A stretch of DNA of 64,000 nucleotides from a phage. The DNA lies in sequence record PZ049338.1. One strand, 5' to 3'. The notes beneath the pieces were generated by a model that was not told the origin of the DNA, ran no database searches, and was given only the letters and a program-made list of their open reading frames with translations. Of this stretch, positions 1-64,000 are shown piece after piece. How positions within the stretch are numbered: position 1 is the first letter of the stretch; the number at the start of each line of letters is the position of its first letter. The position numbers and the translations under genes were made by a program.

Positions 1-171
1 TTAGTAACGTGTACGAGTTACCGGATATTCGGCTTCACGCAGACGTCTCAGGTTTTCTTCAACCGGATTGGCTTGCTTGCGAGAAGCTAGGATGCGCTCA
101 CGGCGTTCAAGAGCATCTTCACGGTATCCGATAGTTGCTGGTAAGGACACAGCTACACGTTTCTTTTTCAT
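1..171 (-). CDS. small hypothetical protein (56 aa)
   Basis: Not in ORF track (<60 aa). ATG at 171-169 overlaps stop of upstream gene (ATGA), TAA at 3-1; translation MKKKRVAVSLPATIGYRE... Confidence 0.35.
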   Translation of the reverse strand: MKKKRVAVSLPATIGYREDALERRERILASRKQANPVEENLRRLREAEYPVTRTRY

Positions 172-539
172 TTTTTAGTACCTATGGTAGATAAGTCTAC
201 GTTTTTGTAAAATTGTGCAACCTGATAAGCGCGGTCGGCGATGGTTGCGTCAGGGATTGGTCCACGTTCCACACCAGCGTCACAGTAGTAACACTGGAGG
301 ATGCAAACTTGTAACGCATATTCACGTCGTTGAACCCAGATACGGAAGAAGGTGTCTAGCTCTTCGTCCGAGTAGCGCAAGTAAGGGTCTTGCTTGATGC
401 GCTCGATTGATTCAGGGTGCAATGGTAGTGGCTTGTTGCCACCCATCACGAAAGGATAAAGCTGTCGCAGCGAAGATAGGACACGCTTGTAGGTATCATG
501 CTCAATTTGGGTGAAGCGAATCGGCGTGTGAGCTTTCAT
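168..539 (-). CDS. hypothetical protein (123 aa)
   Basis: ORF track; co-oriented with neighbours in a packed minus-strand block. Confidence 0.55.
   Translation of the reverse strand: MKAHTPIRFTQIEHDTYKRVLSSLRQLYPFVMGGNKPLPLHPESIERIKQDPYLRYSDEELDTFFRIWVQRREYALQVCILQCYYCDAGVERGPIPDATIADRAYQVAQFYKNVDLSTIGTKK
279..290 (-). other. strand-specific 12-mer (TACTACTGTGAC on minus), exact copy 1
   Basis: exact 12-mer; shares 18-mer with copy at 2539. Confidence 0.6.
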
Positions 540-906
540 TTAATTTTTCCTTATTACGCTGACCGAACATGTAATACGAAGACCAGTTTGCAGTTTGTGC
601 ATTGCAAATTGGGGTGATAACATTAGTGCAACCATTCATCGAAGATGATAACTCGATTACACTTGCAATGGATTGGTTTACGTTGACACTGCCAGCGCCC
701 ATCTGGATTGCTTCAACATAGCCATCAAACATAATGTCTAAGCATTCTTGACGATCTGTTAAATCGTCAACCATATCACACACAGCAGCAGCATCAGAGT
801 TCATCATGTCAACGATGTTGGCTGGAATATCTACCGGAGGAAGTTCAGCGGTAGCAGGCACAGGGTGACAGGCAGAGATAAACAAGGCCAGCAGTAAACG
901 TTTCAT
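502..906 (-). CDS. hypothetical secreted protein with N-terminal signal-peptide-like segment (134 aa)
   Basis: N-terminus MKRLLLALFISACHPVPATA is hydrophobic; start overlaps upstream stop (ATGA). Confidence 0.5.
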   Translation of the reverse strand: MKRLLLALFISACHPVPATAELPPVDIPANIVDMMNSDAAAVCDMVDDLTDRQECLDIMFDGYVEAIQMGAGSVNVNQSIASVIELSSSMNGCTNVITPICNAQTANWSSYYMFGQRNKEKLNESSHADSLHPN

Positions 907-1214
907 ATAATGATTTCCAGAGATTTAAGGTGAACACGCTTGAGGTGTCCATCTTTGAATTTAACAATAACATACGGGGAGAAGTACGGAGCACTGTCAC
1001 TGTGGTATTCACAGAAGGCCGTATGTTCAGATGAATAGCGATACATCAGGTCACGGTTACGCAGAATGCGACGCTTAGTGAAGTCGAGCGCCAGACCTTT
1101 ATCTTTGAAGCCGAGCTTTTTCATCTCAGCTTGTACATGATTCCACACAGAATAACGCATTATCCACCCATCCCAACGAAAGTAATCAGACCGAAAAACA
1201 CACCGAAGGCGCAC
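903..1214 (-). CDS. hypothetical protein (103 aa)
   Basis: ORF track; tight coupling to downstream gene. Confidence 0.5.
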   Translation of the reverse strand: MRLRCVFRSDYFRWDGWIMRYSVWNHVQAEMKKLGFKDKGLALDFTKRRILRNRDLMYRYSSEHTAFCEYHSDSAPYFSPYVIVKFKDGHLKRVHLKSLEIII

Positions 1215-1247
1215 AATGAAATGACGCCAGCCACATGAGCACGCGCC

Positions 1248-1259
1248 GTCACAGTAGTA
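1248..1259 (-). other. strand-specific 12-mer, exact copy 2 (intergenic)
   Basis: exact 12-mer. Confidence 0.6.
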
Positions 1260-1649
1260 TTACGAGTTGCCATGAGTGATTACCTTAACCAGAGTGTTAA
1301 CGTGAATTGAAGTAACGTCGCCAGTTTCCAGAACTTTGCAGCGAATTTCGTCGAACGTGCTGTCAATTTCAAGAACTAAATAAGTTTCTTGATTATCACA
1401 ATGACGATGGTCACATGGACGGCAAACATCATTGACTGACAGCGCGCCAATGGCAATTGGTTTTACTTCATCGGATGGACGCAGACGGCACGCAGCATAG
1501 GCCGGGAACTTTGCAACAGTCTTGCTGATTTCATTGACAGCCAGAACATTGTCATGCTCGCCATACATACGGATGCAAACGTAGACAGTATCATCACTGC
1601 CTAGACTGAATCGGTCGCCTAAATTCAATTCGAACATTTCACGTTTCAT
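1260..1649 (-). CDS. hypothetical protein (129 aa)
   Basis: ORF track. Confidence 0.55.
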   Translation of the reverse strand: MKREMFELNLGDRFSLGSDDTVYVCIRMYGEHDNVLAVNEISKTVAKFPAYAACRLRPSDEVKPIAIGALSVNDVCRPCDHRHCDNQETYLVLEIDSTFDEIRCKVLETGDVTSIHVNTLVKVITHGNS

Positions 1650-1662
1650 AAATCCACCTGAA

Positions 1663-1827
1663 TTAAGATAATTTCAAATTAGTGCCAGCTACAGTCGCAC
1701 TGATTGCAGGCCATACAGCCAGAATAAAGAAAATACCAGCGATTAAATCACCGCCGAAAAGCCAGAAGAAGGCAGAAAGGAACAGAAAGAACACGCTCAG
1801 GATAATTTTCAATAACGTTTTCATCAT
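1663..1827 (-). CDS. small hydrophobic membrane protein (54 aa)
   Basis: Not in ORF track. ATGATG start at 1827 with GAGAGG Shine-Dalgarno upstream; translation MMKTLLKIILSVFFLFLSAFFWLFGGDLIAGIFFILAVWPAIS... gives two predicted TM segments. Confidence 0.4.
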   Translation of the reverse strand: MMKTLLKIILSVFFLFLSAFFWLFGGDLIAGIFFILAVWPAISATVAGTNLKLS

Positions 1828-1943
1828 GAACCTCTCATTCGTTGTTGGGAATAGTCACAGTAGTTGGCACTGGCGGTAATGATGCCAATACTTGAGCGGC
1901 ATAATCAGCCATGAATTTCATGTACTCAGCAGGTGTAAGCATA

Positions 1944-2153
1944 TTAAAACCCCCACACGTTATTGTAGTAAGCATCGCCAGACGGACGGGATGAATCAAG
2001 TCGTGACAAATCATCACGGCGCTTAATACGGGCTTTCATTGCAGCACGGGCGGCAGCACGCTTTTTATAGCTTGCCTTGTTCTTGCCACGGGGCACAGCT
2101 TGCCCTTTCATTTTCTGCAATGAAATCAAATCGTTATAGCGTTTACTTGCCAT
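1944..2153 (-). CDS. small basic (Arg/Lys-rich) protein (69 aa)
   Basis: ORF track; composition KRAAARAAMKARIKRRDD suggests nucleic-acid binding. Confidence 0.45.
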   Translation of the reverse strand: MASKRYNDLISLQKMKGQAVPRGKNKASYKKRAAARAAMKARIKRRDDLSRLDSSRPSGDAYYNNVWGF

Positions 2154-2508
2154 GACGTTTCCCCTTACTTGGTTTTACGTGACGTTTTTTGTGAGTATTG
2201 TACACGCGAGGCTCGGCCTTGCTTGCATTTTGGCGCGGTTTCTCAGCCTTAGCCGCTTTCATTTCTTCCGTGTATGTGCGCTCGTCGCCTAACTTGATGC
2301 GTACACCATTAACCACGGTTTTAAAACCAGTCTGACTAATCTGATAATGAAGACACTTGCGCTTCTGACCGTTCAACAATTTATGGACGGACTCGGACGC
2401 AGTTTTAGTACCGCCCACGGCTTGCAAAGATTGCTTGCGCTTTTTAATGCGTGGACGGTTGACTTTTACAGCGTAGATTGACGCGTTCATTATGAATTGA
2501 ACAGACAT
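2143..2508 (-). CDS. Lys-rich basic protein, possible DNA/RNA-binding (121 aa)
   Basis: ORF track; GAGG SD upstream of ATG; very basic C-terminus. Confidence 0.5.
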   Translation of the reverse strand: MSVQFIMNASIYAVKVNRPRIKKRKQSLQAVGGTKTASESVHKLLNGQKRKCLHYQISQTGFKTVVNGVRIKLGDERTYTEEMKAAKAEKPRQNASKAEPRVYNTHKKRHVKPSKGKRHGK

Positions 2509-2538
2509 AGTTGTGCCTCAAATCGGTTGGGTGGAGTC

Positions 2539-2550
2539 GTCACAGTAGTA
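2539..2550 (-). other. strand-specific 12-mer, exact copy 3 (intergenic)
   Basis: exact 12-mer. Confidence 0.6.
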
Positions 2551-2561
2551 ACACTGCGGCC

Positions 2562-2687
2562 TTACATGAACAGGGAAGCGAAGACACAAGCGGCAACGAT
2601 ACCACAAGCGAAGGTTAACCAGAATTTTGTAGTGCCTTCGTGAATGTCAACATCGCCATACTCGACGGTATACTTATTCTTGTTCAT
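2562..2687 (-). CDS. small protein with hydrophobic C-terminus (41 aa)
   Basis: Not in ORF track; ATG at 2687 preceded by AAGGTG SD; MNKNKYTVEYGDVDIHEGTTKFWLTFACGIVAACVFASLFM. Confidence 0.3.
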   Translation of the reverse strand: MNKNKYTVEYGDVDIHEGTTKFWLTFACGIVAACVFASLFM

Positions 2688-2757
2688 ATTAGTCACCTTG
2701 TCAGTTAAGTAATACTAATAAAGCCCATCATATAGATAGGCTTGATAGTGTCACTTG

Positions 2758-3378
2758 TTACGCAGCTTTCTTGCTTGCTGCCTTGCTGCGCAGTTCACGC
2801 ATATTTTCAGCGGTGAACAGATCGTTGATGGCTTTAATGGCCATGTTACGCAGTACATCGGTATTCGCGCCGTTCTCAATCGCTTGCTGCAATTGGGATT
2901 GGATAGACGAGCGGATTGATTTGGCGGACTTATCCAAATCATATGACTTAGCATCGCGCTCCTTAGTCTTATTGGTATGCAGCAGGGAAGAGTATTCCGC
3001 AGCTACGAAGGCTTTTACCGCGTTACGATATGCAACCTTCTGCTCCTTAGATACCGGAGCTTCACCTTTCGCCGCGTCATGTTTCCAGTTGGTTACGGTG
3101 TAGGCTTTTTCTTTCTTGTCTGCGGACGTGTTATCTTTATCCATTTTGATAACCAGTTTTGCCATAGTCGGCAGCAGGTCATTGATAACAGCACGTTGCA
3201 ATTGTGGGAAACGTTTAATTGCATTGATGAAAAATTCAATATTGGACGGATTGCAGGAGTCTTTACCCCAATAATCGGTCGCAACTACCTCAAAGGTTTT
3301 AACCAGACCGCGCGAACCTTCACGGAAGTTTTTAACGGATTCGATAATCAGCATTTGGGTAGCGTTCAATTTAGCCAT
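2758..3378 (-). CDS. hypothetical protein (206 aa), first sizeable gene of the leftward unit
   Basis: ORF track; GAGGAA SD 9 nt upstream of ATG at 3378. Confidence 0.6.
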   Translation of the reverse strand: MAKLNATQMLIIESVKNFREGSRGLVKTFEVVATDYWGKDSCNPSNIEFFINAIKRFPQLQRAVINDLLPTMAKLVIKMDKDNTSADKKEKAYTVTNWKHDAAKGEAPVSKEQKVAYRNAVKAFVAAEYSSLLHTNKTKERDAKSYDLDKSAKSIRSSIQSQLQQAIENGANTDVLRNMAIKAINDLFTAENMRELRSKAASKKAA

Positions 3379-3434
3379 GATAATATTCCTCGTTGTTTAC
3401 ATTGATTGAGTTATGAATCAGCACGATTCGATAA

Positions 3435-3466
3435 ATAGCCCACGCATCATGGGAATTATGGGCTAT
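3435..3466. other. inverted repeat (ATAGCCCA ... TGGGCTAT) just upstream of the first leftward gene
   Basis: 8-bp arms read directly; possible operator or RNA structure. Confidence 0.35.
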
Positions 3467-4238
3467 TCGAATCATCACTATTTGCGACTTGTCCAGTCGC
3501 CGGACTGATGCGCGCCTGATGGATACGGGGGCGAGTACCTTTTCACTTTACACATCAAATTTTACTCCCCGACTATCTGCGAATTAAAGATTAATCAGTG
3601 TTAATTGACGCAGTGACACGCCTCAAACGAGATAATCAACCATTGAAATCAATCAAGGCCGATTAAATAAAACTTGTCGTTGTTGTGCTACGTTGTCGCA
3701 TTCTTTATATAATCTTTCGGTAGTCTTAGTTGTGAGTAGGTAGAATTTTCATTCATTCGCTATCACTATTCGATTACGCGGCCTCTCGGCCTATCATCTT
3801 TTCAATCACTAGCCCACTTATTCTATTCAGTGAGATACCAAATTAACACTATACCGACGCTTAGATGTATAGATGATGTTCTAGTCTGGTTAAATCAGTC
3901 TTTACTTTGATGGCAACATGACACGTTGTGTAAACCGCTGGCACTTAAGCCGTCACGCATTGCGTTTTACGCCACCTTTTCAACCTTCCTTGCAAGCCTT
4001 GCGACTTTTAAGGTCGGGGCAAACTACTCCGGCTAAGTATTCAGTGTCTTATGTTTCCCACTGTTACCCGCTTTCGTCAATAAGCCGTAATTTAAAACCA
4101 TCCGTTAATCAGGTATGATTGCCACATTGTCGGGGGGAAGTATCCGACTGATGTTTACCGTTGGTTATACGGCGGGCTATTGCCCCTTAAGGTGCGGCCT
4201 ATGTGGTAGGCTGCCTTTGATGGGTAATGATTAACCTA

Positions 4239-4248
4239 TCCCATCTAT
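4239..4248 (+). promoter_or_regulatory. TCCCATCTAT motif copy 1
   Basis: exact 10-mer, repeated 4 times in the control region. Confidence 0.35.
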
Positions 4249-4269
4249 TTACTACTGGATAACTAATCT

Positions 4270-4292
4270 AGTTAATCCACATATATTAAGAG
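4270..4292 (-). promoter_or_regulatory. 23-bp repeated element, inverted copy (CTCTTAATATATGTGGATTAACT on minus strand)
   Basis: 1 mismatch to copies at 25156-25178 and 47913-47935. Confidence 0.4.
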
Positions 4293-4315
4293 ATAATCCC
4301 TTAATACGTCCTACT

Positions 4316-4351
4316 TAAAACATTCTAGGTTATCCCTTCCTACCTTGTCAA
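4316..4351 (-). promoter_or_regulatory. sigma70-type promoter P1 (leftward): -35 TTGACA 4351-4346, -10 TAGAAT 4327-4322, 18-nt spacer
   Basis: hexamers read directly; AT-rich upstream. Confidence 0.5.
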
Positions 4352-4426
4352 CCTTACTTAGAAAATTCTTTCTTCTGGTTGACTCACCTGATAGTTACTT
4401 GGCTATTCAGCTTCACTATCTGGTAT

Positions 4427-4463
4427 GTGGTAGATTATAGGTTTAACCTTTCTACCTTGTCAA
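4427..4463 (-). promoter_or_regulatory. sigma70-type promoter P2 (leftward): -35 TTGACA 4463-4458, -10 TATAAT 4439-4434, 18-nt spacer
   Basis: consensus hexamers; shares CTACCTTGTCAA context with P1; AT-rich UP-like region. Confidence 0.6.
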
Positions 4464-4683
4464 TAAGATATTTTAATTTATCTTGCTGACCTTTACTACC
4501 TATCAGGCTTTCGCGTTGTTGCTGCGTCGTCCTGATATGATTAACTATACGCAATCTTTTCAGATATGCAAACTAATATTTTAATTATTTTCTAACTTTC
4601 TTTCATCTCACTGATTTATAACGGATTATTTCTTGATATTCTTTCTTGATTCAGTGGATAAGATACGGGATACGGCTTATCTA

Positions 4684-4693
4684 TCCCATCTAT
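4684..4693 (+). promoter_or_regulatory. TCCCATCTAT motif copy 2
   Basis: exact 10-mer. Confidence 0.35.
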
Positions 4694-4894
4694 AGCGTCA
4701 CCTTTCCACCTGGACAAATTGGAACATCAATCACCTTATCTATTCCCTACCTTTCCAGCTCATAGATTCATGCCTGATTGATGATCTTTCTTGTGAGCTG
4801 GAAGCTAAGAGATAACACCGCATGAATTAAAACTAGATAAAGGGCACTAGATAGAAACATGCGGAACGTTATCCCATACGTCTTAATTGCTATT

Positions 4895-4932
4895 ACACGG
4901 AAGAAAGGAAAGGAAGAAAGGAAGAAAGGAAG
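4895..4932 (+). repeat. polypurine tract (GGAAGAAAGGAAAGGAAGAAAGGAAGAAAGGAAGA)
   Basis: read directly. Confidence 0.7.
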
Positions 4933-5040
4933 ATACACCATACGGATTAATGCTTATCAAACTATCGTCGGGTAACGGTGCAATGATTAAGATTGATGCG
5001 ACCAATGGTCGTGTTATGACCTGCGGTCATGCGTACCTAT

Positions 5041-5198
5041 TATCAAAGTCAACAATCAAACGATGATTATCAAAGACGATTATCAAACGATAACTATCAA
5101 AGACGATTATCAAACGATAACCATCAAAGGATAACTATCAAAGGATAACTATCAAAGGATAACTATCAAAGGATAACTATCAAAGGATAACTATCAAA
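5041..5198. repeat. tandem array, about 12 units of 13-14 bp with core TATCAAAG/C (5 perfect GGATAACTATCAAA units at 5129-5198)
   Basis: read directly; iteron-like. Confidence 0.85.
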
Positions 5199-5803
5199 GG
5201 CTGGCATTTTAAACACCGACGTTTTAGCCTCACAAAATAACGGGAAGAAATATAGCTCAGGATACTTACTATTAGTAAGAACATAACCATGCTGGTTATT
5301 ATTACCATGCTATCTATGCGATGGCTTATCATTAGGTAGCTAACTATAACATCGTGCATCATATTCCATTGGTATCATTAGATGACTAATCATGTGCGTG
5401 CATAGTATATCACTTGAGATAATAACGCATGAATACTATATCACTTCCCATTATCAGCGGAGGTATATTAATCCCGTGAACTAATAGCCAACTAATTACT
5501 TATGATATAGTTGCCAATGTTATTAATAGATGAGGTATGGTATCATTTGTATATTAATAATAAGCAAGCTATCTATTCACTGGATGCAATTACAGTATTG
5601 TGCTTCATCCAATAGGCTGTATAATCGTTGTTACATTGTTAACGGTATATGTGCCGACCCACTTCCCCCTTTTTAAAAGTTGTGTGCGCAGCTAGCCCCC
5701 TATACCACCGCGTGAGAGTATGAGAATGAGGATACCCTAACCAATTAATGGGTGAGAGTGATTGCCCGTGGGTATGACCTCCCATCAGACAGTACTCATG
5801 ACC

Positions 5804-5813
5804 TCCCATCTAT
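5804..5813 (+). promoter_or_regulatory. TCCCATCTAT motif copy 3 (GACCTCCCATC also at 5776-5786)
   Basis: exact 10-mer. Confidence 0.35.
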
Positions 5814-5872
5814 CAGTGTCAGTAGAGGCCGAAGGCCTTGGTCTTACCAAAGGTAAGTGACTTCCCATCTAT

Positions 5873-5882
5873 TTTCACTTTC
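5873..5882 (+). promoter_or_regulatory. TCCCATCTAT motif copy 4
   Basis: exact 10-mer. Confidence 0.35.
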
Positions 5883-5896
5883 TTTCAGTGTAAACA

Positions 5897-5920
5897 GTGT
5901 AAATCTGTAAGAAAATTGAA
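5897..5920 (+). promoter_or_regulatory. repeat TTCAGTGTAA-N-TCTGTAA copy 1 (candidate late promoter or packaging-related element)
   Basis: near-identical copy at 6168-6188; TAATCTGTAAG also at 12433-12443 upstream of capsid gene. Confidence 0.3.
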
Positions 5921-6167
5921 AATTTTGAACTAAAGTTCATGTACGAAGGAGATAGAGATTGATAAGAGATTCTTAAACAGTTTCTTATATATCTCCTTCT
6001 TATCCATTCTTATATATCCTCTCTTCTCTCCTCTATAAAAGCCCCTCTTATATTTAAAAATCCATAAACCAATTACGCTGAACAAGAAGAAAGTATAAAG
6101 GAGGTTATGACCTTCCATCTGATTGATAAGATGAGTACCCATCAACTATTTTAATCTTTTCAGTGTA

Positions 6168-6188
6168 AGTCTGTAATGTTTTCCATTT
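6168..6188 (+). promoter_or_regulatory. repeat TTCAGTGTAA-N-TCTGTAA copy 2
   Basis: see copy 1; about 135 bp upstream of first late gene. Confidence 0.3.
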
Positions 6189-6322
6189 ATCAGTGCTATA
6201 TGTAACTGTAGCATCTATAAGGTTTATGTAATTAATAAATAGATAGATGGGTGGATGGTGGGAACTACATTCGCTGGAAGCGAAACTATTGCTTCTGGCA
6301 ATTATTAATTGAAGGAGTGAAC

Positions 6323-6709
6323 ATGTCTGACAATAACGAATTACTTGATTCCATTGTTGAAGGTCGCTCCGTCAAGACTGGACAGTTTGTGAAGGGTAAT
6401 ACTCAAGGTAAGGGCCGTCCGAAAGGTAGCCGAAACAAAATGACTCAACGAATGTTGAATCGTGTTGCTGAACGAAGTGAAGATGGTTTGTCTATGGAAG
6501 AAATCATGATGGATATCGCCCAAGACCCTCAAATGCCAGCAGAGCTTCGCTTTAAAGCAGCAGCTAAAGTTTCTGACCTCGTTTATCCTAAAGCATCTTC
6601 TGTTGAAGTTAAGATGGACGATAAAGAAAGCATGACTAAAGAACAGATTGATGCTCGCCTTAAAGCTTTGCTTAGTGGTGGCCATACAACTGAAGACACT
6701 GAGGACTAA
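6323..6709 (+). CDS. putative DNA-binding protein / terminase small subunit candidate (128 aa) with AT-hook-like GRPKGSR motif
   Basis: start moved to internal ATG 6323 (GAAGGAG SD); sits 2 genes upstream of large terminase; function by position only. Confidence 0.4.
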   Translation: MSDNNELLDSIVEGRSVKTGQFVKGNTQGKGRPKGSRNKMTQRMLNRVAERSEDGLSMEEIMMDIAQDPQMPAELRFKAAAKVSDLVYPKASSVEVKMDDKESMTKEQIDARLKALLSGGHTTEDTED

Positions 6710-6711
6710 AT

Positions 6712-6948
6712 ATGATTGGACTGATATTTGATATTCTTATTCCACGCTTCCGTACTTCTGATTTTTGCCTTGAGGGTAATGATGCTGAAGGTTATGACGC
6801 TGTGTGTGAATATACGTCACGAGATGTAGGAGAACGCTTCGATAAGATAGCAAGTATCAGTTACTTTCAACTCTTCGGGTTTGTTCTGTTTCCTAAAGTA
6901 CATCTAGATTCGATTCGTACGTTTACAAGAGAAGACGTACTGAAATAA
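6712..6948 (+). CDS. hypothetical protein (78 aa)
   Basis: ORF track; SD GAGGA in end of preceding gene. Confidence 0.4.
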   Translation: MIGLIFDILIPRFRTSDFCLEGNDAEGYDAVCEYTSRDVGERFDKIASISYFQLFGFVLFPKVHLDSIRTFTREDVLK

Positions 6949-7276
6949 ATTCCTTGCCAGCCAGCGAGGTTGACTTTCGTCGGGTAAGTCGTGAAAGAAC
7001 CCGACCGCGAATTCAAAGTCTAGCTAGGGTGACAAGAGTATGACAGGCTGTCCTAGATAAGTGTCGGTACTCAACTAGATGTTGTATTGGATGTTAGGTA
7101 AGTCAAGAGAGACAAGCCACGGTCGGGGTCGTCCACGTTAAACATTAAAACCCCGCCCCTCGAATACACGACTGAAGATTTTCCAAATGACTAAAGGTTC
7201 AGAAAATTTTGCAGTTGCCGCTTTGCGGATTAGGGTGAGAGCCCTCGAAAGGTTTATAGTATACACGGAGGTAAGG

Positions 7277-8761
7277 ATGGATTTTAATGAAATCGACTTA
7301 GACTCCCTTCCGGAACATATCAAGTGGGAAATTATTGACTTACTAGAGGAAAGGGAAAGGGTCATTAAATATAATCGGATTAACGAATTCGAACCCTACG
7401 AGTTCCAAAAGAATTTTTATTCTGCAAGTGCTAAATTCAAAAGACGCTTCCTTTGTGCGGCTAACCGAGTTGGTAAGTCTTACTCTGAAGCGGTAGAAGT
7501 GTTTTATCATTTGTCAGGTCTGTACCCTGAATGGTGGGACGGACACAGATTTAAGAAACCAATCCTCTTATGGGCTGTTGGTATCACCGGTGACTCAACT
7601 CGAAAGGTGTTGCAGAAGGAGTTGTTTGGTACACCGATGGGCAAAGACCAAGATGCATTGGGAACAGGCGCTATCCCTCGTGACCTGATTGACATTGAGA
7701 ACATCGAGAAAGACGGTAACATCATCAAAATCGCAAAGGTTAAGCATCATGATAAAAATGGTGACTTTGATGGTTGGTCTACTATCGAATTCCGCTCAAC
7801 TCAACAGGGTGAGCACGTACTGATGGGTGCGACTGTAGATTATATATGGTTAGATGAAGAAGACCCGTTCAAGTCTATGGAAATCTATGCACAGTGCGTT
7901 ACTCGTACTGCTACTACTGGTGGTTTGATTACCATCACCGCTACTCCTGAGAACGGTTTGACGAAACTGGTAGACCTGTTCATGAAAGACACGTCAGGTT
8001 ACTTATATTTTCAGAATGCGACATGGGATGATGCTCCCCACTTAGATGAAGAAACTAAAAAAGAGTTGTTAGCATCTATTCCGACATGGCAGCACGAAAT
8101 GCGAAGCAGGGGGATTCCAATGATGGGCGAAGGTTTGATTTACGATATTGCAGAGTCTTCTATTATTACAGAGCCGATTGAGATTCCATCTCACTGGCGT
8201 AGACTTGCAGCAGTTGATATTGGTATCAGTCACGATACTGCGGTTGTATGGACAGCTTACGATGCTGCTACTGACTGTATCTATGTATATGACTGCTACT
8301 CAGCAGATGCGGGCGTTCCTGCTATGCACGCTACAGCTATTAATGCTCGTGGCAACTGGATTCCTGTTATTCTTCCACACGATGCTGATAACACTGAACG
8401 TGGTTCAGGTCGTAGTGTCGCGTCTTATTATGCAGAGGCTGGTGTCAACGTGATGCCTGAGACGTTCTATAATCCACTGGATTGGACGGGTAAGAAGAAT
8501 AACTTCGTAGAACCGGGCATTATGGAAATCCTTCAAAGGATGAAGACTGGTCGCTTTAAAGTGTTTAGCACTTGTGGCAAGTTCTTCGAAGAAATGCGTC
8601 GTTATCACCGTAAAGATGGCAAGATTGTCAAAGAATTCGATGATACAATGGACGCAGCACGATATTCAGCACTCTCAGTAATTGGACGTGGTGTAAGTGC
8701 AGGTGAAGCAAGTGCTGGCTACAATGCAGCATTCAATGATAACTGGAATTACAATTACTAA
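7277..8761 (+). CDS. terL: terminase large subunit (ATPase/nuclease)
   Basis: start moved to ATG 7277 (GGAGG SD); Walker A-like AANRVGKS; about 495 aa; position upstream of portal. Confidence 0.8.
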   Translation: MDFNEIDLDSLPEHIKWEIIDLLEERERVIKYNRINEFEPYEFQKNFYSASAKFKRRFLCAANRVGKSYSEAVEVFYHLSGLYPEWWDGHRFKKPILLWAVGITGDSTRKVLQKELFGTPMGKDQDALGTGAIPRDLIDIENIEKDGNIIKIAKVKHHDKNGDFDGWSTIEFRSTQQGEHVLMGATVDYIWLDEEDPFKSMEIYAQCVTRTATTGGLITITATPENGLTKLVDLFMKDTSGYLYFQNATWDDAPHLDEETKKELLASIPTWQHEMRSRGIPMMGEGLIYDIAESSIITEPIEIPSHWRRLAAVDIGISHDTAVVWTAYDAATDCIYVYDCYSADAGVPAMHATAINARGNWIPVILPHDADNTERGSGRSVASYYAEAGVNVMPETFYNPLDWTGKKNNFVEPGIMEILQRMKTGRFKVFSTCGKFFEEMRRYHRKDGKIVKEFDDTMDAARYSALSVIGRGVSAGEASAGYNAAFNDNWNYNY

Positions 8762-8779
8762 CAATTATAGGAGTTTAGA

Positions 8780-11143
8780 ATGTCAGATAATAAAATTACT
8801 GGCAACATCACAATTGATGAAGACACTCTGAGCACTCTCCAATACCAAGTTGGTACTTATTATAACCACGCTATTGGTTATCATGAAGGGGAACTGGGTG
8901 TTCGTGCTCGGATGGGTTGGGAATATTACTACGGTAACCTCCCAGAACCCGTCACAAAGGGCTCTTCTAAGTGGGTTGACCGAAGTGTATGGGAAAGTGT
9001 GAATGGTACGCTACAGGAGCTTGTAAGCGTTTTTACAAGTGGTGAGGATGCAGTTAAGTTCGCCCCGATGCACTCTAAAGATGCAGATGCTGCTATTGCA
9101 GCGACTAAGATGGTTAACAAGGTTCTTCTCCGTGATAATCCGGGATTCAACGTACTGCATGACGCTTTTAAAGAGTGTCTGATTGCGCGTAACTCGTTTA
9201 TCAAACGTTACTGGAAAGTTGAGAAGAAAGTATTCACTGAAGAATTCGATGGTTTAACCAAAGATGAATTAGATGTGTACCTCTCTGGTATTAAGGGAGA
9301 TATTATTGAGTTTTCCTCTGAGATTAAGGATATGTCAGAAGATGAAGACGGTGATAATATCATTGAGACCCATGCTGAAGAGCAAGAAGAAAATGAATTT
9401 GAACAAATCGAAGATGAACCACAGGCACAAGCTATTCCTGAAGACATGACCTCTGCTGGTGACTTGCAAGACGAGCCAGAACCAGAACCTGTCGAAGAAA
9501 CCGAAGCTGACAACGAAATTGCTGACATTGCTCCGGGTGCTTTAGCTAAGCCTGAAGAAGATTCCGAAGAAGAGGAAGAACAAAACGAAGAAGACCAACT
9601 CTTCTGCGGCATTGTTACCTATGAAGTTACAACCGAAGGTGTTTGCGTTGAATATGTTCCTTTCGAAGAAGTAATCATTGAACCTACGGCTCGTTCCTTG
9701 CATGATGCCAACTATATCGGCCATCGTGTTCGTAAATCCAAGGACGAACTGATTCTTATGGGCTTTGATGCTGATGTTATTGAAGAATTGAACCCAGCTT
9801 CGTCTGATATTGAAGCTGGAGTCATCGCTAACTCTCGTGTTAACAACCTGAACCCACTTAACGTGAGTGATGTGTTGTCTGTAGGTGACGAGAAGGCAGA
9901 TAAACTGTGGTTGCATGAAAACTACATTAAGACATCTCTCATCTCTGGTCGTTTGGAGATTTTGCAGGTGTTTACACTCAACGGTCAGATTCTGGAAGTG
10001 AACCGTGTCAACGAATTCCCATTCGAGACAATGACTCCGTTCCCAATTCCGGGTTCTGTGTGGGGTGAATCAGTATTTGACATTACTAAAGATGTACAGG
10101 ATTTATCTACGACGCTGATTCGTGGTATGATTGATAACATCATGAACGCTAACTTCCGTAGATATGAAGCCATCAAAGGTCAGTACGACCGAGAATCATT
10201 ACTGAACAACCGTCCGGGTGCAGTCGTTGAGGTTCTATCTCAAGGTGCTGTTACTCCTTTCCCATATCACCAATTACCACAAGGTATCGACAACCTGCTT
10301 ACTTACATTAATAGCAAGAAGGAAGAACGTACTGGTGTTAGTAAGGTAGGGCAAGGTCTTGACCCAAACGTGTTTAAGAACGATAACTCGACTGCCACTG
10401 TAAATATGGTCATGAGTGCTGCTCAAAACCGTTTGCGCATGGTTGCTCGTAACATCGCTCAACGCGGTATGATGAGTTTGATGCTGTCCATCTACAACTT
10501 GATTCGTGAGAATGGTAAGACACCTATCAACGTTGAAACAGCTAATGGTAATGTAACACTTGACCCACGTAAACTGCCACATCGTACTCAAATGATTGTA
10601 GCGGTAGCGGTAGGTGATGGTGAGCGTCGTGAACGTGCAGCAGGTTTGCAGAGTTTGATGATGTCTATGACTCAGATTCCTCAATTGCAACAGTTCCTGC
10701 AACCGAACAACGCATACTACTTAGCAACTCAACTGTTTGAGACTATGGGTATCTATGATGTGGAAAACTATCTGACTCCAATTGATAAGTTACCTCCTCC
10801 GAAACCAGACCCGATTCAAGAACTGACTATCCAGCAGTTGCAGGAGACAGTTAAGCAGATTGGTGTTACAACACAGAAGATTCTGTCCGACGTTAATAAT
10901 GAAGACCGTAAATCAGAGTTTGAGCAGCAGAAAGCTGCGGATGAAATGAGTCTGAAGATTAACGAGTCCCGCTCTAAGGTAGACAAGGAAGCTGAGGAGG
11001 TGGAGATTAAGCGACTGGAATTGCAACTTAAACGTGAGGAGTTGGCTATCCAACGTGAGTTGGTTGAGCTTAAGAAACAAGAGATGCTTGTTGAGGCTCA
11101 ATTGGAAGCACGACAGACTCGCCCGGTTTCACTTGGGAGGTAA
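8780..11143 (+). CDS. portal protein (787 aa) with long acidic insertion
   Basis: size and position between terminase and scaffold; Glu/Asp-rich stretch encoded about 9340-9600. Confidence 0.7.
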   Translation: MSDNKITGNITIDEDTLSTLQYQVGTYYNHAIGYHEGELGVRARMGWEYYYGNLPEPVTKGSSKWVDRSVWESVNGTLQELVSVFTSGEDAVKFAPMHSKDADAAIAATKMVNKVLLRDNPGFNVLHDAFKECLIARNSFIKRYWKVEKKVFTEEFDGLTKDELDVYLSGIKGDIIEFSSEIKDMSEDEDGDNIIETHAEEQEENEFEQIEDEPQAQAIPEDMTSAGDLQDEPEPEPVEETEADNEIADIAPGALAKPEEDSEEEEEQNEEDQLFCGIVTYEVTTEGVCVEYVPFEEVIIEPTARSLHDANYIGHRVRKSKDELILMGFDADVIEELNPASSDIEAGVIANSRVNNLNPLNVSDVLSVGDEKADKLWLHENYIKTSLISGRLEILQVFTLNGQILEVNRVNEFPFETMTPFPIPGSVWGESVFDITKDVQDLSTTLIRGMIDNIMNANFRRYEAIKGQYDRESLLNNRPGAVVEVLSQGAVTPFPYHQLPQGIDNLLTYINSKKEERTGVSKVGQGLDPNVFKNDNSTATVNMVMSAAQNRLRMVARNIAQRGMMSLMLSIYNLIRENGKTPINVETANGNVTLDPRKLPHRTQMIVAVAVGDGERRERAAGLQSLMMSMTQIPQLQQFLQPNNAYYLATQLFETMGIYDVENYLTPIDKLPPPKPDPIQELTIQQLQETVKQIGVTTQKILSDVNNEDRKSEFEQQKAADEMSLKINESRSKVDKEAEEVEIKRLELQLKREELAIQRELVELKKQEMLVEAQLEARQTRPVSLGR

Positions 11144-11146
11144 TGA

Positions 11147-11371
11147 GTGAACCTAACTGCATTAAGTAAATTAAAAGGATTAATGGAGGGGGATGACCTC
11201 TCCAACCTTTTACAAGAGTTAAAAAATGATATTGCCCTGAGTATAGTTCAGACTTCATTCGACCAAAAGGAAAAGAGGGAAGAGCTATACATGCTAACTA
11301 AAGCTATAGATGGTTTACAGGTTAAGCTTCAGGAGTATGTTAACGAATATGATAAGATTCAGGAGATTTAA
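11147..11371 (+). CDS. small hypothetical protein (74 aa, GTG start)
   Basis: ORF track; GGGAGG SD upstream. Confidence 0.4.
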   Translation: MNLTALSKLKGLMEGDDLSNLLQELKNDIALSIVQTSFDQKEKREELYMLTKAIDGLQVKLQEYVNEYDKIQEI

Positions 11372-11373
11372 TA

Positions 11374-12429
11374 ATGGCTAATGACGCAATCGAAGTACAA
11401 GAAGTAGTAACTAACCCAATGTTCATTGATACTGACAACTTTAACTTCTTTGACCTTGAAGATGTAGTTGCTGATGATGGTAACGAACTCGGCTATAATA
11501 CTAAGCAGACTGGCAAAGACCTGATGCCTAAAGAAGAAGTAGCTGAAGCCGATGAAGACGAAGGTGATGAGGATACTGATGCCCTCCCTCCGGAAGAAGG
11601 CGAAGAAGGTTACGAAGATGAAGACGAAGAAGGTAATGAAGGCGAAGCTGACGAATCCGAACAAGCTGAAGCAGGCGAAGACGGTGAAGAAGTTGACTTT
11701 GAGACTTACGAAGTAACTCTGCCTAATGGCGAAGTCATAGTTCTCAGTGATGCTATCGCTGGTTACAAAAACGCTCAGGCGCTGGCGGCAGAACGCGAAG
11801 AGTTCGAGAGCGTGCGTAATAAATTCACTGATGAATCTGAGAAAGTAGCTAAGTATCTTGATTTGGCTCGTCTGGAAGCTGACCGTGTAATCGAAGATTA
11901 TGAAGACTTCGACTGGGCAGCATACAAGAAAGATGACCCGGTTGGTTATGTAGAGAACCGTGAGTTCTTAGACCGCTATCGTGCGCGTCGTCAGGAGATT
12001 ATTGAAGCTCAGGAATCCTTAGAAGCAGAACGTGCTGCCAAAGAAGCTGAAGACTTTAAAGAGAAAGCCCGTGAAGCAGGTGTTATTCTGGCTCGTGATA
12101 TTCCGGGTTGGAACAACGATATGTACCAGAGCCTCATGCTGTACGCAGTAGAGAATGGTGCGAATGCTGAAGAAATTGCTAACTCTGTTGACCCAACTAT
12201 TTTTAAGATTCTGCACAAAGCAATGCAGTATGATAAGGGTAAGCAGGTCGTAAAAGCTAAAGTTAAGCGTGTTGGTGGTTCCCCGACTAAAGTAGCTAAG
12301 CCGTCTGCGAAAGTGACGACTACTACCTCTCCGGAGACCGGAAAACGTAAAGCAATCCTTAAGAAAATGGAGAATGGTGGCCTGAACGAGAGCGAACTGC
12401 GTAATTCTTTCAGTTTCTTGGAAGATTAA
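11374..12429 (+). CDS. scaffolding protein (acidic, coiled-coil-like)
   Basis: position before capsid gene; strongly acidic low-complexity N-terminal half; AGGAG SD. Confidence 0.6.
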   Translation: MANDAIEVQEVVTNPMFIDTDNFNFFDLEDVVADDGNELGYNTKQTGKDLMPKEEVAEADEDEGDEDTDALPPEEGEEGYEDEDEEGNEGEADESEQAEAGEDGEEVDFETYEVTLPNGEVIVLSDAIAGYKNAQALAAEREEFESVRNKFTDESEKVAKYLDLARLEADRVIEDYEDFDWAAYKKDDPVGYVENREFLDRYRARRQEIIEAQESLEAERAAKEAEDFKEKAREAGVILARDIPGWNNDMYQSLMLYAVENGANAEEIANSVDPTIFKILHKAMQYDKGKQVVKAKVKRVGGSPTKVAKPSAKVTTTTSPETGKRKAILKKMENGGLNESELRNSFSFLED

Positions 12430-12580
12430 TGGTTAATCTGTAAGGGTTTTATGATAAACGTACTAGAATAGTATGTTAACAACAAGGAAATGCCTTGTGT
12501 GTTCAACAAAGAGTAACGAACGTGTTCGTGCTCACTGAGCCGCAAGGCAAACAACAATATTATCAGAGGAGAATTCTCTA

Positions 12581-13546
12581 ATGGCAGATACTACTTTAGT
12601 TTCTTATGACCTGAATGGTAAGAAACTTTCCTTTGCAAACTGGATTTCTAACCTGTCTCCTACCGAGACCCCGTTCGTTTCCATGACTGGCAAAGAAGCA
12701 ATTAATCAGACTCTGTTCCAATGGCAGACTGATACGCTGGAAACCGCTAACCCGAACAACGCAGTTGTTGAAGGTTCTGCTGCTGAAGCTCCAGTTCGTA
12801 GCTCTACCACTGTACTGAACAACGTTACTCAGATTCTGCGTAAAGTGGTTCGTGTTTCTGATACCGCAAACGCTCTGGCGAACTACGGTCGTGGTCAGGA
12901 ACTCCAGTACCAGATGGAAAAAGCTGGTAAAGAAATCAAGCGTGACCTCGAAGTTGCTCTGCTGCGTAACGGCGCTAAAGTTGACGGTAACGGCACTACT
13001 GCTCGTAAGACCGCTGGCTTTACTGCTCTGGTTGCTGCTAAAGGTGTAGCTGACCCGGACACTGGTGCTGTTGTTCATAAAGAGACTGCTGTTAAGTCTA
13101 AGATTTCTGAAGCAGAACTGTTTGACCTGACGTACAACCTGTACCTGTCTGGTTCTAACGCGAACATCATCATGTTCCACCCGAAACACGCAAGCTTCTT
13201 CGCTTCCCTGATGGACACTCCGGCTGCTGGTACTAACCGCATGAAGATGTTCGACGGTAGCGATACTAAGTTTAACCAGTATGTTTCTAGCGTAGTTGAC
13301 CCGCTGGGTCAGTTGTACAAGCTGATTCCTAACCGTTGGATGGATGAGACTGAGATCTACTTCTTCACTCCTTCTGACTGGGATGCTGCTCGAATGGATT
13401 GGGGTAGTCGTGGTACTACCACTGTTGCTGGTGCTCACGAACACGCATTGCGTATTACTGGTGGTATCTTCTCTCAAGGTGATAACCAGAAGCACAACAA
13501 CATTCAACCATTCATTACTGTATATATGTGGCGTCGCATTTCTTAA
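12581..13546 (+). CDS. major capsid protein (321 aa)
   Basis: position after scaffold, GAGGAG SD, size typical; not motif-verified. Confidence 0.65.
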   Translation: MADTTLVSYDLNGKKLSFANWISNLSPTETPFVSMTGKEAINQTLFQWQTDTLETANPNNAVVEGSAAEAPVRSSTTVLNNVTQILRKVVRVSDTANALANYGRGQELQYQMEKAGKEIKRDLEVALLRNGAKVDGNGTTARKTAGFTALVAAKGVADPDTGAVVHKETAVKSKISEAELFDLTYNLYLSGSNANIIMFHPKHASFFASLMDTPAAGTNRMKMFDGSDTKFNQYVSSVVDPLGQLYKLIPNRWMDETEIYFFTPSDWDAARMDWGSRGTTTVAGAHEHALRITGGIFSQGDNQKHNNIQPFITVYMWRRIS

Positions 13547-13559
13547 TAGGAGTTAGTCC

Positions 13560-15266
13560 ATGCCTTTAATGAGATTACGAAATGTAGGGAAGACTGGTGT
13601 AACAACAGATATCCCTTCATATGATTTAAAACCCTCGGATTGGTCTTGGGCTAACAACGTTCGATTCCAAGCAGATAGGGTTCAGAAAGTGGGTGGCTCT
13701 AAGGCCGCCCTAACTCGTCTTATGCCACAAGAACATCCACTTGGTGTCGTACAGTGGCCTCTTACTGAATCACTGTTATATGGTACTTGGAAGCCTGGGA
13801 CATCTAAGGGTAGTTTATGGGTGGCTCGTGGTAACTCACATGAGAATATTTCAAAAAGAGCCTCCGGAAGTAGTACACCTTTTGAATATGAGTGTTCTCC
13901 AGAGTATTCATGGGACTATACAACACTCTCTAACACAGTTATTTTTAATACTCGTCTTTCAGACCCACAAGGTATTAAGAATGGTCAAGCTTACTTCTCA
14001 GACCTTCCGGGTTGGGGTAAGCCCACAGCATCTACTACTGCAAACTGGAAAGCTAACCGAATTCGTGCATTTAAGAACTACTTACTTTGCATGGGTATGT
14101 GGGAGAATGGTGTAGAGTTTCCTCAGCGTGTACGATGGTCTGATGTTGCAATGGTCGGTTCACTTCCTTCTAATTGGTATGAAAATGACCAGACTAAAGA
14201 TGGTGGATTTAACGACCTGACAGACTCATTATCACACATCATTGATGGTCGTCCTTTGCGTGACTCCTTTGTTGTTTATACAAACCGAGACACATTCATC
14301 ATGGACTACGTTGGTGGTACAATGGTGTTCAACTTCCGTAAAATCTTCTCAGATTCAGGGATGCTTGCACCAAACTGTTGTGTTGAGTTTGAAGGTCAGC
14401 ACTTTGTTATTTCAGAGGATGACATTTTCGTTCACAACGGTTCCACTCGTAGGTCTGTTGCTACAGGTCGTGTGAAAGATTACCTCATGGCTCAGATTGC
14501 CTCTAACAACCACGAAGCTACTCGTGTATATGCATATCCTGCTCGTAAAGAGATTTGGATTACATATGTTAGTGATGGTAACACTCCATCTAACGCTGAC
14601 GATAAGGTTTGGTCTTGTGATAAGGCTGCAATCTGGTCTTGGCAGTACGATACTTGGTCTTTTACAGACTTACCTAATATCTATGATATTGGTATCGGAT
14701 TATCACCTGAGACTGACTCTCGTTTCTGGTATGATAGTGAGTTCGTACCAACACCTGGAGACCCGACACAATATGGTGACTATCCGTGGGAAGATCCTAA
14801 GATTCCTGAAGATATTTGGAAGAACAAGGTTCAGGGGTTCACAAGACATGTAATGTTCGGTGCCTCATCTGATATGTGCTTCTACAACCTTGATAATGGT
14901 TACTATTGGGAGAAGTATGATGCGGTGTCTAAGACTATTTCCAAAGTTCCAGTTGTTTGTGAATTAGAGCGTTCTGCACTGGATTTCGATGAACAAGAAC
15001 CTGATATCTCTTACCATAAATGGTGGAGGGCAGTTTACCCACAGATGGGTGGTACTGGTACAGTTCGATTCTATGTTGGTGGCTCTAACTCCCCTAACGG
15101 TGAACCTGTTTGGGATTCTTGGCAGGACTTTGATATCGAACTTGATTCTAAAGTTGACTGCTTCTCAAACTACAGATACCCAGCAATTAAACTGCTTGAT
15201 TCTACGGAAGGTGAGTGGTCAATGGTTGGATATGATGTTGAATACTTCAAAGAAGGGAATAGATAA
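13560..15266 (+). CDS. virion structural protein (568 aa), possible tail/adaptor component
   Basis: late block position; AGGAG SD. Confidence 0.5.
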   Translation: MPLMRLRNVGKTGVTTDIPSYDLKPSDWSWANNVRFQADRVQKVGGSKAALTRLMPQEHPLGVVQWPLTESLLYGTWKPGTSKGSLWVARGNSHENISKRASGSSTPFEYECSPEYSWDYTTLSNTVIFNTRLSDPQGIKNGQAYFSDLPGWGKPTASTTANWKANRIRAFKNYLLCMGMWENGVEFPQRVRWSDVAMVGSLPSNWYENDQTKDGGFNDLTDSLSHIIDGRPLRDSFVVYTNRDTFIMDYVGGTMVFNFRKIFSDSGMLAPNCCVEFEGQHFVISEDDIFVHNGSTRRSVATGRVKDYLMAQIASNNHEATRVYAYPARKEIWITYVSDGNTPSNADDKVWSCDKAAIWSWQYDTWSFTDLPNIYDIGIGLSPETDSRFWYDSEFVPTPGDPTQYGDYPWEDPKIPEDIWKNKVQGFTRHVMFGASSDMCFYNLDNGYYWEKYDAVSKTISKVPVVCELERSALDFDEQEPDISYHKWWRAVYPQMGGTGTVRFYVGGSNSPNGEPVWDSWQDFDIELDSKVDCFSNYRYPAIKLLDSTEGEWSMVGYDVEYFKEGNR

Positions 15267-15490
15267 TGGCTGCAATCGACAGGACAAAACAACCCTATCG
15301 TATTTACAAACCACTCTTCCTAGATGAAGACCAGATTAAGATGGACTTAGACCGAGAGTTTGAGTCCATCTCTCAGGCACTCATTTGGGTAACGAACAAT
15401 ATGCTTATAATTGTTGATGCGGTCAATCCTCTTCTGATTGCTGCTGGTAAAGCACCTATTGTTCTTGAATATCCTAAGACGAATAGCTAA
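15266..15490 (+). CDS. hypothetical protein (74 aa), TAATG coupled
   Basis: ORF track. Confidence 0.45.
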   Translation: MAAIDRTKQPYRIYKPLFLDEDQIKMDLDREFESISQALIWVTNNMLIIVDAVNPLLIAAGKAPIVLEYPKTNS

Positions 15491-15502
15491 GGAGCTAATA
15501 AA

Positions 15503-16735
15503 ATGGGCAAGAAAAGTACACCGAAGCAGACCACTACTTCAAAAACTGAGAATAATCCGTGGGCTCCGGCCCAAGACCAACTCAAAGATATACTCTCTGA
15601 GGCTCAGAAACAATATGAAGCAACCGGTGGTCTCGATGGTAACTGGATTGATAAGAATTTCCCAGACTTAACACCAGAGATGAAAGCATCTCTTGGTAAT
15701 CTGGCATCTTCTGGTCAGTTAAATCAAGTAGCGGATAATATTAATAAGATTACCTCTAGTGCATCTACAAACGTAAATAATGCCTCTAGTGCATTATCTG
15801 GAATGACTTCTGGTGGCATTACTGGTCAGCAGATTAATGATTTGGCTAGCTCATTATATGATAATGAACTTGTTGACAGTCAAGTTACAAGTCTCACTGA
15901 TGATGCAATGTTAAACTACGACAAACAAGTTAATGCACTTAACCAAGCTGCTGGTGCAACTGGTAACATGGGCTCTTCTCGTGCTGGTGTTGCTCAAGGT
16001 GTTATGGCAGGTGAAACCAACAAAGCAATCGCTAAAGGTACAGCGGACATTACTAATGCCGCTCGTTCCTCAGCGTACAACCAAGCACTTGGTACACTGC
16101 AAGGTAATCAACAGACTAATCTGTCTGCTTCTGGCGCTCTTGGTAGTCTCGGTATGAACCAAGGTCAACTTCAAGCTAGTAACTCTGATATCTATCAGAA
16201 GGTTCTCCAGAACGAAGCTACTGCTGCTAACGTGTGGCAATCTCAAGCACAAGGTAAAGCTGATAACGATTGGTTCAACGCAACTGGTGCTGCTAATGGT
16301 GGCTGGGATAACCTGTCTAAATACTTGCAAATGGTTGGTGCCATTGGTGGTATGGGAGGTACTTCCAACTCTACCGTTACATCTAAGACCTCAGGAAGCA
16401 GTGGTGGTATGTTCAACTCCATCCTTGGTGGTGTTTCTACCGGTGCCGGTTTGATTGGTGCTGGTGCTCAAGCTGGTTGGTGGTCTGACGCTGCTATGAA
16501 GAAGAACGTCAAGAAGACTGGCAAGACTAAGAAAGGTACTAACAAATATGAGTGGGAGTGGAACAAGGCAGGTGAGGAGAAGGGTATGAAGGGTAAGGCG
16601 TCTGGTGTACTTGCACAAGATGTTGCCAAGAAGAACCCTGAAGCTGTTAAGAAAACTCCAAGTGGCAAGCTGATGGTCGATTATGATAAGACTGATGTTA
16701 AGCCTAAAAACTCTAAAGCTAAGAAGAAGAAATAA
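15503..16735 (+). CDS. Ser/Gly/Asn-rich structural protein, possibly fibre-like (C-terminal GVLAQDV...PEAV...VDY resembles fibre chaperone motifs)
   Basis: AAGGAG SD; composition; weak motif resemblance only. Confidence 0.45.
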   Translation: MGKKSTPKQTTTSKTENNPWAPAQDQLKDILSEAQKQYEATGGLDGNWIDKNFPDLTPEMKASLGNLASSGQLNQVADNINKITSSASTNVNNASSALSGMTSGGITGQQINDLASSLYDNELVDSQVTSLTDDAMLNYDKQVNALNQAAGATGNMGSSRAGVAQGVMAGETNKAIAKGTADITNAARSSAYNQALGTLQGNQQTNLSASGALGSLGMNQGQLQASNSDIYQKVLQNEATAANVWQSQAQGKADNDWFNATGAANGGWDNLSKYLQMVGAIGGMGGTSNSTVTSKTSGSSGGMFNSILGGVSTGAGLIGAGAQAGWWSDAAMKKNVKKTGKTKKGTNKYEWEWNKAGEEKGMKGKASGVLAQDVAKKNPEAVKKTPSGKLMVDYDKTDVKPKNSKAKKKK

Positions 16736-16754
16736 GAGCCTTCGGGCTCTTTTC
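16735..16754 (+). terminator. intrinsic terminator (AGAGCC ttcg GGCTCT + TTTTC)
   Basis: hairpin with UUCG loop and T-run directly after stop codon. Confidence 0.65.
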
Positions 16755-16770
16755 TTATAGGAGAATAGAA

Positions 16771-17631
16771 ATGGGTAATATCTTATCAGCAATCACAGAT
16801 GGTGCTTTGGATTCTATCAAAAGCCCCCTTAAGGTTGTAAAAGACATTGGTAAAGGTGATTTCAGCGGGGCATTTAAAAACCTCAAACACATTCCCGGTA
16901 ACCAAGAACGTGCTAACAAAGAGATTCTTCAATCTGCTGGTGTCCGAGGTTGGGTTGGTGACTATCCCGGTGAAAGTGCTGCTGCAATAGTTGGTTCTAT
17001 CTTTGGCGGTGCAGCCCTTATGGGTGGTGGAGCAGCCGCAGCCGGTGGTGCTGGGGCAGCAGGTGCTGGAGGTGCTGCGGGTGGTTCTGCTGCTCTTGGT
17101 GGTGCAGGTGCTGCCGGATATTTAGCACCTACTGCTGCTGGAGGTGTTGGTGCCACAGGTGCTGGCAGTAGCTTAGTATCTACAGGTGCTCTCTCAGCTA
17201 TCAGTTCCCAAGCCCCATCTACTGCTGCACTGTTACAGATGGGTAATGCTGGGGTTGGTGCATCTACAGCAACTGCTGGTGCTTCGTCCTTTACTCCTGC
17301 AATGTTAACAACTCAAGGTGCTGCTGCATCTGGCGGTACTTATGGTGCTGCTTCTGCTCCTGCAATTGCATTGCAAACACCTGCTGCCGGTGGTGCTTCT
17401 GCTGGAAGCTCTACAATGTCAAACCCTGAAACTTGGAATCAAATCTCTAAACTTGTGAACAGTGTTAAAAAACCAGAGCAAGAGAACCAAACACTTGCAC
17501 CTGTTCCAATGGGTTCGGGACATCGAGGTAACTTCAACTTCGACCGTAAGAATTTCCAAAATCAGGCACTAACTCAAACGTATGGTGAACTTTATAATAA
17601 ACCTACGAAAACACCGAATATTAAATTCTAA
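16771..17631 (+). CDS. Gly/Ala-rich low-complexity virion protein (286 aa)
   Basis: AGGAG SD; long GA-rich tract. Confidence 0.45.
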   Translation: MGNILSAITDGALDSIKSPLKVVKDIGKGDFSGAFKNLKHIPGNQERANKEILQSAGVRGWVGDYPGESAAAIVGSIFGGAALMGGGAAAAGGAGAAGAGGAAGGSAALGGAGAAGYLAPTAAGGVGATGAGSSLVSTGALSAISSQAPSTAALLQMGNAGVGASTATAGASSFTPAMLTTQGAAASGGTYGAASAPAIALQTPAAGGASAGSSTMSNPETWNQISKLVNSVKKPEQENQTLAPVPMGSGHRGNFNFDRKNFQNQALTQTYGELYNKPTKTPNIKF

Positions 17632-17642
17632 GGAGAGATTAG

Positions 17643-18197
17643 ATGGCTACTAACGCCTACTTAGAGCGCATGAATCAGCTCCGTTCAGAAAGACGTCAAG
17701 TTAAAACTAGACAGTTAGAAGAAATGGGTGTTCCGATTCGTCGCCCAGAACAACATAGTAATTATAATGGTGCTTCACCTTCAGGTGTTCCTACTGGAGA
17801 AGCTCCTATCCCTCAAGAAGATGAATCATACAAAGACTCCCACTTCTATAATGCGTTTGAAGGTTATAAACAGCGTGATGAGAAGTTTGGTAGTGTCATT
17901 GATGAACTCACTGAGTTAGCTACAGGTCTTCGTGAGCAGGTTAAACTAGGGTATATGCCTGAGCAAGTTGCTCGTCAACGATTGACACAATTCGTAGGTG
18001 ATACTCAACAGCAATTTGTACGTGCTAAGCCTCAACTGGAAAAAGAAAAGCAGAATAAGCAAATGGAAGCAATGTTAGGTGTATTAACTGGTGTTACACA
18101 GCAACAGCAGATGCAACAGCAGCAAGCCAAAGCTAACGAGCCTATCCCAGCAGAGGGTATTTCAGCAGAAGAAGCACAACAAAGGGGAGGTTGGTAA
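17643..18197 (+). CDS. hypothetical structural protein (184 aa)
   Basis: ORF track; AAGGAG SD. Confidence 0.45.
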   Translation: MATNAYLERMNQLRSERRQVKTRQLEEMGVPIRRPEQHSNYNGASPSGVPTGEAPIPQEDESYKDSHFYNAFEGYKQRDEKFGSVIDELTELATGLREQVKLGYMPEQVARQRLTQFVGDTQQQFVRAKPQLEKEKQNKQMEAMLGVLTGVTQQQQMQQQQAKANEPIPAEGISAEEAQQRGGW

Positions 18198-19840
18198 TGG
18201 CTGATTCTAACAGCCTGTCATTTGGTGCTCTCGCACTGAATACTGGCATTAATAATTTAAAGAAGGTTGTTAATCCTGTTATTAACACCTCTCTCGCTGA
18301 AAATGATTTCAAAGAGCAGAATGGTCGGTATCCAAACTCTAAGGATGAGTTGAATACTTTTATCAAGCAGGGTGGTCAATCTGAACGTGACCGTCGTAAT
18401 CCTGCTCCAACTCCTGCTCCTGCACAAGCGGCTCCAGAACAAGCTCCGGGTGAACCATTTAACCCATCTAGTCTGTTAGTTCCAGTGCAGAAACATCTTC
18501 CTACTCAACAGACACCTGATAGTGCTCAGGATAAGGCCGCACAGCAACGTGGGGCTCTTAATCAGCAAGCACAAGGCAAAGCCCAAGCTGTTGCGAAAGC
18601 ACGCTCACAGGGCTACCAGGACGTTCCTAATGCTGCTCAAGACCCAGCGGGTAACTTAGCTGCTCGTAACGCTAACAAAGCTGCTGGTGTGGGTGGTACT
18701 TCTGGTGAGATTAACTTTAATAAAGAAGGCGAAGTACCTTCTCCTCAACAAGCTCAGAACATGCAGCTTGACCAATTGGGTAAGAAGACAGCCTTCAATA
18801 TGGATGATATGCCTGAGTGGTATGAGTCTAATTCGTTTAACTATGGACTCATTTCTTTTGGTCTCAATCTGTTATCTGGTAACGATTTGGCTACCTCTTT
18901 TGGTGCCGCTGGTGAAGCTTTCTCTTCTATGTATGGGCAAGAGCGTCGTCAGATGTGGGCGCAAGATTTGATTAGTCAGGGATATTCCCCTACAGAGGTT
19001 GAAGAGTACATCCGTACTGGTAAGTCTGACGTATTGACCGACCCGATGGAGAAACAGGCTAAGCAGATTCAAATGGCTACTGGTTTGGCTAATCTGGAAG
19101 CTATTCAGTACGAGAACTCTGATGAAGAGCGTCAGTACAAGAAAGACCAAGATAAGTTTGAACGTGATATCAAGATTCAGCAACTCAATGATTCCCGTGC
19201 TGCTCGTGCTGAAAGTGCTGCCCTCCGTCGTGAACAGATGGCTATCAATCAGGAGGAAAGAGAGTTACGTCGTCAAGAGCGTGCTGAGAAAGCTGCTGCG
19301 AAGGGTCAGGAGTATAAAGAAAGCTTGGCTAAGGCTGAGAACTGGTATACCCGTGCTCGTCAAGGTTATAAGAACTACGAAGATACAGTTAAGAGTTATG
19401 GTGGTGTTAACAACATTTACTCCGATAGTGCTTTAGGTAAGATTACTCAGGCTGCACTGACTGATGCTGTGTTCTCTGGTACCTCTGTCAAAGAAGCTGT
19501 TTCGAAGGGTGTTGACGAGAAGTTCGTTACCACTGTTAACCGTGAACGTGAGTTCTTGGCTCCTCTGCTCCGTAAGGACTCTGGTGCTGCAATCTCTCAA
19601 TCTGAATGGAAAACTACGGGTGAGATTTACTTCCCACGTCCGGGTGATACCCAGCAAACGATTGACCAGAAAGCTCAATCTCGTGTTGTAGCAATGTTGG
19701 CAACCAACCCTCATGCATCTGGTGAACTCCGTGGTGCAGTTGATGCTTACACTCGTGGTGAGATTTCCTCTCTCCGTGAGAAAGGTGGTCGAGTTTATGC
19801 TCAATTACCAGACGGAAGGTGGTTGGAAATCCAACAATAA
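18197..19840 (+). CDS. virion protein (about 547 aa)
   Basis: start moved to ATG 18197 (GGGGAGG SD; TAATG overlap). Confidence 0.5.
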   Translation: MADSNSLSFGALALNTGINNLKKVVNPVINTSLAENDFKEQNGRYPNSKDELNTFIKQGGQSERDRRNPAPTPAPAQAAPEQAPGEPFNPSSLLVPVQKHLPTQQTPDSAQDKAAQQRGALNQQAQGKAQAVAKARSQGYQDVPNAAQDPAGNLAARNANKAAGVGGTSGEINFNKEGEVPSPQQAQNMQLDQLGKKTAFNMDDMPEWYESNSFNYGLISFGLNLLSGNDLATSFGAAGEAFSSMYGQERRQMWAQDLISQGYSPTEVEEYIRTGKSDVLTDPMEKQAKQIQMATGLANLEAIQYENSDEERQYKKDQDKFERDIKIQQLNDSRAARAESAALRREQMAINQEERELRRQERAEKAAAKGQEYKESLAKAENWYTRARQGYKNYEDTVKSYGGVNNIYSDSALGKITQAALTDAVFSGTSVKEAVSKGVDEKFVTTVNREREFLAPLLRKDSGAAISQSEWKTTGEIYFPRPGDTQQTIDQKAQSRVVAMLATNPHASGELRGAVDAYTRGEISSLREKGGRVYAQLPDGRWLEIQQ

Positions 19841-19855
19841 TATTGGAGATGATAA

Positions 19856-22800
19856 ATGAATTTTGTGACTGACCCTAAATTGCTTGAGGAGTTAAACGCA
19901 GGATTCAATCCACAGGGGGCTTCGGCCCCTTCGGTTGATTCCCAAACTCAAACCGCTCCACAGGAAGCAGAAACTAACTGGGGTATTTACGCTAAAGAAG
20001 ATGGTTCCATTATGGACACTATCGGTTCTGGTTTGACCAGGATGGGGCGTGCTACCGCAGCAGCTATGGTTCCTAGTGATGATGAGGACATGTCGGATTA
20101 CGCATTAGCTCGCGCTCGACGTGCTAACGCAGAGTACAAAGCTGATGCTGAAAAGCTTGGTGTTGCAGGTCAGGTAGTTGCAGGTGCTGCAACATATGCC
20201 CCTGTTATTGCCGCTGGTATTGCTAACCCTCTGGCAGGTGCTGCTATGATGGGTGGTGCTACTACTGCTGACTCTCTTGCTGCACAGATTGATAACAATC
20301 AAGATTTAGACCTTAACAGTGCAATTGCTGCCGGTGCTGCATCAGCAGGTGTCGACCTTGCTACAATGGGACTCGCCTCTCGTGGCATGAATGTTGCTAA
20401 GGAATTAACATCCCCTGTTAAGCGTGCAATTGCCGGTACTGGTATACAAGCAACTCAGGGTGCTACTTCTAACGCAGCAGCTCAAGCTGCTATTAACTTA
20501 GCATCTGGTCGTCCTTGGAATGAAGGTCTGATAGAAGCTGCTGCCATTGGTGGTGTTGCAGGTGGTGGTTTACATGCTACCCTCTCTGGATTGAACCACT
20601 CTGCAGGCACTCCACCTAATAAGGGTGGTCAGAAGGCTACAGAAGACCAAGTTAAGTTCGAAACCAAAGATGGGATTACTCCTACGGGTGATTATCGTAA
20701 TCAAGTGTACGAATACGCAAACCAACGTCACCAGTATGATGAAGACATTAACAACATCGACATTGATGATACTAATGGTTTGGATGCCGCTGTAAATGCT
20801 AAAGTAGGCATGGCACTTAACAACGGTACTGCCTCTGCTATTCAGGGCACTGCTAAGCTGTTAGATAAGTTTAAAGTACCTAAGACTATTAACTTCTGGG
20901 ATATGGATGTTGGTAATGGTATCAGTAGCCAACCTGTTGGTAACATAGCTCGCGATTGGTTCAATTTCAGTGACAAAGACCTGTTGAAAGCTGGTGAATC
21001 TATTGGCCGTGCCAAGCAGACATTGACTGGACGTACCAAAGCACTGGAACAGGGTGAGTTTGAGGAATCCTTCCTTCGTCAGATGAAAGACTCTTACGAT
21101 AAGGCCCAAAACGACATCTTAGGGCGTGCAGAATCCAACTGGCGTACCGTCGATAACATTCGTTCACAAATGACCGGTGCAGAGCGTCCTATGCGTGATT
21201 CTCTGAATATCCTGTCTCGTAACCTTGAAGACTACTCTAAGATGGTACGTGATGCCAACTTAGGTAAAGCCCCTAACACCGATACTCTCCGTGCTGTTGT
21301 AGAAAGCATTGAAGTTAATGCTAAGAAGACTGGACTTCGTGACAAGCTGAAATCTCTTGTAGATGACGCTGAGCAGTTTGATGGTATCACAAACTTAGAG
21401 TCTGCACTGTTGTTTGCAAAAGGTGCTCAGAAGGTTGCTCCTGGCATCCATCGTGCTAACCCTGACCCACTGAAAGCATCAAGCCAGAAGGCTGATATGC
21501 TGGATGCTGCTGCTGTTGCAACAGGTCAGTTCTGGTTACCTGTGGCTCGTCGTGGTCTTCGTGAGATTGGCGGTAAACGTTCTCAAGCTCGTTTGCGTGG
21601 TGAGAAGGCTCAAGGTGAAGTTGTTTCTCAATCCTTGGCTCGTGACCCACGTCCTGATTTTGTTAACCAAGCTGCTCAGCGTGGTGATTTCAAAGGTGCT
21701 GCTGATGAAGCTGCTGCTGATTTGGAATCAATGGGTATTTCTACTGGTCAGAAAGATGTATGGGGTCGTGAAGCCGAGGCTGCACCTGTACAAGAGACTG
21801 CACCAATCCAAGAAGCCCCGGTTACTCCGGAACCTAAAGTCGATGTTTGGGGTCGTCCTCGTGAGTTCACAGACCTGACTGGTCGTGGAGTACGTGAGGC
21901 AGAAGCAGCTAAGGCTGAAGCAGAGGCCGCTAACGCACCTGTGGTAGACCCAGAAGCAGAAGCCCAGATAAGGTTCAACCTTGGTGAAAGACTCGCTCAG
22001 GATGCTCGTGTGGACGCTCAGAGACGTGCTCCTGCACCAGAACCTGAACCTGCATTCACGGATAAAGACTCTCGTCGTGTAGATGACTTGCAAACCAAAC
22101 AGAACACCGATGGTTTAACATCCTCTGAAGCTCGTGAACTTGAGTCACTTATTCAGCGTAAGCCTACGCCTGAAGTTAAGGAAGCAGAACCTGAAGCCCC
22201 TAAGAAAGAAGGTGTTAAAGCTTCTGAACTGGCTCGTAAACCCATCTCTGATAAGATTAAAGAGTTCAAGGAGTTGTCTCCTGAAGCTAAGAAAGACCCT
22301 CAACTGATTAACGAGTTTACTCGTAACAGACGTCTTCTCTCTGATGCTGATAAAGCTGTATCCTCTAAGGCTACTGCTATGTCTGTTCCTCAGGAAGATA
22401 TTTGGAGAATCATTGAACGTCAAGGTGGCTTGGAGTCTGTATTTAAGGATGGTCACTCTGCTGAACGTGGTCTGAATATTCTTATGCAGAAAGATAAGAT
22501 TGACTTGCAACGTAAAGCTGATATCGAAGCTAAGAATGCCGAAGATGCCGCTGACAGTGTTAATACTAAATCAGGGAAAGGTGAGACAACCTCTACTGAT
22601 GAAGTTGATACTGGAAAGGTAATCGAAGACATGAAGAAAGACTTCATCTCTAAAGGTGTTTCTGGTGAGACATTTGAAGCTGCACAAGTCCGCGCTGAAC
22701 AGACCCTTGGCCCAGATTATACACCAACGCAGTTAGCTAACGTTGTTAAATTACTGGCAAAAGAGAAAGCGGCTAAGGCTCGTGAAGAAGCTAAGAAGAC

Positions 22801-23866
22801 TAGTAAAGCAGCTAAAACCTCTACTCCGGCAGCAACCCCTACCGTTGGTAGAACAATGCAAGACTCTTGGAATGATATTCATGGTTATGCACAGACACTC
22901 GGTGTTGATGCTGAACCTGAAATCCGTAAGGCACTTAAATCAGCCATGAACTCTGGTAACAAGGACAGGGCTAAATTTAAGGCACTTAGCGAGGCCAAGG
23001 AGCGTGAGTTGTACAACAAGGTAGACGACTTCATTGCAGAACAGCAGAAGGCCTACGAGCGTGCTTTAGCGGCTCCTAAGACCGAACAACCTGCTGAGTT
23101 GGGTGAATGGCGTAAGAAGGTTGCAGACCTCAAGAAACGTCGTGCTCGTGTTTCTAACTTCAATGACTGGCAGACTAAGAAAGCTAATGACCGCAAGGTA
23201 GTAGCAGAGAAAGCTATCAAAGAAGAAGAAGCTCGTACTAAGCGTTTAGAGGCTGAAGCTAAGAAGGCTGATGATGAAGCTAAGGCTGCTGAGAAGGCTA
23301 TCAAAGATGCTGAAGAAGCTAAGGCAGCAGAGCAGAAGAAAATGGAAGAAGCTGTAGAGAAGGCTTTCGAAGAGAAAGATATGGATGCTGATGTTATCGT
23401 AGAAGCTGGTTCCCAGTTGTTTGAGAAACTTGCTGCTCGTGTTAACAGTACAGATTCACCTGACTACAATAAGTTGAAAGCCATTATGACTGTTGTTGAG
23501 CGTAACCTGCCAGTTACCAAACTGAAAACAGGTGAACGTAATCAGGCTAAAGCTTTACTGCTGTCCCAGAAGGCACTGTTCGATGGTCTGGCTCGTAAAG
23601 CAGAGTTCCCGAACAATCCTGAATACTGGTTGTCTACAACAGAACGTGACTTAATTGGTGAAGCATACACTGGTAAGCAAGGGACTAAGGAGTACGGTTC
23701 CATGTATCAGCGTCTGCGTGCTGGTCTGTTCGAAGACGAATCAACTCGTGAGTATGTTCGATTCCCTATCGAGGCTCTGAATCGTAAGATTAAGAATCTT
23801 CGTAAGCGTGCTGAGAATACTACTGAACTTGGAGAGGGTGCTATTAACGTTCAGGACATCAAGTAA
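19856..23866 (+). CDS. large Ala-rich/coiled-coil internal virion or ejection protein (1336 aa)
   Basis: size, composition, position at end of structural block. Confidence 0.5.
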   Translation: MNFVTDPKLLEELNAGFNPQGASAPSVDSQTQTAPQEAETNWGIYAKEDGSIMDTIGSGLTRMGRATAAAMVPSDDEDMSDYALARARRANAEYKADAEKLGVAGQVVAGAATYAPVIAAGIANPLAGAAMMGGATTADSLAAQIDNNQDLDLNSAIAAGAASAGVDLATMGLASRGMNVAKELTSPVKRAIAGTGIQATQGATSNAAAQAAINLASGRPWNEGLIEAAAIGGVAGGGLHATLSGLNHSAGTPPNKGGQKATEDQVKFETKDGITPTGDYRNQVYEYANQRHQYDEDINNIDIDDTNGLDAAVNAKVGMALNNGTASAIQGTAKLLDKFKVPKTINFWDMDVGNGISSQPVGNIARDWFNFSDKDLLKAGESIGRAKQTLTGRTKALEQGEFEESFLRQMKDSYDKAQNDILGRAESNWRTVDNIRSQMTGAERPMRDSLNILSRNLEDYSKMVRDANLGKAPNTDTLRAVVESIEVNAKKTGLRDKLKSLVDDAEQFDGITNLESALLFAKGAQKVAPGIHRANPDPLKASSQKADMLDAAAVATGQFWLPVARRGLREIGGKRSQARLRGEKAQGEVVSQSLARDPRPDFVNQAAQRGDFKGAADEAAADLESMGISTGQKDVWGREAEAAPVQETAPIQEAPVTPEPKVDVWGRPREFTDLTGRGVREAEAAKAEAEAANAPVVDPEAEAQIRFNLGERLAQDARVDAQRRAPAPEPEPAFTDKDSRRVDDLQTKQNTDGLTSSEARELESLIQRKPTPEVKEAEPEAPKKEGVKASELARKPISDKIKEFKELSPEAKKDPQLINEFTRNRRLLSDADKAVSSKATAMSVPQEDIWRIIERQGGLESVFKDGHSAERGLNILMQKDKIDLQRKADIEAKNAEDAADSVNTKSGKGETTSTDEVDTGKVIEDMKKDFISKGVSGETFEAAQVRAEQTLGPDYTPTQLANVVKLLAKEKAAKAREEAKKTSKAAKTSTPAATPTVGRTMQDSWNDIHGYAQTLGVDAEPEIRKALKSAMNSGNKDRAKFKALSEAKERELYNKVDDFIAEQQKAYERALAAPKTEQPAELGEWRKKVADLKKRRARVSNFNDWQTKKANDRKVVAEKAIKEEEARTKRLEAEAKKADDEAKAAEKAIKDAEEAKAAEQKKMEEAVEKAFEEKDMDADVIVEAGSQLFEKLAARVNSTDSPDYNKLKAIMTVVERNLPVTKLKTGERNQAKALLLSQKALFDGLARKAEFPNNPEYWLSTTERDLIGEAYTGKQGTKEYGSMYQRLRAGLFEDESTREYVRFPIEALNRKIKNLRKRAENTTELGEGAINVQDIK

Positions 23867-24085
23867 TTGTAAGGTGTTGCAAATTATGGCACTAATATAG
23901 TTTGTGACACACTTGCAGATTCACCGTACCTGAATAGGACTTGATAATGAACGAATATAAACTTCCTTCGAACAAAGATAAAGATTTCTGGGAACGTAAT
24001 AACGAATCTCGGAAAGAAAGCAAAATCACCAAAAAGAAGGGAGATAAAAACCCTTGGACTCCATACCGGAGTTGGTAACCTTTAC

Positions 24086-24110
24086 AGGGCTCCTTCGGGA
24101 GCCTTTTTTC
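24086..24110 (+). terminator. intrinsic terminator (GGGCTCC ttcg GGAGCC + TTTTTT)
   Basis: read directly. Confidence 0.75.
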
Positions 24111-24128
24111 GTTTATGGGGTATAAGAT

Positions 24129-24554
24129 TTGAAAAAGAGATATTACAAGAAGAAAGAAGGGTCGTTGAAAGGGACTGGATACGACTCCTTTTTAGAGAAG
24201 CATGTTCATGAGAACATAATCCCGAATGCCAGATTCCATGATAAGGGAGATAAGGTGTCTTATACCGTTTCTCATACTTACGAACCTGATTTCGTATTAG
24301 AGAAAGATGGTAAGACTTACTTAGTGGAAACTAAGGGTAGGTTCAGGGATTCAAATGAGGCTAGGAAGTACATCTTTATTAGAGAATTCTTACCAGAGAA
24401 TACTGAATTGGTATTTGTATGGGAGAAGTCCAACACCATATTCCCGTTCGCCAAAAAGAGGAAGGATGGGACTAAAGCAACTCATGAGGAATGGGCCATT
24501 AAGAACGGCTTTCGGAACTGGGTTCAAACATCATTCACAGAGGAAGTGTTATGA
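24129..24554 (+). CDS. endonuclease I-like Holliday junction resolvase (PD-(D/E)xK)
   Basis: HTYEPDFVL...YLVETKG and IREFLPE align by eye with recalled T7 gene 3 endonuclease (HTYTPDFLL...FVETKG, IREQHPE). Confidence 0.7.
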   Translation: MKKRYYKKKEGSLKGTGYDSFLEKHVHENIIPNARFHDKGDKVSYTVSHTYEPDFVLEKDGKTYLVETKGRFRDSNEARKYIFIREFLPENTELVFVWEKSNTIFPFAKKRKDGTKATHEEWAIKNGFRNWVQTSFTEEVL

Positions 24555-24970
24555 TTAAGCATATAGCTACATGGGTTAAACAAGTTGTATTTGGGGCTGG
24601 TATTGTGGCAGTCCTTGGTCTATTCCCACTAGGTTACAAATATGGGGTAGATTCTGAACACATTGCTCAACGAGCAGAGTATACCAAAGAACTTGAAACC
24701 TTAGTCAAACGTTATGACCAGACTCAAGGTATCTTATCAGCATTGGCTCAGGGTCAGCAAGTTTCATTGACCCTTTTACGCACTAAACAGGATGGAGTGA
24801 AAAGTGACGTTAATAAGTACAATCAAAGCAGTAATGCTCGTATTTCTTGTCTTGATGATGAGTGGTTGCGGGTCTACAACAACTCCATTACCGGAGATAA
24901 GCATAAATCCGGAAGCAAGGTTGATGGAAAGACCACAGGAAAGGTTAACACTGGAGATGGGAGCAAATAA
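24551..24970 (+). CDS. i-spanin (Rz-like)
   Basis: N-terminal TM (VVFGAGIVAVLGLFPLG) then charged periplasmic domain; o-spanin ORF nested out of frame. Confidence 0.6.
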   Translation: MIKHIATWVKQVVFGAGIVAVLGLFPLGYKYGVDSEHIAQRAEYTKELETLVKRYDQTQGILSALAQGQQVSLTLLRTKQDGVKSDVNKYNQSSNARISCLDDEWLRVYNNSITGDKHKSGSKVDGKTTGKVNTGDGSK

Positions 24971-25082
24971 TGGTAATGCTCTTTCTGTTATCACTGAGAA
25001 TAACATGATATGTGAAAGAGAGATTAATAAACTCACTGATTTGCAAGATTGGGTGGGGTTATTGAAACATGTGCCTAAATAA
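24804..25082 (+). CDS. o-spanin (Rz1-like outer-membrane lipoprotein)
   Basis: signal peptide plus lipobox-like LMMSGC, Pro-rich; overlaps and extends past i-spanin. Confidence 0.6.
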   Translation: MTLISTIKAVMLVFLVLMMSGCGSTTTPLPEISINPEARLMERPQERLTLEMGANNGNALSVITENNMICEREINKLTDLQDWVGLLKHVPK

Positions 25083-25087
25083 GATAT

Positions 25088-25114
25088 AGGGGAATATTAA
25101 TTTCCCCTTTTTTC
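25088..25114 (+). terminator. intrinsic terminator (AGGGGAA tattaat TTCCCCT + TTTTTT)
   Basis: read directly; end of plus-strand late block. Confidence 0.7.
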
Positions 25115-25155
25115 TTAAAAGTTTGTAAGATAATTAGAAATGTTAAGTAGAATTA

Positions 25156-25178
25156 CTCTTTATATATGTGGATTAACT
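25156..25178 (+). promoter_or_regulatory. 23-bp repeated element CTCTTTATATATGTGGATTAACT (copy A)
   Basis: identical to 47913-47935; inverted near-copy at 4270-4292. Confidence 0.45.
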
Positions 25179-25310
25179 CCACCCTATATAATAATAAAGA
25201 CTGAGGTTAATTATCAGTGAAATAATAACTAGAACCAGTGGAATCATCCAATTGTCAAGAAAATTAAGTATTGACAGTGCTATCTTGTTCATACTTTGTA
25301 ATCCACTCCT

Positions 25311-26030
25311 CTATCGTTGGGGGGGTTTAACTTTCTCGATAGCTGCTCTAAAGATTGCAGCACGGTGGAGTTTATCAGATATTTCCGGAGAACGTAACTT
25401 AGTCTTTGGAACAATAATTGAGACATAAGCACTATCAGCAGAATCGAAAGGATATTGACTAATTGCCCTAACATCTAAAGCCCTCAAACCATGAATCTTC
25501 ACAGGATATTTCTTTGTGATGTAAATGTGCTTGAAAACCTCGTCCATTCGCTCTCTCCAAGCCGGGGAGCGTATAGAACGGTGTCTACCAACACAACCTA
25601 TGGCTACACGTTCAAACCTCTCACACAGCCTCTCAAGACGTTCTAGAGACCCTTCGGAGTGCCATACAGGTACTGCCTTGCTTAGTAGGTGTTCTGGTAA
25701 CTTCGCTAGGAGCGCGTCGTTTTCTTCATCAGTGCCGCCAATAACGTCAGGTACAATAAACCACCCGATACGAGCATAAAGAGACTCAACCCACTTATAA
25801 TACTTATTCCAATGTTTATCCCAGTCAACTATCTCACCTTTACGATTCGATTTCATCCAAACAGAGAAAGCACCATTATCAAGAATCAAGTCACAATCTA
25901 ATTGAACTATACGCTTAATCTGGTCAGGGCGATGGAAAGAAACAAGGGCTCCACCTCCACGGTAGAGTGCCTTGATTAGCTCATCACCTTCACCACCCCA
26001 AATAGGGCCACCATGAAAGTGTATTGTCAT
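25311..26030 (-). CDS. hypothetical protein (239 aa), coupled to NADAR gene
   Basis: ORF track; 4-nt overlap with upstream gene. Confidence 0.55.
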   Translation of the reverse strand: MTIHFHGGPIWGGEGDELIKALYRGGGALVSFHRPDQIKRIVQLDCDLILDNGAFSVWMKSNRKGEIVDWDKHWNKYYKWVESLYARIGWFIVPDVIGGTDEENDALLAKLPEHLLSKAVPVWHSEGSLERLERLCERFERVAIGCVGRHRSIRSPAWRERMDEVFKHIYITKKYPVKIHGLRALDVRAISQYPFDSADSAYVSIIVPKTKLRSPEISDKLHRAAIFRAAIEKVKPPQR

Positions 26031-26503
26031 TTTCGTTCCTGTAATAGTTTACGGAGCCTATCAAACTCAGCAAGCATCCAACCATATTGAGGTTGGTTAA
26101 TTACTGTAGCATTATTAGGTTGTCCATAATAATAGTAATGCTCAAATGGCAATGTAGATTCAGAAAGCAAGATGCGGATATCCCGATGCTGTCTCAGTTT
26201 ACAACGAATAGCTGCAAGGATAACTTCCTGATGCTCAAGCTCCATATTACCTCTGGTGTCAATACGGAACTCTTTAACAGTTTTACCAATACGTTTGGAG
26301 CCATGACCAGATGCCAGTCTGAATTCATCAAACTGACAACCAGTTAAGTAGTAATGCCAGAAGCCTTCCATTGAACGGAATGAACCATATCCATCAACAA
26401 TGAAGTCTCTGTCGTACAAGTTAGAAAGCATTCTACCAAGTTCAGTGTGACCTCTTGAGTAGATATTGATGTGCTCAACACCATCCAATGTGGGGTTTAT
26501 CAA
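26027..26503 (-). CDS. NADAR-domain (YbiA-like) protein
   Basis: INIYSRG...LSNLY...FIVDGYGSFRSMEGFWHYY fits recalled NADAR pattern. Confidence 0.6.
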   Translation of the reverse strand: MINPTLDGVEHINIYSRGHTELGRMLSNLYDRDFIVDGYGSFRSMEGFWHYYLTGCQFDEFRLASGHGSKRIGKTVKEFRIDTRGNMELEHQEVILAAIRCKLRQHRDIRILLSESTLPFEHYYYYGQPNNATVINQPQYGWMLAEFDRLRKLLQERK

Positions 26504-26748
26504 AACGGAATATCCTCTTCTAACTGTCTACGAACCTCAGCCTCTGACATTTCAACACAGACAGGGCAATACCACTGATTGTTGAGAACCGTTCCCCAGC
26601 CGCTTGCTACGGCCCCTGTTGTGGTTCGTATGCCACATGGACAAGGGACTAAGCCCTCGTCGTCAAGAATAAGTTTAGATTTAGTTTTAGCCACCAAATA
26701 ACTCCTTCGCCTGCTGTTTAAACTTCGCAACTTCTTCCGGGTTGTCAC
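26500..26748 (-). CDS. small Zn-ribbon protein (82 aa, GTG start)
   Basis: CPC...CPVC cysteine pairs; start codon lies inside a TACTACTGTGAC-like motif. Confidence 0.4.
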   Translation of the reverse strand: MTTRKKLRSLNSRRRSYLVAKTKSKLILDDEGLVPCPCGIRTTTGAVASGWGTVLNNQWYCPVCVEMSEAEVRRQLEEDIPF

Positions 26749-27256
26749 AGTAGTTTAAGTCAGCTTCAAGTAATGCGTAATGGATAACTTTCAAAAGATC
26801 TTGAAGACCATTCTTATCTTTGTGCCGGTATGCATACTTAATCATATTGCACTGTTGAAAATTTAACTGAGGATTTGCGTTGTAGAATTCAATTGGCTGA
26901 ATACGCCCACTACCTGCTTGATAGTGAGAACCACCAACCATAGTGCTTAATGAATTACCCTTAGATGCCATCGCTAATTGCTCCGTGTGGTCATGTGAAT
27001 AGTCTACTGGGGCAGTTTTATGTCCAGTAAGCATTGGTACGCAAATGTGGACTTCATTACGCTTACCCACATCAATTGCCTTTCTTTCATTACTTAATTC
27101 ATACCCTGTCATTTGGGCTAGGTTATGAAGTTGGTCAGACACTATCTCATACATCTTTCTAAAAGCTTTGGCAGATAAGGATGCTTCCTCGTATTTTCGG
27201 CTTAATACCTGAAGTTCCGCCTCAGTCTCGAAGTGATTAATCATCGTCTTCATCAT
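26687..27256 (-). CDS. hypothetical protein (189 aa), C-terminal conserved-looking SHYQAG...IQPIEFY region
   Basis: ORF track; resemblance to a phage DUF recalled only vaguely. Confidence 0.5.
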   Translation of the reverse strand: MMKTMINHFETEAELQVLSRKYEEASLSAKAFRKMYEIVSDQLHNLAQMTGYELSNERKAIDVGKRNEVHICVPMLTGHKTAPVDYSHDHTEQLAMASKGNSLSTMVGGSHYQAGSGRIQPIEFYNANPQLNFQQCNMIKYAYRHKDKNGLQDLLKVIHYALLEADLNYCDNPEEVAKFKQQAKELFGG

Positions 27257-27342
27257 CCTCAGATTTCTTAATCATAATCATCATGCCCATTAATAGTAAC
27301 ATGAAAGCCAATACAAACAAATCACTAACAAATAAAGACGGG

Positions 27343-27687
27343 TTAGTAAACATAACAAGGTTTTCCTAATCGTTTCATCTCTGAAATCATATGCTTAGTC
27401 CCTTTGGACTCACCATCCCACATAATAATCGCTTGGTCGGCGTAGAGAGCCATCTTTGCATTGCGCAAGTGACCAGCCTTTTTACCATGTATGTGCCATT
27501 CGGCTGGGAATCGTTTAACTGGAGCACGACAACGAGCAGCTATACGCTCGCCATGTTGGTCTGGCCCTCGGGCTGTACCTGATACTACTTCGGTAATAGT
27601 CCTGCGGATATCCTTAGGAATCTGATTCCATTGAACCACAAACTCCTCCCAAGTTATATCACGACTTCCGGCAATGATAGTCTTCAT
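27343..27687 (-). CDS. SLOG / DUF2493-like nucleotide-binding protein
   Basis: GSRD...SGTARGPD...FPAEW...GKKAGHLRN...WDGESKGT fits recalled family pattern. Confidence 0.5.
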   Translation of the reverse strand: MKTIIAGSRDITWEEFVVQWNQIPKDIRRTITEVVSGTARGPDQHGERIAARCRAPVKRFPAEWHIHGKKAGHLRNAKMALYADQAIIMWDGESKGTKHMISEMKRLGKPCYVY

Positions 27688-27688
27688 G

Positions 27689-27868
27689 TCAGAGTCCTTC
27701 TACGGTCTTACCTATTACGAAAACCTCTTCATCTGGGAAACGAGCTAAGTAACGCTGACCTGCTTCTTCAGCAGCCTCAGTTGTTGAGTGAACACTCTCA
27801 CAGAACCATTCCCACTGACAGTAAGGGCTATCACTATATGTAGTAGCCATCAAAATAAATACCATCAT
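27689..27868 (-). CDS. small hypothetical protein (59 aa)
   Basis: start trimmed to ATGATG at 27868, 1 nt after upstream stop. Confidence 0.35.
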   Translation of the reverse strand: MMVFILMATTYSDSPYCQWEWFCESVHSTTEAAEEAGQRYLARFPDEEVFVIGKTVEGL

Positions 27869-27869
27869 A

Positions 27870-28310
27870 TTAAAACCTGCTAGATAAGTCAGCACCATGT
27901 GCCGATATACGCTTATACTTCAGCGTCATTTCATAAGTAGAGGTTGCTTTTGTATATGCAATCCACTCTACACCCAATTCCATTGCAACTTCACGCATCC
28001 AACGATAACCACCCACGAGAGCACGCCTGTTAGCGTCTGTGGAGAACGCAACTAGTACAGACATACAATCACCTACATGCATATCAACTTCTCGGTAGAA
28101 GGCCATTGAGGCCACTATATTGCCATCATCACCGAACACTACATACTCATACCGGTTCATACTTTCAATGAGTATTTTTGTATTATAGTAGAACTCGAAT
28201 GACTCTCGATGCTGGAAAAGGGGCTGACCAGCCCACACAACACCAGCAAATCTTGGAGAGAATCCTGCTGTGGGGCTGTTTGGCCCCTTAATGTATTTAT
28301 GTACAGGCAT
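27870..28310 (-). CDS. hypothetical protein (146 aa)
   Basis: ORF track. Confidence 0.5.
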   Translation of the reverse strand: MPVHKYIKGPNSPTAGFSPRFAGVVWAGQPLFQHRESFEFYYNTKILIESMNRYEYVVFGDDGNIVASMAFYREVDMHVGDCMSVLVAFSTDANRRALVGGYRWMREVAMELGVEWIAYTKATSTYEMTLKYKRISAHGADLSSRF

Positions 28311-28324
28311 GGTCAGTTCCTTAA

Positions 28325-28579
28325 TTAATCACAACTAGAGCTAGAGCCAGAGTCACAGCTAGAACTACCACTGTCGTAATTATCACTAGATGTTGCGATT
28401 GTAGTGGAAGTGGAGATACCTGCATCATCAGAAGTTACAGTTGCACGCTTAGTTGTCTTCTTAGCTACAACCTTCTTATCTTCAGGGGTAGGGATGGTGC
28501 CATAACGAATCTTCTCGTTACAACGCATCAGTTCAAACATATTGCTATGAGTTTCTTTACCACATGCTACACAAGTCAT
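28325..28579 (-). CDS. small protein with N-terminal Cys pair and Ser-rich tail (84 aa)
   Basis: ORF track. Confidence 0.45.
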   Translation of the reverse strand: MTCVACGKETHSNMFELMRCNEKIRYGTIPTPEDKKVVAKKTTKRATVTSDDAGISTSTTIATSSDNYDSGSSSCDSGSSSSCD

Positions 28580-28848
28580 TAATGTGCTCCTATAAAAGAT
28601 TTATTTGAGATACTAGTTGGGCCGGTACAGTAATGAGAACCTGTAAAGTAACCACCACAAATTTGACAAGTGTAATCCATGCTGGAGAACGGTTGTCCTG
28701 TGTTATTTACTGGAATCACTTCGCCATTACGGCCACGATTTGCTCGTACAAACCGCTTTGCAGCGGCAAGTAGAACATCATAACCCATCTCTGGGCTTAA
28801 TCCTTCAGACACAGCGATTGCTCGCTCTAACTGGGATAGTGTGTACAT
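28579..28848 (-). CDS. hypothetical protein, start uncertain (track ORF extends to 29016 and overlaps ligase)
   Basis: in-frame ATG at 28848 just after ligase stop; no clear SD. Confidence 0.3.
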   Translation of the reverse strand: MYTLSQLERAIAVSEGLSPEMGYDVLLAAAKRFVRANRGRNGEVIPVNNTGQPFSSMDYTCQICGGYFTGSHYCTGPTSISNKSFIGAH

Positions 28849-28858
28849 TTCATATACT

Positions 28859-29956
28859 TTATTCAATTGGATTTCCTTCTGCATCACATTCGCGGACGTA
28901 GAGTCCGACAGGGAACTGTGGTAAGCCATCGTTAGTGAGGGCTTGGTATTTGTAGGTAATCCATTTACCAAGGAGTTTAACTTGGCTATCATATTTCCGA
29001 AAATCATGTCCACCACGCATTTTACACTTGAAGTAATTCTTAGTACCCTTCATCTGGCAGACGAGTACACCCTCTTCATTAAGGTCTTTCTCAACGTGTG
29101 TTACGAATGCCTCAGCATCCTGCATTAACTTCCACTTCTGTAAGTTATGAGAGCGATGATTGAACTCGTAAAGACCATTCACATTACGAAGCATCATACC
29201 TTCATATCCATCATTAATGAATCTGTTCAGTAGAATCTGAGCAGAGATTTCATTATTGACTAAGATGTTAGGTACAACCTTGATGAACTGAGTTCTTACT
29301 TTAGTAACATCAGCAAGCATGTCATGTCGTGTTTCCCAAGTCACATCTGACACTGGAATATCAAACACATGGAACTCAAGTCGTGATGTATCTTTGTTAG
29401 GCTTCTTAGCCGCACTGACGATGTTTTGAAGAGGTAGTCCGTGGATGTACAACTCACCATCCAGCTTAGTGAATCCTGTCCGTTCAGATACGTCAATGAT
29501 TTCTTTCTTTAAATGCTCATGGCAGTCATATGTCTTACCGCCTCGGCTATGGAGGATAACCCCTTCATGAGTGATCTCAGCAATGCATCGAAGCCCGTCA
29601 AGCTTAGGAGAAACGTAGCAAGGCCAACTAATACGATGTCCCACTTTTGTATAATCGTGGGCCAACATGGGGAGGATTTCTCCGACACCCATCGCTTCCT
29701 CAACAGTGGGTCGGTAGCATTTATCGATTTGTTTGTTGTATTTTGATTCAGCTTCCAACAGAGCTTGTTCTTGTGCTGTCGTTTCATTTGCACGTCCTAC
29801 ATTCTTAGGCTTAGCAACAGTCTCCTTGATTTGCATCTTACCACCAAGACGACCATGTGTGACAATAACAGTATCATCAGAGACTCCGACAGTCCAAATC
29901 TTAATGTTACCCTTCTTGTCCTTAGCAAACAACTCTTTACAATAAACCATTCTCAA
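28859..29956 (-). CDS. ATP-dependent DNA ligase
   Basis: adenylation motif KLDGLR; 365 aa. Confidence 0.8.
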   Translation of the reverse strand: MRMVYCKELFAKDKKGNIKIWTVGVSDDTVIVTHGRLGGKMQIKETVAKPKNVGRANETTAQEQALLEAESKYNKQIDKCYRPTVEEAMGVGEILPMLAHDYTKVGHRISWPCYVSPKLDGLRCIAEITHEGVILHSRGGKTYDCHEHLKKEIIDVSERTGFTKLDGELYIHGLPLQNIVSAAKKPNKDTSRLEFHVFDIPVSDVTWETRHDMLADVTKVRTQFIKVVPNILVNNEISAQILLNRFINDGYEGMMLRNVNGLYEFNHRSHNLQKWKLMQDAEAFVTHVEKDLNEEGVLVCQMKGTKNYFKCKMRGGHDFRKYDSQVKLLGKWITYKYQALTNDGLPQFPVGLYVRECDAEGNPIE

Positions 29957-29962
29957 TCCTTA

Positions 29963-29992
29963 GAGACGAAAAAGGCACCCGAAGGTGCCCTC
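29963..29992 (-). terminator. intrinsic terminator on minus strand (GGGCACC uucg GGUGCC + U-run)
   Basis: read directly. Confidence 0.65.
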
Positions 29993-29997
29993 TTAAA

Positions 29998-30468
29998 TTA
30001 CAGGTTTTTAGTTGCACGCATAACTGCTGCAATGTTGGCGATATCTGTAGCTGACACAGAATCAAGGCCAAGTTCCTGGATAACTTTCACAACATCCTTT
30101 GGGTCAATGTCGTCAGCCTCATCCACTGCAATCGAGCCTTCCACTTGAGCATTTTCACGAGGCTCTTCAAGATTGCCTTCACGAACCAGAGTACCATCAG
30201 AAAGGTCAGTAACGTCTTCAACATCCGTGGTATCAAGTGCATCATAGTCATTCACCGTAGCTTCTTTACCCTTGAACTCAAATACATCAGAACCTGAAGC
30301 TACAAGAGCACTCTCATAGGATGCTCGGGTCGTCTCCAATGTCTGGCCGCTCGTCATCGTAATATACACTGTCGAGTTCTGTGCAAAGCTCACCGCTTCC
30401 ACTTTCTCCATGTTCACAAATACTTCCCGATTCGCATTCGCTAACGTCACTTGATAAAACTTCGCCAT
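29998..30468 (-). CDS. acidic hypothetical protein (156 aa)
   Basis: AAGGA SD upstream of ATG at 30468; overlaps exonuclease 3' end. Confidence 0.5.
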   Translation of the reverse strand: MAKFYQVTLANANREVFVNMEKVEAVSFAQNSTVYITMTSGQTLETTRASYESALVASGSDVFEFKGKEATVNDYDALDTTDVEDVTDLSDGTLVREGNLEEPRENAQVEGSIAVDEADDIDPKDVVKVIQELGLDSVSATDIANIAAVMRATKNL

Positions 30469-31285
30469 TATTTGTATCCTTACTTAGTTCATAATCTAAC
30501 CAGTCCCAGCTAAACAGGTTGTCTGCTGTTTGACCGATGTATAGTAAACGTGCTTGTTCAAGCATAACTTCTTCGTAATTCTCACCAAATACCTTTTTGT
30601 ATTCAGCGGAAACCACATCAAACATTTCCCTCACAGTAGTAAGACCATCCAACAACTTGATAGCTGTTGCCTCACCAACGCCTTTACGACGCAGTTGAAG
30701 TTTACCACCCCACATGACTTCTTTTCGAATACCACATCCGGGAATGTTATCGGTATTGTCTCCAGTCAGCATTTGCTGAAAGAAGAATAATTTAGATTCG
30801 AACTCTGGAACCCAATGTTTCAGAACTTCTGGTTGTCTATCACCACAAGCCCATCTATAATGCCAACCAAAACAAGTCCACATGTCCTTGTCACGAGTAG
30901 CAATCAGTGTATTCTCAGGGTCATTACGCTGCTCTATTGCCATCCAGTCGTCAGCCTCAATACCATCCACAATGATGTGGTTATAATATTTGACTATATG
31001 CTTCTCAACTGTTTCGTAATGGAAAGGCCTCGCTGTGTTTGGGTCACGATTACCCTTGTACTCCTGCTGAACAGCAACCTCATTTCTGAAATTACCTTTA
31101 CCAGACAATGCACAAATGTAACTGTCTCCCTTGTTAATCTTAATGACATGACGTATTAAATCATCTACAAGCTTAACAATCTCTGTCTCGGGTGCCGGTA
31201 TATACTCACCCTTAATGTAAGGATGAGCAGCTTTAATAGCACCAATCTGATACCGAAGAATGTCAGCGTCAATCAGTATACGCAT
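30314..31285 (-). CDS. 5'-3' exonuclease (FEN / T7 gene 6-like)
   Basis: YKGNRD and DxD-rich segments resemble recalled T7 gp6 (YKANRK). Confidence 0.7.
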   Translation of the reverse strand: MRILIDADILRYQIGAIKAAHPYIKGEYIPAPETEIVKLVDDLIRHVIKINKGDSYICALSGKGNFRNEVAVQQEYKGNRDPNTARPFHYETVEKHIVKYYNHIIVDGIEADDWMAIEQRNDPENTLIATRDKDMWTCFGWHYRWACGDRQPEVLKHWVPEFESKLFFFQQMLTGDNTDNIPGCGIRKEVMWGGKLQLRRKGVGEATAIKLLDGLTTVREMFDVVSAEYKKVFGENYEEVMLEQARLLYIGQTADNLFSWDWLDYELSKDTNNGEVLSSDVSECESGSICEHGESGSGELCTELDSVYYDDERPDIGDDPSIL

Positions 31286-31473
31286 TAGTTCTTCTCGTCA
31301 AATTGCTTAAGGGCACCGACTAGAGCATCAGCTTTAAACTTAGCTGTTGGTAGAGAAGGTTCTTCAACCTCCCGAACATTGGTAGTCTTGTTTGTGATGT
31401 TGTACCAGCGCAATCCTTCATCCACTGTTACAACATACTTGTCATTCTCATAAACAACATTATCCATCGTCAC
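31285..31473 (-). CDS. small hypothetical protein (62 aa)
   Basis: ORF track; ATGA coupling. Confidence 0.4.
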   Translation of the reverse strand: MTMDNVVYENDKYVVTVDEGLRWYNITNKTTNVREVEEPSLPTAKFKADALVGALKQFDEKN

Positions 31474-31476
31474 TCC

Positions 31477-32046
31477 TTAACTCTGGAAGTTTACTGATTC
31501 TCTGTCAATGTTAGCGACTAATTGACTTCGAATACGATGGAGACTGACGTAAATGTTATTTGAAGACATGCCATACTTATTGGCAACATCTTTAGTCGTG
31601 AGGTTCTTCAGGTAAACATCGGTGAACAATTCACGTTCTGATTCCTTAAGAGTCTCAAAAGCTCTCTGAACAAACGAGGAAGCTTCATCGGCTAGTAACT
31701 CACGAACAGGGTCAGTTAACCCATTATCATGGCATTCAAATTCGAGGACATTATCGTACATCTCCGTATCAACTCTGTCGAACTCTCGGCGTACATAACC
31801 ATAACGAACATTGTTCGCAATAGTACCTATAACACCGCCTAACTTATCCCACTGGATTCTGTCCCAATACTGCCAAATCCTTAGCAGAGTTTCTTGAGCC
31901 AAATCTTCAGCCAGATGGTAATCTTTTTCCATGTAGTAGAATTGTTTCTGGAGAGGTTTCCAGAACTCTTCGTACAACTCTTCAAAAGTATATGTTTCTC
32001 GTTTTGGAGTAGGGGCACTAATTCTCTTAGCCATCATACATTCCAT
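31477..32046 (-). CDS. ECF-type sigma factor (regions 2 and 4)
   Basis: DLAQETLLRIWQYWDRI (region 2-like) and LTTKDVANKYGMSSNNIYVSLHRIRSQL (region 4 HTH). Confidence 0.7.
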   Translation of the reverse strand: MECMMAKRISAPTPKRETYTFEELYEEFWKPLQKQFYYMEKDYHLAEDLAQETLLRIWQYWDRIQWDKLGGVIGTIANNVRYGYVRREFDRVDTEMYDNVLEFECHDNGLTDPVRELLADEASSFVQRAFETLKESERELFTDVYLKNLTTKDVANKYGMSSNNIYVSLHRIRSQLVANIDRESVNFQS

Positions 32047-32050
32047 GTAC

Positions 32051-32080
32051 TGATGAAAGAAAACCCCTCCGAAGAGGGGC
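32051..32080 (-). terminator. terminator-like hairpin (CCCCUC uucg GAGGGG + U-rich) immediately upstream of sigma factor gene
   Basis: read directly. Confidence 0.55.
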
Positions 32081-32275
32081 TAAGTTTCAAGCCGCACTTA
32101 AGGTAGCGAATCACCTTTACAAACAGCCTCTATCTGTTGCACACCGTTAGCATTAAGGTTCCGGGTTCTATATTATCGAGGATAAAGTATATGCTGATGG
32201 ACATATAGGCCATAGGTTATCTCCCAATTAGCCATCACCTTGGGGTAACATGCCCTTGCCGCTGTTTGAATTTAA

Positions 32276-33049
32276 TTAGAACGGGCAATCGTCGTCAAAA
32301 TCCAGACCTTCATCTGGTTTATTGGTCGGCTTATTGTTACCGTACTTCTGTTCTTCACGAGTAGTGGTATTCTTTGGCTTTTCACCATCACCACTGTCGG
32401 CAATTGGTTCTTTGCCTGCATACGGAATGTGTTGTGCATCTTTAGCTTCTGCAATCACATCACGCTGGAATTTGTAAAGCTTGGAGTATGCTTGCAGCAT
32501 CTCAGGGGTATCAATGTAAGGGTTATATGCTACCAGTTCTGAACGTGCTTCACCAACTTTGGACTTGTTTCGAGAAGAAACAGCACCAATGGAAGTCACT
32601 TTGTTACGCTTCACACCTTTCTTCGTGGTATAAGAACCAACACCGATTGAAACAACTTCATTCAGGCGTTCCATGAACCACTCGAGATTACGAGGAACTT
32701 CGGTAATAGTTGGGTCAATTGCTTTACAGAGGTCGAATACACCACCACGTTTAGCACCGGGGAAGAGGTAGAAGTCTTTGAACTGACAGGAAGGGCGAGG
32801 GTCGATAGGCTTACCGACTTTATCTTCTTCACCTTCGTATGTGCGACCAGTTGCGTCAACGTCAATAAGTTCAAAAGCAATGGTACACTTGAATGCGGGA
32901 GCTTTCGCTTCACCTTGCCAATCTGGTTGAGGCTGAACACCTAAGCCAACAAAGCGAACGATACGTGCGTCGAATACATCATCTTCAATCGCGTCGTATA
33001 CAGTGAAAGATTTTTTAGAAGTGGAAGTAGATGGAATAGCAGTAGTCAT
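32276..33049 (-). CDS. ssb: single-stranded DNA-binding protein with host-SSB-like acidic tail (…DFDDDCPF)
   Basis: C-terminus matches recalled E. coli SSB tip DFDDDIPF. Confidence 0.65.
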   Translation of the reverse strand: MTTAIPSTSTSKKSFTVYDAIEDDVFDARIVRFVGLGVQPQPDWQGEAKAPAFKCTIAFELIDVDATGRTYEGEEDKVGKPIDPRPSCQFKDFYLFPGAKRGGVFDLCKAIDPTITEVPRNLEWFMERLNEVVSIGVGSYTTKKGVKRNKVTSIGAVSSRNKSKVGEARSELVAYNPYIDTPEMLQAYSKLYKFQRDVIAEAKDAQHIPYAGKEPIADSGDGEKPKNTTTREEQKYGNNKPTNKPDEGLDFDDDCPF

Positions 33050-33144
33050 TATTTAATATCCTTATTAATTAATCTCAATGTTGAGAGAACTGTTTATATC
33101 TCTCGCTCAGTTGTATATAGATTAGTGTAAGATAACTGAAAATC

Positions 33145-33576
33145 TTACATACTTTCTTGCATTATTTGAGAGCGACTAACACCATCAAAGTAACAAAAAT
33201 CGCCCACAATATTGCTATTAATATGGTATACTTCATTGAGGTTCTCACCTGTACGCTTGTGATAGTGATGGCAGATAGCTTTGTGAGCACAAATCAACCG
33301 ACTCATGAACGCATACACATGGCTCCTGCCGTATGTACGACCATCCACTGTAGATGATTTCGTATTCACAAACCTGTCAACAGCGTCATACTCTATCACT
33401 GGTAACATTCTTAGTGCAACAAATAGTGCATTGGTTGATGAAGGGCGGGAATGTCCCGAGTTCGCCGCCCCGTATAACACATCCTGCAACCAACCACTAA
33501 GTTCATGGAGTTCATCAAAGTTAGAAAACAGGGACTGAATACAATGATTATCTAAATGGACTGTAGGACGTGACAT
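33145..33576 (-). CDS. hypothetical His/Cys-rich protein (143 aa)
   Basis: ORF track. Confidence 0.5.
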   Translation of the reverse strand: MSRPTVHLDNHCIQSLFSNFDELHELSGWLQDVLYGAANSGHSRPSSTNALFVALRMLPVIEYDAVDRFVNTKSSTVDGRTYGRSHVYAFMSRLICAHKAICHHYHKRTGENLNEVYHINSNIVGDFCYFDGVSRSQIMQESM

Positions 33577-33584
33577 TCTAAACC

Positions 33585-33989
33585 TTAAATCTCGAAGTGA
33601 GGGCCATCAAAACGTTTGTTCTTGTTCCAACCGTCAGTGGTTGGTGCCCAAGTACCACCCCACACAACACGAACGCCAAGTTTATCAGCGGAAGCTAACA
33701 TATGAGCAGCCATAACAACAAAGCTTTCCAGATTATTCCAATCAACAGGGTAAGGTACAATATCAATTGCATGACTATACCCATCAGATTGACGAAGGTG
33801 TTTAGAGTTCATAGTCCAAGATGAACCCTTGGCTACATATTCACGCTGCTTCTCAATAGTACGCATACCTTCTGTGATTGTCACATCGAAAGGCATATTC
33901 TTGAAAGCTTCGACACAGACAGCACGTAAGTCTGGATGAACTTGGTCAAGACGTTCTTGAGAGCGAGCACTAAGTTTAACATTACTCAT
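33585..33989 (-). CDS. endolysin, L-alanyl-D-glutamate peptidase (M15-like)
   Basis: SKHLRQSDGYSHAIDIVPY fits H..D..H zinc peptidase pattern. Confidence 0.7.
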   Translation of the reverse strand: MSNVKLSARSQERLDQVHPDLRAVCVEAFKNMPFDVTITEGMRTIEKQREYVAKGSSWTMNSKHLRQSDGYSHAIDIVPYPVDWNNLESFVVMAAHMLASADKLGVRVVWGGTWAPTTDGWNKNKRFDGPHFEI

Positions 33990-34007
33990 TATTAACTCCT
34001 TAAAGCA

Positions 34008-34520
34008 TTAAACATTGTCTTCAATATACCCTTTTTTAGGTGCTTCGTTGTGCATAACCTTACGAAGTTCTTGAAGGGAGATTGGGGTGTAGTTTAATTG
34101 CTCACATGATGTGCAGAAGTATCGCTTATCAACAATCTTAGCACGATGCATGTGTCCATGAATGTTCATCTTACCACGTAACTCAGCGGGATGCACTGGA
34201 ATGTGGGTAAGCCAGAACTCTTTGTACTTAATAGGGCCAGAGACCCAATTGAATGCCTTGTGGAAATCCACATGGAAATCATCATGGTTGCCCAGAATAA
34301 GATGTTTATTAGGGCAATTAATCTGCCTGATTAAGTCCAAAGCTGTAACATCAAACACCCAATCACCCATAAAGAACATCTTATCACGAGATGTGACTAA
34401 GTTGTTAATGTTTGTGATGATTGTCTGGTCATGATGCTCGATTGATTCAAACTCAGGGCGATACTTTAGGATGTTACGATGGGCGAAGTGCCCATCTCCT
34501 AGGAAATATACTTCAGCCAC
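34008..34520 (-). CDS. calcineurin-like metallophosphoesterase (GTG start)
   Basis: GDGHF, GNHD, GHMH motifs. Confidence 0.7.
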   Translation of the reverse strand: MAEVYFLGDGHFAHRNILKYRPEFESIEHHDQTIITNINNLVTSRDKMFFMGDWVFDVTALDLIRQINCPNKHLILGNHDDFHVDFHKAFNWVSGPIKYKEFWLTHIPVHPAELRGKMNIHGHMHRAKIVDKRYFCTSCEQLNYTPISLQELRKVMHNEAPKKGYIEDNV

Positions 34521-34522
34521 GA

Positions 34523-34684
34523 TTAATCCTCTTCTAAGGCTACAAGTTGCATTAATGCACCACCAAGCAGTTTGTGGTTCATCTTAGCTTCAGCTTCATC
34601 TTCGTAGACTTTCTGAACAACCTTCTGGTCTTTGCCAGAGGAAATAAGGAATGCGTGGTAATAGTAAATGCGCTTCTCAACCAT
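34523..34684 (-). CDS. small hypothetical protein (55 aa)
   Basis: Not in ORF track; ATG at 34684, stop 2 nt before phosphoesterase start. Confidence 0.3.
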   Translation of the reverse strand: MVEKRIYYYHAFLISSGKDQKVVQKVYEDEAEAKMNHKLLGGALMQLVALEED

Positions 34685-34830
34685 TAATCTCAACCTCGTC
34701 TACATATGAATAGGAATTATCGTAATCATAAGACTCACATACACGGTATGCTTCATCCTTGTCATGAGTTGCTAGGATAAGTCTCCAACCTTCTCCATCT
34801 ACCCCATCAACCCATACGTGGTAATACTTG

Positions 34831-35034
34831 TTAGAGGTCACTATTCAGTAAGTCCACCGCATATTCATAACCTGACCAGTTATCAACACCTGCTGCACGA
34901 AGGGCTTCAAGAAACTCAAGTTCCTCGTCTGCTTCTTCTAAAGTATTAACGATGCCTTGTAACTCTTCAGTCATCTTAACATCATTACCTTCGATGTACT
35001 TCTTTAAAATAGATGATAACATTAGATTGTGCAT
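34831..35034 (-). CDS. small hypothetical protein (67 aa)
   Basis: ORF track; start of a coupled run of five small genes. Confidence 0.45.
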   Translation of the reverse strand: MHNLMLSSILKKYIEGNDVKMTEELQGIVNTLEEADEELEFLEALRAAGVDNWSGYEYAVDLLNSDL

Positions 35035-35237
35035 CCATCACAAGTTAAGTCACCCATAAGTGACAGGGAGAGTAGGCGAGATTGTTCGTCACTGTAAAGC
35101 TGGTCAATCTCTTCTTTGAGTTTAGCCAGTTCAGTGAAATTAATCAACTGACCGTGTTCGAGGCAGTCCGTCTTAAATACAAAGAGTGCTTCAACTTCTG
35201 TTGAATCTTCATCTGTATATTTATCAATATATTCCAT
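35022..35237 (-). CDS. small hypothetical protein (71 aa)
   Basis: ORF track. Confidence 0.45.
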   Translation of the reverse strand: MEYIDKYTDEDSTEVEALFVFKTDCLEHGQLINFTELAKLKEEIDQLYSDEQSRLLSLSLMGDLTCDGCTI

Positions 35238-35464
35238 TATCGTACCTTCTTGTAAACTAACATACCAACATCGTTGGTGAATGGTTCAAGTTCTTTTACC
35301 CGGAATAACTCAACACGGCAATCAACTGTCGAGTATTTCTCAATGTTCTTTTTGACAGCTCGAGCATTCTTACGAGTTTTACATGAGACTGTAGTGTATG
35401 ACTGTGTTCCACCACTGTAGTTATAGGTCGTCTTTACAACCCATTTATCTCCACTGTAAATCAT
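35237..35464 (-). CDS. small hypothetical protein (75 aa)
   Basis: ORF track. Confidence 0.45.
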   Translation of the reverse strand: MIYSGDKWVVKTTYNYSGGTQSYTTVSCKTRKNARAVKKNIEKYSTVDCRVELFRVKELEPFTNDVGMLVYKKVR

Positions 35465-35811
35465 ACTTTAACTCCAAATTTATTTTTAAGAGTATCTTTA
35501 ATCCACTCAAGACGGTGTAAATTCAAGTGATGCTTGCGATAATTCTGGTCATTGATATATTGTTTTGAGCCAAACGGGAAGTCTGGGTCAAGATTATCTT
35601 CTTTGAAGAGATTTATCAATTGACGCATGATTGCAGTATTACTCCTCAACCCGTAATAGCTTGAGTAAGAAATAGAGTTACTGCACAGGCCATTATGGAA
35701 ATCAACCCACTCTGGTGGCTTGAGTGAATCATGAATGTGATAATACTGATATAGGAAGTCTTGAAGATTTCGTTCCTTCTTACGGAACAGTTTTCGGAGG
35801 AAATTAATCAT
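35461..35811 (-). CDS. hypothetical protein (116 aa)
   Basis: ORF track. Confidence 0.5.
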   Translation of the reverse strand: MINFLRKLFRKKERNLQDFLYQYYHIHDSLKPPEWVDFHNGLCSNSISYSSYYGLRSNTAIMRQLINLFKEDNLDPDFPFGSKQYINDQNYRKHHLNLHRLEWIKDTLKNKFGVKV

Positions 35812-36002
35812 TGTTGTGGAATCTCAAATGTTAATGGTTTAACCCTGAAGGTTATGTGTGGGTAATCTTTAATAAGACTTGCAGCTTTGACTATAGCATC
35901 TTGCTCTGTCGTGAAGATTAACAATTGACCACCGAGGCTTGCTACAGAGCCTAACTCGGTAACAATGGCCCATGTGACGTGTACGTGAATCTCTCTTCCC
36001 AT
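35808..36002 (-). CDS. small hypothetical protein (64 aa)
   Basis: ORF track. Confidence 0.45.
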   Translation of the reverse strand: MGREIHVHVTWAIVTELGSVASLGGQLLIFTTEQDAIVKAASLIKDYPHITFRVKPLTFEIPQQ

Positions 36003-36062
36003 TATTCCACACCTGCAATTAATGTTACTGTATATTTACGACCACCTCTAACATCTTCAACC

Positions 36063-36524
36063 TTAGTTACAATACCTTCCATTATGATTCCTTAATCGGT
36101 AATAAATTGCGGATTCAGTTCTGCCCAATCGTGCAGCTATAGTTTTAACAGGAACACCTGCTCTCCACATCTCAAAGCAATCGTCATGACTTTCTCTGTA
36201 ACGATTTACGTTTGTTTCAGTAGCATGTTCAGAGCCTTCAAGAATTTCAAGGTGTTCTGGGTTACAGCAAGCCCTGTTCCTGCATTTGTGATTAATCTCA
36301 CAACCTTCAGGGATTGAGCCGTTAAGTTCTTCCCACACTAACCTGTGGTACATCACCCAAGTATTTTTACCAATATTCTTGCGGAAGTACCCATCACTGT
36401 TAAGTTTATGAGAAACGGGGATTTTACACCCCGTATTAGTAATATCAAATACAAGTTTCTTTGGCATATTCAATGGGTATGGAACCAGCTTGCACCAAGC
36501 ATTGAGTCTGAAGCTAATGGACAT
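36063..36524 (-). CDS. HNH homing-type endonuclease
   Basis: INHKCRNRACCNPEHLEILEGSEHATETN HNH-like core; overlaps 3' end of polymerase gene. Confidence 0.65.
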   Translation of the reverse strand: MSISFRLNAWCKLVPYPLNMPKKLVFDITNTGCKIPVSHKLNSDGYFRKNIGKNTWVMYHRLVWEELNGSIPEGCEINHKCRNRACCNPEHLEILEGSEHATETNVNRYRESHDDCFEMWRAGVPVKTIAARLGRTESAIYYRLRNHNGRYCN

Positions 36525-38314
36525 TCCATATTCAACGACTCTCCAGCTTTTTTAACACACTGGTCAATCAACTCTCTTAATTTAACTACATCTTTGGTGG
36601 CGCAAGTGAACTGCATCTCATCGTGCATCATAATGACCTGATTTGCAAACAGCTTATCACGTTTAACCCAAGAAATCAGGTAGCAGTCAGCAATCTTCAT
36701 AACAATAGAACCAGCAGACTGGAGCATTGTATTCAGTGCTTTATGGGTCATCACCTCACCGGAGTTAGGGTCACGACGCATAATCAACTTACGACCATCA
36801 ATAGCTGGAACCCAACCATGTTTCGCTGCGAATGTTTGTACCCACTCCATAAGAACTGGAATACAAGGACATTCTTTCAGGAACTTATCACGAGCTTCCT
36901 GACCTTCGGCAACACCACCACCTAACTGAGCACCTAAGTTCGCATTACCAGCGCCATAGAGGAAAGCATAGATAAACGTCTTAGCCTGCTTACGAGTTGC
37001 TAGACCTGCAAGCTTCTGGTTGTGCGAGTGGATATCACCATTCAGAAGAACTTCACGATACTCTAGAGCGGAGTCGAGTGCTTTCTGATAATACTCAGCC
37101 TCTCGTGTCTTACCAGCTTCGAGAGCTTCCTCAAGCAGCATACGAGATACAGCAATGAGGTAGTGAGTAAGCATACGAAGTTCAAGACCTGCACCATCCC
37201 CACCTACGAAAGCCTGTTGGCCCTCTGGGATAAGGTATGTACAGTGTCCTACATCTTCCCACTTCTTACCATTGAACTCCTGCATGATGTTAGTCAGTGG
37301 CTTACGACGAAACTTGCCAGACTCAATCATTTTCTTGGTGAGCTTAGGAACCAGAATGCCACGACGACCCATCTCAGAGTCACAGTAGTCACCCTTAAAT
37401 AAGTGACGACATTCTTCACCCAGCAACGCACCAGCAGCAGGAATGTTAACAATTGTCTTGTGACGCATACGAGCAGTTGGTGTAGCGCATGGGTTGGCTT
37501 CACCAGACAGCTTACCATCAGCACGTACTTGAGCAATCAAACCTTCTAAGAGGGAACGACGATGCGCAAGCTGCATACGATGCTTCAAGAGCGTCAATGC
37601 CTGACTCTCATCCTCACCAACTGAATCAAAAGAATCATCAGTGATTTGTGGAGAAGTCGGCCAGAACTGTTTCAGTAGAAGTTTCTTCTTAATGGCATCG
37701 AAGTTAGGAACCTTTCTGCTCAGGTCGAAACCTAAAGCAACCAGAATTGCCTTCATGTAACCCTTCGTCTGGTCACGGAAGTGTGTATCAATAAACCCGT
37801 TAACAGCGTTGGTGAATGCAAGTCTGTCCTCAGAATCACACTGTTCATTGATGAACTTAGCGTATGAGGTTTTCTCCAAACGTTTGCGATACTGCCAAAC
37901 TTGGAAAGGTGTCTTCTTCTCGTTCCACTCAGTAGGAACCCAACCCATATCCATCATGACTTTCTTCAGTCGAGATGTTTTACCAGGGTCGAATGGTGTA
38001 TACCATACAGCGGAGAATGGCCCACTAACATCTTCAGAAGAGAGTCCATGAATGTCCATGTACTTCTGAACGAATGCTTTAGGTTGACCGTTCAACTTAA
38101 ACGGAGCTTTATACTCTGAACCCTTGTGCATCATAGGAGGAAGCAAAGGGATTAATTCGAGGTCAATCTTGAGGATACGCTCATTCAATGAGTGAACCAA
38201 CCAAGAAGCACCACGCTTATCAAAGTTACAGCCATGTTTCCACTGATTCGAAATCAAATCAGCGACTTTCTGTTCTAACAGGAATGGTTTAGTCCAATCC
38301 GGCTTGATATCCAT
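36470..38314 (-). CDS. family A DNA polymerase, polymerase domain only (614 aa)
   Basis: motif A DGAGLELR, motif B RKQAKTFIYAFLYG, motif C HDE; no 3'-5' exo motifs in this ORF. Confidence 0.85.
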   Translation of the reverse strand: MDIKPDWTKPFLLEQKVADLISNQWKHGCNFDKRGASWLVHSLNERILKIDLELIPLLPPMMHKGSEYKAPFKLNGQPKAFVQKYMDIHGLSSEDVSGPFSAVWYTPFDPGKTSRLKKVMMDMGWVPTEWNEKKTPFQVWQYRKRLEKTSYAKFINEQCDSEDRLAFTNAVNGFIDTHFRDQTKGYMKAILVALGFDLSRKVPNFDAIKKKLLLKQFWPTSPQITDDSFDSVGEDESQALTLLKHRMQLAHRRSLLEGLIAQVRADGKLSGEANPCATPTARMRHKTIVNIPAAGALLGEECRHLFKGDYCDSEMGRRGILVPKLTKKMIESGKFRRKPLTNIMQEFNGKKWEDVGHCTYLIPEGQQAFVGGDGAGLELRMLTHYLIAVSRMLLEEALEAGKTREAEYYQKALDSALEYREVLLNGDIHSHNQKLAGLATRKQAKTFIYAFLYGAGNANLGAQLGGGVAEGQEARDKFLKECPCIPVLMEWVQTFAAKHGWVPAIDGRKLIMRRDPNSGEVMTHKALNTMLQSAGSIVMKIADCYLISWVKRDKLFANQVIMMHDEMQFTCATKDVVKLRELIDQCVKKAGESLNMECPLASDSMLGASWFHTH

Positions 38315-38417
38315 ATCTACCTCAACATTACTAGCCGTACACCTGACGAATCAGTTGGGAGTTAAGTCGGCATTCGTAGTTATCCTTGCCGCCTCCGAAG
38401 AGGCAGCGATGTAGGTC

Positions 38418-38684
38418 TTAGTTAGCCCACTTAGTAAATCGACCGGTATTCAAATCACGTACAACGACGTTGGTTCGGAACAACTCTTTGAGTTCTTCTT
38501 TAGCCTTCATCAGTTTTTGTTGTTTGTAAATCTTACCAACCTGAATACGTGTAGGTTCGTCATTCGTTTCAAACAGAATCTTAATGTCCTTGCTGACAAG
38601 CTCAGGAAGAGTCCTATAAACTGCTGAAGATATGAAACGACCTTTGGTAGTGTATTCACGGTACTCGATAACTAATTTACTCAT
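38418..38684 (-). CDS. hypothetical protein (88 aa)
   Basis: ORF track. Confidence 0.45.
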   Translation of the reverse strand: MSKLVIEYREYTTKGRFISSAVYRTLPELVSKDIKILFETNDEPTRIQVGKIYKQQKLMKAKEELKELFRTNVVVRDLNTGRFTKWAN

Positions 38685-38935
38685 TTTGCTGCTCCATTAG
38701 CATTAGGGAAATAACGTTCATAATTTCTTGCGTGGTTAGTTTCCAACTTAGCCACACATTGACGACAGAATGGATACAATCCACTGTCAGAGTTCGCAGA
38801 TTCATCGAAGTGATAAACCCCACGAAGTTGTTTACAGCACTTGCAAGTGATGCACTGGCCGTAAGTTGTTCTTGCGTAATTGTTAATTAAACGCTTAACC
38901 ATGTCCATTAGGACTCCAGAGACAAAAAAGGCCAC
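38681..38935 (-). CDS. Cys-rich hypothetical protein (84 aa)
   Basis: ORF track. Confidence 0.45.
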   Translation of the reverse strand: MAFFVSGVLMDMVKRLINNYARTTYGQCITCKCCKQLRGVYHFDESANSDSGLYPFCRQCVAKLETNHARNYERYFPNANGAAK

Positions 38936-39044
38936 CCGTAGGCAGCCTTGTGTTAACCTTCACCCCAGCCCGTATTAGAATCCATCGAATTCATCATACG
39001 TCCCAGTTCTCTTCACCAGCAGTGTAACCAATTGCATTCATTCG

Positions 39045-39401
39045 TTAATCCTTCTTCTTCTTGCTCTTAGGCTTGCTCACAGGTAAACGGGACTTAGCGC
39101 CCTTACGTCCACCTGCGGCCTTACCTTTTGAGCTACCAGACTTACCACCAGCAGACATATTCTCGCTGGCATCACGTAAACGCAAATTACTGCGGTCATT
39201 GGAGCCACCATCTTTAACTGTCTTCTTGTGGTCAACGTGTACAGATGTTGGCAATTTTCTACCGATGCTCTTTTCCATCTCTCGACGGGCACGGTGTCGC
39301 ATTGCATCCTTAGACTTCTTACCAACGCCGGTATCACCACGCTTTATAGCAGTGATACGTTCTTGTGCGTAGTTTCGTACATAACCCGGTGAACTAGGCA
39401 T
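39045..39401 (-). CDS. basic protein with HNH-like motif (HVDHKK...GGSNDRSNLRL)
   Basis: motif read by eye; candidate small HNH nuclease. Confidence 0.45.
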   Translation of the reverse strand: MPSSPGYVRNYAQERITAIKRGDTGVGKKSKDAMRHRARREMEKSIGRKLPTSVHVDHKKTVKDGGSNDRSNLRLRDASENMSAGGKSGSSKGKAAGGRKGAKSRLPVSKPKSKKKKD

Positions 39402-39413
39402 TCAACCTCCATG

Positions 39414-39629
39414 TTAATCAGAGCATGAACGGGTGACCCCTCGCTCTCCAACTGGTGCGCGTTCTTTTGCTTGCCAGTCTTGTGCGAGTTTTTGATAATT
39501 CTCAGCTTCTTCCACATTGCCATTTGCATATGCTTCATCACGCATTGAAAAACACCAGTCAACCGTTGATGCGTTACTCTTGTCCATTATAATCACCCCA
39601 TTCGTATTCATATTCGTCGAAACGTTCAC
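39414..39629 (-). CDS. small hypothetical protein (start uncertain)
   Basis: ORF track; alternative frame 39344-39562 overlaps neighbour. Confidence 0.3.
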   Translation of the reverse strand: MNVSTNMNTNGVIIMDKSNASTVDWCFSMRDEAYANGNVEEAENYQKLAQDWQAKERAPVGERGVTRSCSD

Positions 39630-39795
39630 CCGGCATTGTTTCTTTACAACACGGGCATATGTAATAGTGTGAATAGTCCTCAGTGCTTACGCGTTTCATG
39701 GGAACAAAACACCAATCACATTCAATACTTTTCACACCGTACATAATGAATACCTTATTTAAGACTCTTCTCAACTCTACGAGTAATATACTCAC
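39574..39795 (-). CDS. small Zn-ribbon protein (73 aa)
   Basis: CDWC...CPCC. Confidence 0.45.
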   Translation of the reverse strand: MSILLVELRRVLNKVFIMYGVKSIECDWCFVPMKRVSTEDYSHYYICPCCKETMPGERFDEYEYEWGDYNGQE

Positions 39796-40024
39796 GAGCT
39801 ACTTTAGGATTACATTCCATTAAGAGGTCTTCAACATCTTCGTTGATTTCACTCTTCGTTACAGTTAACTGATGAAGATACTTACCCTGAATAATCATTG
39901 CAATCTGCAGAGCTTCATCAAAACTTGATTGATTGACAGCCTCTTGTGAGGCCATAACTGATTGGATGATTTGGTTTACATCAAATTCAACCAAGGAGCC
40001 ATCATCTTTCTGATATTTTACCAT
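39755..40024 (-). CDS. hypothetical protein (89 aa)
   Basis: ORF track. Confidence 0.45.
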   Translation of the reverse strand: MVKYQKDDGSLVEFDVNQIIQSVMASQEAVNQSSFDEALQIAMIIQGKYLHQLTVTKSEINEDVEDLLMECNPKVAREYITRRVEKSLK

Positions 40025-40032
40025 TCACTACC

Positions 40033-40482
40033 TCAGCGACCAGAGCGTACAAAGTATGCCAGCTTGTCGATGGCAGCTACTAATTCTTGCAAGATGCTAA
40101 CAGTCACATCATCCTCTGTATCAAACAGACGAGCCACATGACCAGTTATTGTTTCCAGAGTTTCGACCATATCAGACAACATCTCTGAACTGTCGTAGCT
40201 GTCAACACCTTCACTGAACCAGCGAACTTCATGATAATACCCTGCCGTTGATTTGACAGGATGCTGTAGGCCACGTAGCCGCTCAGCAACAATATCAGAC
40301 CATTCATCAGCAACAGTATCAATATCTTCGAACAGTTTATGGAGACTTCCAAAGTTGGCTCCGGTTACGTTCCAATGATAATTCTCTGCCTTGATGGACA
40401 GTAATTTGAGGTTGGCAACCACTGGATTCAATGGGTGCAGATTATCTTCACCACTTTGACGTGACGGTCTTGGAGATAACAT
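40033..40482 (-). CDS. Dps-like ferritin-fold protein
   Basis: YHWNVTGANFGSLHKLFEDI and DIVAERLRGL align by eye with recalled E. coli Dps (HWNMRGANFIAVHEML, DTMAERAVQLGG). Confidence 0.6.
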   Translation of the reverse strand: MLSPRPSRQSGEDNLHPLNPVVANLKLLSIKAENYHWNVTGANFGSLHKLFEDIDTVADEWSDIVAERLRGLQHPVKSTAGYYHEVRWFSEGVDSYDSSEMLSDMVETLETITGHVARLFDTEDDVTVSILQELVAAIDKLAYFVRSGR

Positions 40483-41138
40483 TACTCAGTTTCCTTAATA
40501 GTTGCTTTCAAGGCCGACCAAGCGACCGGATAAAGGTCAGTCATGATTGCATCAAGTTGCTGTGCAAACAAACGAACCTCGTATTGAGCATGAGTGCTCG
40601 AACGTTGACGGTATACTTCAAACCAACCATACAGTGAACCAGTCCATACCCATTCTGTAACCATCCCTTGCGGGAGTACAAAGCGAGCCTGCTCTGGTGC
40701 AATGAACTTAATCAGCTTATCGTAGGCAAGTAATGCTGCTTCATATGCGTAATTATACAACACAAGAGCTTCATATTTCTTAACACCTTCAAGAAGTACA
40801 CCACCGCCATCATGCAAGTTATCAGGTCGTGCAAAGATTTCCTTAGGAATGAACACTTCGACATTACCATCTTTATATCGACGGCTCATTTCGTTCCAAG
40901 AAAATCCAACCTGATGCTTACCTAGCTGGCGAGCGATTGCGATTGGGGCTTTACAGCGAAGGGTCACTGTTGCGTGCCGGAATGGGGTTACATGACGTTC
41001 ACGAGCTAAGAACTTGACCAAGCGAACATCTCGCTCATTCAACTCACCTTCTCGTGTTACACCATAAGATACTCGTGCTGCGTTAACAACTGAAGTATCA
41101 TCACCCATTAAATCTACTAATTGCGCTTCAATAGTCAT
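40482..41138 (-). CDS. thyX: ThyX-like flavin-dependent thymidylate synthase homologue (signature appears divergent)
   Basis: ARQLGKHQVGFSWNEMSRRY resembles ThyX motif region, but canonical RHR seems replaced by KHQ. Confidence 0.6.
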   Translation of the reverse strand: MTIEAQLVDLMGDDTSVVNAARVSYGVTREGELNERDVRLVKFLARERHVTPFRHATVTLRCKAPIAIARQLGKHQVGFSWNEMSRRYKDGNVEVFIPKEIFARPDNLHDGGGVLLEGVKKYEALVLYNYAYEAALLAYDKLIKFIAPEQARFVLPQGMVTEWVWTGSLYGWFEVYRQRSSTHAQYEVRLFAQQLDAIMTDLYPVAWSALKATIKETE

Positions 41139-41152
41139 CCTTGACCCTTATA

Positions 41153-41362
41153 TTAATATTCGATTTTACTTAAAATGAAAATAGCACCATCAGGTGTTAT
41201 ATTAGCCTTATGCATTGACACTTTAATGTTATGCTTACGGGCAGGTATGAGGTTTTTCAACCCTGCACGGGCTTCTTTTCTTGTTTTATAAGTCATTAAC
41301 AATGGTAAGTCGTCTGACTTATCTTTATTAAGAAGCTTGAGTACCCAAATCCATTGAGACAT
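41153..41362 (-). CDS. small hypothetical protein (69 aa)
   Basis: ORF track. Confidence 0.4.
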   Translation of the reverse strand: MSQWIWVLKLLNKDKSDDLPLLMTYKTRKEARAGLKNLIPARKHNIKVSMHKANITPDGAIFILSKIEY

Positions 41363-41371
41363 GATTGTACC

Positions 41372-41557
41372 TTAAATATGTTCGAAATCTTTACGAGTGG
41401 CTTCACGAATATAGAAGCCTTTATAGCCATGACTTGTTGCTAAATCATGTGCTATCTTCTTTGTAGCACAGATAGCCATAAGGCAACCCTGCACGACAAT
41501 AACATGGGCACGTAGTTCACGTTCCATTAACTGTATTCCATTTCTGTTGATTGACAT
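41372..41557 (-). CDS. small hypothetical protein (61 aa)
   Basis: ORF track. Confidence 0.4.
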   Translation of the reverse strand: MSINRNGIQLMERELRAHVIVVQGCLMAICATKKIAHDLATSHGYKGFYIREATRKDFEHI

Positions 41558-41702
41558 TCATTACATCGGGTTTTCTTTACAGTAATCTCGACATATTGTT
41601 TGTTCTTCCCACGAGAAGGAGAGCCTTTCTTAAGCTCTCGAATCTTCGTATAGGAAATGTTAAGCTCTATTCCAGAGCAGGTTGGACATCTCACTATTCA
41701 CC

Positions 41703-41945
41703 TCAGTAATTGTAAGGGTCGTAGTCCAAAGAATCAAACCCGTAATCTGAACTATCAAGATAGCGACCCGGAAAACCCATTCGCTGATAAGTTGGTTCGC
41801 TAGGGATGGTGTTACCACGAGTGATTTTCTTAACTTGGTCAGAGGAGAACAAAGCTAATCCTTCAGAGGTTCGGGCCGAAGCCCGTTCCCCTTTCTTGAC
41901 AACCTTACCCTTCTTTAACCAATCTTCGAAGGAGCGGTATTGCAT
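41703..41945 (-). CDS. hypothetical protein (80 aa)
   Basis: ORF track. Confidence 0.45.
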   Translation of the reverse strand: MQYRSFEDWLKKGKVVKKGERASARTSEGLALFSSDQVKKITRGNTIPSEPTYQRMGFPGRYLDSSDYGFDSLDYDPYNY

Positions 41946-41947
41946 GG

Positions 41948-42163
41948 TTATTTACCCCAATGTTCAACAAACTGTTGAAACACTTTACGGTCGAATGTGA
42001 AATTACGAGCAATATTACATTCAACAAAAGTAGAGCCCATATAGTCTATAGACAATTCATCAGTGTGACCGTGAACTTGGATAAGGCGTTTAATCTTATC
42101 CTTCTCCTTCCGAGGTAACATACGGAATGCTTCCTGTATGTCTGTAATATGCTTAATTTTCAT
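41948..42163 (-). CDS. hypothetical protein (71 aa)
   Basis: ORF track. Confidence 0.45.
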   Translation of the reverse strand: MKIKHITDIQEAFRMLPRKEKDKIKRLIQVHGHTDELSIDYMGSTFVECNIARNFTFDRKVFQQFVEHWGK

Positions 42164-42429
42164 CAGCGAGTCTCTTCTAAGTCTCGGTTAACACCCACAT
42201 TACCATCAAGGTTAGCCTGCACTTGAGCAGAAATAACAATCAGGTTCTTAGGGTAGGAGAGGGTTGTTTTACCAGAGCTAAGCACATGGATTCGAACTTT
42301 CAGAGGAGTAACATCCACAACTCGGGCTATTTCTAGCCCTTGGTTGTATTTACCATTACCCCAGACAACAATATCGTCCAGTCGAATCACCCGGTGCAGC
42401 TTATCACGGTGATTGTGTGACAGTAACAT
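42163..42429 (-). CDS. hypothetical protein (88 aa)
   Basis: ORF track. Confidence 0.45.
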   Translation of the reverse strand: MLLSHNHRDKLHRVIRLDDIVVWGNGKYNQGLEIARVVDVTPLKVRIHVLSSGKTTLSYPKNLIVISAQVQANLDGNVGVNRDLEETR

Positions 42430-42719
42430 TAATCAAGACCTCGCACTGTAGAGAGGATGAAATTACGCAGCATGTCTTCAGTCTGCATCCCTGTTTTGAA
42501 ACCTACTGGCTTCTTGTTTTCATCAAACACGATGATGGTTGGGACACCACGGATGCCAAAGGTACGAGCTTCTTCGCGTACTCCGTCGTCTTCGATGCTA
42601 CGGGATTCAAAAGTAAATCCCTCTTCTTCCAGTTCATCTTGAACTTTCTTGAAGATAGGCTCGATTGCTTTGCAAGGAGCACAGGAAGTACCAAAGTATT
42701 TAATTACAGAGTAAGCCAT
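42429..42719 (-). CDS. thioredoxin
   Basis: CxxC active site SCAPC in thioredoxin-sized (96 aa) protein. Confidence 0.75.
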   Translation of the reverse strand: MAYSVIKYFGTSCAPCKAIEPIFKKVQDELEEEGFTFESRSIEDDGVREEARTFGIRGVPTIIVFDENKKPVGFKTGMQTEDMLRNFILSTVRGLD

Positions 42720-43477
42720 TATTCACCACCTTCGTTGTCTAATTCCATTGCTTTAACCACTGCCTTACAGAAGCCGCTTCGAACGATATCGTCAGAAGTA
42801 CCTTCAACAACAGCAGCATAGTCGCCCAGAGCGTGACGGTTGATAAAATCAATCGCCCAATCCAGACCATTTTCACCACCCATATCATTCTGCTCGGAAT
42901 CCCCGATACAGAACAGCTTAGAGTTCTCACCCAAGCGAGTCATGATTGAGTACATTTCATCAGGTTTGGTATTCTGAGATTCATCCACAATGACCACAGC
43001 GTTCTCGAAAGAACGACCACGAACATATTCCAGTGGTACGAATTCAATGTTACCAAGACCCATCTGGCACTCATAGAAGCCATGACCGTAACGACCTTTG
43101 ATTACATCTACCATAGGCATCAGATACGGTTCAAACTTCTCTTTCAGAGTGCCGGGCAGGAGACCAAGAGATTTACCCATACCAACCGAAGGTCGGCTCA
43201 GTACAATCTTCTGAATCTTGTTCTGCTTAAGCCAATCTGCGGCTTGACTCATGAGTACAAAAGTCTTACCGCAACCAGCAGGAGCGTCAACAAACACAAC
43301 CTGAGCTTCCATCATGCTAGTATGAAGTTCACGTTGGAACTCATTCTTAGGGATGATAGGCTTGATAATGTTTGCTGTCTCAAACTCACGACGAGCGTGT
43401 TGGCTATTACGACGAACAGTTTCTTCGCGCAGTGCTTCACGACGTAATTCACGACGACTAGGCTTAAGTTTCTTCAT
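42719..43477 (-). CDS. phoH: PhoH-like ATPase
   Basis: Walker A DAPAGCGKTF; overall PhoH-like pattern. Confidence 0.75.
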   Translation of the reverse strand: MKKLKPSRRELRREALREETVRRNSQHARREFETANIIKPIIPKNEFQRELHTSMMEAQVVFVDAPAGCGKTFVLMSQAADWLKQNKIQKIVLSRPSVGMGKSLGLLPGTLKEKFEPYLMPMVDVIKGRYGHGFYECQMGLGNIEFVPLEYVRGRSFENAVVIVDESQNTKPDEMYSIMTRLGENSKLFCIGDSEQNDMGGENGLDWAIDFINRHALGDYAAVVEGTSDDIVRSGFCKAVVKAMELDNEGGE

Positions 43478-44081
43478 TATTCAACTCCTCAGTGTGACCA
43501 GAGCCAGCATATGCTTGAGTAGCACCCTGCTGACCGTTGTAGTTACCTTTAACAGCGTAAGAGTCGTTACCAACGTCTTCGTGTTCAAAGAATACCATCT
43601 GACCAATGCGCATACCGGGTTTGATAAGGAGTCGGTGATACTTGTTCATATTCTTGAACTCCATAGTAAGCTGTGCGCCATGCCAACCGGCATCTGCCCA
43701 ACCTGCCATCATGTGTTCAAGGAAGCAACGAGCCACTGTAGAACGTAATACAAACTGACTGGAGATAGTATTTGGTAAGTTAAATGTCTCAACAGAGTGA
43801 GCCAAGAAACACTGACCCGGTTCGATAATCAAACCAGTCTCAGGGATAATCTGTTTGATGAACTTAGGAGATTGCTTTGCAGCAATATCAATCGGTTCAG
43901 AATGAACACCCGGAACAGCTTCAGCCATACCAGAAAGGTCTTGGTATTGCCATGCAGGGGCTTCGACCAGAATCTCGTTACCAATACGGATATCAATACT
44001 CGCTGAGTTTACGTTCTCATGCAGAGCGTCAATAACATTTTCATCAATCAGTTGGTGCAATCGTGTAGAAGAGAGTAACAT
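43464..44081 (-). CDS. dcd: dCTP deaminase
   Basis: SIDIRIGNE, RSTVARCFL, KPGMRIGQMVFFE, YNGQQGA align with recalled E. coli Dcd. Confidence 0.75.
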   Translation of the reverse strand: MLLSSTRLHQLIDENVIDALHENVNSASIDIRIGNEILVEAPAWQYQDLSGMAEAVPGVHSEPIDIAAKQSPKFIKQIIPETGLIIEPGQCFLAHSVETFNLPNTISSQFVLRSTVARCFLEHMMAGWADAGWHGAQLTMEFKNMNKYHRLLIKPGMRIGQMVFFEHEDVGNDSYAVKGNYNGQQGATQAYAGSGHTEELNNEET

Positions 44082-44264
44082 TAACTATCCTTAGTCTTCG
44101 TCGTTGTCGTTAAAGCGGAATGGGTCGGAGCATTCAATTACCCCAGCGTCTTCGTCTAAGCGAAAGGTCATTCCTGCAATTTCAAAATCGGAGTCCATCA
44201 TGTGTTATTCCTTAACAAGAGGCCACACTTATTATAGTGACCTCTAGAGAGTATCCTTACACCG

Positions 44265-44762
44265 TTATTTGTAAAAGATTCTGCTATGTGGAGGATTCAA
44301 CCAATCAAATCCAGCCAGATTGCAAAGATGCTCATACAAAGCAACGGTAACATTTACGTCCTGCTCACAGTAAGTGAACATGTCTTCAGTGAACACATCC
44401 CAAGCATTCTCTGTCTTGCCATAATCGCCTTTATAGATACCAAGCTCACGACCCCATGAATCCAGTGAATGACCACCGGGGCGGTCAGGCTGGAGCATAC
44501 GGCTGAGAACTAAGGTATCAAAGGTGTTCATGTGGAATTCAAGACCACTGAGTTTAGCCAGAGTCGGGAGGTCATAATCAATGATGTTATGGCCAACCGT
44601 TAAATCGAAGGACATTAAATCCTTCATATACTTGTCTAAATCTTGTGGTCTATAACCCTGTCGCTCTTTCGGTTGACTAGGGTCAATAATCCAGGCACAG
44701 TGAAATTTGGAGACATCAATATAGAGATTGTTAGTCTCTATATCTGTACAAGCAATCTTCAT
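44265..44762 (-). CDS. DnaQ-like 3'-5' exonuclease (stand-alone polymerase proofreading domain)
   Basis: Exo I DIET, Exo II HNIIDYD, Exo III YCEQD. Confidence 0.7.
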   Translation of the reverse strand: MKIACTDIETNNLYIDVSKFHCAWIIDPSQPKERQGYRPQDLDKYMKDLMSFDLTVGHNIIDYDLPTLAKLSGLEFHMNTFDTLVLSRMLQPDRPGGHSLDSWGRELGIYKGDYGKTENAWDVFTEDMFTYCEQDVNVTVALYEHLCNLAGFDWLNPPHSRIFYK

Positions 44763-44771
44763 TAATACACC

Positions 44772-46568
44772 TTAGAATGGTCGACTATCATCACGACTGA
44801 CTTCATCAGAGTCAGGCTCCTCTCCCGGGATAGAGAAAGGATTCTTAGGGTCATACTCATCAGCAGTACGCTGTCTCAATCGACCTGTAACTGGGTTATA
44901 GGAAGTTGGGACAATACCTGTCTGACCGAAGTTACGGTCTTTCAGGAGACGAATCTGAGACAAGTTACGAGCATCACCATCTGCCTGCTTGTTACGCTCA
45001 AAGCCCAGAATTAACTGGGAGAATCGCATAAGAGCACGCGAACCTGTGAACTGCACTTCCTGAACCTGACCACCTTCCTCGTGCGGAGCACCAGTTTTAG
45101 GTGGGTTCAAGTGACTGAATACGAAACATGTGAACTCCAGTTCGTTACACAGTCCAGCCAGTTCTACAGCAATACGAGCAACTTCGGTGTTAATCTCAGT
45201 CGCTGATAAGTGTGATACCAGTGCGGTGATGTTATCTAAGAAGATGAACTTCACACCATGCTCCACAACCCAGAAACGCATACAGCGTTTGATATCTTCC
45301 CAATCATTCTGACCAAAGTTCCGGTAAAGGAACAGATGGCCATCATACTTCAGAGCTTCACTCTTAAGCAGTTCAGGGTCGAACTCAACATCTGGGCGAT
45401 GGAAAGGTATATTAGCAGATTTACCTGCGATGTTTTTGATTGTGTTACCTACAGTCTCTTCCAACATGAAAGCGCCCACTTTCTCTTTGTGGACGTTAAT
45501 GAGGTGAGCACTAAGTTCGTGAGCAAGCAGTGTTTTACCACCACCCACACCACCACCAATTGCAATCACTTCACCATATCGGAGACCGAAGGTTAACTCT
45601 GTAAGACCTTCCCAAGGGAATGATAAACCCCACTCAGGCTTCTTCAGCGCATCTTCCAGACACTCAGCTACAGTCGTTGAGCCAGCCGGAGATTCTTTTG
45701 CAGCATTGAAGCGTAAGCAGTTATTAAGTTCGAGGTCACGACCGTCCATGAGGAGGTCATTAGCGTCCTTAATTGGAGCACCATCTTTACGGAACCCTTT
45801 AGGGATTCGGGCAATCTTAATGTTCGGATACATCGCTCGAATCTTGTTCACAGCATCATCACCAGCTTCATCGTTATCCATGCAGACAACAACTTCAGCG
45901 AATGATTCTACGAATGCACGGTCACGAGAGAACGCAGCCGCTGCTGATTTCGAGCCATCCGGTAAAGAAACACATGCTGGTTTGTATGTACTCTTAGAGT
46001 TCTCTGTCAATACCTGAAAACCAGACATTGCACTGAGTTCGTCTTCAAATACAAACAACTTACCTGTGTACACATCACCAAGACGTGCTTGGGACATACC
46101 GAAGAAACTACAACCTGATGCTGCACCTACAGCATAAAAACCTTTAGGTTCTAAGGTGCGAACTTTGTAAGCACGGATTGCTCCGTCCTTTTCCTTCGGG
46201 TAAAACTGAGAGATAGGTTCCCGGTTAGTGGATGAAAGACCAATACGAACACCAAAACGTTCGGCAACTTCTTTCTTCACACCACGAATGGTGCAGTTCT
46301 GAATAGGAAGCTCTTGGACTTCCGCTAAACGTTCTTGTACTTCTTCCTCGGTCAGTTCACGGAATTCATGACGAACTCCTTCCCACTTCTCGCGGTTACC
46401 TTCTTCAACCTGTTCGTAAAAACCATCACGACTACAGTAAACCCACTGCTCGCCGGTCTCAACATTTTCCCAATGCTGAAGATGGTTGCCAGTTCGGTCA
46501 TGGCCTGCTGCCGTACAGGTTGGACATGCAGAATCACCAAGGATTCTTTTGTTTCCATAAACTTTCAT
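44772..46568 (-). CDS. primase-helicase (Zn-finger + TOPRIM + DnaB-like helicase)
   Basis: N-terminal CPTC Zn finger, TOPRIM-like CMDNDEAGDD, Walker A GGGVGGGKT. Confidence 0.8.
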   Translation of the reverse strand: MKVYGNKRILGDSACPTCTAAGHDRTGNHLQHWENVETGEQWVYCSRDGFYEQVEEGNREKWEGVRHEFRELTEEEVQERLAEVQELPIQNCTIRGVKKEVAERFGVRIGLSSTNREPISQFYPKEKDGAIRAYKVRTLEPKGFYAVGAASGCSFFGMSQARLGDVYTGKLFVFEDELSAMSGFQVLTENSKSTYKPACVSLPDGSKSAAAAFSRDRAFVESFAEVVVCMDNDEAGDDAVNKIRAMYPNIKIARIPKGFRKDGAPIKDANDLLMDGRDLELNNCLRFNAAKESPAGSTTVAECLEDALKKPEWGLSFPWEGLTELTFGLRYGEVIAIGGGVGGGKTLLAHELSAHLINVHKEKVGAFMLEETVGNTIKNIAGKSANIPFHRPDVEFDPELLKSEALKYDGHLFLYRNFGQNDWEDIKRCMRFWVVEHGVKFIFLDNITALVSHLSATEINTEVARIAVELAGLCNELEFTCFVFSHLNPPKTGAPHEEGGQVQEVQFTGSRALMRFSQLILGFERNKQADGDARNLSQIRLLKDRNFGQTGIVPTSYNPVTGRLRQRTADEYDPKNPFSIPGEEPDSDEVSRDDSRPF

Positions 46569-46635
46569 GACTTAATCCTTTTCCATGTCATTAAGCTTGC
46601 TGCGGGTATTACTTAGTGCCTTAGGTTAGATAACA

Positions 46636-47310
46636 TTACAGAGTGTCATAGTAGTCTGCGCGATTATGCAGACACCAGTCACCCGACTCAACACGGTTAC
46701 TGTCGCCTTGGTCTTCATCAATGTGATAAATCCAAGCCTTTGCGAAGGAACCATCATCCAGTTGGATTTCAACCTGCGTACGGTTATAGAAACCATTCTC
46801 AGGGTCACAGGCACTGTACCCTTCCAGCATGTCGTATGCACCAGTCAGACCTTCCAGAGGTGCTTCAAATACATCAACAACAACCTGCTTGCCAGACTTG
46901 TTAGCCTTAAGGTTCACGGAAGGGAAGTAGGAGCCACCGTAGCGATATAAATCGAACTGGTCTACAGTCACACCCTTACTTACAAATTCACCGCCGCCAC
47001 GAGCGTTTACGTGGAAATTCTGCATGTTGCGACGCAGAGAGCCATAAGTTGCGATGAATACTTTACCGTCTGAAGGAATTACTAAGTTCTTTGACATTAC
47101 TTGTCCTGTTTTAGGTTGTAGATAATATTTAACTTCGACAAATCGCCATGTGTTCTGGAGGTTCTCTGCCATTTCTTTTGCTTCTGGGTAAGTTAAGCCA
47201 CAGCCAAGCTGATAACCTTCCTCACCCTTACTCATGCGACCAATCAGTAAATAACGAACTTCATGGTCACCTGTTAGTGGTTCTTTAATTGAGAGCTTCA
47301 TCTTATACAC
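46636..47310 (-). CDS. gamma-glutamyl cyclotransferase-like (AIG2/GGCT fold) domain protein
   Basis: FIATYGSLRR ... DMLEGY ... YNRTQV fits GGCT pattern. Confidence 0.55.
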   Translation of the reverse strand: MYKMKLSIKEPLTGDHEVRYLLIGRMSKGEEGYQLGCGLTYPEAKEMAENLQNTWRFVEVKYYLQPKTGQVMSKNLVIPSDGKVFIATYGSLRRNMQNFHVNARGGGEFVSKGVTVDQFDLYRYGGSYFPSVNLKANKSGKQVVVDVFEAPLEGLTGAYDMLEGYSACDPENGFYNRTQVEIQLDDGSFAKAWIYHIDEDQGDSNRVESGDWCLHNRADYYDTL

Positions 47311-47366
47311 TTCTCACCCCTTGTTATGTTCGACAAAGGCCACTCCGAAGAATGACCTTTAGCAAA

Positions 47367-47903
47367 TTACCAGAGCTTATTAAGAGCCAGATTATTAGTA
47401 ATCACTGGTGTGCTTTCGTAATCATCCAGAGATGTTGGGCCCATACTAATAGCACCATATCCAGTTACGTGAACACTTACACGGGTCATCTGGTCGAAGA
47501 ATTCCTTCATCTGAGACGGTTCTGTGATGTTCTTTCCAGCAACACCAAGAACCTGTACACGCTGACCAGAGGAGCGCAGACCCTTCTTAGTGACCACTGC
47601 CGTAACTGTCTGACCAACAACAGTGGGCTTAGTTAATACCTCAAAGAACACACCGGATATGTCAGTTACACCCTGTTCCATATGCATTGTTGCATAGTTA
47701 ACTTTGTAGGTGTTTGGAACTTCATATACACGGGTAGATTTGAAAGTAGTACCAATGTAGTTATCTGCATTGAAGTCACGGGAACGGCTACGACGTTCAG
47801 CCTCAATGAGAAGTGATTGGTAATAACCTTCCAGTATTTCACCAACACCTTTACGAGTTGTACTTAACCCGATTACTCGGGAATATCCAATAATTAAGAA
47901 CAT
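47367..47903 (-). CDS. hypothetical protein (178 aa)
   Basis: ORF track; 23-bp repeated element immediately upstream. Confidence 0.5.
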   Translation of the reverse strand: MFLIIGYSRVIGLSTTRKGVGEILEGYYQSLLIEAERRSRSRDFNADNYIGTTFKSTRVYEVPNTYKVNYATMHMEQGVTDISGVFFEVLTKPTVVGQTVTAVVTKKGLRSSGQRVQVLGVAGKNITEPSQMKEFFDQMTRVSVHVTGYGAISMGPTSLDDYESTPVITNNLALNKLW

Positions 47904-47912
47904 TAAGAATCT

Positions 47913-47935
47913 CTCTTTATATATGTGGATTAACT
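47913..47935 (+). promoter_or_regulatory. 23-bp repeated element CTCTTTATATATGTGGATTAACT (copy B)
   Basis: identical to 25156-25178; 10 nt from start codon of 47367-47903. Confidence 0.45.
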
Positions 47936-47936
47936 A

Positions 47937-48476
47937 TTACAATTTCTGAGTCACTGTTTCGTAGGTGGTTACTACCTTTTTCTTCTTCTCAGTGATACCG
48001 GAAAGAAGTGCCCAATAGAAACGACCGCCATGACGTTCAGCCATCTCAGCAGCAATCTGCTCTGCCTTCTCAGCAGTTTCCACCACTACGCGAGGTGGAC
48101 GAGATGATTCAGGACACCACAAGATATACTTACCGAGGTTCTTATCTTTAGGAGAAGCCTTGGCTTCCGCTTTAGCTGTCTCTTGGGTAGCAGTAGAACT
48201 TTCACCCAAATCGTTGAGACGCCATGTATACAAGGCAGTACCTGATAGTAGGGTCAGTCGGCTACGAATGATGAAGCTGGTTGGTCGCTGATTCAACTGT
48301 ATAGAATACAATTGACGACCATGCTTGTCAATTAAGCACACTTCCCAACGACCCGGATATAACAAGTAGATTCCAATAGTGTACATGAACCTATTACCAA
48401 TACGAGCCTCTGCACGGTCATGGTCATGGAAGTTGAAGTTAACAGAAGAGGGGATGTGGATTAACTTCTTAGACAT
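47937..48476 (-). CDS. hypothetical protein (179 aa)
   Basis: ORF track. Confidence 0.5.
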   Translation of the reverse strand: MSKKLIHIPSSVNFNFHDHDRAEARIGNRFMYTIGIYLLYPGRWEVCLIDKHGRQLYSIQLNQRPTSFIIRSRLTLLSGTALYTWRLNDLGESSTATQETAKAEAKASPKDKNLGKYILWCPESSRPPRVVVETAEKAEQIAAEMAERHGGRFYWALLSGITEKKKKVVTTYETVTQKL

Positions 48477-48682
48477 TATTTACCAACCTTAGTTACGCTT
48501 TCAACAAGAGCATAAGGGAATGCGGCTTGCAATTCCATGTGACCTGCCTTACCACCAATAGTCTTGTTCTCAATGAAGATGTAGAACTTGTAGTGGTGAG
48601 GGTCAATCTGAACCATTGTTGCAGGAATGATTTTATCCGCAGAGTCAAGAAGTTTTACACGATATTTAATAATCTCAGCCAT
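48476..48682 (-). CDS. small hypothetical protein (68 aa)
   Basis: ORF track. Confidence 0.45.
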   Translation of the reverse strand: MAEIIKYRVKLLDSADKIIPATMVQIDPHHYKFYIFIENKTIGGKAGHMELQAAFPYALVESVTKVGK

Positions 48683-48686
48683 TTCT

Positions 48687-48956
48687 TTAATCCCAGTTAG
48701 GTTGGAGGTCTTTCATTGCGAAGTCACGTACTTCACCACGTTCACGGCAAACAGCTTTTACGAACCACTGTTCACCTTCATGGTACTCAGAGATACCATA
48801 CCAAATATTGATTGGTACAATAGTGCGCTCTGCTGTTTCACCGCGCCAGTTAGTGTAGGTCACACGGTGTGGTACTTGTAGAACTAATAACTTTGGTCGT
48901 GCTGTTTCAGAAGGGACTTTCGTCGTCATAATCTTCACCGTAGACAATAGAATCAA
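48687..48956 (-). CDS. hypothetical protein (89 aa)
   Basis: ORF track. Confidence 0.45.
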   Translation of the reverse strand: MILLSTVKIMTTKVPSETARPKLLVLQVPHRVTYTNWRGETAERTIVPINIWYGISEYHEGEQWFVKAVCRERGEVRDFAMKDLQPNWD

Positions 48957-49182
48957 TGAACGCTTGATGTTTTGCCAACTTCTTTTTCATGAGTTTGTTG
49001 TGGACTTGAAGAATATTAGAGACCTCTTTGGTGACAGTCACATGAGGTACAGCAACACCTTCAGCGAATTTTAGTCGCTTAAAGGGAGCGACAAGGTAAA
49101 TGAACTTAGCAACTTCAGTGTTGTTTCGTAAATTTACCTCTTCCCCATTAGTTAACTTATAATACACCCAGAGATTCCACAA
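48907..49182 (-). CDS. hypothetical protein (91 aa)
   Basis: ORF track; overlaps both neighbours. Confidence 0.4.
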   Translation of the reverse strand: MWNLWVYYKLTNGEEVNLRNNTEVAKFIYLVAPFKRLKFAEGVAVPHVTVTKEVSNILQVHNKLMKKKLAKHQAFIDSIVYGEDYDDESPF

Positions 49183-50344
49183 TAATTACATCGTTAGTTG
49201 TAACCATGATTTCCCAGCCAGCCAGTTCGAACATACCACCGGTGAATACACCTACGTTACGAACATCATCGTTACGCATCTGAACGATGTAGATGCCGTT
49301 TTCAACCAAGCGAATTGGTTCCTGACGCGTCACAGTAGCTGTTACCTCTGCTTCGATAGCGAAGTTTTCATCTTCAGCAGCTTCTACTGCATTGTCTGTG
49401 GCAGTCTGGTTCTGAGTTACAATGTCAACCAGTTCCTGAGCGGCAGCGTTACCACGAACGATTGCTGCTTGCAATTCACTGTTGGTGTTCACTTCATTTT
49501 GCAATTCAGCCAGAGCTTCATTAATATCTTCGACAGCATAAACTTCCTGACCATTGAAGATTGCCATTACGTTGGCTGCAAAACGTTCTGCGTTAGAACC
49601 GGTCATACCCGGAGCAGTGTTAACTTCCAGTACCCACGCTTCATCACGACGAGTAATGAGGTCAACTGCACCGTAGTCCAGACCCAGAGCAGCGATTGCT
49701 TTCAGGGCTTCACGCTTAGCTTCTTCATTAGGCTCAGCCTGCTGAGTTGCATAAATCCAACCAGTGTGGTGATTTCGGATAATATCACTGTATTCTGGCA
49801 GGTCAGCGTAACCGTTCACACGCTTCTTCTGCTGAATGTTAGTGATAACACCATTCATCACATGGATGCGGTATTCACGACGCTGAGCATTAACACCCTT
49901 GGTGTAAAGCTGTGCATTAGCCAGAGTACCTTGAACACCATCACCGAAAAGCTCTTCGTTGTTGGTTGCAATCACAATGCCTTCACCAGAGTGTCCAGAA
50001 AGGCGTGTACGGCAATAAACCAGATGACCTGCATCAAGCCATGACTGAGCTTCTTCACGGTCTGTAGTGTACTCTACAGTCTTCACATCATTGCGACGGA
50101 ATACTTCGAAAGAGATACGTTTGTTGGTCGCATTACCAACGTTGTACGGGTTGTTCAGGATGCGGGCATTGCCGATGATTTCGGCAGATAGGGAGGATGA
50201 ACCGTAGTTGACAATTAAGTCACCACTGCGACCACGGAAGCGAGAGCCATCAGTCAGGAGACGAAGTGCTCCCGGCATTAAAGGCATGAGTTCGTTCAGG
50301 GTGTCAGAAGGGCCATTTGAATATACACGTAAGCGAGGTGCCAT
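49157..50344 (-). CDS. ATP-grasp ligase
   Basis: C-terminal ATP-grasp signature WVLEVNTAPGMTGS. Confidence 0.7.
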   Translation of the reverse strand: MAPRLRVYSNGPSDTLNELMPLMPGALRLLTDGSRFRGRSGDLIVNYGSSSLSAEIIGNARILNNPYNVGNATNKRISFEVFRRNDVKTVEYTTDREEAQSWLDAGHLVYCRTRLSGHSGEGIVIATNNEELFGDGVQGTLANAQLYTKGVNAQRREYRIHVMNGVITNIQQKKRVNGYADLPEYSDIIRNHHTGWIYATQQAEPNEEAKREALKAIAALGLDYGAVDLITRRDEAWVLEVNTAPGMTGSNAERFAANVMAIFNGQEVYAVEDINEALAELQNEVNTNSELQAAIVRGNAAAQELVDIVTQNQTATDNAVEAAEDENFAIEAEVTATVTRQEPIRLVENGIYIVQMRNDDVRNVGVFTGGMFELAGWEIMVTTNDVIIVESLGVL

Positions 50345-50389
50345 TGTTGTTACCTTTTCAGTGGGTTGTTGGAAATCAATATTATAAGA

Positions 50390-50409
50390 GGCTCCGAAGA
50401 ACCTCTGAA
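50390..50409 (-). other. conserved intergenic hairpin (RNA AGAGGUUC uucg GAGCCUCU)
   Basis: UNCG tetraloop hairpin; family member. Confidence 0.5.
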
Positions 50410-50417
50410 ATATGGAC

Positions 50418-50657
50418 TTAAGCGGCCATCAATGCGATGAGTTTGCGGTTTTCATTCCTGAGAGCACCAATCTCATCATCAATAAGACTGTAGTGGTACG
50501 ATAACATTTGGAGGGACATTTCACCTACATCTGAGGCAGTCATCTGCTCGACGTAAGTTGCCTTCTCCTCAATCAGCCGTCCAATGTCTTTGTTGTTTTG
50601 TGCTATTAAATCCATCGCCTCTTTACGAGCAGCTCTTGCGACTTCATTATCAGCCAT
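50418..50657 (-). CDS. hypothetical protein (79 aa)
   Basis: ORF track. Confidence 0.45.
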   Translation of the reverse strand: MADNEVARAARKEAMDLIAQNNKDIGRLIEEKATYVEQMTASDVGEMSLQMLSYHYSLIDDEIGALRNENRKLIALMAA

Positions 50658-50881
50658 TAGACTTCAATCCCCTTCAGACGGCAGTAGTCAGCCAGCATCA
50701 TGTGGATTGATACCGGATAAGGGATAGCCACTTTAACACCTTTTTGCTCTTCGTAAAGACCAATCTGGTAGGCACGAACTGCACGGAGCATATCAGAACC
50801 TAAATCAGTCATTGGAACTTTACGAATCACAACCGGGTTCTCCAGACGAAGAACCTTAACTTCTTTCATTGAATCATCCAT
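50657..50881 (-). CDS. hypothetical protein (74 aa)
   Basis: ORF track. Confidence 0.45.
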   Translation of the reverse strand: MDDSMKEVKVLRLENPVVIRKVPMTDLGSDMLRAVRAYQIGLYEEQKGVKVAIPYPVSIHMMLADYCRLKGIEV

Positions 50882-50896
50882 ATTCTCATTTACCTA

Positions 50897-52888
50897 TCAT
50901 TTCTTGTTTGAAACTTTACCCGGAACCTTTCCAGTTTCCAGAACTTTTGAACAGCGTTCACAGCAAGGTGTACTGCCGATAAACTCTGTAACCGCTGCTT
51001 TGTTGAAAGGAATCTTGTAGTTGCAGAAAGAGCAAGTGTTCATCTCTTCCCACTGAACCAGAGTCACTTTCATACCGTTTTGCAGAGACTTGCGATAAGT
51101 CAGGATTGGTCGGACATTACTGCCGCTATTCTTCCGCGCTTCCACAATCTCATTCTGGAGAGCTTTCAGTTCACTCTTCAGATGCTTGTTACTGTGGCAC
51201 TGTAAGCAGAGGCTCTCAACCTCTGATTCAGCATCAACAGGTAACTCTTCTTGACAGTTGATACATTCAAAACGAAGCGAGTCGTCAGAGGACGTCTTTA
51301 CACCATCAACTAACCCCGCATCTACACAACCACCACAATAGGCGTAATCATGATAGATTGTTGAGTCTGCCACGAAATCGAACGGTATTGGAGAGCCACA
51401 GTTTCCGCAGCAATTGTAAGACCCGTTTCCCTCCCATTCCTTTTTTGTGACTACAGTTCCGTCACGAGTTGTGTCCATTGTGTAACCATCATCTTCCTCT
51501 TCTTCGAGTTCAGAGAAGTCACCAATTGAAACACCGGGAGTGGTAAGAGTTAGAGCCGGCGGGGTACGATTGTTCTTGACAGTGTTGAACTCTGTCAGAA
51601 TATCATTGATATCTTCATCTAACGAACCTTCATCATCCAAATCCAATGTTGAAGGAATTAGGGTCTCACCTTGTGGTGAAACATCAGATACGATGATAGT
51701 CAGGATGTAGTTTGATTCGTAACAAGAGATAATCTTGCCTTCGAACATACCACCATCGGTGTACATTTCCAGAGGAACGCCATGACCCTGAACCTCAATG
51801 TAAGCGCCTTCACCTATCCAACCGGTAAGTTGACCTTTCTGAGGATTCTTAGGATACGGTTCGTACTGATACGCTTCGAACACCATACGTTCATGCATCT
51901 TGTATGGAACCTGATGCACTTCCAGAAGTTCGTTAAGCTGCTTGTACTTGTTGCTCACTGAATCAGGGACACCAATGTGAGAAGGCTCAACGTTGCTTCG
52001 ATTAACGCTGCTGCGAGAAGGATTGTTATAAACACGCGACGAGCCGTAGGTGTCATAACGGTCTGAAAAGTAGTCATCATACGACTGGTAGGAATTGCCC
52101 CAGTAGCGCGATTGGTATACCGTTTGAAACACAGGCAGCTCGTGCTTGATTTCCTCCTTAAATACCAGACCATCAGTTGCATCAAATACATACTGAGTTC
52201 CGACTTCGAGTTCAAACTCTTTGTCGAAAGTTGGGTTCCACTTCTTACGGGACATAATCCACTTGAGCATGTCCTTCTCAGAAGCACCATACCAGTCACC
52301 ACCAGTGGTCTTCATCATGTAGAATGGACGCTCGTCGTTACGCAGGAAGTTCAGCGTATTCAGCTTAGCGTCATGCCACACCAGAACGAATGCACCATGC
52401 AATTTCTTGATGGTTTCTTCGATACCGATAGTTGCGATTGAATGGCAAACGTTCTCACTGTCCACTTCAAACTGCTCATGGTCAGGGAGTAGGCTTTGGT
52501 TTACTAATGAGCCGTTGTGAACCAGAGTGATATGTCCACATTGGAATGGGTGGGCGTTCTTGTCAACCACAGCTCCAGCAGTTGCATAGCGGTTGTGACC
52601 AACAATGAATCGAGGGTACGACACTGATGTTGTTTTAACACCGAGGTTGTTAACATTCTCAGAACGATGCTGAGCAATATCTTTCCACAGAGTTGAACGA
52701 AGGAAAATGTCACTTGGTACAGCTTTCTTAGCCGTCTTCAAGAAGGCATCCTGCTGATACGGCTTGTAATAAGCCATCACCCCAGTTGAATGGTCGCCTC
52801 GGAACACATCGGCATACAACATCTGCTCGAAACGCTCGAGGTTAGTTGAAGATAAGGCGGTTCCACCTACAAATACAATTCCACACAT
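50897..52888 (-). CDS. class II glutamine amidotransferase (Ntn, Cys2 nucleophile) with long Cys-rich Zn-ribbon C-terminal extension
   Basis: N-terminus MCGIVF as in PurF/GlmS-type amidotransferases; C-terminal clusters CCGNCGS, CINCQ...CLQCH, CSFCN...CCERC. Confidence 0.7.
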   Translation of the reverse strand: MCGIVFVGGTALSSTNLERFEQMLYADVFRGDHSTGVMAYYKPYQQDAFLKTAKKAVPSDIFLRSTLWKDIAQHRSENVNNLGVKTTSVSYPRFIVGHNRYATAGAVVDKNAHPFQCGHITLVHNGSLVNQSLLPDHEQFEVDSENVCHSIATIGIEETIKKLHGAFVLVWHDAKLNTLNFLRNDERPFYMMKTTGGDWYGASEKDMLKWIMSRKKWNPTFDKEFELEVGTQYVFDATDGLVFKEEIKHELPVFQTVYQSRYWGNSYQSYDDYFSDRYDTYGSSRVYNNPSRSSVNRSNVEPSHIGVPDSVSNKYKQLNELLEVHQVPYKMHERMVFEAYQYEPYPKNPQKGQLTGWIGEGAYIEVQGHGVPLEMYTDGGMFEGKIISCYESNYILTIIVSDVSPQGETLIPSTLDLDDEGSLDEDINDILTEFNTVKNNRTPPALTLTTPGVSIGDFSELEEEEDDGYTMDTTRDGTVVTKKEWEGNGSYNCCGNCGSPIPFDFVADSTIYHDYAYCGGCVDAGLVDGVKTSSDDSLRFECINCQEELPVDAESEVESLCLQCHSNKHLKSELKALQNEIVEARKNSGSNVRPILTYRKSLQNGMKVTLVQWEEMNTCSFCNYKIPFNKAAVTEFIGSTPCCERCSKVLETGKVPGKVSNKK

Positions 52889-52944
52889 GGATAATAATCC
52901 TCTAAGTTCATTTAAATGGGGCCGAAGCCCCTGTTTGTTAATAC

Positions 52945-54612
52945 TTAAGCGATATGGTCGTTATCTGGCTCATAATCATCGTCTTCTTCAATATCGTCAT
53001 CTTCAGATGATTCATACATATCGTAATCACCACCACGACGAGGTACAGGGACTTCATTACGAGCTTCACGGTTCTCTTCATTACGCATGTCTACGAACTG
53101 ACGGTAGAAGTTTCCGAACAGACGAGAACGTTGAGCCTGATTGGTTTCGTAGATGAACCAATCAATGTCAAAAGTGATGCCAAGCATATCGCACTTCCAA
53201 CGCAACTCAGCTAACCAACGGAATGTCAGCATTGGAGGGCGGGTGTTCTCCAACAACCAAGTGCCATTACTGCGGGTTTCCAGATTGATTCGCAGGTGTT
53301 CCCAATAGCGAGGTTCCAGATAGAAATTTGTACGATGACTTGAATCATCCTCGGCAGATTTCACAGTGTGAACGTAAGCACTGAGTTTGCGTAGGGTTGA
53401 CATTGAAATCACTTCATATGCCAGTTTGTAGCCAATGTCCAAATCTTCTTCGAAGTTCTGAACAACCTTCGGCAGACCCTTACGAATTGCGCTGTGAATC
53501 GGCAATGTTGATAGGTACTCAATGAAGTCACTATCAGTACCTTCGAAGTTCACCGCCAGTTCCTTCAGTGATAAGAAGCGGTTAGTCAGGCGAATAATGC
53601 TGCCCTTACGCCACTTGGCCTCACTAATACGGAATTCAACTGAACCAAAACTACTCATCGGTAACAAGTTCAGTGAAGTGTACTTATCCCATTCACGGGT
53701 TACACGATTAGTGAAATCGTGGTTGTCCAGATGCCAGTTGTTAGCCAGAGTAGCTAACTGCTCCTGTGCAAAACCAAGAGCAACACAGAAGTTGTTCTTG
53801 TAACGATGCCAACCAGAGCAGCGGAACAGTACACGCTCATAAACAATATACGCAAGAATCATGCGCTTCAGTTGAGCGACACTCAAATCACGTACATCAA
53901 TGTGAACGTGGGTGGAGCAACGCCAAGATGTATCTGGCGTATGACGGAACAGGAAGGAGTCGATTTCCAGGGATGCTGCATAGAGGTCACGACCACCCCA
54001 AGGGGATGAACATACAAACTCCATACCTGAGTTACGAAGTGAACCATCTAGCTTTGCTTCCCAATACTGGAAAGTTGGCTCATCACTGAGGTGAATCTCT
54101 TCGAGTTCAATCTCAATACCTGCCAGATGTGTTCCAACAATTAAAGGATGACCCTGAATAGTTGGGTAGGTTGCACGTTGCCCGTAAATCTGTGCAATAT
54201 TCATGTTATTCGATACCTCTACGTTTCCGGAGATGAAGCCGTTGCGGCTTGGATTATTAACGCTTCCGTGTCTCTGGTTACCAATCTCTTCCCGTAGATT
54301 GTCTCGTGTGTATGCGTGTTGACCTCTTTGAAGTCCAGTGAAGAGGCTAGGTCTCTGGCTTTCGCGCTCCATTCTCCGCTGTCTTGCTTGTTCATCAGCA
54401 CGGTTATTCAACCACGTCATGAAGGCACTATCTTCTGACTGAGCTACCCCCTGATTCACTATTGGCACAGGTGGCTCTTCGAAAGCTTGAGATACAACAC
54501 TTTCTGTTACATTCGGAGGTTGATAATTAGCCCATCTGTCCATGTGTACAGTGGCTTCAACGTCGAAGAAACCCCCAGTTAATCCTGGGGAGTTGTTACT
54601 GTTATTTGGCAC
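52945..54612 (-). CDS. glutamine-synthetase-fold carboxylate-amine ligase (GCS2/YbdK-like amidoligase), 555 aa
   Basis: GIEIELEE, THVHIDV, FGSVEFRIS match recalled YbdK motifs GIELEM, HVHVG, FGTVEVRVMD. Confidence 0.55.
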   Translation of the reverse strand: MPNNSNNSPGLTGGFFDVEATVHMDRWANYQPPNVTESVVSQAFEEPPVPIVNQGVAQSEDSAFMTWLNNRADEQARQRRMERESQRPSLFTGLQRGQHAYTRDNLREEIGNQRHGSVNNPSRNGFISGNVEVSNNMNIAQIYGQRATYPTIQGHPLIVGTHLAGIEIELEEIHLSDEPTFQYWEAKLDGSLRNSGMEFVCSSPWGGRDLYAASLEIDSFLFRHTPDTSWRCSTHVHIDVRDLSVAQLKRMILAYIVYERVLFRCSGWHRYKNNFCVALGFAQEQLATLANNWHLDNHDFTNRVTREWDKYTSLNLLPMSSFGSVEFRISEAKWRKGSIIRLTNRFLSLKELAVNFEGTDSDFIEYLSTLPIHSAIRKGLPKVVQNFEEDLDIGYKLAYEVISMSTLRKLSAYVHTVKSAEDDSSHRTNFYLEPRYWEHLRINLETRSNGTWLLENTRPPMLTFRWLAELRWKCDMLGITFDIDWFIYETNQAQRSRLFGNFYRQFVDMRNEENREARNEVPVPRRGGDYDMYESSEDDDIEEDDDYEPDNDHIA

Positions 54613-55196
54613 TGTGGTAATTCCTTGGCTAAAAAGCGAACCAAGTGACGTGCTTCAGCAGCCACTTCGATAGCATCGTCAGAGAGGAACTTACCGATGC
54701 TCACATCCTTGTAGCGTAAGTCTGAATTGACACGCAGGAATACCCCTCCAATAACTTCAGGATACTCATTTTTGTTGAAGAACGCTTTGATGTTCTCCCA
54801 ACTAAAGCGGAAGTTGTTACAGATACGGCTGTGGGTTAACCCCTTCTTAGTTGAGCGATTTGCACGATAACTGACCCATACGAAGTTGTTTCCAATCTTC
54901 ACGAATGCAGGCTCAGGTAATTCTAGAACCAGATTCGGGTCAGTATGAGAGATGGATACGTTACGGTAATTACCATCGTCACCCATCGTCGTTCCGTGGA
55001 ATACCAGAGCATCTTCAGCTTCCTGAGAATACGCTGCACGGTCACGCTGTGCTCGCGTCATTTCACTGAAATCCAGAACAGTATTGTCATGGGTCACTGC
55101 GTCAATCTGGAAGGGCTGGACTTTACCAGCCTCATCCTTCAGACCAACGTAAGTCCCAGAGTAATACATTGAGAAATCGTCGGTAAGCATTAGCAA
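54579..55196 (-). CDS. hypothetical protein (205 aa) within amidoligase cluster
   Basis: ORF track; overlaps both neighbours. Confidence 0.5.
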   Translation of the reverse strand: MLMLTDDFSMYYSGTYVGLKDEAGKVQPFQIDAVTHDNTVLDFSEMTRAQRDRAAYSQEAEDALVFHGTTMGDDGNYRNVSISHTDPNLVLELPEPAFVKIGNNFVWVSYRANRSTKKGLTHSRICNNFRFSWENIKAFFNKNEYPEVIGGVFLRVNSDLRYKDVSIGKFLSDDAIEVAAEARHLVRFLAKELPQCQITVTTPQD

Positions 55197-55993
55197 ATCT
55201 CCATCACACGTACATATTCTTTAGCCAGAGCTTTGTCATTGTTGTTAATGACACGCTGTACTTCTTCCGGGTTGATGATTGATGCGATGCCACGGAAATC
55301 ACCACGCATCATAGCGAATGCTTTCTGAGCTTGTTCCCAAGCCCATTTGCGATTCTCTTTGTTCATAATCCAGAAGTTGGACATTACACGATATTCGATA
55401 CCGTATGGCTTGAAGCGGCAAGCACCAGCTTTACCATACAGTTCTTTTCGACGGTCATCACCGTCCAGCAGGAGGGCGGGCAGTCCCAGGAAGTAGTCAC
55501 ACATCACGCCGAGAACTTTCTGACTTTCGGACGTCACAGTAGTAACTGTATCGTAGCCAACGTGGATGTGACCACCTGCTGTACGAAGACCGGGGTCAGC
55601 AGCTTGAGGTTTAGGATTACGCATACCAGTCAGTGCGTTGTAATCAGGCTCACAGCCGAATACGAATGCATCTTTGTGGAAGCGTTCCAGTTCAGCAGCG
55701 GTGTAGATATGAGAACTGACATTCATTGCCAGTTCATGACCTACATAACCAACTGCTTCTTCACAGTATTTGATACCATCAACAATGTTCTTGTCGAAGG
55801 ATTCAAAATCACTATGCGGGTTGGTGTCGAACTCAACCAGCACGTTATCTTCCTGAATACGAACGTCTTCCGTGACTGCTTTCTTGTTGTACTTGTCCGC
55901 TCCAAGCAGACCTGAAACAGAACTGATAGCCCCTGTGCTCGAATCACGAGTGAACAACTCAGGGTCGGTAGCCAACAAAATAACATTAGACAT
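55190..55993 (-). CDS. glutamine-synthetase-fold carboxylate-amine ligase (GCS2/YbdK-like amidoligase), 267 aa
   Basis: GGHIHVGYD and YGIEYRVMS match recalled YbdK HVHVG and VEVRVMD. Confidence 0.6.
   Translation of the reverse strand: MSNVILLATDPELFTRDSSTGAISSVSGLLGADKYNKKAVTEDVRIQEDNVLVEFDTNPHSDFESFDKNIVDGIKYCEEAVGYVGHELAMNVSSHIYTAAELERFHKDAFVFGCEPDYNALTGMRNPKPQAADPGLRTAGGHIHVGYDTVTTVTSESQKVLGVMCDYFLGLPALLLDGDDRRKELYGKAGACRFKPYGIEYRVMSNFWIMNKENRKWAWEQAQKAFAMMRGDFRGIASIINPEEVQRVINNNDKALAKEYVRVMEIC
55533..55544 (-). other. strand-specific 12-mer, exact copy 4 (intragenic)
   Basis: exact 12-mer. Confidence 0.6.
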
Positions 55994-56013
55994 TTCGTTT
56001 TCCTTAAAGAGGG

Positions 56014-57150
56014 TTAATATTTAGGGTTGTAACCGTTTGCTTCTGCGAAAGCAGCCAAAGCAGCAATTGCAGCTTCAGCATCTCTCTTGTTCATGTCACT
56101 ATGAACCGGACTGTATGGGTGGTCTTGCGAACCAGATGTTGGGCCTGCAATGTAGAAACCAACAACACTGTTCCATTCTTGCACGCCTGGGATTACTTCA
56201 TCACCAGCGATACTGAAAGCATCAACCATCTTACGGTAGCGAATTGCGTTAGAATGGTCAGTATCAATATCACCAAATGTATCACGCTCACGCGCTACAT
56301 CACGGGAATTGGTTCTCCAGTTCCAGTAAATACCCTTGTAGCGGTCATCAAACACCACTTCAAGACTTTTAAAGTGCGAGTCACGATAGTAACCACGCTG
56401 ATTCTTCCACGTATCCTGCACGTAGTCGAACTTGTCAACACGCTGATGGAGGAGGTTAATCAGGCCTTGAGAACCAATGGTGTCCGGAGAGAACCAGTTA
56501 TACTCACCAGTACGAATTGGTTGATAATACTTATCGACCTTGCCCGAGAATGCACTCTTGTTAACAGTGATGTTAAAGAAGTGCGCGATGATGGCAGAAA
56601 AACGTCGCGTGTATCCACAATGCAACGCCTCTTTATAAGCGGTGACGAATCCACCATAGTTACAGAGGTTGCGGAACAATGACATTGCCAACATAACTTC
56701 GTCAGCTTTGCGCTTGCCAATGTGGAAACGAATTACGCCAAGCTTTGGATGAACCTTCACCCAAGACTTATACATTGGCAACTCTTCCAGCAATAACTTC
56801 ATTTCACTGAAATAGTTTGGGCCACAAGTTTTAAGCATGTACTTGACGCGTGATTGTTGATTTTCGATTTGGTAGAATTCCTCAGGATATTCACCATCGC
56901 CATGAGTATCCATTGGGGCAGACCACATGTGACTAATGCCATACTCAACTTCAAAATCGATGTGCTTCTGTTGGTGACCATCACGCTCACGGATATTACT
57001 GGCTTCTACCGGAGTGAAATGTTGTGTCGGGCTGTCAGGGTTAATTAGGCGCTGCTCATGCCAACGATTAACACCCATTTTACCGAAACAAATACCTTGG
57101 GCACGGAAGGATTTTCCGTCCTTAAACATTACGCGATATTGAACTGACAT
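56014..57150 (-). CDS. hypothetical protein (378 aa) within amidoligase cluster
   Basis: ORF track. Confidence 0.5.
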   Translation of the reverse strand: MSVQYRVMFKDGKSFRAQGICFGKMGVNRWHEQRLINPDSPTQHFTPVEASNIRERDGHQQKHIDFEVEYGISHMWSAPMDTHGDGEYPEEFYQIENQQSRVKYMLKTCGPNYFSEMKLLLEELPMYKSWVKVHPKLGVIRFHIGKRKADEVMLAMSLFRNLCNYGGFVTAYKEALHCGYTRRFSAIIAHFFNITVNKSAFSGKVDKYYQPIRTGEYNWFSPDTIGSQGLINLLHQRVDKFDYVQDTWKNQRGYYRDSHFKSLEVVFDDRYKGIYWNWRTNSRDVARERDTFGDIDTDHSNAIRYRKMVDAFSIAGDEVIPGVQEWNSVVGFYIAGPTSGSQDHPYSPVHSDMNKRDAEAAIAALAAFAEANGYNPKY

Positions 57151-58107
57151 TTAGTTACCTTTTACATGTTCGTTAATGAGAGCAATGCAATTGAGGAGTT
57201 CTTCTTCATCAAGCTGATGGTAGCTTGAGGAATTATTACGAATCAGGCTCTCCAGTGTCTGACTGGTTGGTGAATCTGATGGAGCACCTTGTACATCCAT
57301 GAGAATATCCTTTAGGTCTGCTTCATGACCTATACGCTCGAAGATAGGTGCTGGTTCACCTTCCCCATCGTAGGTGGTCTCCATCGTACCATCACGGCCA
57401 TAGCCGCTTGCAGTGGAACCCCACTCACCTTGCCATGCGTGTCCCAGACGACCTTCCATAATCATAATAATGTCATGGATTTCAGTATCATCTTGGAACA
57501 GTTCAGAGTCATCACTGCATTGATACCAGTAACGAACCTCACCTTTCCAATTCGCATTGCCATTAAACATCATGGAGTAGATGAAGGCTTCTTTAGGTGA
57601 GTAACCTTTGTTACGAAGGAGTTCGTACAGTCGGTTACATGCTGTGTATTCAATCAAGTTACGGAGCATCATTGCACCGACGATTGTTACCTGCATTTGC
57701 TGACCGCATAGAGGCCATGTAATACGAACGTTGGCATTACCCCAATTGCCACTATATTCAGATACCTTATCAAGGTTCTCTACAGTCACATTGCTGTAGA
57801 ATTGTGGGAATGCTTCCATGATTGCAACTAAATCAGCTTCAATCATCCCCTTAACCGCGTCAGAATTACAACGAGGCACTGGTAACCAAATTAAGAAGTG
57901 AATGTTATCTGATTCGAAGTCGGGGTTTGCGCAGTAAACACTTTCTGCATCCTCCCAATCAAAATCTTCATCATCTTCATTTACAACATGCCCTAATCCA
58001 TTAACGTAATGCTCGTTCCATTGATTGATGTAGGCCATGAAGCCAAAGCATGGGCGAGAGTGACGGAGTTCCTTCCCTTGTCCGTTAACAGTGATAGCTT
58101 GTACCAT
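57151..58107 (-). CDS. hypothetical protein (318 aa), first gene of the cluster
   Basis: ORF track; hairpin and RBS upstream. Confidence 0.5.
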   Translation of the reverse strand: MVQAITVNGQGKELRHSRPCFGFMAYINQWNEHYVNGLGHVVNEDDEDFDWEDAESVYCANPDFESDNIHFLIWLPVPRCNSDAVKGMIEADLVAIMEAFPQFYSNVTVENLDKVSEYSGNWGNANVRITWPLCGQQMQVTIVGAMMLRNLIEYTACNRLYELLRNKGYSPKEAFIYSMMFNGNANWKGEVRYWYQCSDDSELFQDDTEIHDIIMIMEGRLGHAWQGEWGSTASGYGRDGTMETTYDGEGEPAPIFERIGHEADLKDILMDVQGAPSDSPTSQTLESLIRNNSSSYHQLDEEELLNCIALINEHVKGN

Positions 58108-58169
58108 TTGTTTGTTACCTTAGAGAGTTAAAGCTTAGAGCCCTCAATTAAGAGGGCGACCTTGAATTA

Positions 58170-58541
58170 TTATTCAGTTACTTGCAGCTTGGAAGATTCC
58201 CAAAGCTGGTCTACCAGATGAACGCGCTTAACTGCGTCGTCAATGAATTGGTTGAGTTGAATACGCTGGAACTTCTCAGCCTGACGAGAAAGCAGGAGCT
58301 CTTGGTACTGAGCTTTCAGGAAGTTGCGAGTTACCACCAGAGTTTTCTGACGATGCCCAGCTTTGCCCAGACGGATTTCAGCATTAATAACACTGAGTTG
58401 GTCGCTGATTGATTTGCGTAGGACTTTCGCCGCAGACACTTCCAGATTAAAACGCTTAAGGTCTTTACGAGCGTTAGTCAGTGCTGAGCCTTCAGATTTC
58501 AGGATTGCTTCGATAGTTGCGATATTACCAATCTTATTCAT
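58170..58541 (-). CDS. hypothetical protein (123 aa)
   Basis: ORF track. Confidence 0.45.
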   Translation of the reverse strand: MNKIGNIATIEAILKSEGSALTNARKDLKRFNLEVSAAKVLRKSISDQLSVINAEIRLGKAGHRQKTLVVTRNFLKAQYQELLLSRQAEKFQRIQLNQFIDDAVKRVHLVDQLWESSKLQVTE

Positions 58542-58986
58542 TGCTTTTACCCTTAGGTTTGTGGAGTTTTAGGAAATAATGGTTACGATATTTAAACGCT
58601 TTCTTACCTTTAGCCCAATAAGGTCTATCAGTACCACTGTAGAAGTGGGTGTAGCGATACTTGGGTTTATAACCGGGCTTCATCACCTTGCTGGCTAAGA
58701 ACATTGCCTGTGCATAAGCTGCCTTCTCTTGACTCGTTTGTGGGTGAGTCTTGAAGACCTTCTTTTGCATAGTCAGCAAACCGTTGAAGTCTTTGTGTTT
58801 AAGGCGTTTTGTCCAATCGAACTGACTCTTTTGCAGAACAACTTTACAAGCAGTATCTGGGTAACGTTCATCAGTGACACGAGTCGCTATAACATCAGCA
58901 ACTAATTCCATGCCCTTGTCACCCTCGCCTCCGGCCTCCGTATATATTGTTAATGTAAGTGCTAATAAGCACGCTGCAAAGCTCAT
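58534..58986 (-). CDS. SleB-like cell-wall hydrolase with signal peptide
   Basis: N-terminal hydrophobic leader; TEAGGEG...VIATRV...YPDT...VVLQKSQF fits recalled SleB/CwlJ hydrolase pattern. Confidence 0.55.
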   Translation of the reverse strand: MSFAACLLALTLTIYTEAGGEGDKGMELVADVIATRVTDERYPDTACKVVLQKSQFDWTKRLKHKDFNGLLTMQKKVFKTHPQTSQEKAAYAQAMFLASKVMKPGYKPKYRYTHFYSGTDRPYWAKGKKAFKYRNHYFLKLHKPKGKSNE

Positions 58987-59018
58987 TGGGGATTGCTCTC
59001 CTAGTGAGGTTAGTTAAT

Positions 59019-59037
59019 GGCTCTCGTAAGAACCCTT
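59019..59037 (-). other. conserved intergenic hairpin (GGCTCTCGTAAGAACCCTT family)
   Basis: family member. Confidence 0.45.
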
Positions 59038-59047
59038 AGTAACTTCG

Positions 59048-59311
59048 CTACGAAGCAGTTATTTCAACTGATTTAAATACCTTCTCAACAGGTAGGTTGT
59101 GGGCCATATTTCGGGCTTCACCTGTTTCGAGATTAACAACTTTCATGTACTCTTTACCACGGCAAACACCACCGAGTAGCATATATACACGGTGCAATGG
59201 GCACCCTTCGAGGGCAAATACAGAGCCCATATGTAACTCACCAACAGTGATAGTTGTTGGATTAAGGTTAGTGGTAATTTTAACCTTTGTCATTTTCGAC
59301 AATCTCCACAC
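59048..59311 (-). CDS. hypothetical protein (87 aa)
   Basis: ORF track. Confidence 0.45.
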   Translation of the reverse strand: MWRLSKMTKVKITTNLNPTTITVGELHMGSVFALEGCPLHRVYMLLGGVCRGKEYMKVVNLETGEARNMAHNLPVEKVFKSVEITAS

Positions 59312-59759
59312 GAGGACAGTATTTATCTTTATTGCTGCGATACATCACAACAATCCAGTTTGAATCACGACGCTCTTTCTTACGTCGTTTCTTTTCAGCA
59401 CGAGTTTCATATGTGCCAGTTCGGTAGTCACGGTATATTCCACGAAGGTAGTAGAATAACCAACCAACACCAAATGATACACCAGCCAAAGCAGCAAAAG
59501 ATAAGGCACCAAGAGCAGGGGCAGCGAACCATGTCCACCAATTGAATGACAAAATATTCTCATGTCCAAGGAGAGAGCCACCAACCATTGACAGTGCAGC
59601 GTACAATACTGCAATGAGACCTGATAGCATCACAAAATGAAATACTGTCCGCCAGAAGTATTCGCAGAAGTTGCTCATGTTATCCCAATGATAACTGGAA
59701 AGGCTTGACATTTTTTTGTTAAACTTGTGCAGCCAACCGTTCTTATTAACCTTAATCAT
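59280..59759 (-). CDS. membrane protein (2-3 predicted TM segments)
   Basis: hydrophobic stretches VFHFVMLSGLIAVLYAALSMVGG and WFAAPALGALSFAALAGVSFGVGWLFYY. Confidence 0.5.
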   Translation of the reverse strand: MIKVNKNGWLHKFNKKMSSLSSYHWDNMSNFCEYFWRTVFHFVMLSGLIAVLYAALSMVGGSLLGHENILSFNWWTWFAAPALGALSFAALAGVSFGVGWLFYYLRGIYRDYRTGTYETRAEKKRRKKERRDSNWIVVMYRSNKDKYCPRVEIVENDKG

Positions 59760-60025
59760 TACGCATCCCCGATATGTTTACATTCAACTTTAACACGGAC
59801 AACCTGAGTATCAGCCAGTGGTGCGCTGACATTACCAGTCTCGATGTTAGTCAGGTGTACGCGGTGGTATCCCGGAAGAGCATTAATACTAACATTTGAG
59901 GAGTTGGCTACATCACCAACTAGGTAAAGAGTGTCGCCATTAACAAAACGAACAACTTCACCGGGTTTTGCTTGACAAAGACCAATAACTTTTGGCATTG
60001 GTACTTTTGATTTTGTCACTTTCAT
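59759..60025 (-). CDS. hypothetical protein (88 aa)
   Basis: ORF track. Confidence 0.45.
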   Translation of the reverse strand: MKVTKSKVPMPKVIGLCQAKPGEVVRFVNGDTLYLVGDVANSSNVSINALPGYHRVHLTNIETGNVSAPLADTQVVRVKVECKHIGDA

Positions 60026-60327
60026 TTATGTAACCTCAGGAATACATGTAACACAGTGGATGCACGGTTAGTAACTGAATTAACCGAACGGTTTAGCTTC
60101 TTTGCAATCCAATCGCGAGGACGAATACCAGCCCACTTGCGAATGAAGTCATCATCCTTGTCAGTGTAAGGTTGACGCTGTTTTGCACGGGAGATTTTGA
60201 ATCGTGAGCAGGCACCAATGATAACCGTCACAGTAGTACCCATCTTTTCAGCCACTTCTTCAACTGAATACTTCTTAATCAAACGTTCTAAACGCTTGAT
60301 GTTCTTATTTGTCCAAGTAAATTGCAT
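60022..60327 (-). CDS. small basic protein, possible HTH regulator (101 aa)
   Basis: AGGAGG SD; motif and hairpin upstream. Confidence 0.5.
   Translation of the reverse strand: MQFTWTNKNIKRLERLIKKYSVEEVAEKMGTTVTVIIGACSRFKISRAKQRQPYTDKDDDFIRKWAGIRPRDWIAKKLNRSVNSVTNRASTVLHVFLRLHK
60227..60238 (-). other. strand-specific 12-mer, exact copy 5 (intragenic)
   Basis: exact 12-mer. Confidence 0.6.
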
Positions 60328-60350
60328 ATGAACCTCCTAAGTATTTAATA

Positions 60351-60370
60351 AAGGGCTCCGTAGAACCCTT
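60351..60370 (-). other. conserved intergenic hairpin (RNA AAGGGUUC uacg GAGCCCUU)
   Basis: 8-bp stem with UACG tetraloop, then RBS. Confidence 0.5.
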
Positions 60371-60375
60371 GATAA

Positions 60376-60453
60376 TTACTCAGCATCAACAGTGAGTGAA
60401 ATGCCGAATGCGATTAGGGCAAGAACTACAGCCGCTATTGCATACCAATCCAT
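60376..60453 (-). CDS. micro-ORF, 25-aa hydrophobic peptide (MDWYAIAAVVLALIAFGISLTVDAE)
   Basis: Not in ORF track; strong AAGGAG SD 5 nt upstream of ATG. Confidence 0.3.
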   Translation of the reverse strand: MDWYAIAAVVLALIAFGISLTVDAE

Positions 60454-60597
60454 AATCACTCCTTATTCCATTTAACATTAAATGAGATAAGGCACGCCGC
60501 TGCCAGTGCAGTTTCAACAACAGCGATCACATGATTACCAACAGTCACATCGTATATCGCAAATCCCAACCAGAATGCTGTAAGGTACAGATATAGT

Positions 60598-61350
60598 TTA
60601 CGACTGGATAATGCTTTCTTGAGCCAGTTCATCTTTCACCTGTTTAAGTGTAAATGTATTGTCGTCACAATCAATACCAATAGGGCCGATAATACGGTAT
60701 TTAGTATTGCGAGTTTCAACAAAGAAAGTACCAACCTTCTCAGAGATATTTACTACACGGGAGGTACTGATTGACAACCCATCACGGAAAGGGTGATTTC
60801 CGTGAGTGTGGGTATCGCTCCAGATTCGACCAGTCATGTACCAGTTGCTATCATTGGACTTGTAAATGATAGCAGATGACAGTTTGGCGTCGAATTGTGG
60901 AATTGGTAATGGGACATAACCTTCACGCAGTATCGGATTTTGTTCATCCGGCATTTGAGTGAAAGGCTTCATCTCAAACATTATTTCAAAGTCACGAGCC
61001 CATTGGCGAATCCGTTTTGGATTTAAACCATTGACACGTTTGAAGTAACCCTGCTGATGTTCAGCACTGATTAATTCATATGACAAATCCAAATCCGTAC
61101 GATGAACAGTGGAACACATCATCATAAGGTATTCATGACGACCACACCACACGTAAAGAAGATGTCCAATCTCCTCTTTAGTGAAATCTGTCGCTTCCGC
61201 CAGACGGTCAGTGATACCAAGCGCCAGTGGTTCAGGGAAACGCTTGTAGAAAAGGATTGGGAACTTCTCAATAAGTTCCGGCATACGACGCTTATAGAAA
61301 TCGTACTGAACAGGGGTAACAGGGCGAAGTTTTACGCGTTGAGTTGTCAT
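60598..61350 (-). CDS. ProQ/FinO-domain-like RNA-binding protein with C-terminal extension
   Basis: LIEKFPILFYKRFPEPLALGI...LLYVWCGRHEYL...DLD resembles recalled ProQ/FinO N-terminal pattern. Confidence 0.5.
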   Translation of the reverse strand: MTTQRVKLRPVTPVQYDFYKRRMPELIEKFPILFYKRFPEPLALGITDRLAEATDFTKEEIGHLLYVWCGRHEYLMMMCSTVHRTDLDLSYELISAEHQQGYFKRVNGLNPKRIRQWARDFEIMFEMKPFTQMPDEQNPILREGYVPLPIPQFDAKLSSAIIYKSNDSNWYMTGRIWSDTHTHGNHPFRDGLSISTSRVVNISEKVGTFFVETRNTKYRIIGPIGIDCDDNTFTLKQVKDELAQESIIQS

Positions 61351-61613
61351 CTATTTGCCTCACATTTAATTACTTCGTTTATTTCTTCAGCCACACTCTT
61401 TGCCTCTTTATACGAGGTTAGTAAAGAGTTCCAGTAATCGTCACGGTATTCGTGAACAGTTAATGAACTAAGGCGCTCTTTGTAATACTTAGCGCGCTTT
61501 ATTGCATCACGTCCAGTTTCTATCATGTGACGTGTGTTTTTAAGTCTTTTATTTCTGACGAGATTCTTCGTCATCCATAAATTTACGCTTCTTGTGTTCA
61601 TAATGAACCTCAA
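61347..61613 (-). CDS. hypothetical protein (88 aa)
   Basis: ORF track. Confidence 0.45.
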   Translation of the reverse strand: MRFIMNTRSVNLWMTKNLVRNKRLKNTRHMIETGRDAIKRAKYYKERLSSLTVHEYRDDYWNSLLTSYKEAKSVAEEINEVIKCEANR

Positions 61614-61757
61614 TTGCGATGATTGTCACAACTGCAACAGCAGCGAGAGCGTATTCAATCCACCAGATATCAGCTAGGCTTGACATAGATGAAACCCTCA
61701 TAGGCGGTGTAGATGAACTTACGACCGAGCAGTGTGCCTACAAGCACGTACTTTTGT

Positions 61758-61946
61758 TTAGTGGAGTTGGACACTACGGCCCCCCTGATATGGTGAGGAG
61801 TTAGGATACCAGAACATGTTCTTACTGTTTGCAATCATACCGAATCCGGTAAGACCCATCAGTTGGTCACACAATGCTTGAGCGATTGATTGAGGCTTGG
61901 TGGTAGATTCACTAACCTTGAAACTGACTTTAGGCTCTTTGTACAT
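61758..61946 (-). CDS. small hypothetical protein (62 aa)
   Basis: ORF track. Confidence 0.4.
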   Translation of the reverse strand: MYKEPKVSFKVSESTTKPQSIAQALCDQLMGLTGFGMIANSKNMFWYPNSSPYQGGRSVQLH

Positions 61947-62164
61947 TACAAACCCCCATGTCTACATTTAACAAGAATGCCGTCAATGATGATGTAGTGT
62001 GAATGGTAAACCATTTCACGAGGTATATCACCATGTTCGCTGTTCCACTGGATAAAGTTCATCCGTTCCCAATCAATATATTGGGACTTCGCTTGAGCAA
62101 TTACTTCTTCCAGAGTGACTTCACCATAAGGACTCATTGACTTCATCATTTCACAAACTGACAT
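61946..62164 (-). CDS. hypothetical protein (about 73 aa)
   Basis: start trimmed to ATG 62164, 1 nt after upstream stop. Confidence 0.4.
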   Translation of the reverse strand: MSVCEMMKSMSPYGEVTLEEVIAQAKSQYIDWERMNFIQWNSEHGDIPREMVYHSHYIIIDGILVKCRHGGL

Positions 62165-62165
62165 A

Positions 62166-62477
62166 TCAACTCCTGTCAAAGTCGAGAACAACACTACCGT
62201 TCTTCTCAATCTCAGCCATAACTTTATTGTACTCATTCACTGTTCGAACGAGTGCAGCCTTCGGGTTGGCTTGCATGGCAATACCCATGACAACGCCTTG
62301 AACTTGAGGGTCAGTCACCCAAGTATTAACGATTGCTGATGCACAACCAACAATCTTAGGAATCACGCGTGGTTTACGCTTTTCAGTGCGAGCACTATCA
62401 CACTCGATAAGGTAAGTCATTATCAGTGCTTCAAGGGCTTCCTCATACTGAAAGAGTTTTTCATCTTGAACAATCAT
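62166..62477 (-). CDS. hypothetical protein (103 aa)
   Basis: ORF track. Confidence 0.45.
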   Translation of the reverse strand: MIVQDEKLFQYEEALEALIMTYLIECDSARTEKRKPRVIPKIVGCASAIVNTWVTDPQVQGVVMGIAMQANPKAALVRTVNEYNKVMAEIEKNGSVVLDFDRS

Positions 62478-62696
62478 TAGAAGTCCTTAAAATAGGAGGC
62501 GGGGACGAGCCGCCTTTACCCTATGAGTTAAGTTTGCATGTAAGACCTAACAATCGGATGCCTTCAGCGGAATAAGCGTTATGCGTATCCTGCACTAAAC
62601 TCCCGCCCCCTTAGTGGGCTGGGTGTATAAAGGGTAACGCCCTTATGGGCTAGTTACATGAATGTTAGTTTGATAGGAGATCTGACGTCCTATCTC

Positions 62697-62720
62697 AAAG
62701 GGCTCTCAGAAGAACCCTTT
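62697..62720 (-). other. conserved hairpin (AAAGGGCTCTCAGAAGAACCCTTT) in 250-bp intergenic region
   Basis: 10-bp stem; family member. Confidence 0.45.
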
Positions 62721-62728
62721 ACGATAGT

Positions 62729-62977
62729 TTACAGATGCAGCATGTACGTGTGCAGTGCATCGTGAGCCATCTCACGAGTTGGATAAGGCATAGACCAAAG
62801 TCCAGCTTCATCACTGTACACATAAGCACACTCATTACTTACCGGGTCACGCAGTTTGGTAATCAGTGGGTCAACATGCTCAACCACTATTGCACCGTGT
62901 GATGCTGCTTCTTGGAGGAGGTTTGCAGTATTACTTGTAACCCTCACACCTCCGAAGTATTGAAGATGTCTTGCCAT
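62729..62977 (-). CDS. hypothetical protein (82 aa)
   Basis: ORF track. Confidence 0.45.
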   Translation of the reverse strand: MARHLQYFGGVRVTSNTANLLQEAASHGAIVVEHVDPLITKLRDPVSNECAYVYSDEAGLWSMPYPTREMAHDALHTYMLHL

Positions 62978-63315
62978 TATGAGAATAAACCTCCTCGACT
63001 GAATTTAGGTTTTGGTGGTTCAACCGACTTCTTCATTGTTACGAGTGAGTTCAACCCCTTCTTAATAGCTTCAGATATTTCAGCGTATATCTTTGCATCA
63101 AGTAGGATGAAATCCCCAACAGGCTTGCCACCAGATAGTACACTCTGGATGGTTTCCTCACCAAAGGTAAACTTTGGCCCGAACCCTCCGAAGAAGTGGA
63201 CTGTACCAGCCAATTCGTCACGAGAAACAATGCTCATTTCGATGTGAGTAACACCCGGCACTGAATCAAACTGACAGCGAATCTTAACAGATGGAAAACT
63301 CAGTACACTAATCAT
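62977..63315 (-). CDS. hypothetical protein (112 aa)
   Basis: ORF track. Confidence 0.45.
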   Translation of the reverse strand: MISVLSFPSVKIRCQFDSVPGVTHIEMSIVSRDELAGTVHFFGGFGPKFTFGEETIQSVLSGGKPVGDFILLDAKIYAEISEAIKKGLNSLVTMKKSVEPPKPKFSRGGLFS

Positions 63316-63587
63316 TGTTTCTTACCCGGAAGAAGTTTGTAGAGGAAATCCACCCAAAGTTTACCGAAGCAAATTCCAGTGAACACACCCAAAACAGCGA
63401 CAAGGCCTAGGGGCCATAAGAAAATCATCACAGTAGTAAACGTTACATCTGGATGACCTTTCTTCTCACGACTTCTGAACATATCAGAGCCTAGTTGGTC
63501 AGCCAGACGTACCGCACCGATTGTGGCTACAATTCCTATTAGGTAAATGGCAACTATAAGGATGAGGTAATCAGAAAAGCTGTTCAT
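63312..63587 (-). CDS. small two-TM membrane protein (holin-like candidate)
   Basis: two hydrophobic segments in 91 aa; function speculative. Confidence 0.45.
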   Translation of the reverse strand: MNSFSDYLILIVAIYLIGIVATIGAVRLADQLGSDMFRSREKKGHPDVTFTTVMIFLWPLGLVAVLGVFTGICFGKLWVDFLYKLLPGKKQ

Positions 63588-63750
63588 TACAACATCTTCA
63601 GAGTTATTGATGAATCTTCACCTTCTGTAAACACGTTTGCATCCTTAACAGGATACTCATTACCTGAGGCATCTTCTATATAGACAATAGCTTCCGGCCC
63701 AGATTTAACAGAGAGGTTTTCAAGAACTCTGATTAATTCATCAACTGTCA
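63587..63750 (-). CDS. small hypothetical protein (54 aa)
   Basis: Not in ORF track; ATG 63750, TAATG overlap with next gene. Confidence 0.3.
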
Positions 63751-63769
63751 TAACAACCTCAATAATTAA

Positions 63770-63964
63770 TCAGCAGGATTGGTCACAAGGCTGGTCGCCA
63801 CAGGTTGTGCAGATTACCGGAGAGTAACTACACGCTGGGTATACTGACACACCATCCCACGTTTCACACCCACAAGCAGGGCATGTACCGTTAGATTCCA
63901 TGTCATCGCCATCTTCAACTTCACCACCACCGTAACAAGTCATCGGTAATACCCCAAGTAACAT
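63770..63964 (-). CDS. Cys-rich small protein (64 aa)
   Basis: ORF track; CPACGC...CTTCGDQPC. Confidence 0.4.
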   Translation of the reverse strand: MLLGVLPMTCYGGGEVEDGDDMESNGTCPACGCETWDGVSVYPACSYSPVICTTCGDQPCDQSC

Positions 63965-64000
63965 AATAAGGTTTCAAGACAGTTAAGATGGAATTCTTCT

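Follow-up and report, generated by a model that had tools for sequence, protein, structure and literature searches.

The 2.8-kb non-coding region of this Grimontviridae phage contains two copies of a short element, and the question they raise is whether they are promoters for a phage-encoded sigma factor, mark the boundary of a terminal repeat, or have some other origin. The stretch of DNA analysed here, 64,000 nucleotides in length and hereafter the window, is approximately 93% identical in the promoter region to Salmonella phages PKM.Hi.22.6 and PKM.Lu.22.1 (PKM.Hi and PKM.Lu below), with Salmonella phage 7-11 as a more distant relative. An earlier note on this DNA had placed the elements upstream of the late operon, and the downstream genes are indeed those for the large terminase, portal, scaffold and major head proteins (Table 1). 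The true start of the first gene, here gene 1, is the ATG at 6323, which is preceded by GAAGGAG. We conclude that the two elements are very probably the upstream halves of tandem late promoters, a distal P0 and a proximal P1, that would be read by the sigma factor of the phage.

Table 1. Predicted late promoters of the window and the genes and sequence features around them, in order of position
Feature	Position	Strand	Description
Early-type genes	1-3400	minus	
Non-coding region, 2.8 kb	3479-6250		separates divergent early and late blocks; directly 5' of packaging genes
(T)GACCTCCCATC(TAT) box array	5775-6262		direct copies at 5775-5789, 5799-5813, 5858-5872, 6108-6122 and 6134-6146
Distal element	5884-5911	+	exact 9-bp tandem duplication (CAGTGTAAA)x2 at 5886-5903, then TCTGTAAG
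P0 -35 box GTAAGA, predicted	5907-5912	+	GTAAGA-(16)-ACTA; PWM 15.6 bits, rank 6 in window
P0 -10 box ACTA, predicted	5929-5932	+	spacer exactly 16 bp
P0 transcript start, predicted	~5938-5941	+	from the 6-9 bp rule of PMC8948821
Proximal element	6157-6178	+	T-tract, -35-like upstream copy CAGTGTAAG (6161-6169), then TCTGTAATG
P1 -35 box GTAATG	6173-6178	+	homologue of 7-11 P1 (GTAATG at 1637-1642); PWM 16.7 bits, rank 5
P1 -10 box GCTA	6195-6198	+	16-bp spacer; CTA invariant in 9 phages
P1 transcript start, predicted	~6204-6207	+	from the 6-9 bp rule of PMC8948821
Stem-loop at 5' end of P1 transcript	6212-6249	+	stems CATCTAT (6212-6218) and ATAGATG (6243-6249), 24-nt loop
Inverted copy of (T)GACCTCCCATC	6242-6262		in P1 leader
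Late block		plus	starts with gene-1 homologue, then large terminase, portal, scaffold, major head
First late-operon gene	6323-6709	+	homologue of phi32_6 / 7-11 gene 1 (DUF5681-like)
Late promoter 5' of major head gene, predicted	12439-12465	+	TGTAAGG-(16-bp spacer)-ACTA; homologue of 7-11 P8 (7-11 position 8366); 23.2 bits
Major head gene	12581-13546		phrog_1328
Late promoter within 3' end of structural gene, predicted	17546-17571	+	homologue of 7-11 P22; GTAAGAATTTCCAAAATCAGGCACTA vs GTAAGGCTTTCCAAAATCAGGCACTA in 7-11
Late promoter, predicted	23868-23894	+	homologue of 7-11 P28; 24.6 bits, top match; AAGTAATTGTAAGG shared with 7-11 at 29211
Phage sigma factor gene	31477-32046	minus	Pfam Sigma70_r2 and Sigma70_r4_2; phrog_1740
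Late promoter, predicted	33123-33149	-	5' of phi32_40 homologue and sigma gene; homologue of 7-11 P48
Late promoter in replication-gene block, predicted	44235-44261	-	18.8 bits; homologous 7-11 consensus site at 52205
Late promoter 5' of primase/helicase gene (44772-46568), predicted	46614-46640	-	15.5 bits

The strings on which the earlier note was based occur verbatim in the window, although at other coordinates: the distal TTCAGTGTAAACAGTGTAAATCTGTAAG lies at 5884-5911 instead of 5897-5920, and the proximal TTTTCAGTGTAAGTCTGTAATG at 6157-6178 instead of 6168-6188. The reported copy upstream of the capsid gene, TAATCTGTAAG, is likewise present, 137 nt 5' of the major head gene and with its position off by one base (12434-12444). 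The 16-mer CAGTGTAARTCTGTAA is found exactly twice in the 64 kb, at 5895 and 6161 and thus 266 bp apart, and no third copy exists in the window even when three mismatches are allowed. Counted across the window, TCTGTAA occurs 20 times (12.2 expected) and CAGTGTAA five times (2.9 expected). As this enrichment of words is weak, it is conservation and a wider bipartite motif that argue for a real feature. The repeat is non-random, as seen from the retention of both copies at the same positions in phages of other genera, from a local excess of CAGTGT (4 copies in 5770-6270 vs. 0.16 expected) and from the distribution of the bipartite pattern described below.

In phage 7-11, the sigma factor SaPh711_gp47 directs host core RNA polymerase to promoters with the consensus GTAAtg-(16)-aCTA, and transcription starts 6-9 bp beyond the promoter sequence (PMC8948821). 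Eight late promoters of this phage (P1, P8, P12, P16, P22, P28, P48, and P69) were mapped by Lavysh et al. 2022 (PMC8948821), who combined primer extension and KMnO4 probing with in vitro transcription using purified gp47. The sigma factor of the window is 82% identical to SaPh711_gp47 over 181 aa, region 4 included (E = 5e-120), both elements contain the gp47 consensus GTAAnn-(16)-nCTA, and the proximal element aligns base for base with 7-11 P1 at the same position. This homology to mapped promoters bears out the earlier proposal of a late-gene promoter for an ECF-type phage sigma factor, and the copy upstream of the capsid gene aligns with 7-11 P8. With a cognate sigma orthologue, a bipartite consensus with 16-bp spacer and genome positions homologous to 7-11 promoters, the elements are predicted new instances of an already characterised gp47-type promoter class. 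The motif proposed earlier, CAGTGTAA-N-TCTGTAA, captured this promoter only in part: its 3' TGTAA(G/T) is the -35 box, but the CAGTGTAA half falls outside the consensus, and the -10 box (A/G)CTA located 16 bp downstream had been overlooked. Alongside the orthologous sigma factor, consensus, spacer, and positions that they share, the two systems differ in that the window lineage has TCTGTAA where 7-11 has (A/T)GTGTAA, in the upstream -35-like copy (CAGTGTAAG in the window vs. CAGTGTATCAG in 7-11), and in the extra 9-bp duplication at the distal site of the window, whose promoters are predicted from the sequence.

Our confidence differs between the two sites. P1 is almost certainly a late promoter; its TTTCAG, TGTAAT and CTA are invariant among nine phages of five lineages, and its flanks vary. 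P0 is probably a late promoter as well, as a conserved prediction: a consensus site 315-440 bp 5' of the gene-1 homologue occurs in PKM.Hi, PKM.Lu, 7-11 (at 1369), GAP52, ECO319P1 and BUCT695 and also in P59, Privateer and CsaP_009, and the tandem layout of P0 and P1 recurs in the PKM phages, Moazamivirus, Crifsvirus, Libingvirus and Privateervirus. In pSal-SNUABM-01, the -35 box at the P0-homologous site is degenerate (TGCAAG). The window, the PKM phages and 7-11 all have the same sequence, TTTGAACTAAAGTTCATG, at the -10 region of P0. No gene follows P0 directly, gene 1 starting approximately 385 nt away. The template used to validate 7-11 P1, located through its published primers at 1571-1838, includes only the 1637 site, leaving the P0 homologue at 1369 outside, and the latter is not in the list obtained from the pattern search of the 7-11 authors. 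Because P0 is conserved in five lineages and lies outside the tested 7-11 template, it represents a small new prediction. A leaderless small open reading frame at P0, suggested by a conserved CTA-N6-ATG, was considered and rejected because the downstream frames are not conserved (7 aa in the window, 15 aa in 7-11, and an immediate stop in P59).

No plus-strand match to a host sigma-70 promoter (TTGACA-(16-18)-TATAAT) lies over either element; the nearest sigma-70-like match on this strand is 9/12 at 6123-6152, and a minus-strand match, also 9/12, overlaps the proximal element. Two near-perfect sigma-70 promoters are present on the minus strand at 4351-4322 and 4463-4434, aimed leftward at the early genes (TTGACA-18-TAGAAT and TTGACA-18-TATAAT, 11/12 and 12/12, within a 30-nt direct repeat). 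They are likely the counterparts of the early promoters validated in 7-11 ahead of gene 151. The same non-coding region holds approximately 10-12 tandem copies of a 14-bp unit, GATAACTATCAAAG, at 5045-5214, with a purine tract, GGAAAGGAAGAAAGG, ahead of them at ~4905-4932; these tandem repeats may be iterons or origin-like repeats.

The distribution of the bipartite motif across the window provides a further line of evidence. TGTAA-N19-CTA has seven matches in the window against 2.7 +/- 1.7 in shuffled sequences, and all seven are intergenic or at most 4 nt from the upstream stop codon, on the sense strand of the local gene block. Such gene-end, sense-strand positions make up about 5% of the position-by-strand space, which by our own arithmetic gives a binomial chance of ~1e-9. 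Relaxing the pattern to GTAA-N19-CTA adds the 7-11 P22 homologue at 17546 and two weaker sites. When a PWM trained solely on the eight validated 7-11 promoters was applied to the window, the top ranks were taken by nine sense-strand sites, among them 12440 (second), 6173 (fifth) and 5907 (sixth). The best score in shuffled sequence, 16.0 bits, overlaps the 15.6-16.7 bits of P0 and P1 as single sites; a single site thus carries conviction only when its conservation and position are considered as well, and the argument is cumulative. Promoters P1, P8, P22, P28 and P48 of 7-11 each have a positional homologue among the window sites. The 7-11 genome itself contains GTAAGN-(16)-ACTA sites at 1369 (+) and 52205 (-), outside its eight published promoters, and both have conserved homologues in the window. 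The sequence TGTAAGATAAT at 25120-25140 (+), just past the late-operon terminator in a convergent intergenic region, is also conserved with 7-11 (~30460), and no CTA is found there at the right spacing.

The CAGTGTAA half of the element is missing from the other seven predicted promoters of the window. In the nine-phage alignment, the spacing between CAG and TGTAAT at P1 is 0, 8, 16 or 18 nt: it is 0 nt in GAP52, ECO319P1 and the metagenomic locus L050, where CAGTGTAAT itself is the -35 region, 8 nt in the window, the PKM phages, 7-11 and pSal-SNUABM-01, and 16-18 nt in BUCT695 and P59. Given this variable distance, the most plausible origin of the CAGTGTAA half is a tandem duplication of the -35 region by slippage, with TTTCAGTGTAAT as the ancestral form. 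L050, the sole new locus from a search of viral contigs for gene-1 relatives, carries the single-copy form CAGTGTAATG-16-GCTA. The window has an extra exact 9-mer at the distal site, where PKM.Hi, PKM.Lu and 7-11 have one CAG(T/C)GTAAA copy. We also considered the upstream GTAA copies as alternative -35 boxes and rejected them because none has a CTA at 15-17 bp. A scan of IMG/VR with CAGTGTAANTCTGTAA returned 31 single matches, which were dismissed as chance occurrences since none showed BLAST similarity to the window.

From the match to the consensus, its spacing, the homology to 7-11 and the distribution of the motif we infer that transcription initiates at these sites in the following manner. 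The two-domain sigma factor of the phage would bind host core RNA polymerase, its region 4 reading the -35 boxes GTAA(G/T)N and its region 2 reading and melting the -10 boxes (A/G)CTA, with transcription expected to start 6-9 bp past the latter (Table 1). The earlier note had supposed that transcript starts coincide with its motif; by the 6-9 bp rule, they are instead expected ~30-35 nt downstream. Initiation at P1 would yield an mRNA whose leader of ~117 nt has a conserved stem-loop at its start and which continues into the packaging and head genes, whereas P0 would give rise to a longer transcript running through a CT-rich spacer and P1. The CAGTGTAA half would then contribute one or two additional -35-like boxes, located 8-9 bp upstream, rather than a recognition element.

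Of the seven pairs in the stem at the 5' end of the P1 transcript, four show compensatory changes, and 100% of cells are paired in seven phages (RNAalifold and pair counts on an alignment of the window, PKM.Lu, 7-11, pSal-SNUABM-01, GAP52, ECO319P1 and BUCT695). This hairpin begins just past the predicted P1 start, which fits transcription of the region from there. The spacer between P0 and P1 (5939-6100) is CT-rich in all genera. For the P0 transcript, folding predicts a 5' hairpin of GAAGGAGATA with TATCTCCTTC in the window (z = -3.4), 7-11 and P59 but none in GAP52 or BUCT695, so we draw no conclusion from it. A 32-nt insertion at 6268-6299, absent from the PKM phages and 7-11, contains an 11-bp hairpin just 5' of the ribosome-binding site of gene 1. 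No tRNAs were found in the window, and Rfam at permissive thresholds gave zero matches in 3300-7300.

P0 and P1 share more than a promoter, in that both belong to a common module of ~55 nt composed of CCCATC, a T-rich tract, CAGTGTAA, and TCTGTAA. Boxes of the (T)GACCTCCCATC array flank both promoters and are conserved in other genera; further boxes of this kind occur at 4240 and 4685. Within 500 nt there are four copies of CCCATC and one inverted copy, again vs. 0.16 expected, CCCATCTAT has exactly six copies in the window, five of which fall in 4240-6251 of the non-coding region, and the composite box TATGACCTCCCATCTATCAGTGT is conserved across genera. Positions 6111-6123 are complementary to 6250-6262 in the leader, such that P0 transcripts, and not P1 transcripts, could form a long-range helix. 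As the pairing is kept via one-sided changes only, RNA pairing and a protein-binding site are indistinguishable here. Finally, a dyad, TGAACTAAAGTTCA at 5926-5939, spans the -10 box and predicted start of P0 and may be an operator; its symmetry is kept with other bases in GAP52 (TGAGCTAATACTCA) and P59 (TGTACTAACGTACA), through two compensatory changes. Promoter function alone does not account for the CAGTGT and CCCATC words and the P0 dyad.

One explanation for these words is that CAGTGT(AA) and CCCATC are sites for a DNA-binding protein, either a late-gene regulator or a small terminase encoded just downstream, which the promoters merely overlap. The local excess of both words, the clustering of CCCATCTAT, the conservation of TATGACCTCCCATCTATCAGTGT, the shared module and the compensated dyad all speak for such an array. 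It would account for the element's 5' half and is compatible with the promoter explanation. However, the words are missing from the other seven predicted late promoters, the distance of 0-18 nt between CAG and the -35 box in different genera argues against a fixed composite site, slippage could explain the upstream copies, the extra exact 9-mer is missing in the PKM phages, and we identified no candidate binding protein; we regard this explanation as unlikely. A related and still more doubtful idea draws on T7, whose phiOL and phiOR are phage-specific promoters near the genome ends, read by a single-subunit RNA polymerase. P0 resembles them in being phage-specific, in its lack of an adjacent gene and in its location near the packaging genes or genome-end region. 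By this analogy, and by that with the T7 origin promoters, P0, the CCCATC/CAGTGT array, the dyad and the CT-rich spacer might together form a transcription-dependent cis site for replication initiation or for concatemer processing and packaging; the small terminase, or else a protein of replication or regulation, would then bind the boxes. The T7 polymerase is of a different type, however, and a role of P0 in replication or packaging is a speculative analogy. The third possibility, a chance or neutral low-complexity duplication devoid of function, would agree with the window-wide enrichment of TCTGTAA and CAGTGTAA of only ~1.6-1.7x and with the lineage-specific extra 9-mer at the distal site, but both sites are conserved across genera whose nucleotide sequences are otherwise strongly diverged, and the motif is confined to gene ends on the sense strand, so that the probability we assign to it is negligible.

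The earlier note had also considered a terminal-repeat boundary, and the two copies could in principle delimit a direct terminal repeat or a packaging cut-site region of the T7 or phiEco32 type. Their location in the non-coding region between divergent blocks, just 5' of the packaging genes, would suit this role, related Kuravirus phages have repeats of 193 bp, or <200 bp, and 266-275 bp separate the copies in the window as well as in 7-11. This is nevertheless highly improbable, with the bipartite motif present at seven other internal sites before late genes and the proximal copy homologous to a mapped promoter. Nor is there convincing similarity to the phiEco32 repeat: comparison of its 193 bp with window positions 3400-6400 yielded a lone common 12-nt block, TCCCCCTTTTTA at 5664-5675, ~210 nt 5' of the distal element, which together with a short stretch after it (5664-5696, ~190-210 nt 5' of that element) reached a score of 13 that was matched by 5/500 shuffles. 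Privateer has been reported with 'novel ends', the 55-bp overlap between start and end in the ECO319P1 record looks like an assembly artefact, and the linear records of BUCT695 and 7-11 contain no start/end repeat, these comparisons being made on related genome records that are circular or arbitrarily opened. The window, 7-11 and BUCT695 share a conserved non-coding block, CTTCCCCCTTTT...CCCCCTATACCACCGCGTG(A/T)GAG (window 5655-5720), and the TCCCCCTTTTTA within it is found in phiEco32 as well, 30 nt away from the inner edge of the terminal repeat; the block may offer a weak lead to the location of the genome ends. A last alternative takes the elements for single-element promoters of the phiEco32 type with a TGTAA core, read by a gp36-like sigma factor; the consensus of these promoters (PMC4281155, PMC12276001, PMC8948821) is a single conserved tAATGTAtA located 6-8 bp upstream of the start. 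In favor of it are the common TGTA core and positions that correspond to those of phiEco32 late promoters. Yet TAATGTATA has no exact match in the window and 14 matches with one mismatch (17.8 expected), none of them at the elements, the window sigma is of the gp47 type (82% identity), gp47 being only ~15% identical to gp36, and a second conserved box stands at a fixed 16-bp distance in all sites. Motif search, sigma type and second box refute this alternative, to which we attach almost no probability.

What remains of the resemblance to phiEco32 is the general arrangement, in which a phage sigma factor redirects host RNA polymerase to sites before the phi32_6 homologue and inside the structural block. 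The phiEco32 promoters consist of a single element and have no -35 box, in contrast to the bipartite gp47 class, and their sigma factor is unrelated to the gp47 type; the phiEco32 co-regulator gp79 is absent from the 7-11 group (PMC8948821).

The gp47-type promoters that we favor here can also be set against those of bacteria. In promoters of bacterial ECF (group 4) sigma factors such as sigma-E, the core of the -35 box is AAC and that of the -10 box CGT or TCT, and ~16 nt separate the two boxes. The predicted window promoters share with them a bipartite structure with a rigid spacer of ~16 bp and a two-domain sigma factor made up of regions 2 and 4 only, whereas their boxes differ (GTAA and CTA vs. 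GGAAC and CGTC/TCTGA) and no anti-sigma factor is evident in the phage.

With nine predicted sigma-dependent promoters, the late transcription units of this phage, whose PKM.Hi.22.6/Lu.22.1-like group has been described as plasmid-dependent, can be annotated directly. The gp47 promoter class, demonstrated so far only in 7-11, would extend to at least five lineages (four Grimontviridae genera and the unclassified PKM-like phages) on the basis of their gene-1 GTAA-(16-bp spacer)-CTA sites. While this leaves the understanding of late-gene regulation in these phages unchanged, it adds to published knowledge a conserved distal promoter, as a prediction, a conserved array of upstream boxes, and a 5'-UTR hairpin backed by covariation.

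Follow-up and report, generated by a model that had tools for sequence, protein, structure and literature searches.

Lysis genes are dispersed in the genomes of T7 (3.5, 17.5 and 18.5-18.7), T4 (e, t and pseT.3-pseT.2) and phiEco32. In T7 and T4, the genes for the endolysin, the holin and the spanins are in different transcription units, and the endolysin gene lies among genes for DNA metabolism. Dispersed lysis genes have already been published for phage Privateer, in which no holin could be reliably identified among several proteins with transmembrane domains (TMDs) (PMC7881722). In Privateer and the 7-11/phiEco32-like C3 podophages, the spanin pair follows directly after the last structural gene, and in the Privateer-type layout an endopeptidase endolysin is encoded ~9-12 kb from the spanins (PMC7881722).

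We found the same layout in a podophage of the Grimontviridae that is ~97% identical to the plasmid-dependent Salmonella phage PKM.Hi.22.6. We analyzed a stretch of 64,000 nucleotides (record PZ049338.1; the window). The phage is related to 7-11, and its gene order is common to 7-11 and SeKF_80. Its lineage (Hi226/Lu221-like) is a different genus-level group from that of Privateer, and in public records of this lineage the lysis genes are labelled 'hypothetical', with the o-spanin gene unannotated or truncated in relatives. The window lacks ~9 kb of tail genes via an in-frame microhomology deletion.

A first-pass annotation had placed lysis functions at scattered positions on both strands, and all four ORFs that it named are present where it put them. 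The physical dispersal is real: the spanin and endolysin genes are at two separate places, on opposite strands. As a set of lysis genes, the spanins and the M15 endolysin held up, the SleB-like hydrolase did so in part, and the two-TMD holin did not. The features discussed below are:

4463-4434, minus strand: leftward sigma-70 early promoter, TTGACA-18-TATAAT (12/12)
4351-4322, minus strand: leftward sigma-70 early promoter, TTGACA-18-TAGAAT (11/12)
23869-23894, plus strand: late promoter GTAAGG-N16-ACTA, equivalent of 7-11 P28; boxes invariant and spacer diverged relative to 7-11
23941-24078, plus strand: 45-aa ORF, homolog of 7-11 gp28 (phrog_35703)
24086-24105, plus strand: hairpin resembling a terminator (8 bp, UUCG loop, T-run), separating the gp28-like ORF from the endonuclease-spanin genes
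24129-24554, plus strand: T7-gp3-type endonuclease I (PF05367, 9e-10; phrog_945, 5e-32)
24551-24970, plus strand: i-spanin, 139 aa, N-terminal TMD at ~residues 9-30 (phrog_8821, TM scan, conservation in relatives)
24804-25082, plus strand: o-spanin, 92-aa precursor, lipobox LMMSGC (Cys22), +1 frame (phrog_1267)
25088-25108, no assigned strand: bidirectional terminator-like hairpin between convergent late units (-14.6 kcal/mol, z = -3.0)
33123-33148, minus strand: late promoter corresponding to P48 of 7-11, downstream of the M15 gene and upstream of an SSB-like gene (alignment A4)
33585-33989, minus strand: leaderless 134-aa M15C L-alanyl-D-glutamate endopeptidase endolysin, homologous to gp50 of 7-11
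38928-38949, minus strand: hairpin resembling a terminator, with the P69 equivalent on one side and the DNA polymerase and M15 genes on the other
39665-39690, minus strand: late promoter, equivalent of 7-11 P69; sequence and downstream flank parallel the 7-11 site
44235-44260, minus strand: intergenic late-promoter consensus; both 7-11 and SeKF_80 have a positional homolog
46614-46639, minus strand: late-promoter consensus without mismatch, 46 nt ahead of the primase/helicase gene
58534-58986, minus strand: leaderless SleB/CwlJ-type (Hydrolase_2) peptidoglycan hydrolase homolog, early region (PF07486, AF2 model)
59280-59759, minus strand: phrog_944 membrane protein with 2-3 TMDs and a basic C-terminal tail; the SleB-like gene is two genes downstream
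63312-63587, minus strand: 91-aa orphan with two TMDs, early region (TM scan)

The spanins and the M15 protein are direct counterparts of gp29-gp30 and gp50 of 7-11. The product of 24551-24970 has a single N-terminal TMD and matched the PHROG 'Rz-like spanin' family phrog_8821 (3e-27); that of 24804-25082 matched phrog_1267 (1e-12). The o-spanin gene begins inside the i-spanin gene, in the +1 frame, at a GTG preceded by GGAG at 6 nt. Its lipobox (VLM[MI]SGC) and C-terminal half are invariant in four phages, and the spanin reading frame is conserved open in relatives. An i-spanin with an N-terminal TMD and a +1-frame lipoprotein o-spanin starting inside its gene are also found in lambda (Rz/Rz1) and P2 (lysB/lysC). 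The pair at 24551-25082 had been described as nested. The matches, the TMD and the lipobox establish the spanins, but the architecture is overlapped, neither nested nor embedded, because the o-spanin gene continues 112 nt past the i-spanin stop, unlike the embedded pair of lambda. In the Summer 2007 / Kongari 2018 classification, 'overlapped' is reportedly the arrangement of P2 lysB/lysC. Also unlike lambda, where the partners are holin and endolysin genes, the spanin genes here are co-transcribed with the gene for endonuclease I, a homolog of which T7 also has. Position 24129, taken earlier as the start of the lysis locus, is that of the endonuclease gene and not of a lysis gene.

The M15-type endolysin on the minus strand was recognized correctly. 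The protein matched phrog_465 'endolysin' (3e-48), L-alanyl-D-glutamate endopeptidases in the PDB (8q2g and 23ri, ~1e-21), ChiX (2.5e-16) and the T5 endolysin (2mxz, 2e-15), and its metal ligands H64/D76/H131 aligned with those of the solved endopeptidases. The Pfam M15_4 score was 20.9, below the curated cut-off of 25; the family assignment is by the PHROG and PDB matches. Homologs carry an endolysin annotation in more than 1000 phages. Like EndoT5 (2mxz), 8q2g, 23ri and ChiX of Serratia (5opz), the protein is a single domain of ~135 aa with H/D/H ligands and no leader; its N-terminus is hydrophilic. EndoT5-type M15C enzymes are holin-dependent in their own systems. In contrast to the EndoT5 group, the protein in the window has five extra residues separating the first His from the Asp ligand, and its gene has no holin gene beside it. 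The M15 gene is flanked by phosphoesterase and DNA-metabolism genes.

We searched for exact matches to the late (phage-sigma) promoter motif GTAA-N18-ACTA. There were eight in the window, all eight on the local coding strand, and for seven of them 7-11/SeKF_80 have a homolog at the matching position; the validated P1, P8, P22, P28, P48 and P69 are among these homologs. The boxes are conserved and the spacers have diverged (alignments A3 and A4). In 7-11, P28, P69 and P48 were mapped experimentally and promoter kinetics were determined, with P28 validated by primer extension; the two sigma-70 sites match the pair of early promoters that mapping placed at the 7-11 right end (PMC8948821). P69 lies inside gp70 of 7-11, upstream of gp69. 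The spanin group is downstream of the P28 equivalent, and the M15 gene is between the P69 and P48 equivalents; the most upstream late site of the leftward strand is at 46614-46639. Terminator-like hairpins separate late promoters from the M15 gene (38928-38949) and from the spanin genes (24086-24105). The latter hairpin (centroid -13.6 kcal/mol, z = -2.2) is conserved in place in both 7-11 and SeKF_80, with changes in the stem, and a bidirectional terminator is annotated in the 7-11 record at the position of the hairpin at 25088-25108.

Because both are behind equivalents of validated 7-11 late promoters, the spanins and the M15 endolysin would be made from separate transcripts of one phage-ECF-sigma regulon. 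It had been proposed that lysis timing depends on separately regulated transcripts; the transcripts do appear separate, but separate regulation is made less plausible by the shared P28/P69/P48-type promoters. Transcription from the sigma-70 early promoters probably reads through into the M15 gene as well. The temporal classes for this phage would be those of 7-11, transferred at ~74% DNA identity. By established holin-endolysin biology, an endolysin without a leader does no harm as long as the membrane is intact, so that lysis should be timed by a holin rather than by endolysin transcription.

No holin was identifiable among the small membrane proteins of the window, and no homolog of the phiEco32 holin was found there. 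Holins are too diverse for absence to be proved by sequence. The small late-block membrane proteins conserved across the family are encoded only within the ~9-kb segment missing from the window, and one of the early-region membrane proteins could be the holin. None of the small membrane proteins in the window qualifies convincingly. The phrog_944 protein, 80% identical to phi32_92 of phiEco32, also occurs in phages that have holins of their own.

The 91-aa ORF had been put forward as a holin, together with a Sec-exported SleB-like enzyme acting as a second lysin or as a virion or superinfection hydrolase. We consider this combination extremely unlikely. The two TM segments are genuine and strong, and the size is holin-like, but the ORF matched no holin family, is lineage-restricted (five close homologs among 5.8 billion proteins; absent from Moazamivirus) and sits in an early operon of small genes, adjoining no lysin. 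For the enzyme, the domain was confirmed (PF07486, 4e-16, over the curated cut-off; AF2 model matching the SleB catalytic domain only) and the signal peptide was not. Its first 15 residues are hydrophobic (Kyte-Doolittle ~1.9), TEA followed by GG resembles an AXA site, and SleB-like lysins of Vequintavirinae and T5-like phages carry signal peptides (PMC7344957). CB7_83, CR3_087 and T5.083 share the catalytic domain and the Y-x-E-A/S-x-G-E motif, but they have a cleavable Sec signal peptide, in the T5 family a separate, genuine one in front of helix 1, whereas phi32_117, the window protein and its homologs in the Grimontviridae have nothing in front of helix 1. In the window protein, this helix of the catalytic domain comprises residues 1-16, is modelled confidently and directly abuts catalytic Glu17. 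The N-terminus is almost invariant among 12 homologs and lacks a basic n-region, and phi32_117 is missing residues 1-8 altogether. Cleavage of helix 1 as a signal peptide would take away Glu17 and destroy the enzyme. Export is contradicted because the N-terminus belongs to the catalytic fold, and a virion role has no support, the gene being located in the sigma-70 early leftward unit, outside the structural block. The hydrophobic N-terminus may still allow transient membrane association.

It is also conceivable, though unlikely, that the phrog_944 protein and the SleB-like enzyme are a second, early-expressed membrane-protein/hydrolase pair, which might remodel the wall locally, act in superinfection exclusion or provide a back-up route to lysis. 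Here and in SeKF_80 the genes share a strand and are two ORFs apart, and the phrog_944 protein resembles class I holins in its TMDs and strongly basic tail. However, the genes are ~7 kb apart in phiEco32, which has its own late holin-endolysin pair, and phrog_944 is found in T4-like Klebsiella phages too. In this pair, helix 1 might be a weak SAR-type tether that keeps Glu17 inactive until release. It is rich in Ala/Thr/Ser/Cys and is followed immediately by the catalytic Glu, the logic of the SAR endolysins P1 Lyz and R21, but the hydrophobic run is just 13-15 residues long, carries no positive charge at its N-terminus, is broken by Asn13 in most homologs and falls under the TM threshold in a 17-residue window. 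Quite improbable, in our judgment, is that the protein is not a lysin and serves as a cytoplasmic partner of the adjacent phiEco32-type amidoligase/GATase/ATP-grasp module, acting for example on muropeptide-like or peptide-modified substrates. It is leaderless and from the early region, it is retained in phages that already have an endolysin, and its stop lies in an 8-nt overlap with the gene that opens a colinear block leading to COOH-NH2 ligase, Amidoligase_2, class-II GATase and ATP-grasp genes. This adjacency is not kept in phiEco32, two additional genes intervene in SeKF_80, a literature search gave no link to the module, and the protein has the catalytic Glu and the fold of an enzyme that cleaves glycan strands, with a periplasmic substrate.

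We think it likely that this phage uses ordinary three-step Gram-negative lysis with scattered genes, the SleB-like enzyme being accessory and the 63312 ORF an early orphan membrane protein rather than the holin. This scheme builds on the observed gene identities and catalytic motifs, on the lack of a signal peptide, and on where the promoters lie and their homology to those mapped in 7-11. The soluble M15C endopeptidase would be made from the long leftward unit, driven by the late promoters at 46614, 44235 and 39665 and probably by sigma-70 early read-through, and would build up harmlessly in the cytoplasm. The overlapped spanins would be transcribed with endonuclease I from the P28-type promoter at 23869, and the conserved hairpin upstream probably keeps their level low. 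A holin not recognisable by sequence would fix the time of lysis. Temporal classes, holin dependence and the role of the hairpins are what we infer in this scheme. The leaderless SleB-like enzyme would have access to the wall only once the membrane has been opened, and so would be at most a second, holin-dependent, glycan-cleaving lysin. A SleB-like gene is an accessory in several phage lineages equipped with a dedicated endolysin; T5-likes and phiEco32 carry one besides their own endolysin.

Like T7 and T4, this phage has its lysis genes in different transcription units, with the endolysin gene among DNA-metabolism genes; it differs in its enzyme classes and in using a phage ECF sigma instead of a phage RNA polymerase or the T4 late sigma. 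The dispersal is ordinary and already known, and such scattered placement is typical of 7-11/phiEco32-type podophages.

We found that the four ORFs proposed as lysis genes in the first-pass annotation are all present where it placed them, although the range it assigned to lysis functions starts at 24129, which is the start of a T7-gp3-type endonuclease I gene and not of a lysis gene. By megablast, the window is ~97% identical to the Salmonella phage PKM.Hi.22.6 and to PKM.Lu.22.1 (Grimontviridae), and parts of it are ~74% identical to the Moazamivirus phages 7-11, SE131 and SeKF_80. PKM.Hi.22.6 and PKM.Lu.22.1 are plasmid-dependent podophages (PMC10782986); nearly all genes in their GenBank records are labelled "hypothetical". 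The gene order of the window follows the 7-11/phiEco32 plan, with a rightward structural block (~6250-25082) and then a long leftward block. The genes considered here are:

24551-24970, plus strand: predicted i-spanin (phrog_8821 at 3e-27; single N-terminal transmembrane segment)
24804-25082, plus strand: predicted o-spanin (phrog_1267 at 1e-12; GTG start; lipobox LMMSGC)
33585-33989, minus strand: predicted M15C L-alanyl-D-glutamate endopeptidase endolysin of the T5 Lys type, called M15 below (PDB and PHROG matches)
58534-58986, minus strand: SleB-like protein, a SleB/CwlJ Hydrolase_2 homolog (PF07486; AF2 model and Foldseek)
63312-63587, minus strand: two-TM ORF of 91 aa (two transmembrane segments, Kyte-Doolittle 2.8 and 2.5)

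The genes at 24551-24970 and 24804-25082 are predicted to encode a two-component spanin. Residues ~9-30 of the i-spanin are hydrophobic (Kyte-Doolittle 2.28); this segment is kept in four phages and fits a type II membrane protein. In the o-spanin, the lipobox VLM[MI]SGC, followed by G or N and with no Asp at +2, is invariant among the window, PKM.Hi.22.6, SeKF_80 and 7-11, as is the C-terminal half, and the frame is still open in these phages at 61% identity. The GTG start is preceded, 6 bases upstream, by GGAG. A Pfam search with the two ORFs gave no match. The pair had been described as nested. The spanin assignment holds, but the o-spanin gene, which begins in the +1 frame within the i-spanin gene, extends 112 nt past its end, and the architecture is therefore overlapped. 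In none of the relatives that we examined is the o-spanin gene annotated in full: it is not annotated in 7-11, appears as a 41-aa fragment in PKM.Hi.22.6 and is truncated in SeKF_80. In the records of relatives the gene lies at 33792-34070 (L001), 8141-8419 (L005) and 30392-30670 (L003).

M15 matched phrog_465 (3e-48) and several structures in the PDB at 1e-21 to 2e-15, including 8q2g and 23ri (~1e-21), ChiX and the T5 endolysin 2mxz; solved L-alanyl-D-glutamate endopeptidases are among them. Residues H64, D76 and H131 are in register with the zinc-binding His/Asp/His ligands of 8q2g, ChiX and 2mxz. The Pfam score for PF13539 was 20.9, under the 25-bit cut-off. The M15-type endolysin thus stands as first described, with a predicted activity, and the homologous gp50 of 7-11 is annotated "endolysin". 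The N-terminus, MSNVKLSARSQERLDQ, is hydrophilic, and a search of the protein for transmembrane segments found none. M15 is predicted from its sequence to be soluble, with neither a signal nor a SAR sequence, and its release would be holin-dependent. A giant virion protein (19856-23866) was also considered as an endolysin, as its SeKF_80 homolog is automatically annotated "endolysin". It was rejected; no lytic domain was detectable in the window's protein.

The SleB-like protein was thought to carry a signal peptide. The hydrolase domain is well supported: PF07486 scored 59.9 bits against a gathering cut-off of 27, and the catalytic motif Y-x-E-x-x-G-E, here Y15-T-E17-A-G-G-E21, does not vary among 12 homologs and lies in register with YGESRGE of SleB. 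The AF2 model (pLDDT 83.7) had 4f55 and 4fet as its top Foldseek matches (probability 1.00, TM 0.57-0.66), with nothing significant beyond the SleB catalytic domain. The signal peptide, in contrast, is helix 1 of that domain. The call is explained by a run of 13-15 residues that is indeed hydrophobic (Kyte-Doolittle ~1.9 over 15 residues). However, residues 3-18 form a confident helix in the model, residue 12 aligns by phmmer to residue 21 of the crystallised SleB catalytic-domain construct of 128 aa, and the N-terminus, MS[FW]xxC[WL]LALTLxIYTEAGGEG, is near-invariant with a common start position in the 12 homologs. The catalytic Glu17 directly follows the run and would be removed by a cut after it.

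We took as signs of export either a basic n-region, an h-region and a cleavage site, or a transmembrane segment of at least ~18 residues outside the catalytic core; the SleB-like protein has neither, and no basic residue lies ahead of its hydrophobic run. In a joint alignment, the T5-family homolog DT571/2 gp123 (T5.083) has a genuine signal peptide, MKAALLLVAALTFSFSSQA followed by S at the cleavage point, upstream of helix 1; the secreted T5-family homologs carry this as an extra 19 aa ahead of the helix. In the same alignment, phi32_117 of phiEco32 starts 8 residues later than the window's protein, that is, without residues 1-8. Because the run coincides with helix 1, cleavage would remove Glu17, and the signal peptide of the homologs lies further upstream, the SleB-like protein is predicted to be leaderless. 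It is conceivable that the run acts as a weak SAR-like tether, as its hydrophobicity might allow, but its length and its lack of a positive charge, together with the Asn13 of most homologs, make this improbable.

The first-pass annotation also proposed that the timing of lysis depends on separately regulated transcripts. Transcription of 7-11 falls into two kinetic classes (PMC8948821). The early class starts at a pair of right-end sigma-70 promoters and proceeds leftward. The late class needs the phage ECF sigma factor gp47 together with the motif GTAAtg-N16-aCTA; P1, P8, P16, P22, P28, P48 and P69 are validated late promoters (PMC8948821). The exact core GTAA-N2-N16-ACTA occurs at 8 sites in the window, each of them on the strand that is coding locally:

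5907, 12440, 17546 and 23869, plus strand: exact core of the late motif
46614, 44235, 39665 and 33123, minus strand: exact core of the late motif

Seven of the eight have positional homologs in 7-11/SeKF_80, and where the P28 and P48 regions are aligned, the boxes are invariant and the spacers have diverged. Sites with one mismatch were not more frequent than in shuffled sequence (9 vs 4.8 ± 2.3), and a relaxed scan (2 mismatches, variable spacing) was discarded as mostly intragenic noise. We kept only sites that were exact in the core, co-oriented and homologously placed.

In 7-11, P28 precedes gp28, gp29 (the endonuclease) and gp30 (the spanin), and gp50, the M15 homolog, lies between P69 and P48. 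By analogy, the spanins and M15 would thus be made from separate transcripts of one late regulon, under the equivalents of P28, P69 and P48. That is, the transcripts appear to be separate, as proposed, but not separately regulated. Gene 47, encoding the sigma factor, is downstream of gp50, and its first transcription has to come from early read-through. M15 mRNA is therefore probably already present ahead of late transcription, which would be harmless for a leaderless enzyme.

Two terminator-like hairpins lie in the path of these transcripts. One (24086-24105), conserved in 7-11 with stem changes, separates P28/gp28 from the endonuclease and spanin genes, and the other (38928-38949) separates the P69 equivalent from the polymerase and M15 genes. 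Expression of the spanins and M15 would therefore depend on read-through. Downstream of both the P28 and the P69 equivalent come one or two tiny ORFs, then the strong terminator-like hairpin and after it the main genes, an arrangement that suggests control by attenuation or antitermination.

The window has two near-perfect leftward sigma-70 promoters at 4463-4322. From 46640 to 64000 the minus strand contains no late-promoter motif, and the SleB-like gene and the two-TM ORF are accordingly assigned to the early unit. An ORF-poor divergent control region, with the leftward early promoters on one side and the first late promoter on the other, contains a 14-nt tandem repeat, AACTATCAAAGGAT, in 10.9 copies (5051-5200); these may be iterons or protein-binding sites. 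An early 134-aa ORF (502-906, minus strand) has a lipoprotein-type N-terminus, MKRLLLALFISAC, and matches phrog_31994, of unknown function; its product may act in exclusion or in the envelope.

The two-TM ORF, put forward as holin-like, is small and has its two transmembrane segments, but it lacks homology to a described holin family, linkage to lysis genes or a sign of late expression, and conservation. It had no PHROG match, only a sub-threshold Pfam match (DUF2165), five homologs, all unnamed, in a set of 5.8 billion proteins, and weak matches in only a few further phage records, none annotated as a holin. Its neighbours are other small ORFs of a tightly packed operon in the early region, and the distances to M15 and to the SleB-like gene are ~30 kb and ~5 kb. 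It is present only in PKM.Hi.22.6 and PKM.Lu.22.1 and is absent from SeKF_80 and 7-11, which share the endolysin and spanins.

Other holin candidates fared no better. The phrog_944 membrane protein (59280-59759) was rejected: it is 80% identical to phi32_92 of phiEco32, a phage with a separate holin, and phrog_944 is found in T4-like phages too. Its identity to the 7-11/SeKF_80 ortholog is only ~31%, which points to recent exchange with Kuravirus. The phiEco32 holin-endolysin pair, phi32_16/17, sits among that phage's tail genes, and homologs of its holin, endolysin and SLT proteins (phi32_16, 17 and 22) were not found in the window, PKM.Hi.22.6, SeKF_80 or 7-11. A 39-aa ORF (25173-25292) matched Phage_holin_5_2 (0.0085; 16.8 bits vs a 29.2-bit cut-off) and phrog_1129 (0.034). 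We treated these matches as non-specific: all that they cover is one 22-residue transmembrane stretch, and Moazamivirus does not have the ORF. Late-region transmembrane ORFs of 38 aa (27237-27353) and 69 aa (27689-27898) had no family support and are not conserved.

The only small late-block transmembrane proteins common to the window's lineage and Moazamivirus are a phrog_402 protein of 62-63 aa with a charged tail and an 83-aa virion protein. The phrog_402 family, of unknown function, is widespread in Felixounavirus and T4-like phages. It is possible that the 62-aa phrog_402 protein, encoded among head and tail genes, is the true holin of this family. Both genes fall in a ~9-kb segment that is absent from the window.

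This segment, 13407-22366 of PKM.Hi.22.6, also holds a long capsid paralog and tail fibre and tail genes. The junction, at 13375-13381 in the window, consists of 7 nt of microhomology (TGACTGG). The ORF across it (12581-13546) is an in-frame fusion of capsid residues 1 to ~266 with the last ~55 residues of a tail protein. The absence reflects either a deletion in a defective genome or an artefact. The window also differs from PKM.Hi.22.6 in having the DNA polymerase as one 614-aa ORF (36470-38314), which in PKM.Hi.22.6 is split by a ~0.6-kb insert, and in having a stretch (36004-36474) with no counterpart there.

Dispersal of lysis genes is ordinary, and T7 and T4 are the classic examples. For this group of phages, which are prolate podophages, it has been reported before. 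Privateer has a layout like that of the window, with spanins after the last structural gene and an endolysin ~12 kb off, and the Center for Phage Technology likewise concluded that its holin was "not identifiable" (PMC7881722). phiEco32 also divides its lysis genes by strand (holin and endolysin on plus, the spanin phi32_39 on minus), and T5-like phages also pair an M15 endolysin with a separate SleB-like gene.

The sole mildly unusual point is the leaderless, early-region SleB-like protein of Grimontviridae and Kuravirus. Such genes are routinely auto-labelled "endolysin". In these two groups the hydrolase is leaderless, early and present alongside a dedicated endolysin; in T5-like and rV5-like phages, by contrast, the SleB-type hydrolase is exported. 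The leaderless form might therefore have a role that differs from lysis at the end of the cycle. It might act in early wall remodelling or exclusion, assisted by the phrog_944 protein, or in the cytoplasm, in connection with the neighbouring amidoligase module. This phiEco32-type module (49157-58541, minus strand; COOH-NH2 ligase, Amidoligase_2, class-II GATase and RimK-like ATP-grasp) is directly downstream, and its first gene overlaps the SleB-like stop by 8 nt. We found nothing relevant in the literature linking such modules to cell-wall hydrolases. We consider it unlikely that both proposals, a role for the leaderless form beyond end-of-cycle lysis and, separately, the 62-aa phrog_402 protein as the family's true holin, are correct.

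Taken together, the dispersed lysis functions seen initially were partly confirmed and their interpretation partly supported. The biological import is small, since dispersed lysis genes with no recognisable holin are known from these prolate podophages. The practical value is in annotation, as the lysis genes are "hypothetical" in the nearest public genomes, PKM.Hi.22.6 and PKM.Lu.22.1. Engineering of these plasmid-dependent phages leaves two points to settle: the leaderless SleB-like enzyme and the holin.

Follow-up and report, generated by a model that had tools for sequence, protein, structure and literature searches.

Gene organization of the locus

The locus makes up the distal part of the leftward early/middle operon in a Salmonella phage from the Grimontviridae, and lies in a 64,000-nucleotide stretch of DNA (record PZ049338.1; hereafter the window) that is ~96% identical to Salmonella phage PKM.Hi.22.6. 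The five ORFs claimed by the original prediction are present at the coordinates that it had given, every one on the minus strand, and they are transcribed in the order SLOG, 189-aa protein, Zn-ribbon ORF, NADAR-like protein and 239-aa protein. The features of the region are as follows:

27343..27687, minus strand: stand-alone YAcAr/DUF2493-type SLOG protein, 114 aa (Pfam YAcAr, phrog_289)
26687..27256, minus strand: DUF3310 / T7 gp1.7-like (deoxy)nucleotide kinase homologue, 189 aa (Pfam DUF3310, phrog_26149)
26500..26694, minus strand: short ORF for a Zn-ribbon protein (CxC...CxxC), probable length 64 aa with GTG 26694 as the start; the mechanical ORF extends to 26748
26027..26503, minus strand: putative divergent NADAR-superfamily protein, 158 aa, TTG start (phrog_652, fold and profiles)
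25311..26030, minus strand: predicted singleton DpdA (TGT-family DNA-guanine transglycosylase), 239 aa, C-terminally truncated
25264..25325, minus strand: frameshifted 3' end of dpdA, encoding the tail TIEEWITKYEQDSTVNT up to the TAA at 25264-25266 (DNA comparison with PKM.Hi.22.6)
25088..25108, no strand assigned: terminator-like hairpin between the convergent late (plus) and early (minus) units (terminator scan)

The TAA of the kinase homologue gene (26687-26689) overlaps the likely GTG start of the Zn-ribbon ORF at 26694. Because this GTG is preceded by an AAGGAG site and the ORF overlaps the kinase stop, the Zn-ribbon protein is probably 64 aa long (26500-26694), as opposed to the 82 aa of the mechanical ORF. 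Its TGA forms a TTGA overlap (26500-26503) with the TTG start of the NADAR-like gene, whose own TGA forms an ATGA overlap (26027-26030) with the ATG of dpdA, confirming the translational coupling that had been proposed for these last two genes. The hairpin downstream of dpdA carries a T-run on the plus strand, and phage 7-11 has an equivalent bidirectional terminator in its annotation. A scan for sigma-70 promoters returned sites no more numerous than in shuffled controls; note that such a scan is of little value for a phage that encodes an ECF sigma factor of its own. The numbers of homologues found for the NADAR-like protein (88, and 2,161 representatives in a deep search), the SLOG protein (1,691) and the 239-aa protein (684) indicate that the three are genuine genes rather than ORFs arisen by chance.

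The 158-aa protein is predicted to be a divergent NADAR

We compared the 158-aa protein with domain models, structures and family profiles. The Pfam NADAR model (PF08719 / DUF1768) gave no match at E<=0.1, none of its 88 homologues carries a precomputed NADAR domain, and none of the five proteins matched a NADAR, DarG, TGT or Dpd model of Pfam, NCBIfam or PADLOC. The protein belongs to phrog_652 (E=1.9e-35), and its AF2 model (pLDDT 96.6) displays the YbiA-like alpha-helical core with small flanking beta-sheets. The only PDB matches with a Foldseek probability >0.9 are YbiA (2b3w; E=5e-4, TM 0.60), PnNADAR (8bau) and DarG1-NADAR (8bat), with TM-scores to NADAR structures of only 0.53-0.60. The family profile retrieves 8bau from the PDB (E=0.0012) and aligns in hhalign with T4 gp30.3/AdfN (94%, E=1.3e-7) and with YbiA (70%, E=4e-5), the hhalign E-values being those of single pairwise comparisons. 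The NADAR assignment of the original prediction is thus supported by fold and profile comparisons, while the silence of the Pfam NADAR and PADLOC models counts against the reading of the locus that we favor below. We consider the 158-aa protein to be a divergent member of the NADAR superfamily, as judged from these comparisons and the modeled fold, with T4 AdfN as its nearest characterized relative.

Every one of 37 and of 61 sequences of the phrog_652 family has the putative catalytic Glu, E46, which aligns with the Glu of the T4, YbiA, Bas60 and 8bau proteins (PnNADAR E43, C7 NADAR E88, AdfN-T4 E36). Seven residues further, the conserved NADAR Lys (K50, K95 and K43 in PnNADAR, C7 NADAR and AdfN-T4) is replaced by Leu53, in a column that is occupied by L, K, R, S or Q within the family. 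In characterized NADARs this Lys contacts ADP-ribose and aids catalysis, and its replacement counts against the reading of the locus that we favor below. All 61 fusion proteins carry H122, which is also almost invariant in the family alignment (A1); it aligns in MAFFT with the His of the T4 'LKH' motif, the hhalign alignments ending before this position. The third catalytic residue of NADARs is a Glu in the YbiA type, an Asp in the DarG1 type and a His in the phage type. The family also has invariant motifs of its own, HIN and STLPFxHYY.

AdfN-T4 (anti-DarT factor NADAR; Johannesman et al, 2025; PMC11825919) is, like the window protein, a small stand-alone phage NADAR encoded in an early operon near a DNA ligase gene. 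The two have in common the LSNF motif and the catalytic Glu (E36 = E46), and probably also a His where other NADARs have the third acidic residue, but are only ~21% identical and differ at E+7 (K43 versus Leu53); unlike AdfN-T4, the window family is often fused to SLOG and DUF4326 domains. DarG1, the DarTG1 antitoxin, and E. coli YbiA have the same fold (8bat, 2b3w) and the catalytic Glu in common with the window protein, which differs from both by a His, not Asp or Glu, as putative third catalytic residue and by escaping the Pfam NADAR model, and from DarG1 also by the absence of a DarT neighbor and of an N-terminal DNA-binding extension. AdfN-Bas60 was considered as a member of the phrog_652 family and rejected (hhalign 11%, E=2.8e-3), as it falls in a separate clade of 725 records. 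Among sampled matches, the phrog_652 family is concentrated in large myoviruses and absent from T5-like phages, whereas the carrier of the window is a 76-kb phage of non-myovirus type. The GC and GC3 contents of the NADAR-like gene show no sign of recent acquisition, and no phage ART or NAD-salvage partner was found among the early genes.

The SLOG protein and its recurrent fusion to NADAR-like domains

The 114-aa protein matches Pfam YAcAr (PF10686) with E=1.2e-5 and 25.4 bits, under the gathering cut-off of 28.2, and phrog_289 with E=3.3e-26; it is 79% identical to phage 7-11 gp037. PF10686 is carried by nearly all of the 120 homologues listed (50-60% identity) out of 1,691, so that the SLOG assignment holds although the protein's own Pfam score is sub-threshold. 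The Gly-rich loops after strands 1 and 3 (AGSR; SGxAxGxD) are present as IIAGSRD and SGTARGPD, and the same motifs occur in the consensus of SLOG domains fused to NADAR-like proteins.

Such fusions are recurrent. Pfam identified DUF4326 in 27, YAcAr SLOG in 25 and Macro in 3 of the 61 multidomain representatives of the family, and by BLASTP 32 of the 61 fuse a NADAR-like domain to a C-terminal SLOG that is 35-48% identical to the stand-alone SLOG of the window. In the window the two are separate genes, 840 nt apart with the kinase homologue and Zn-ribbon genes in between; it encodes neither DUF4326, as assessed with a purpose-built HMM (positive control 8e-25), nor Macro. Phage 7-11 keeps the SLOG gene in the absence of a NADAR-like gene, from which it follows that the pair is not obligate. 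The recurrent fusion supports the functional link between NADAR and SLOG that had been proposed for this locus. This association is not new: phage SLOG/NADAR/Macro/DUF4326 sets, together with a role against ADP-ribose-based immunity, were already the subject of a published prediction (Iyer et al, 2022; PMC9503650). The DUF4326-NADAR-SLOG (Macro) polyproteins described there have the same NADAR clade, the same YAcAr-type SLOG (31-42% and 29-48% identity to the window proteins over the 32 representatives with both domains) and the same predicted role, and differ from the window in that the latter has two separate genes without DUF4326 or Macro. Note that fusions to SLOG, Macro and the phosphatase-like DUF4326 are as compatible with a role in processing some soluble molecule as with one in DNA repair, if not more so, a point against the reading that we favor.

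The 239-aa protein is a predicted singleton DpdA

The 239-aa protein, which the original prediction had left as unknown, matches phrog_887 (E=6.6e-77) and is 82.5% identical to the DpdA of phage 7-11 and 41.8% to that of Pantoea phage MED16, a further singleton comparator (PMC8306585). It has a TGT-type TIM barrel; Pfam TGT gave no match, nor did the PDB at the sequence level. Three Asp residues, D51 (LDNGAF), D95 (PDV) and D199 (ADS), are invariant in 36 DpdA sequences and may correspond one to one to D95, D130 and D256 of bacterial DpdA, a mapping based on motif order and not on superposition. The structural Zn site (CxCxxC...H subdomain) is absent, and the DpdA family alignment contains no conserved Cys. 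Compared to bacterial DpdA (S. Montevideo, PDB 7ui4; 413 aa) and to tRNA-guanine transglycosylases, the window protein and its relatives are short (239-254 aa), and the window DpdA lacks Ins8, the structural Zn site and DpdB/DpdC partners. We identify the 239-aa protein as a singleton DpdA, a putative DNA-guanine transglycosylase for 7-deazaguanine modification. The label "DpdA2" was rejected, since 7-11 is placed in the singleton gamma-proteobacterial DpdA cluster (Hutinet 2019; PMC6884629).

The window dpdA carries a C7 run (25319-25325) where relatives have C5. This +2 frameshift removes the conserved C-terminal 17 residues with the PPT(I/V)xEW tail, so that the protein ends ~40 residues past D199 (55 in intact relatives; the intact version, P0209, has 254 aa). 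The out-of-frame remainder still encodes the conserved tail TIEEWITKYEQDSTVNT and reaches the TAA at 25264-25266. The window DpdA may thus be impaired, or the base call may be wrong, a further point against the reading that we favor.

The organization around dpdA resembles that of phage 7-11 (PMC6884629), where gp032 DpdA occupies the same last place in the operon before convergent lysis genes, is likewise preceded by a Zn-ribbon ORF and a DUF3310 gene, and is not accompanied by a phage preQ0 pathway. The window lineage differs by the NADAR-like gene between Zn-ribbon and dpdA, by the lack of gp031 downstream and by the C-run frameshift. A Pfam scan of 30 further early-region or unassigned window proteins found no que or folE (preQ0 pathway) product, and no tRNA or riboswitch was found in the window. 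In phage 7-11, the DNA contains dADG at 50 per 10^6 nt (PMC6884629).

The Zn-ribbon ORF, which is not annotated in PKM.Hi.22.6 or 7-11, gave no family match; its homologues are confined to 8 phage records, each from the Grimontviridae, and every one abuts the start of dpdA. The 189-aa protein matches Pfam DUF3310 (34.9 bits, cut-off 24), phrog_26149 'deoxynucleoside monophosphate kinase' (E=7.9e-46) and phrog_236 (E=6.3e-18), and its C-terminal half is 69% identical to 7-11 gp033. It is a likely T7 gp1.7-like nucleotide kinase homologue, with a predicted activity.

The NADAR-like gene is an optional cassette upstream of dpdA

The slot upstream of dpdA contains no NADAR-like gene in phage 7-11, and between two contigs (L008 and L014) that encode an identical DpdA the NADAR-like gene is swapped out, the slot of L014 holding a different cassette. 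The 188-aa protein of these contigs was considered as a candidate SLOG; it has only a sub-threshold DprA match, and BLASTP shows it no similarity with the SLOG of the window. The phrog_652 family is found in 568 phage records and the window DpdA type in 105; among the matches listed, only the two PKM phages are common to both sets. The NADAR-like gene is therefore an optional cassette. The original prediction had grouped the five genes into a single module; DpdA, the nucleotide-kinase homologue and the facultative NADAR cassette point instead to two or three separate functions.

Candidate functions of the locus

The explanation that we prefer, tentatively, is that independent nucleotide and DNA-protection functions are packed together at this locus, with a NADAR-SLOG pair directed against ADP-ribose-based immunity, a DpdA and a kinase. 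Gene structure, folds, family relationships, fusions and the presence or absence of the cassette are observations, from which we infer all activities and targets. The dpdA product would be a TGT-family base-exchange enzyme acting, like its 7-11 orthologue, without a phage preQ0 pathway, and would replace a minor share of the guanines in DNA by a host-made 7-deazaguanine (dADG in 7-11), with the upstream Zn-ribbon ORF as its probably ancestral, translationally coupled neighbor. The NADAR-like and YAcAr SLOG proteins would represent the split form of the widespread phage NADAR-SLOG fusion, often found with DUF4326, and might together constitute an N-glycosidase system for ADP-ribose that counters NAD/ADP-ribose-based immunity of the host, SLOG being the nucleotide-binding or processing partner. 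The target that we favor is ADP-ribosyl-guanine on phage DNA, the lesion made by DarT1-type toxins and removed by T4 AdfN; the NADARs of T4, Bas32 and Bas60 remove ADP-ribose from guanine and defeat DarTG1 (PMC11825919, PMC11543638). The DUF3310 protein would be a gp1.7-like nucleotide kinase.

The NADAR-like and SLOG proteins could instead degrade soluble ADP-ribose-derived signals or toxins (cADPR isomers, His-ADPR, ADPr-phosphates) of TIR/Thoeris-like, SIR2 or RES systems, with no part in DNA repair, as explicitly predicted by Iyer et al (2022; PMC9503650); we regard this as possible, if on the unlikely side. The recurrent fusions to SLOG, Macro and DUF4326, a proposed phosphatase, suggest the stepwise breakdown of one small molecule, cADPR is sensed by YpsA-like SLOG domains in Thoeris (PMC9503650, PMC11204291), and loss of the Lys that binds the ADP-ribose pyrophosphate could mean a different substrate. 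However, all phage NADARs assayed so far act on guanine-ADP-ribose in DNA (PMC11825919, PMC11125620), the closest characterized homologue is AdfN-T4, a DUF4326 or Macro partner is missing from the window, and NADAR cleavage of cADPR isomers is without biochemical precedent. The same missing Lys (Leu53 at the position of PnNADAR K50, E. coli C7 NADAR K95 and AdfN-T4 K43), together with the lack of conservation of the Trp89 and Arg93 equivalents in the profile alignment, might also mean a catalytically dead or binding-only protein, e.g. a sponge for an ADP-ribose-derived ligand. We consider this distinctly improbable: the invariant E46 and the invariant or nearly invariant H122 argue for retained catalysis, K43A impairs AdfN-T4 only partly (PMC11825919), and about half of the aligned family has Leu or another residue at the Lys position, which is thus a tolerated state.

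Homologue neighborhoods in Vequintavirinae contain RNA ligase, PNK, Sir2, NAMPT and PRPP-synthetase-like genes, which also count in favor of the explanation that we prefer, and a role of the NADAR-like protein in RNA repair or NAD turnover, clearing ADP-ribose-type by-products without a direct anti-defense target, has some small probability. The homologue in Hena1 and L009 (59-60% identical) directly follows phosphoesterase, RNA ligase and polynucleotide kinase genes and is followed by Sir2, not far from genes for NAMPT and a PRPP-synthetase-like protein, the one in L010 has Metallophos and AAA_33 kinase genes close by, and such a role was proposed by De Souza and Aravind, as relayed in PMC9503650 and PMC11543638. 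Yet no RNA ligase, PNK or NAD-salvage gene was found at the locus or among the 40 window proteins scanned, and phage RNA repair is itself counter-defense and overlaps with our main reading. A direct tie to DpdA, in which the NADAR-like protein frees the 7-deazaguanine base from a nucleoside or nucleotide for insertion or strips guanine adducts before exchange, would explain the ATGA coupling, and the 4-nt overlap is kept between two lineages despite an identity of only 64% between their NADAR-like proteins. NADARs of the YbiA type act as N-glycosidases on small molecules, namely GTP-derived intermediates (PMC11543638), phages with a singleton DpdA have no base supply of their own, the origin of their dADG is without an explanation (PMC6884629, PMC8306585), and a NADAR-DpdA link was not found in the literature. 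This tie is very improbable, as the 568 phage records of the family overwhelmingly lack the window DpdA type, 7-11 modifies its DNA without a NADAR-like gene (PMC6884629), in L014 another cassette fills the slot upstream of an identical DpdA, and nearly all junctions in the operon overlap, which makes coupling alone weak evidence. We give equally little credence to a variant in which guanine in DNA is the common substrate of a functional pair, the singleton DpdA and a NADAR-like N-glycosidase that liberates a 7-deazaguanine base for it or takes ADP-ribose off the guanines to be exchanged, with the coupled Zn-ribbon protein replacing in trans the missing Zn subdomain of DpdA; if true, it would begin to explain how 'dpdA-only' phages get and install their modification.

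Implications

None of these findings changes current concepts. The dpdA gene, labeled "Co/Zn/Cd efflux fusion protein" in PKM.Hi.22.6, calls for a corrected annotation, and the slot upstream of it is a site of cassette exchange at which accessory genes, probably anti-defense, are swapped. The phrog_652 family, which phage records nearly always label "hypothetical" and which has 2,161 representatives at 50% identity, is here interpreted as a predicted NADAR clade nearest to T4 AdfN. A 76-kb Salmonella phage with NADAR and SLOG as two small genes would be a convenient system to distinguish, for this clade, the cleaning of ADP-ribose from DNA from the destruction of ADP-ribose signals, and to determine what SLOG contributes.

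The five genes close a leftward operon

Late genes of the window run rightward up to ~25 kb, and a leftward operon carrying replication and nucleotide-metabolism genes extends from 64 kb to 25.3 kb. The five genes studied are the final ones of this operon; in transcription order, followed by the boundary hairpin:

27343-27687, minus strand: ORF, 114-aa SLOG protein (first)
26687-27256, minus strand: ORF, 189-aa DUF3310 protein (second)
26500-26694, minus strand: small Zn-ribbon ORF (third)
26027-26503, minus strand: ORF, 158-aa NADAR-like protein (fourth)
25311-26030, minus strand: ORF, 239-aa DpdA (fifth)
25088-25108: hairpin dividing the operon from the convergent lysis genes

The original prediction described this five-ORF layout correctly; we add the minus-strand orientation of every gene and a probable length of 64 rather than 82 aa for the Zn-ribbon ORF. 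The 189-aa protein is a T7 gp1.7-like (DUF3310) nucleotide-kinase homologue. Stop/start codon overlaps chain the final four genes: the Zn-ribbon GTG, preceded by an AAGGAG site, overlaps the kinase TAA, and the two following overlaps are TTGA (Zn-ribbon/NADAR-like) and ATGA (NADAR-like/dpdA). Salmonella phage PKM.Hi.22.6 (Grimontviridae, 76.5 kb) is ~96% identical to the window across the five-gene region, and Salmonella phage 7-11 is a more distant relative.

Several other features of the window were recorded. An ECF-type sigma factor (Sigma70 r2 and r4; 31477-32046), present likewise in phiEco32 and 7-11, makes sigma-70 promoter scans uninformative for middle and late genes. A phiEco32-like set comprising GGACT (gamma-glutamyl cyclotransferase-like), ATP-grasp (RimK-like) and COOH-NH2 ligase type 2 genes (46636-47310, 49157-50344, 55190-55993) suggests phage-encoded ligation chemistry on peptides or metabolites. 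A ferritin-like gene directly 5′ of ThyX (40033-41138 and 43464-44081), with a dCTP-deaminase-like gene and PhoH close by, forms a nucleotide-metabolism block centred on pyrimidines. A 250-aa protein (60598-61350) has a ProQ/FinO RNA-chaperone domain (Pfam E = 3.6e-9). Between the two divergent gene blocks, positions 3400-6200 hold few ORFs, low GC (about 0.38) and no tRNA or Rfam match; this stretch may represent regulatory DNA, an origin or a genome end.

The 158-aa gene product belongs to the NADAR superfamily in divergent form

No Pfam, NCBIfam or PADLOC model recognised the 158-aa protein, a member of phrog_652 (function unknown), and the Pfam NADAR domain did not occur in any of 88 close homologues. 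A profile built from 37 homologues matches the Phytophthora NADAR structure 8bau (E = 0.0012), with YbiA further down the list. For the AF2 model (pLDDT 96.6), just three PDB entries are credible neighbours, and each is a NADAR: YbiA 2b3w (E = 5e-4, TM 0.60), 8bau and the DarG1 NADAR 8bat. With hhalign, the family profile aligns to T4 gp30.3 (AdfN-T4, a phage anti-DarT factor NADAR) at 94% probability (E = 1.3e-7), to authentic E. coli YbiA at 70% and to the YbiA-like AdfN of Bas60 at only 11%; AdfN-T4 is the closest characterised relative.

E46, invariant in the family, corresponds to the catalytic Glu (PnNADAR E43, AdfN-T4 E36). H122, invariant across 61 diverse members, aligns in sequence with the His that replaces the third acidic residue in T4-type phage NADARs (PMC11543638). 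Leu53, in a column variable within the family, sits at Glu+7, where characterised enzymes have Lys (K50, K95 or K43). The predicted NADAR assignment stands at the level of fold and superfamily, on structure, profile and catalytic Glu; the Pfam NADAR model does not detect the protein, and the Lys at Glu+7 is missing. The protein is a putative enzyme lacking one catalytic-site feature.

Recurrent fusion links NADAR-like and SLOG domains

A full HMMER scan gave 2,161 cluster representatives of the NADAR-like family, and the phage collection 568 records; most of the carrier phages in these records are jumbo myoviruses or belong to Ackermannviridae, Vequintavirinae and Chaseviridae. Multidomain members are numerous. 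Among 61 multidomain representatives, Pfam detects DUF4326 in 27, a YAcAr SLOG in 25 and a Macro domain in 3, and BLASTP places a SLOG domain immediately C-terminal to the NADAR-like domain in 32. These fusions are a strong Rosetta-stone signal for the predicted NADAR–SLOG pairing. In the window the two are split genes, and DUF4326 and Macro are absent. The separate 114-aa protein is 35-48% identical to the fused SLOG domains. Its own score lies slightly under the Pfam YAcAr threshold; the protein has the AGSR and SGxAxGxD loops and belongs to a family of 1,691 homologues, nearly all with PF10686 among the matches listed.

The 239-aa protein is DpdA

The 239-aa protein, previously considered unknown, is DpdA. 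Its PHROG match is phrog_887 (queuine tRNA-ribosyltransferase; E = 6.6e-77), and it shares 82.5% identity with gp032 of phage 7-11 and 41.8% with the DpdA of Pantoea phage MED16. Phage 7-11 is grouped with the DpdA-only phages, and its DNA contains dADG at 50 per 10^6 nucleotides (Hutinet et al, 2019); the value for MED16 DNA is 354 per 10^6 nucleotides. Sequence methods did not connect the protein to TGT, and Foldseek returned a generic TIM barrel only. The invariant D51, D95 and D199 can be likened to the Asp trio of bacterial DpdA and TGT (PMC10164549); there is no Zn subdomain. No folE or queCDE was found among 30 further early-region or unassigned window proteins, and no tRNA or riboswitch in the window.

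The window dpdA has a C7 run (25319-25325) where relatives, including PKM.Hi.22.6, have C5. The resulting +2 frameshift replaces the conserved C-terminal 17 residues by "QR" and a stop (affected stretch 25264-25310); the intact 254-aa version is represented by 21 database sequences. Either an error in sequencing the homopolymer or a genuine lesion could account for the run. The PKM.Hi.22.6 orthologue (OR053651, locus positions 4265-5029) is labelled 'putative Co/Zn/Cd efflux system membrane fusion protein', which looks like a misannotation.

The Zn-ribbon ORF (CxC...CxxC, ending ...PF*), directly 5′ of dpdA, has no family assignment. It is limited to eight Grimontviridae records, with the dpdA start adjoining in all, is without annotation in the 7-11 and PKM.Hi.22.6 records, and might encode an accessory of the Zn-less DpdA:

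Window, 26500-26694
Phage 7-11 locus, 6628-6786
PKM.Hi.22.6 locus, 5502-5747

The locus is a mosaic

The single five-gene module originally proposed did not hold. Phage 7-11 has the string kinase, Zn-ribbon, dpdA, and its Zn-ribbon/dpdA junction, TTTTGA, is also the Zn-ribbon/NADAR-like junction of the window, so the NADAR-like ORF resembles a clean insertion; 7-11 keeps SLOG without a NADAR-like gene. Two metagenomic contigs, L008 and L014, have identical DpdA and 95% identical flanks and differ precisely in the slot 5′ of dpdA, which is a hot spot where accessory genes recombine:

L008, 3275-4097: dGTP_diPhyd_N (dGTP-diphosphohydrolase-N) protein and NADAR-like gene
L014, 9560-9994: 55-aa ORF and short DUF3310 gene

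The two upstream genes have a common C-terminal tail, ...AFExFKAQAKELVG. Apart from these cases, the phages listed with the NADAR-like family and those listed with this DpdA type form separate sets. The translational coupling of the NADAR-like gene to dpdA therefore reflects dense gene packing where cassettes are exchanged, and does not argue for a functional pair that is conserved; the locus is mosaic and non-modular.

Two genes 5′ of this slot lies a 188-aa protein (L008 2630-3196, L014 8915-9481) that carries GSR...SGAAAGADSAFEEGA motifs and matches DprA below threshold (E = 2e-4), possibly a further SLOG-superfamily member; if so, the gene order would mirror that of the window.

Discussion

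We propose that DpdA would put 7-deazaguanine of host origin in place of a minor share of the guanines in DNA, and that the NADAR-like protein, aided by the SLOG protein, may act as an ADP-ribose N-glycosidase against NAD/ADP-ribose-based defence. The target we favour, given the position of AdfN-T4 as nearest relative with a characterised function, is guanine ADP-ribosylation of phage DNA by DarT1-type toxins; NADARs of other clades (T4, Bas32, Bas60) strip ADP-ribose from DNA guanine and escape DarTG1 (PMC11825919). A reading that comes close to this one in strength is breakdown of soluble signals derived from ADPr, since the fusion partners SLOG, Macro and DUF4326 suit small-molecule processing and the Lys contacting pyrophosphate is lost.

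Weaker rivals are a non-catalytic binder, a true NADAR–DpdA partnership, and clearance of by-products of RNA repair, the last suggested by Vequintavirinae gene context. In Erwinia phage Hena1 and a second Vequintavirinae locus the block reads phosphoesterase, RNA ligase, PNK, NADAR-like, Sir2, DNA ligase, and is adjoined by NAMPT-like and PRPP-synthetase-like genes (a NARP1-type NAD reconstitution pair).

Counter-defence as predicted is partly supported: it keeps its NADAR and SLOG assignments and their fusion link, and loses the single module. It is also not new, since the computational study of Iyer et al (2022; PMC9503650) already set out the NADAR/SLOG association and its reading as a counter to ADP-ribose-based immunity. 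The main corrections are the DpdA identity and the mosaic locus. The interest of the locus is modest; its 158-aa/114-aa genes offer a tractable entry to a very widespread NADAR clade of putative activity.
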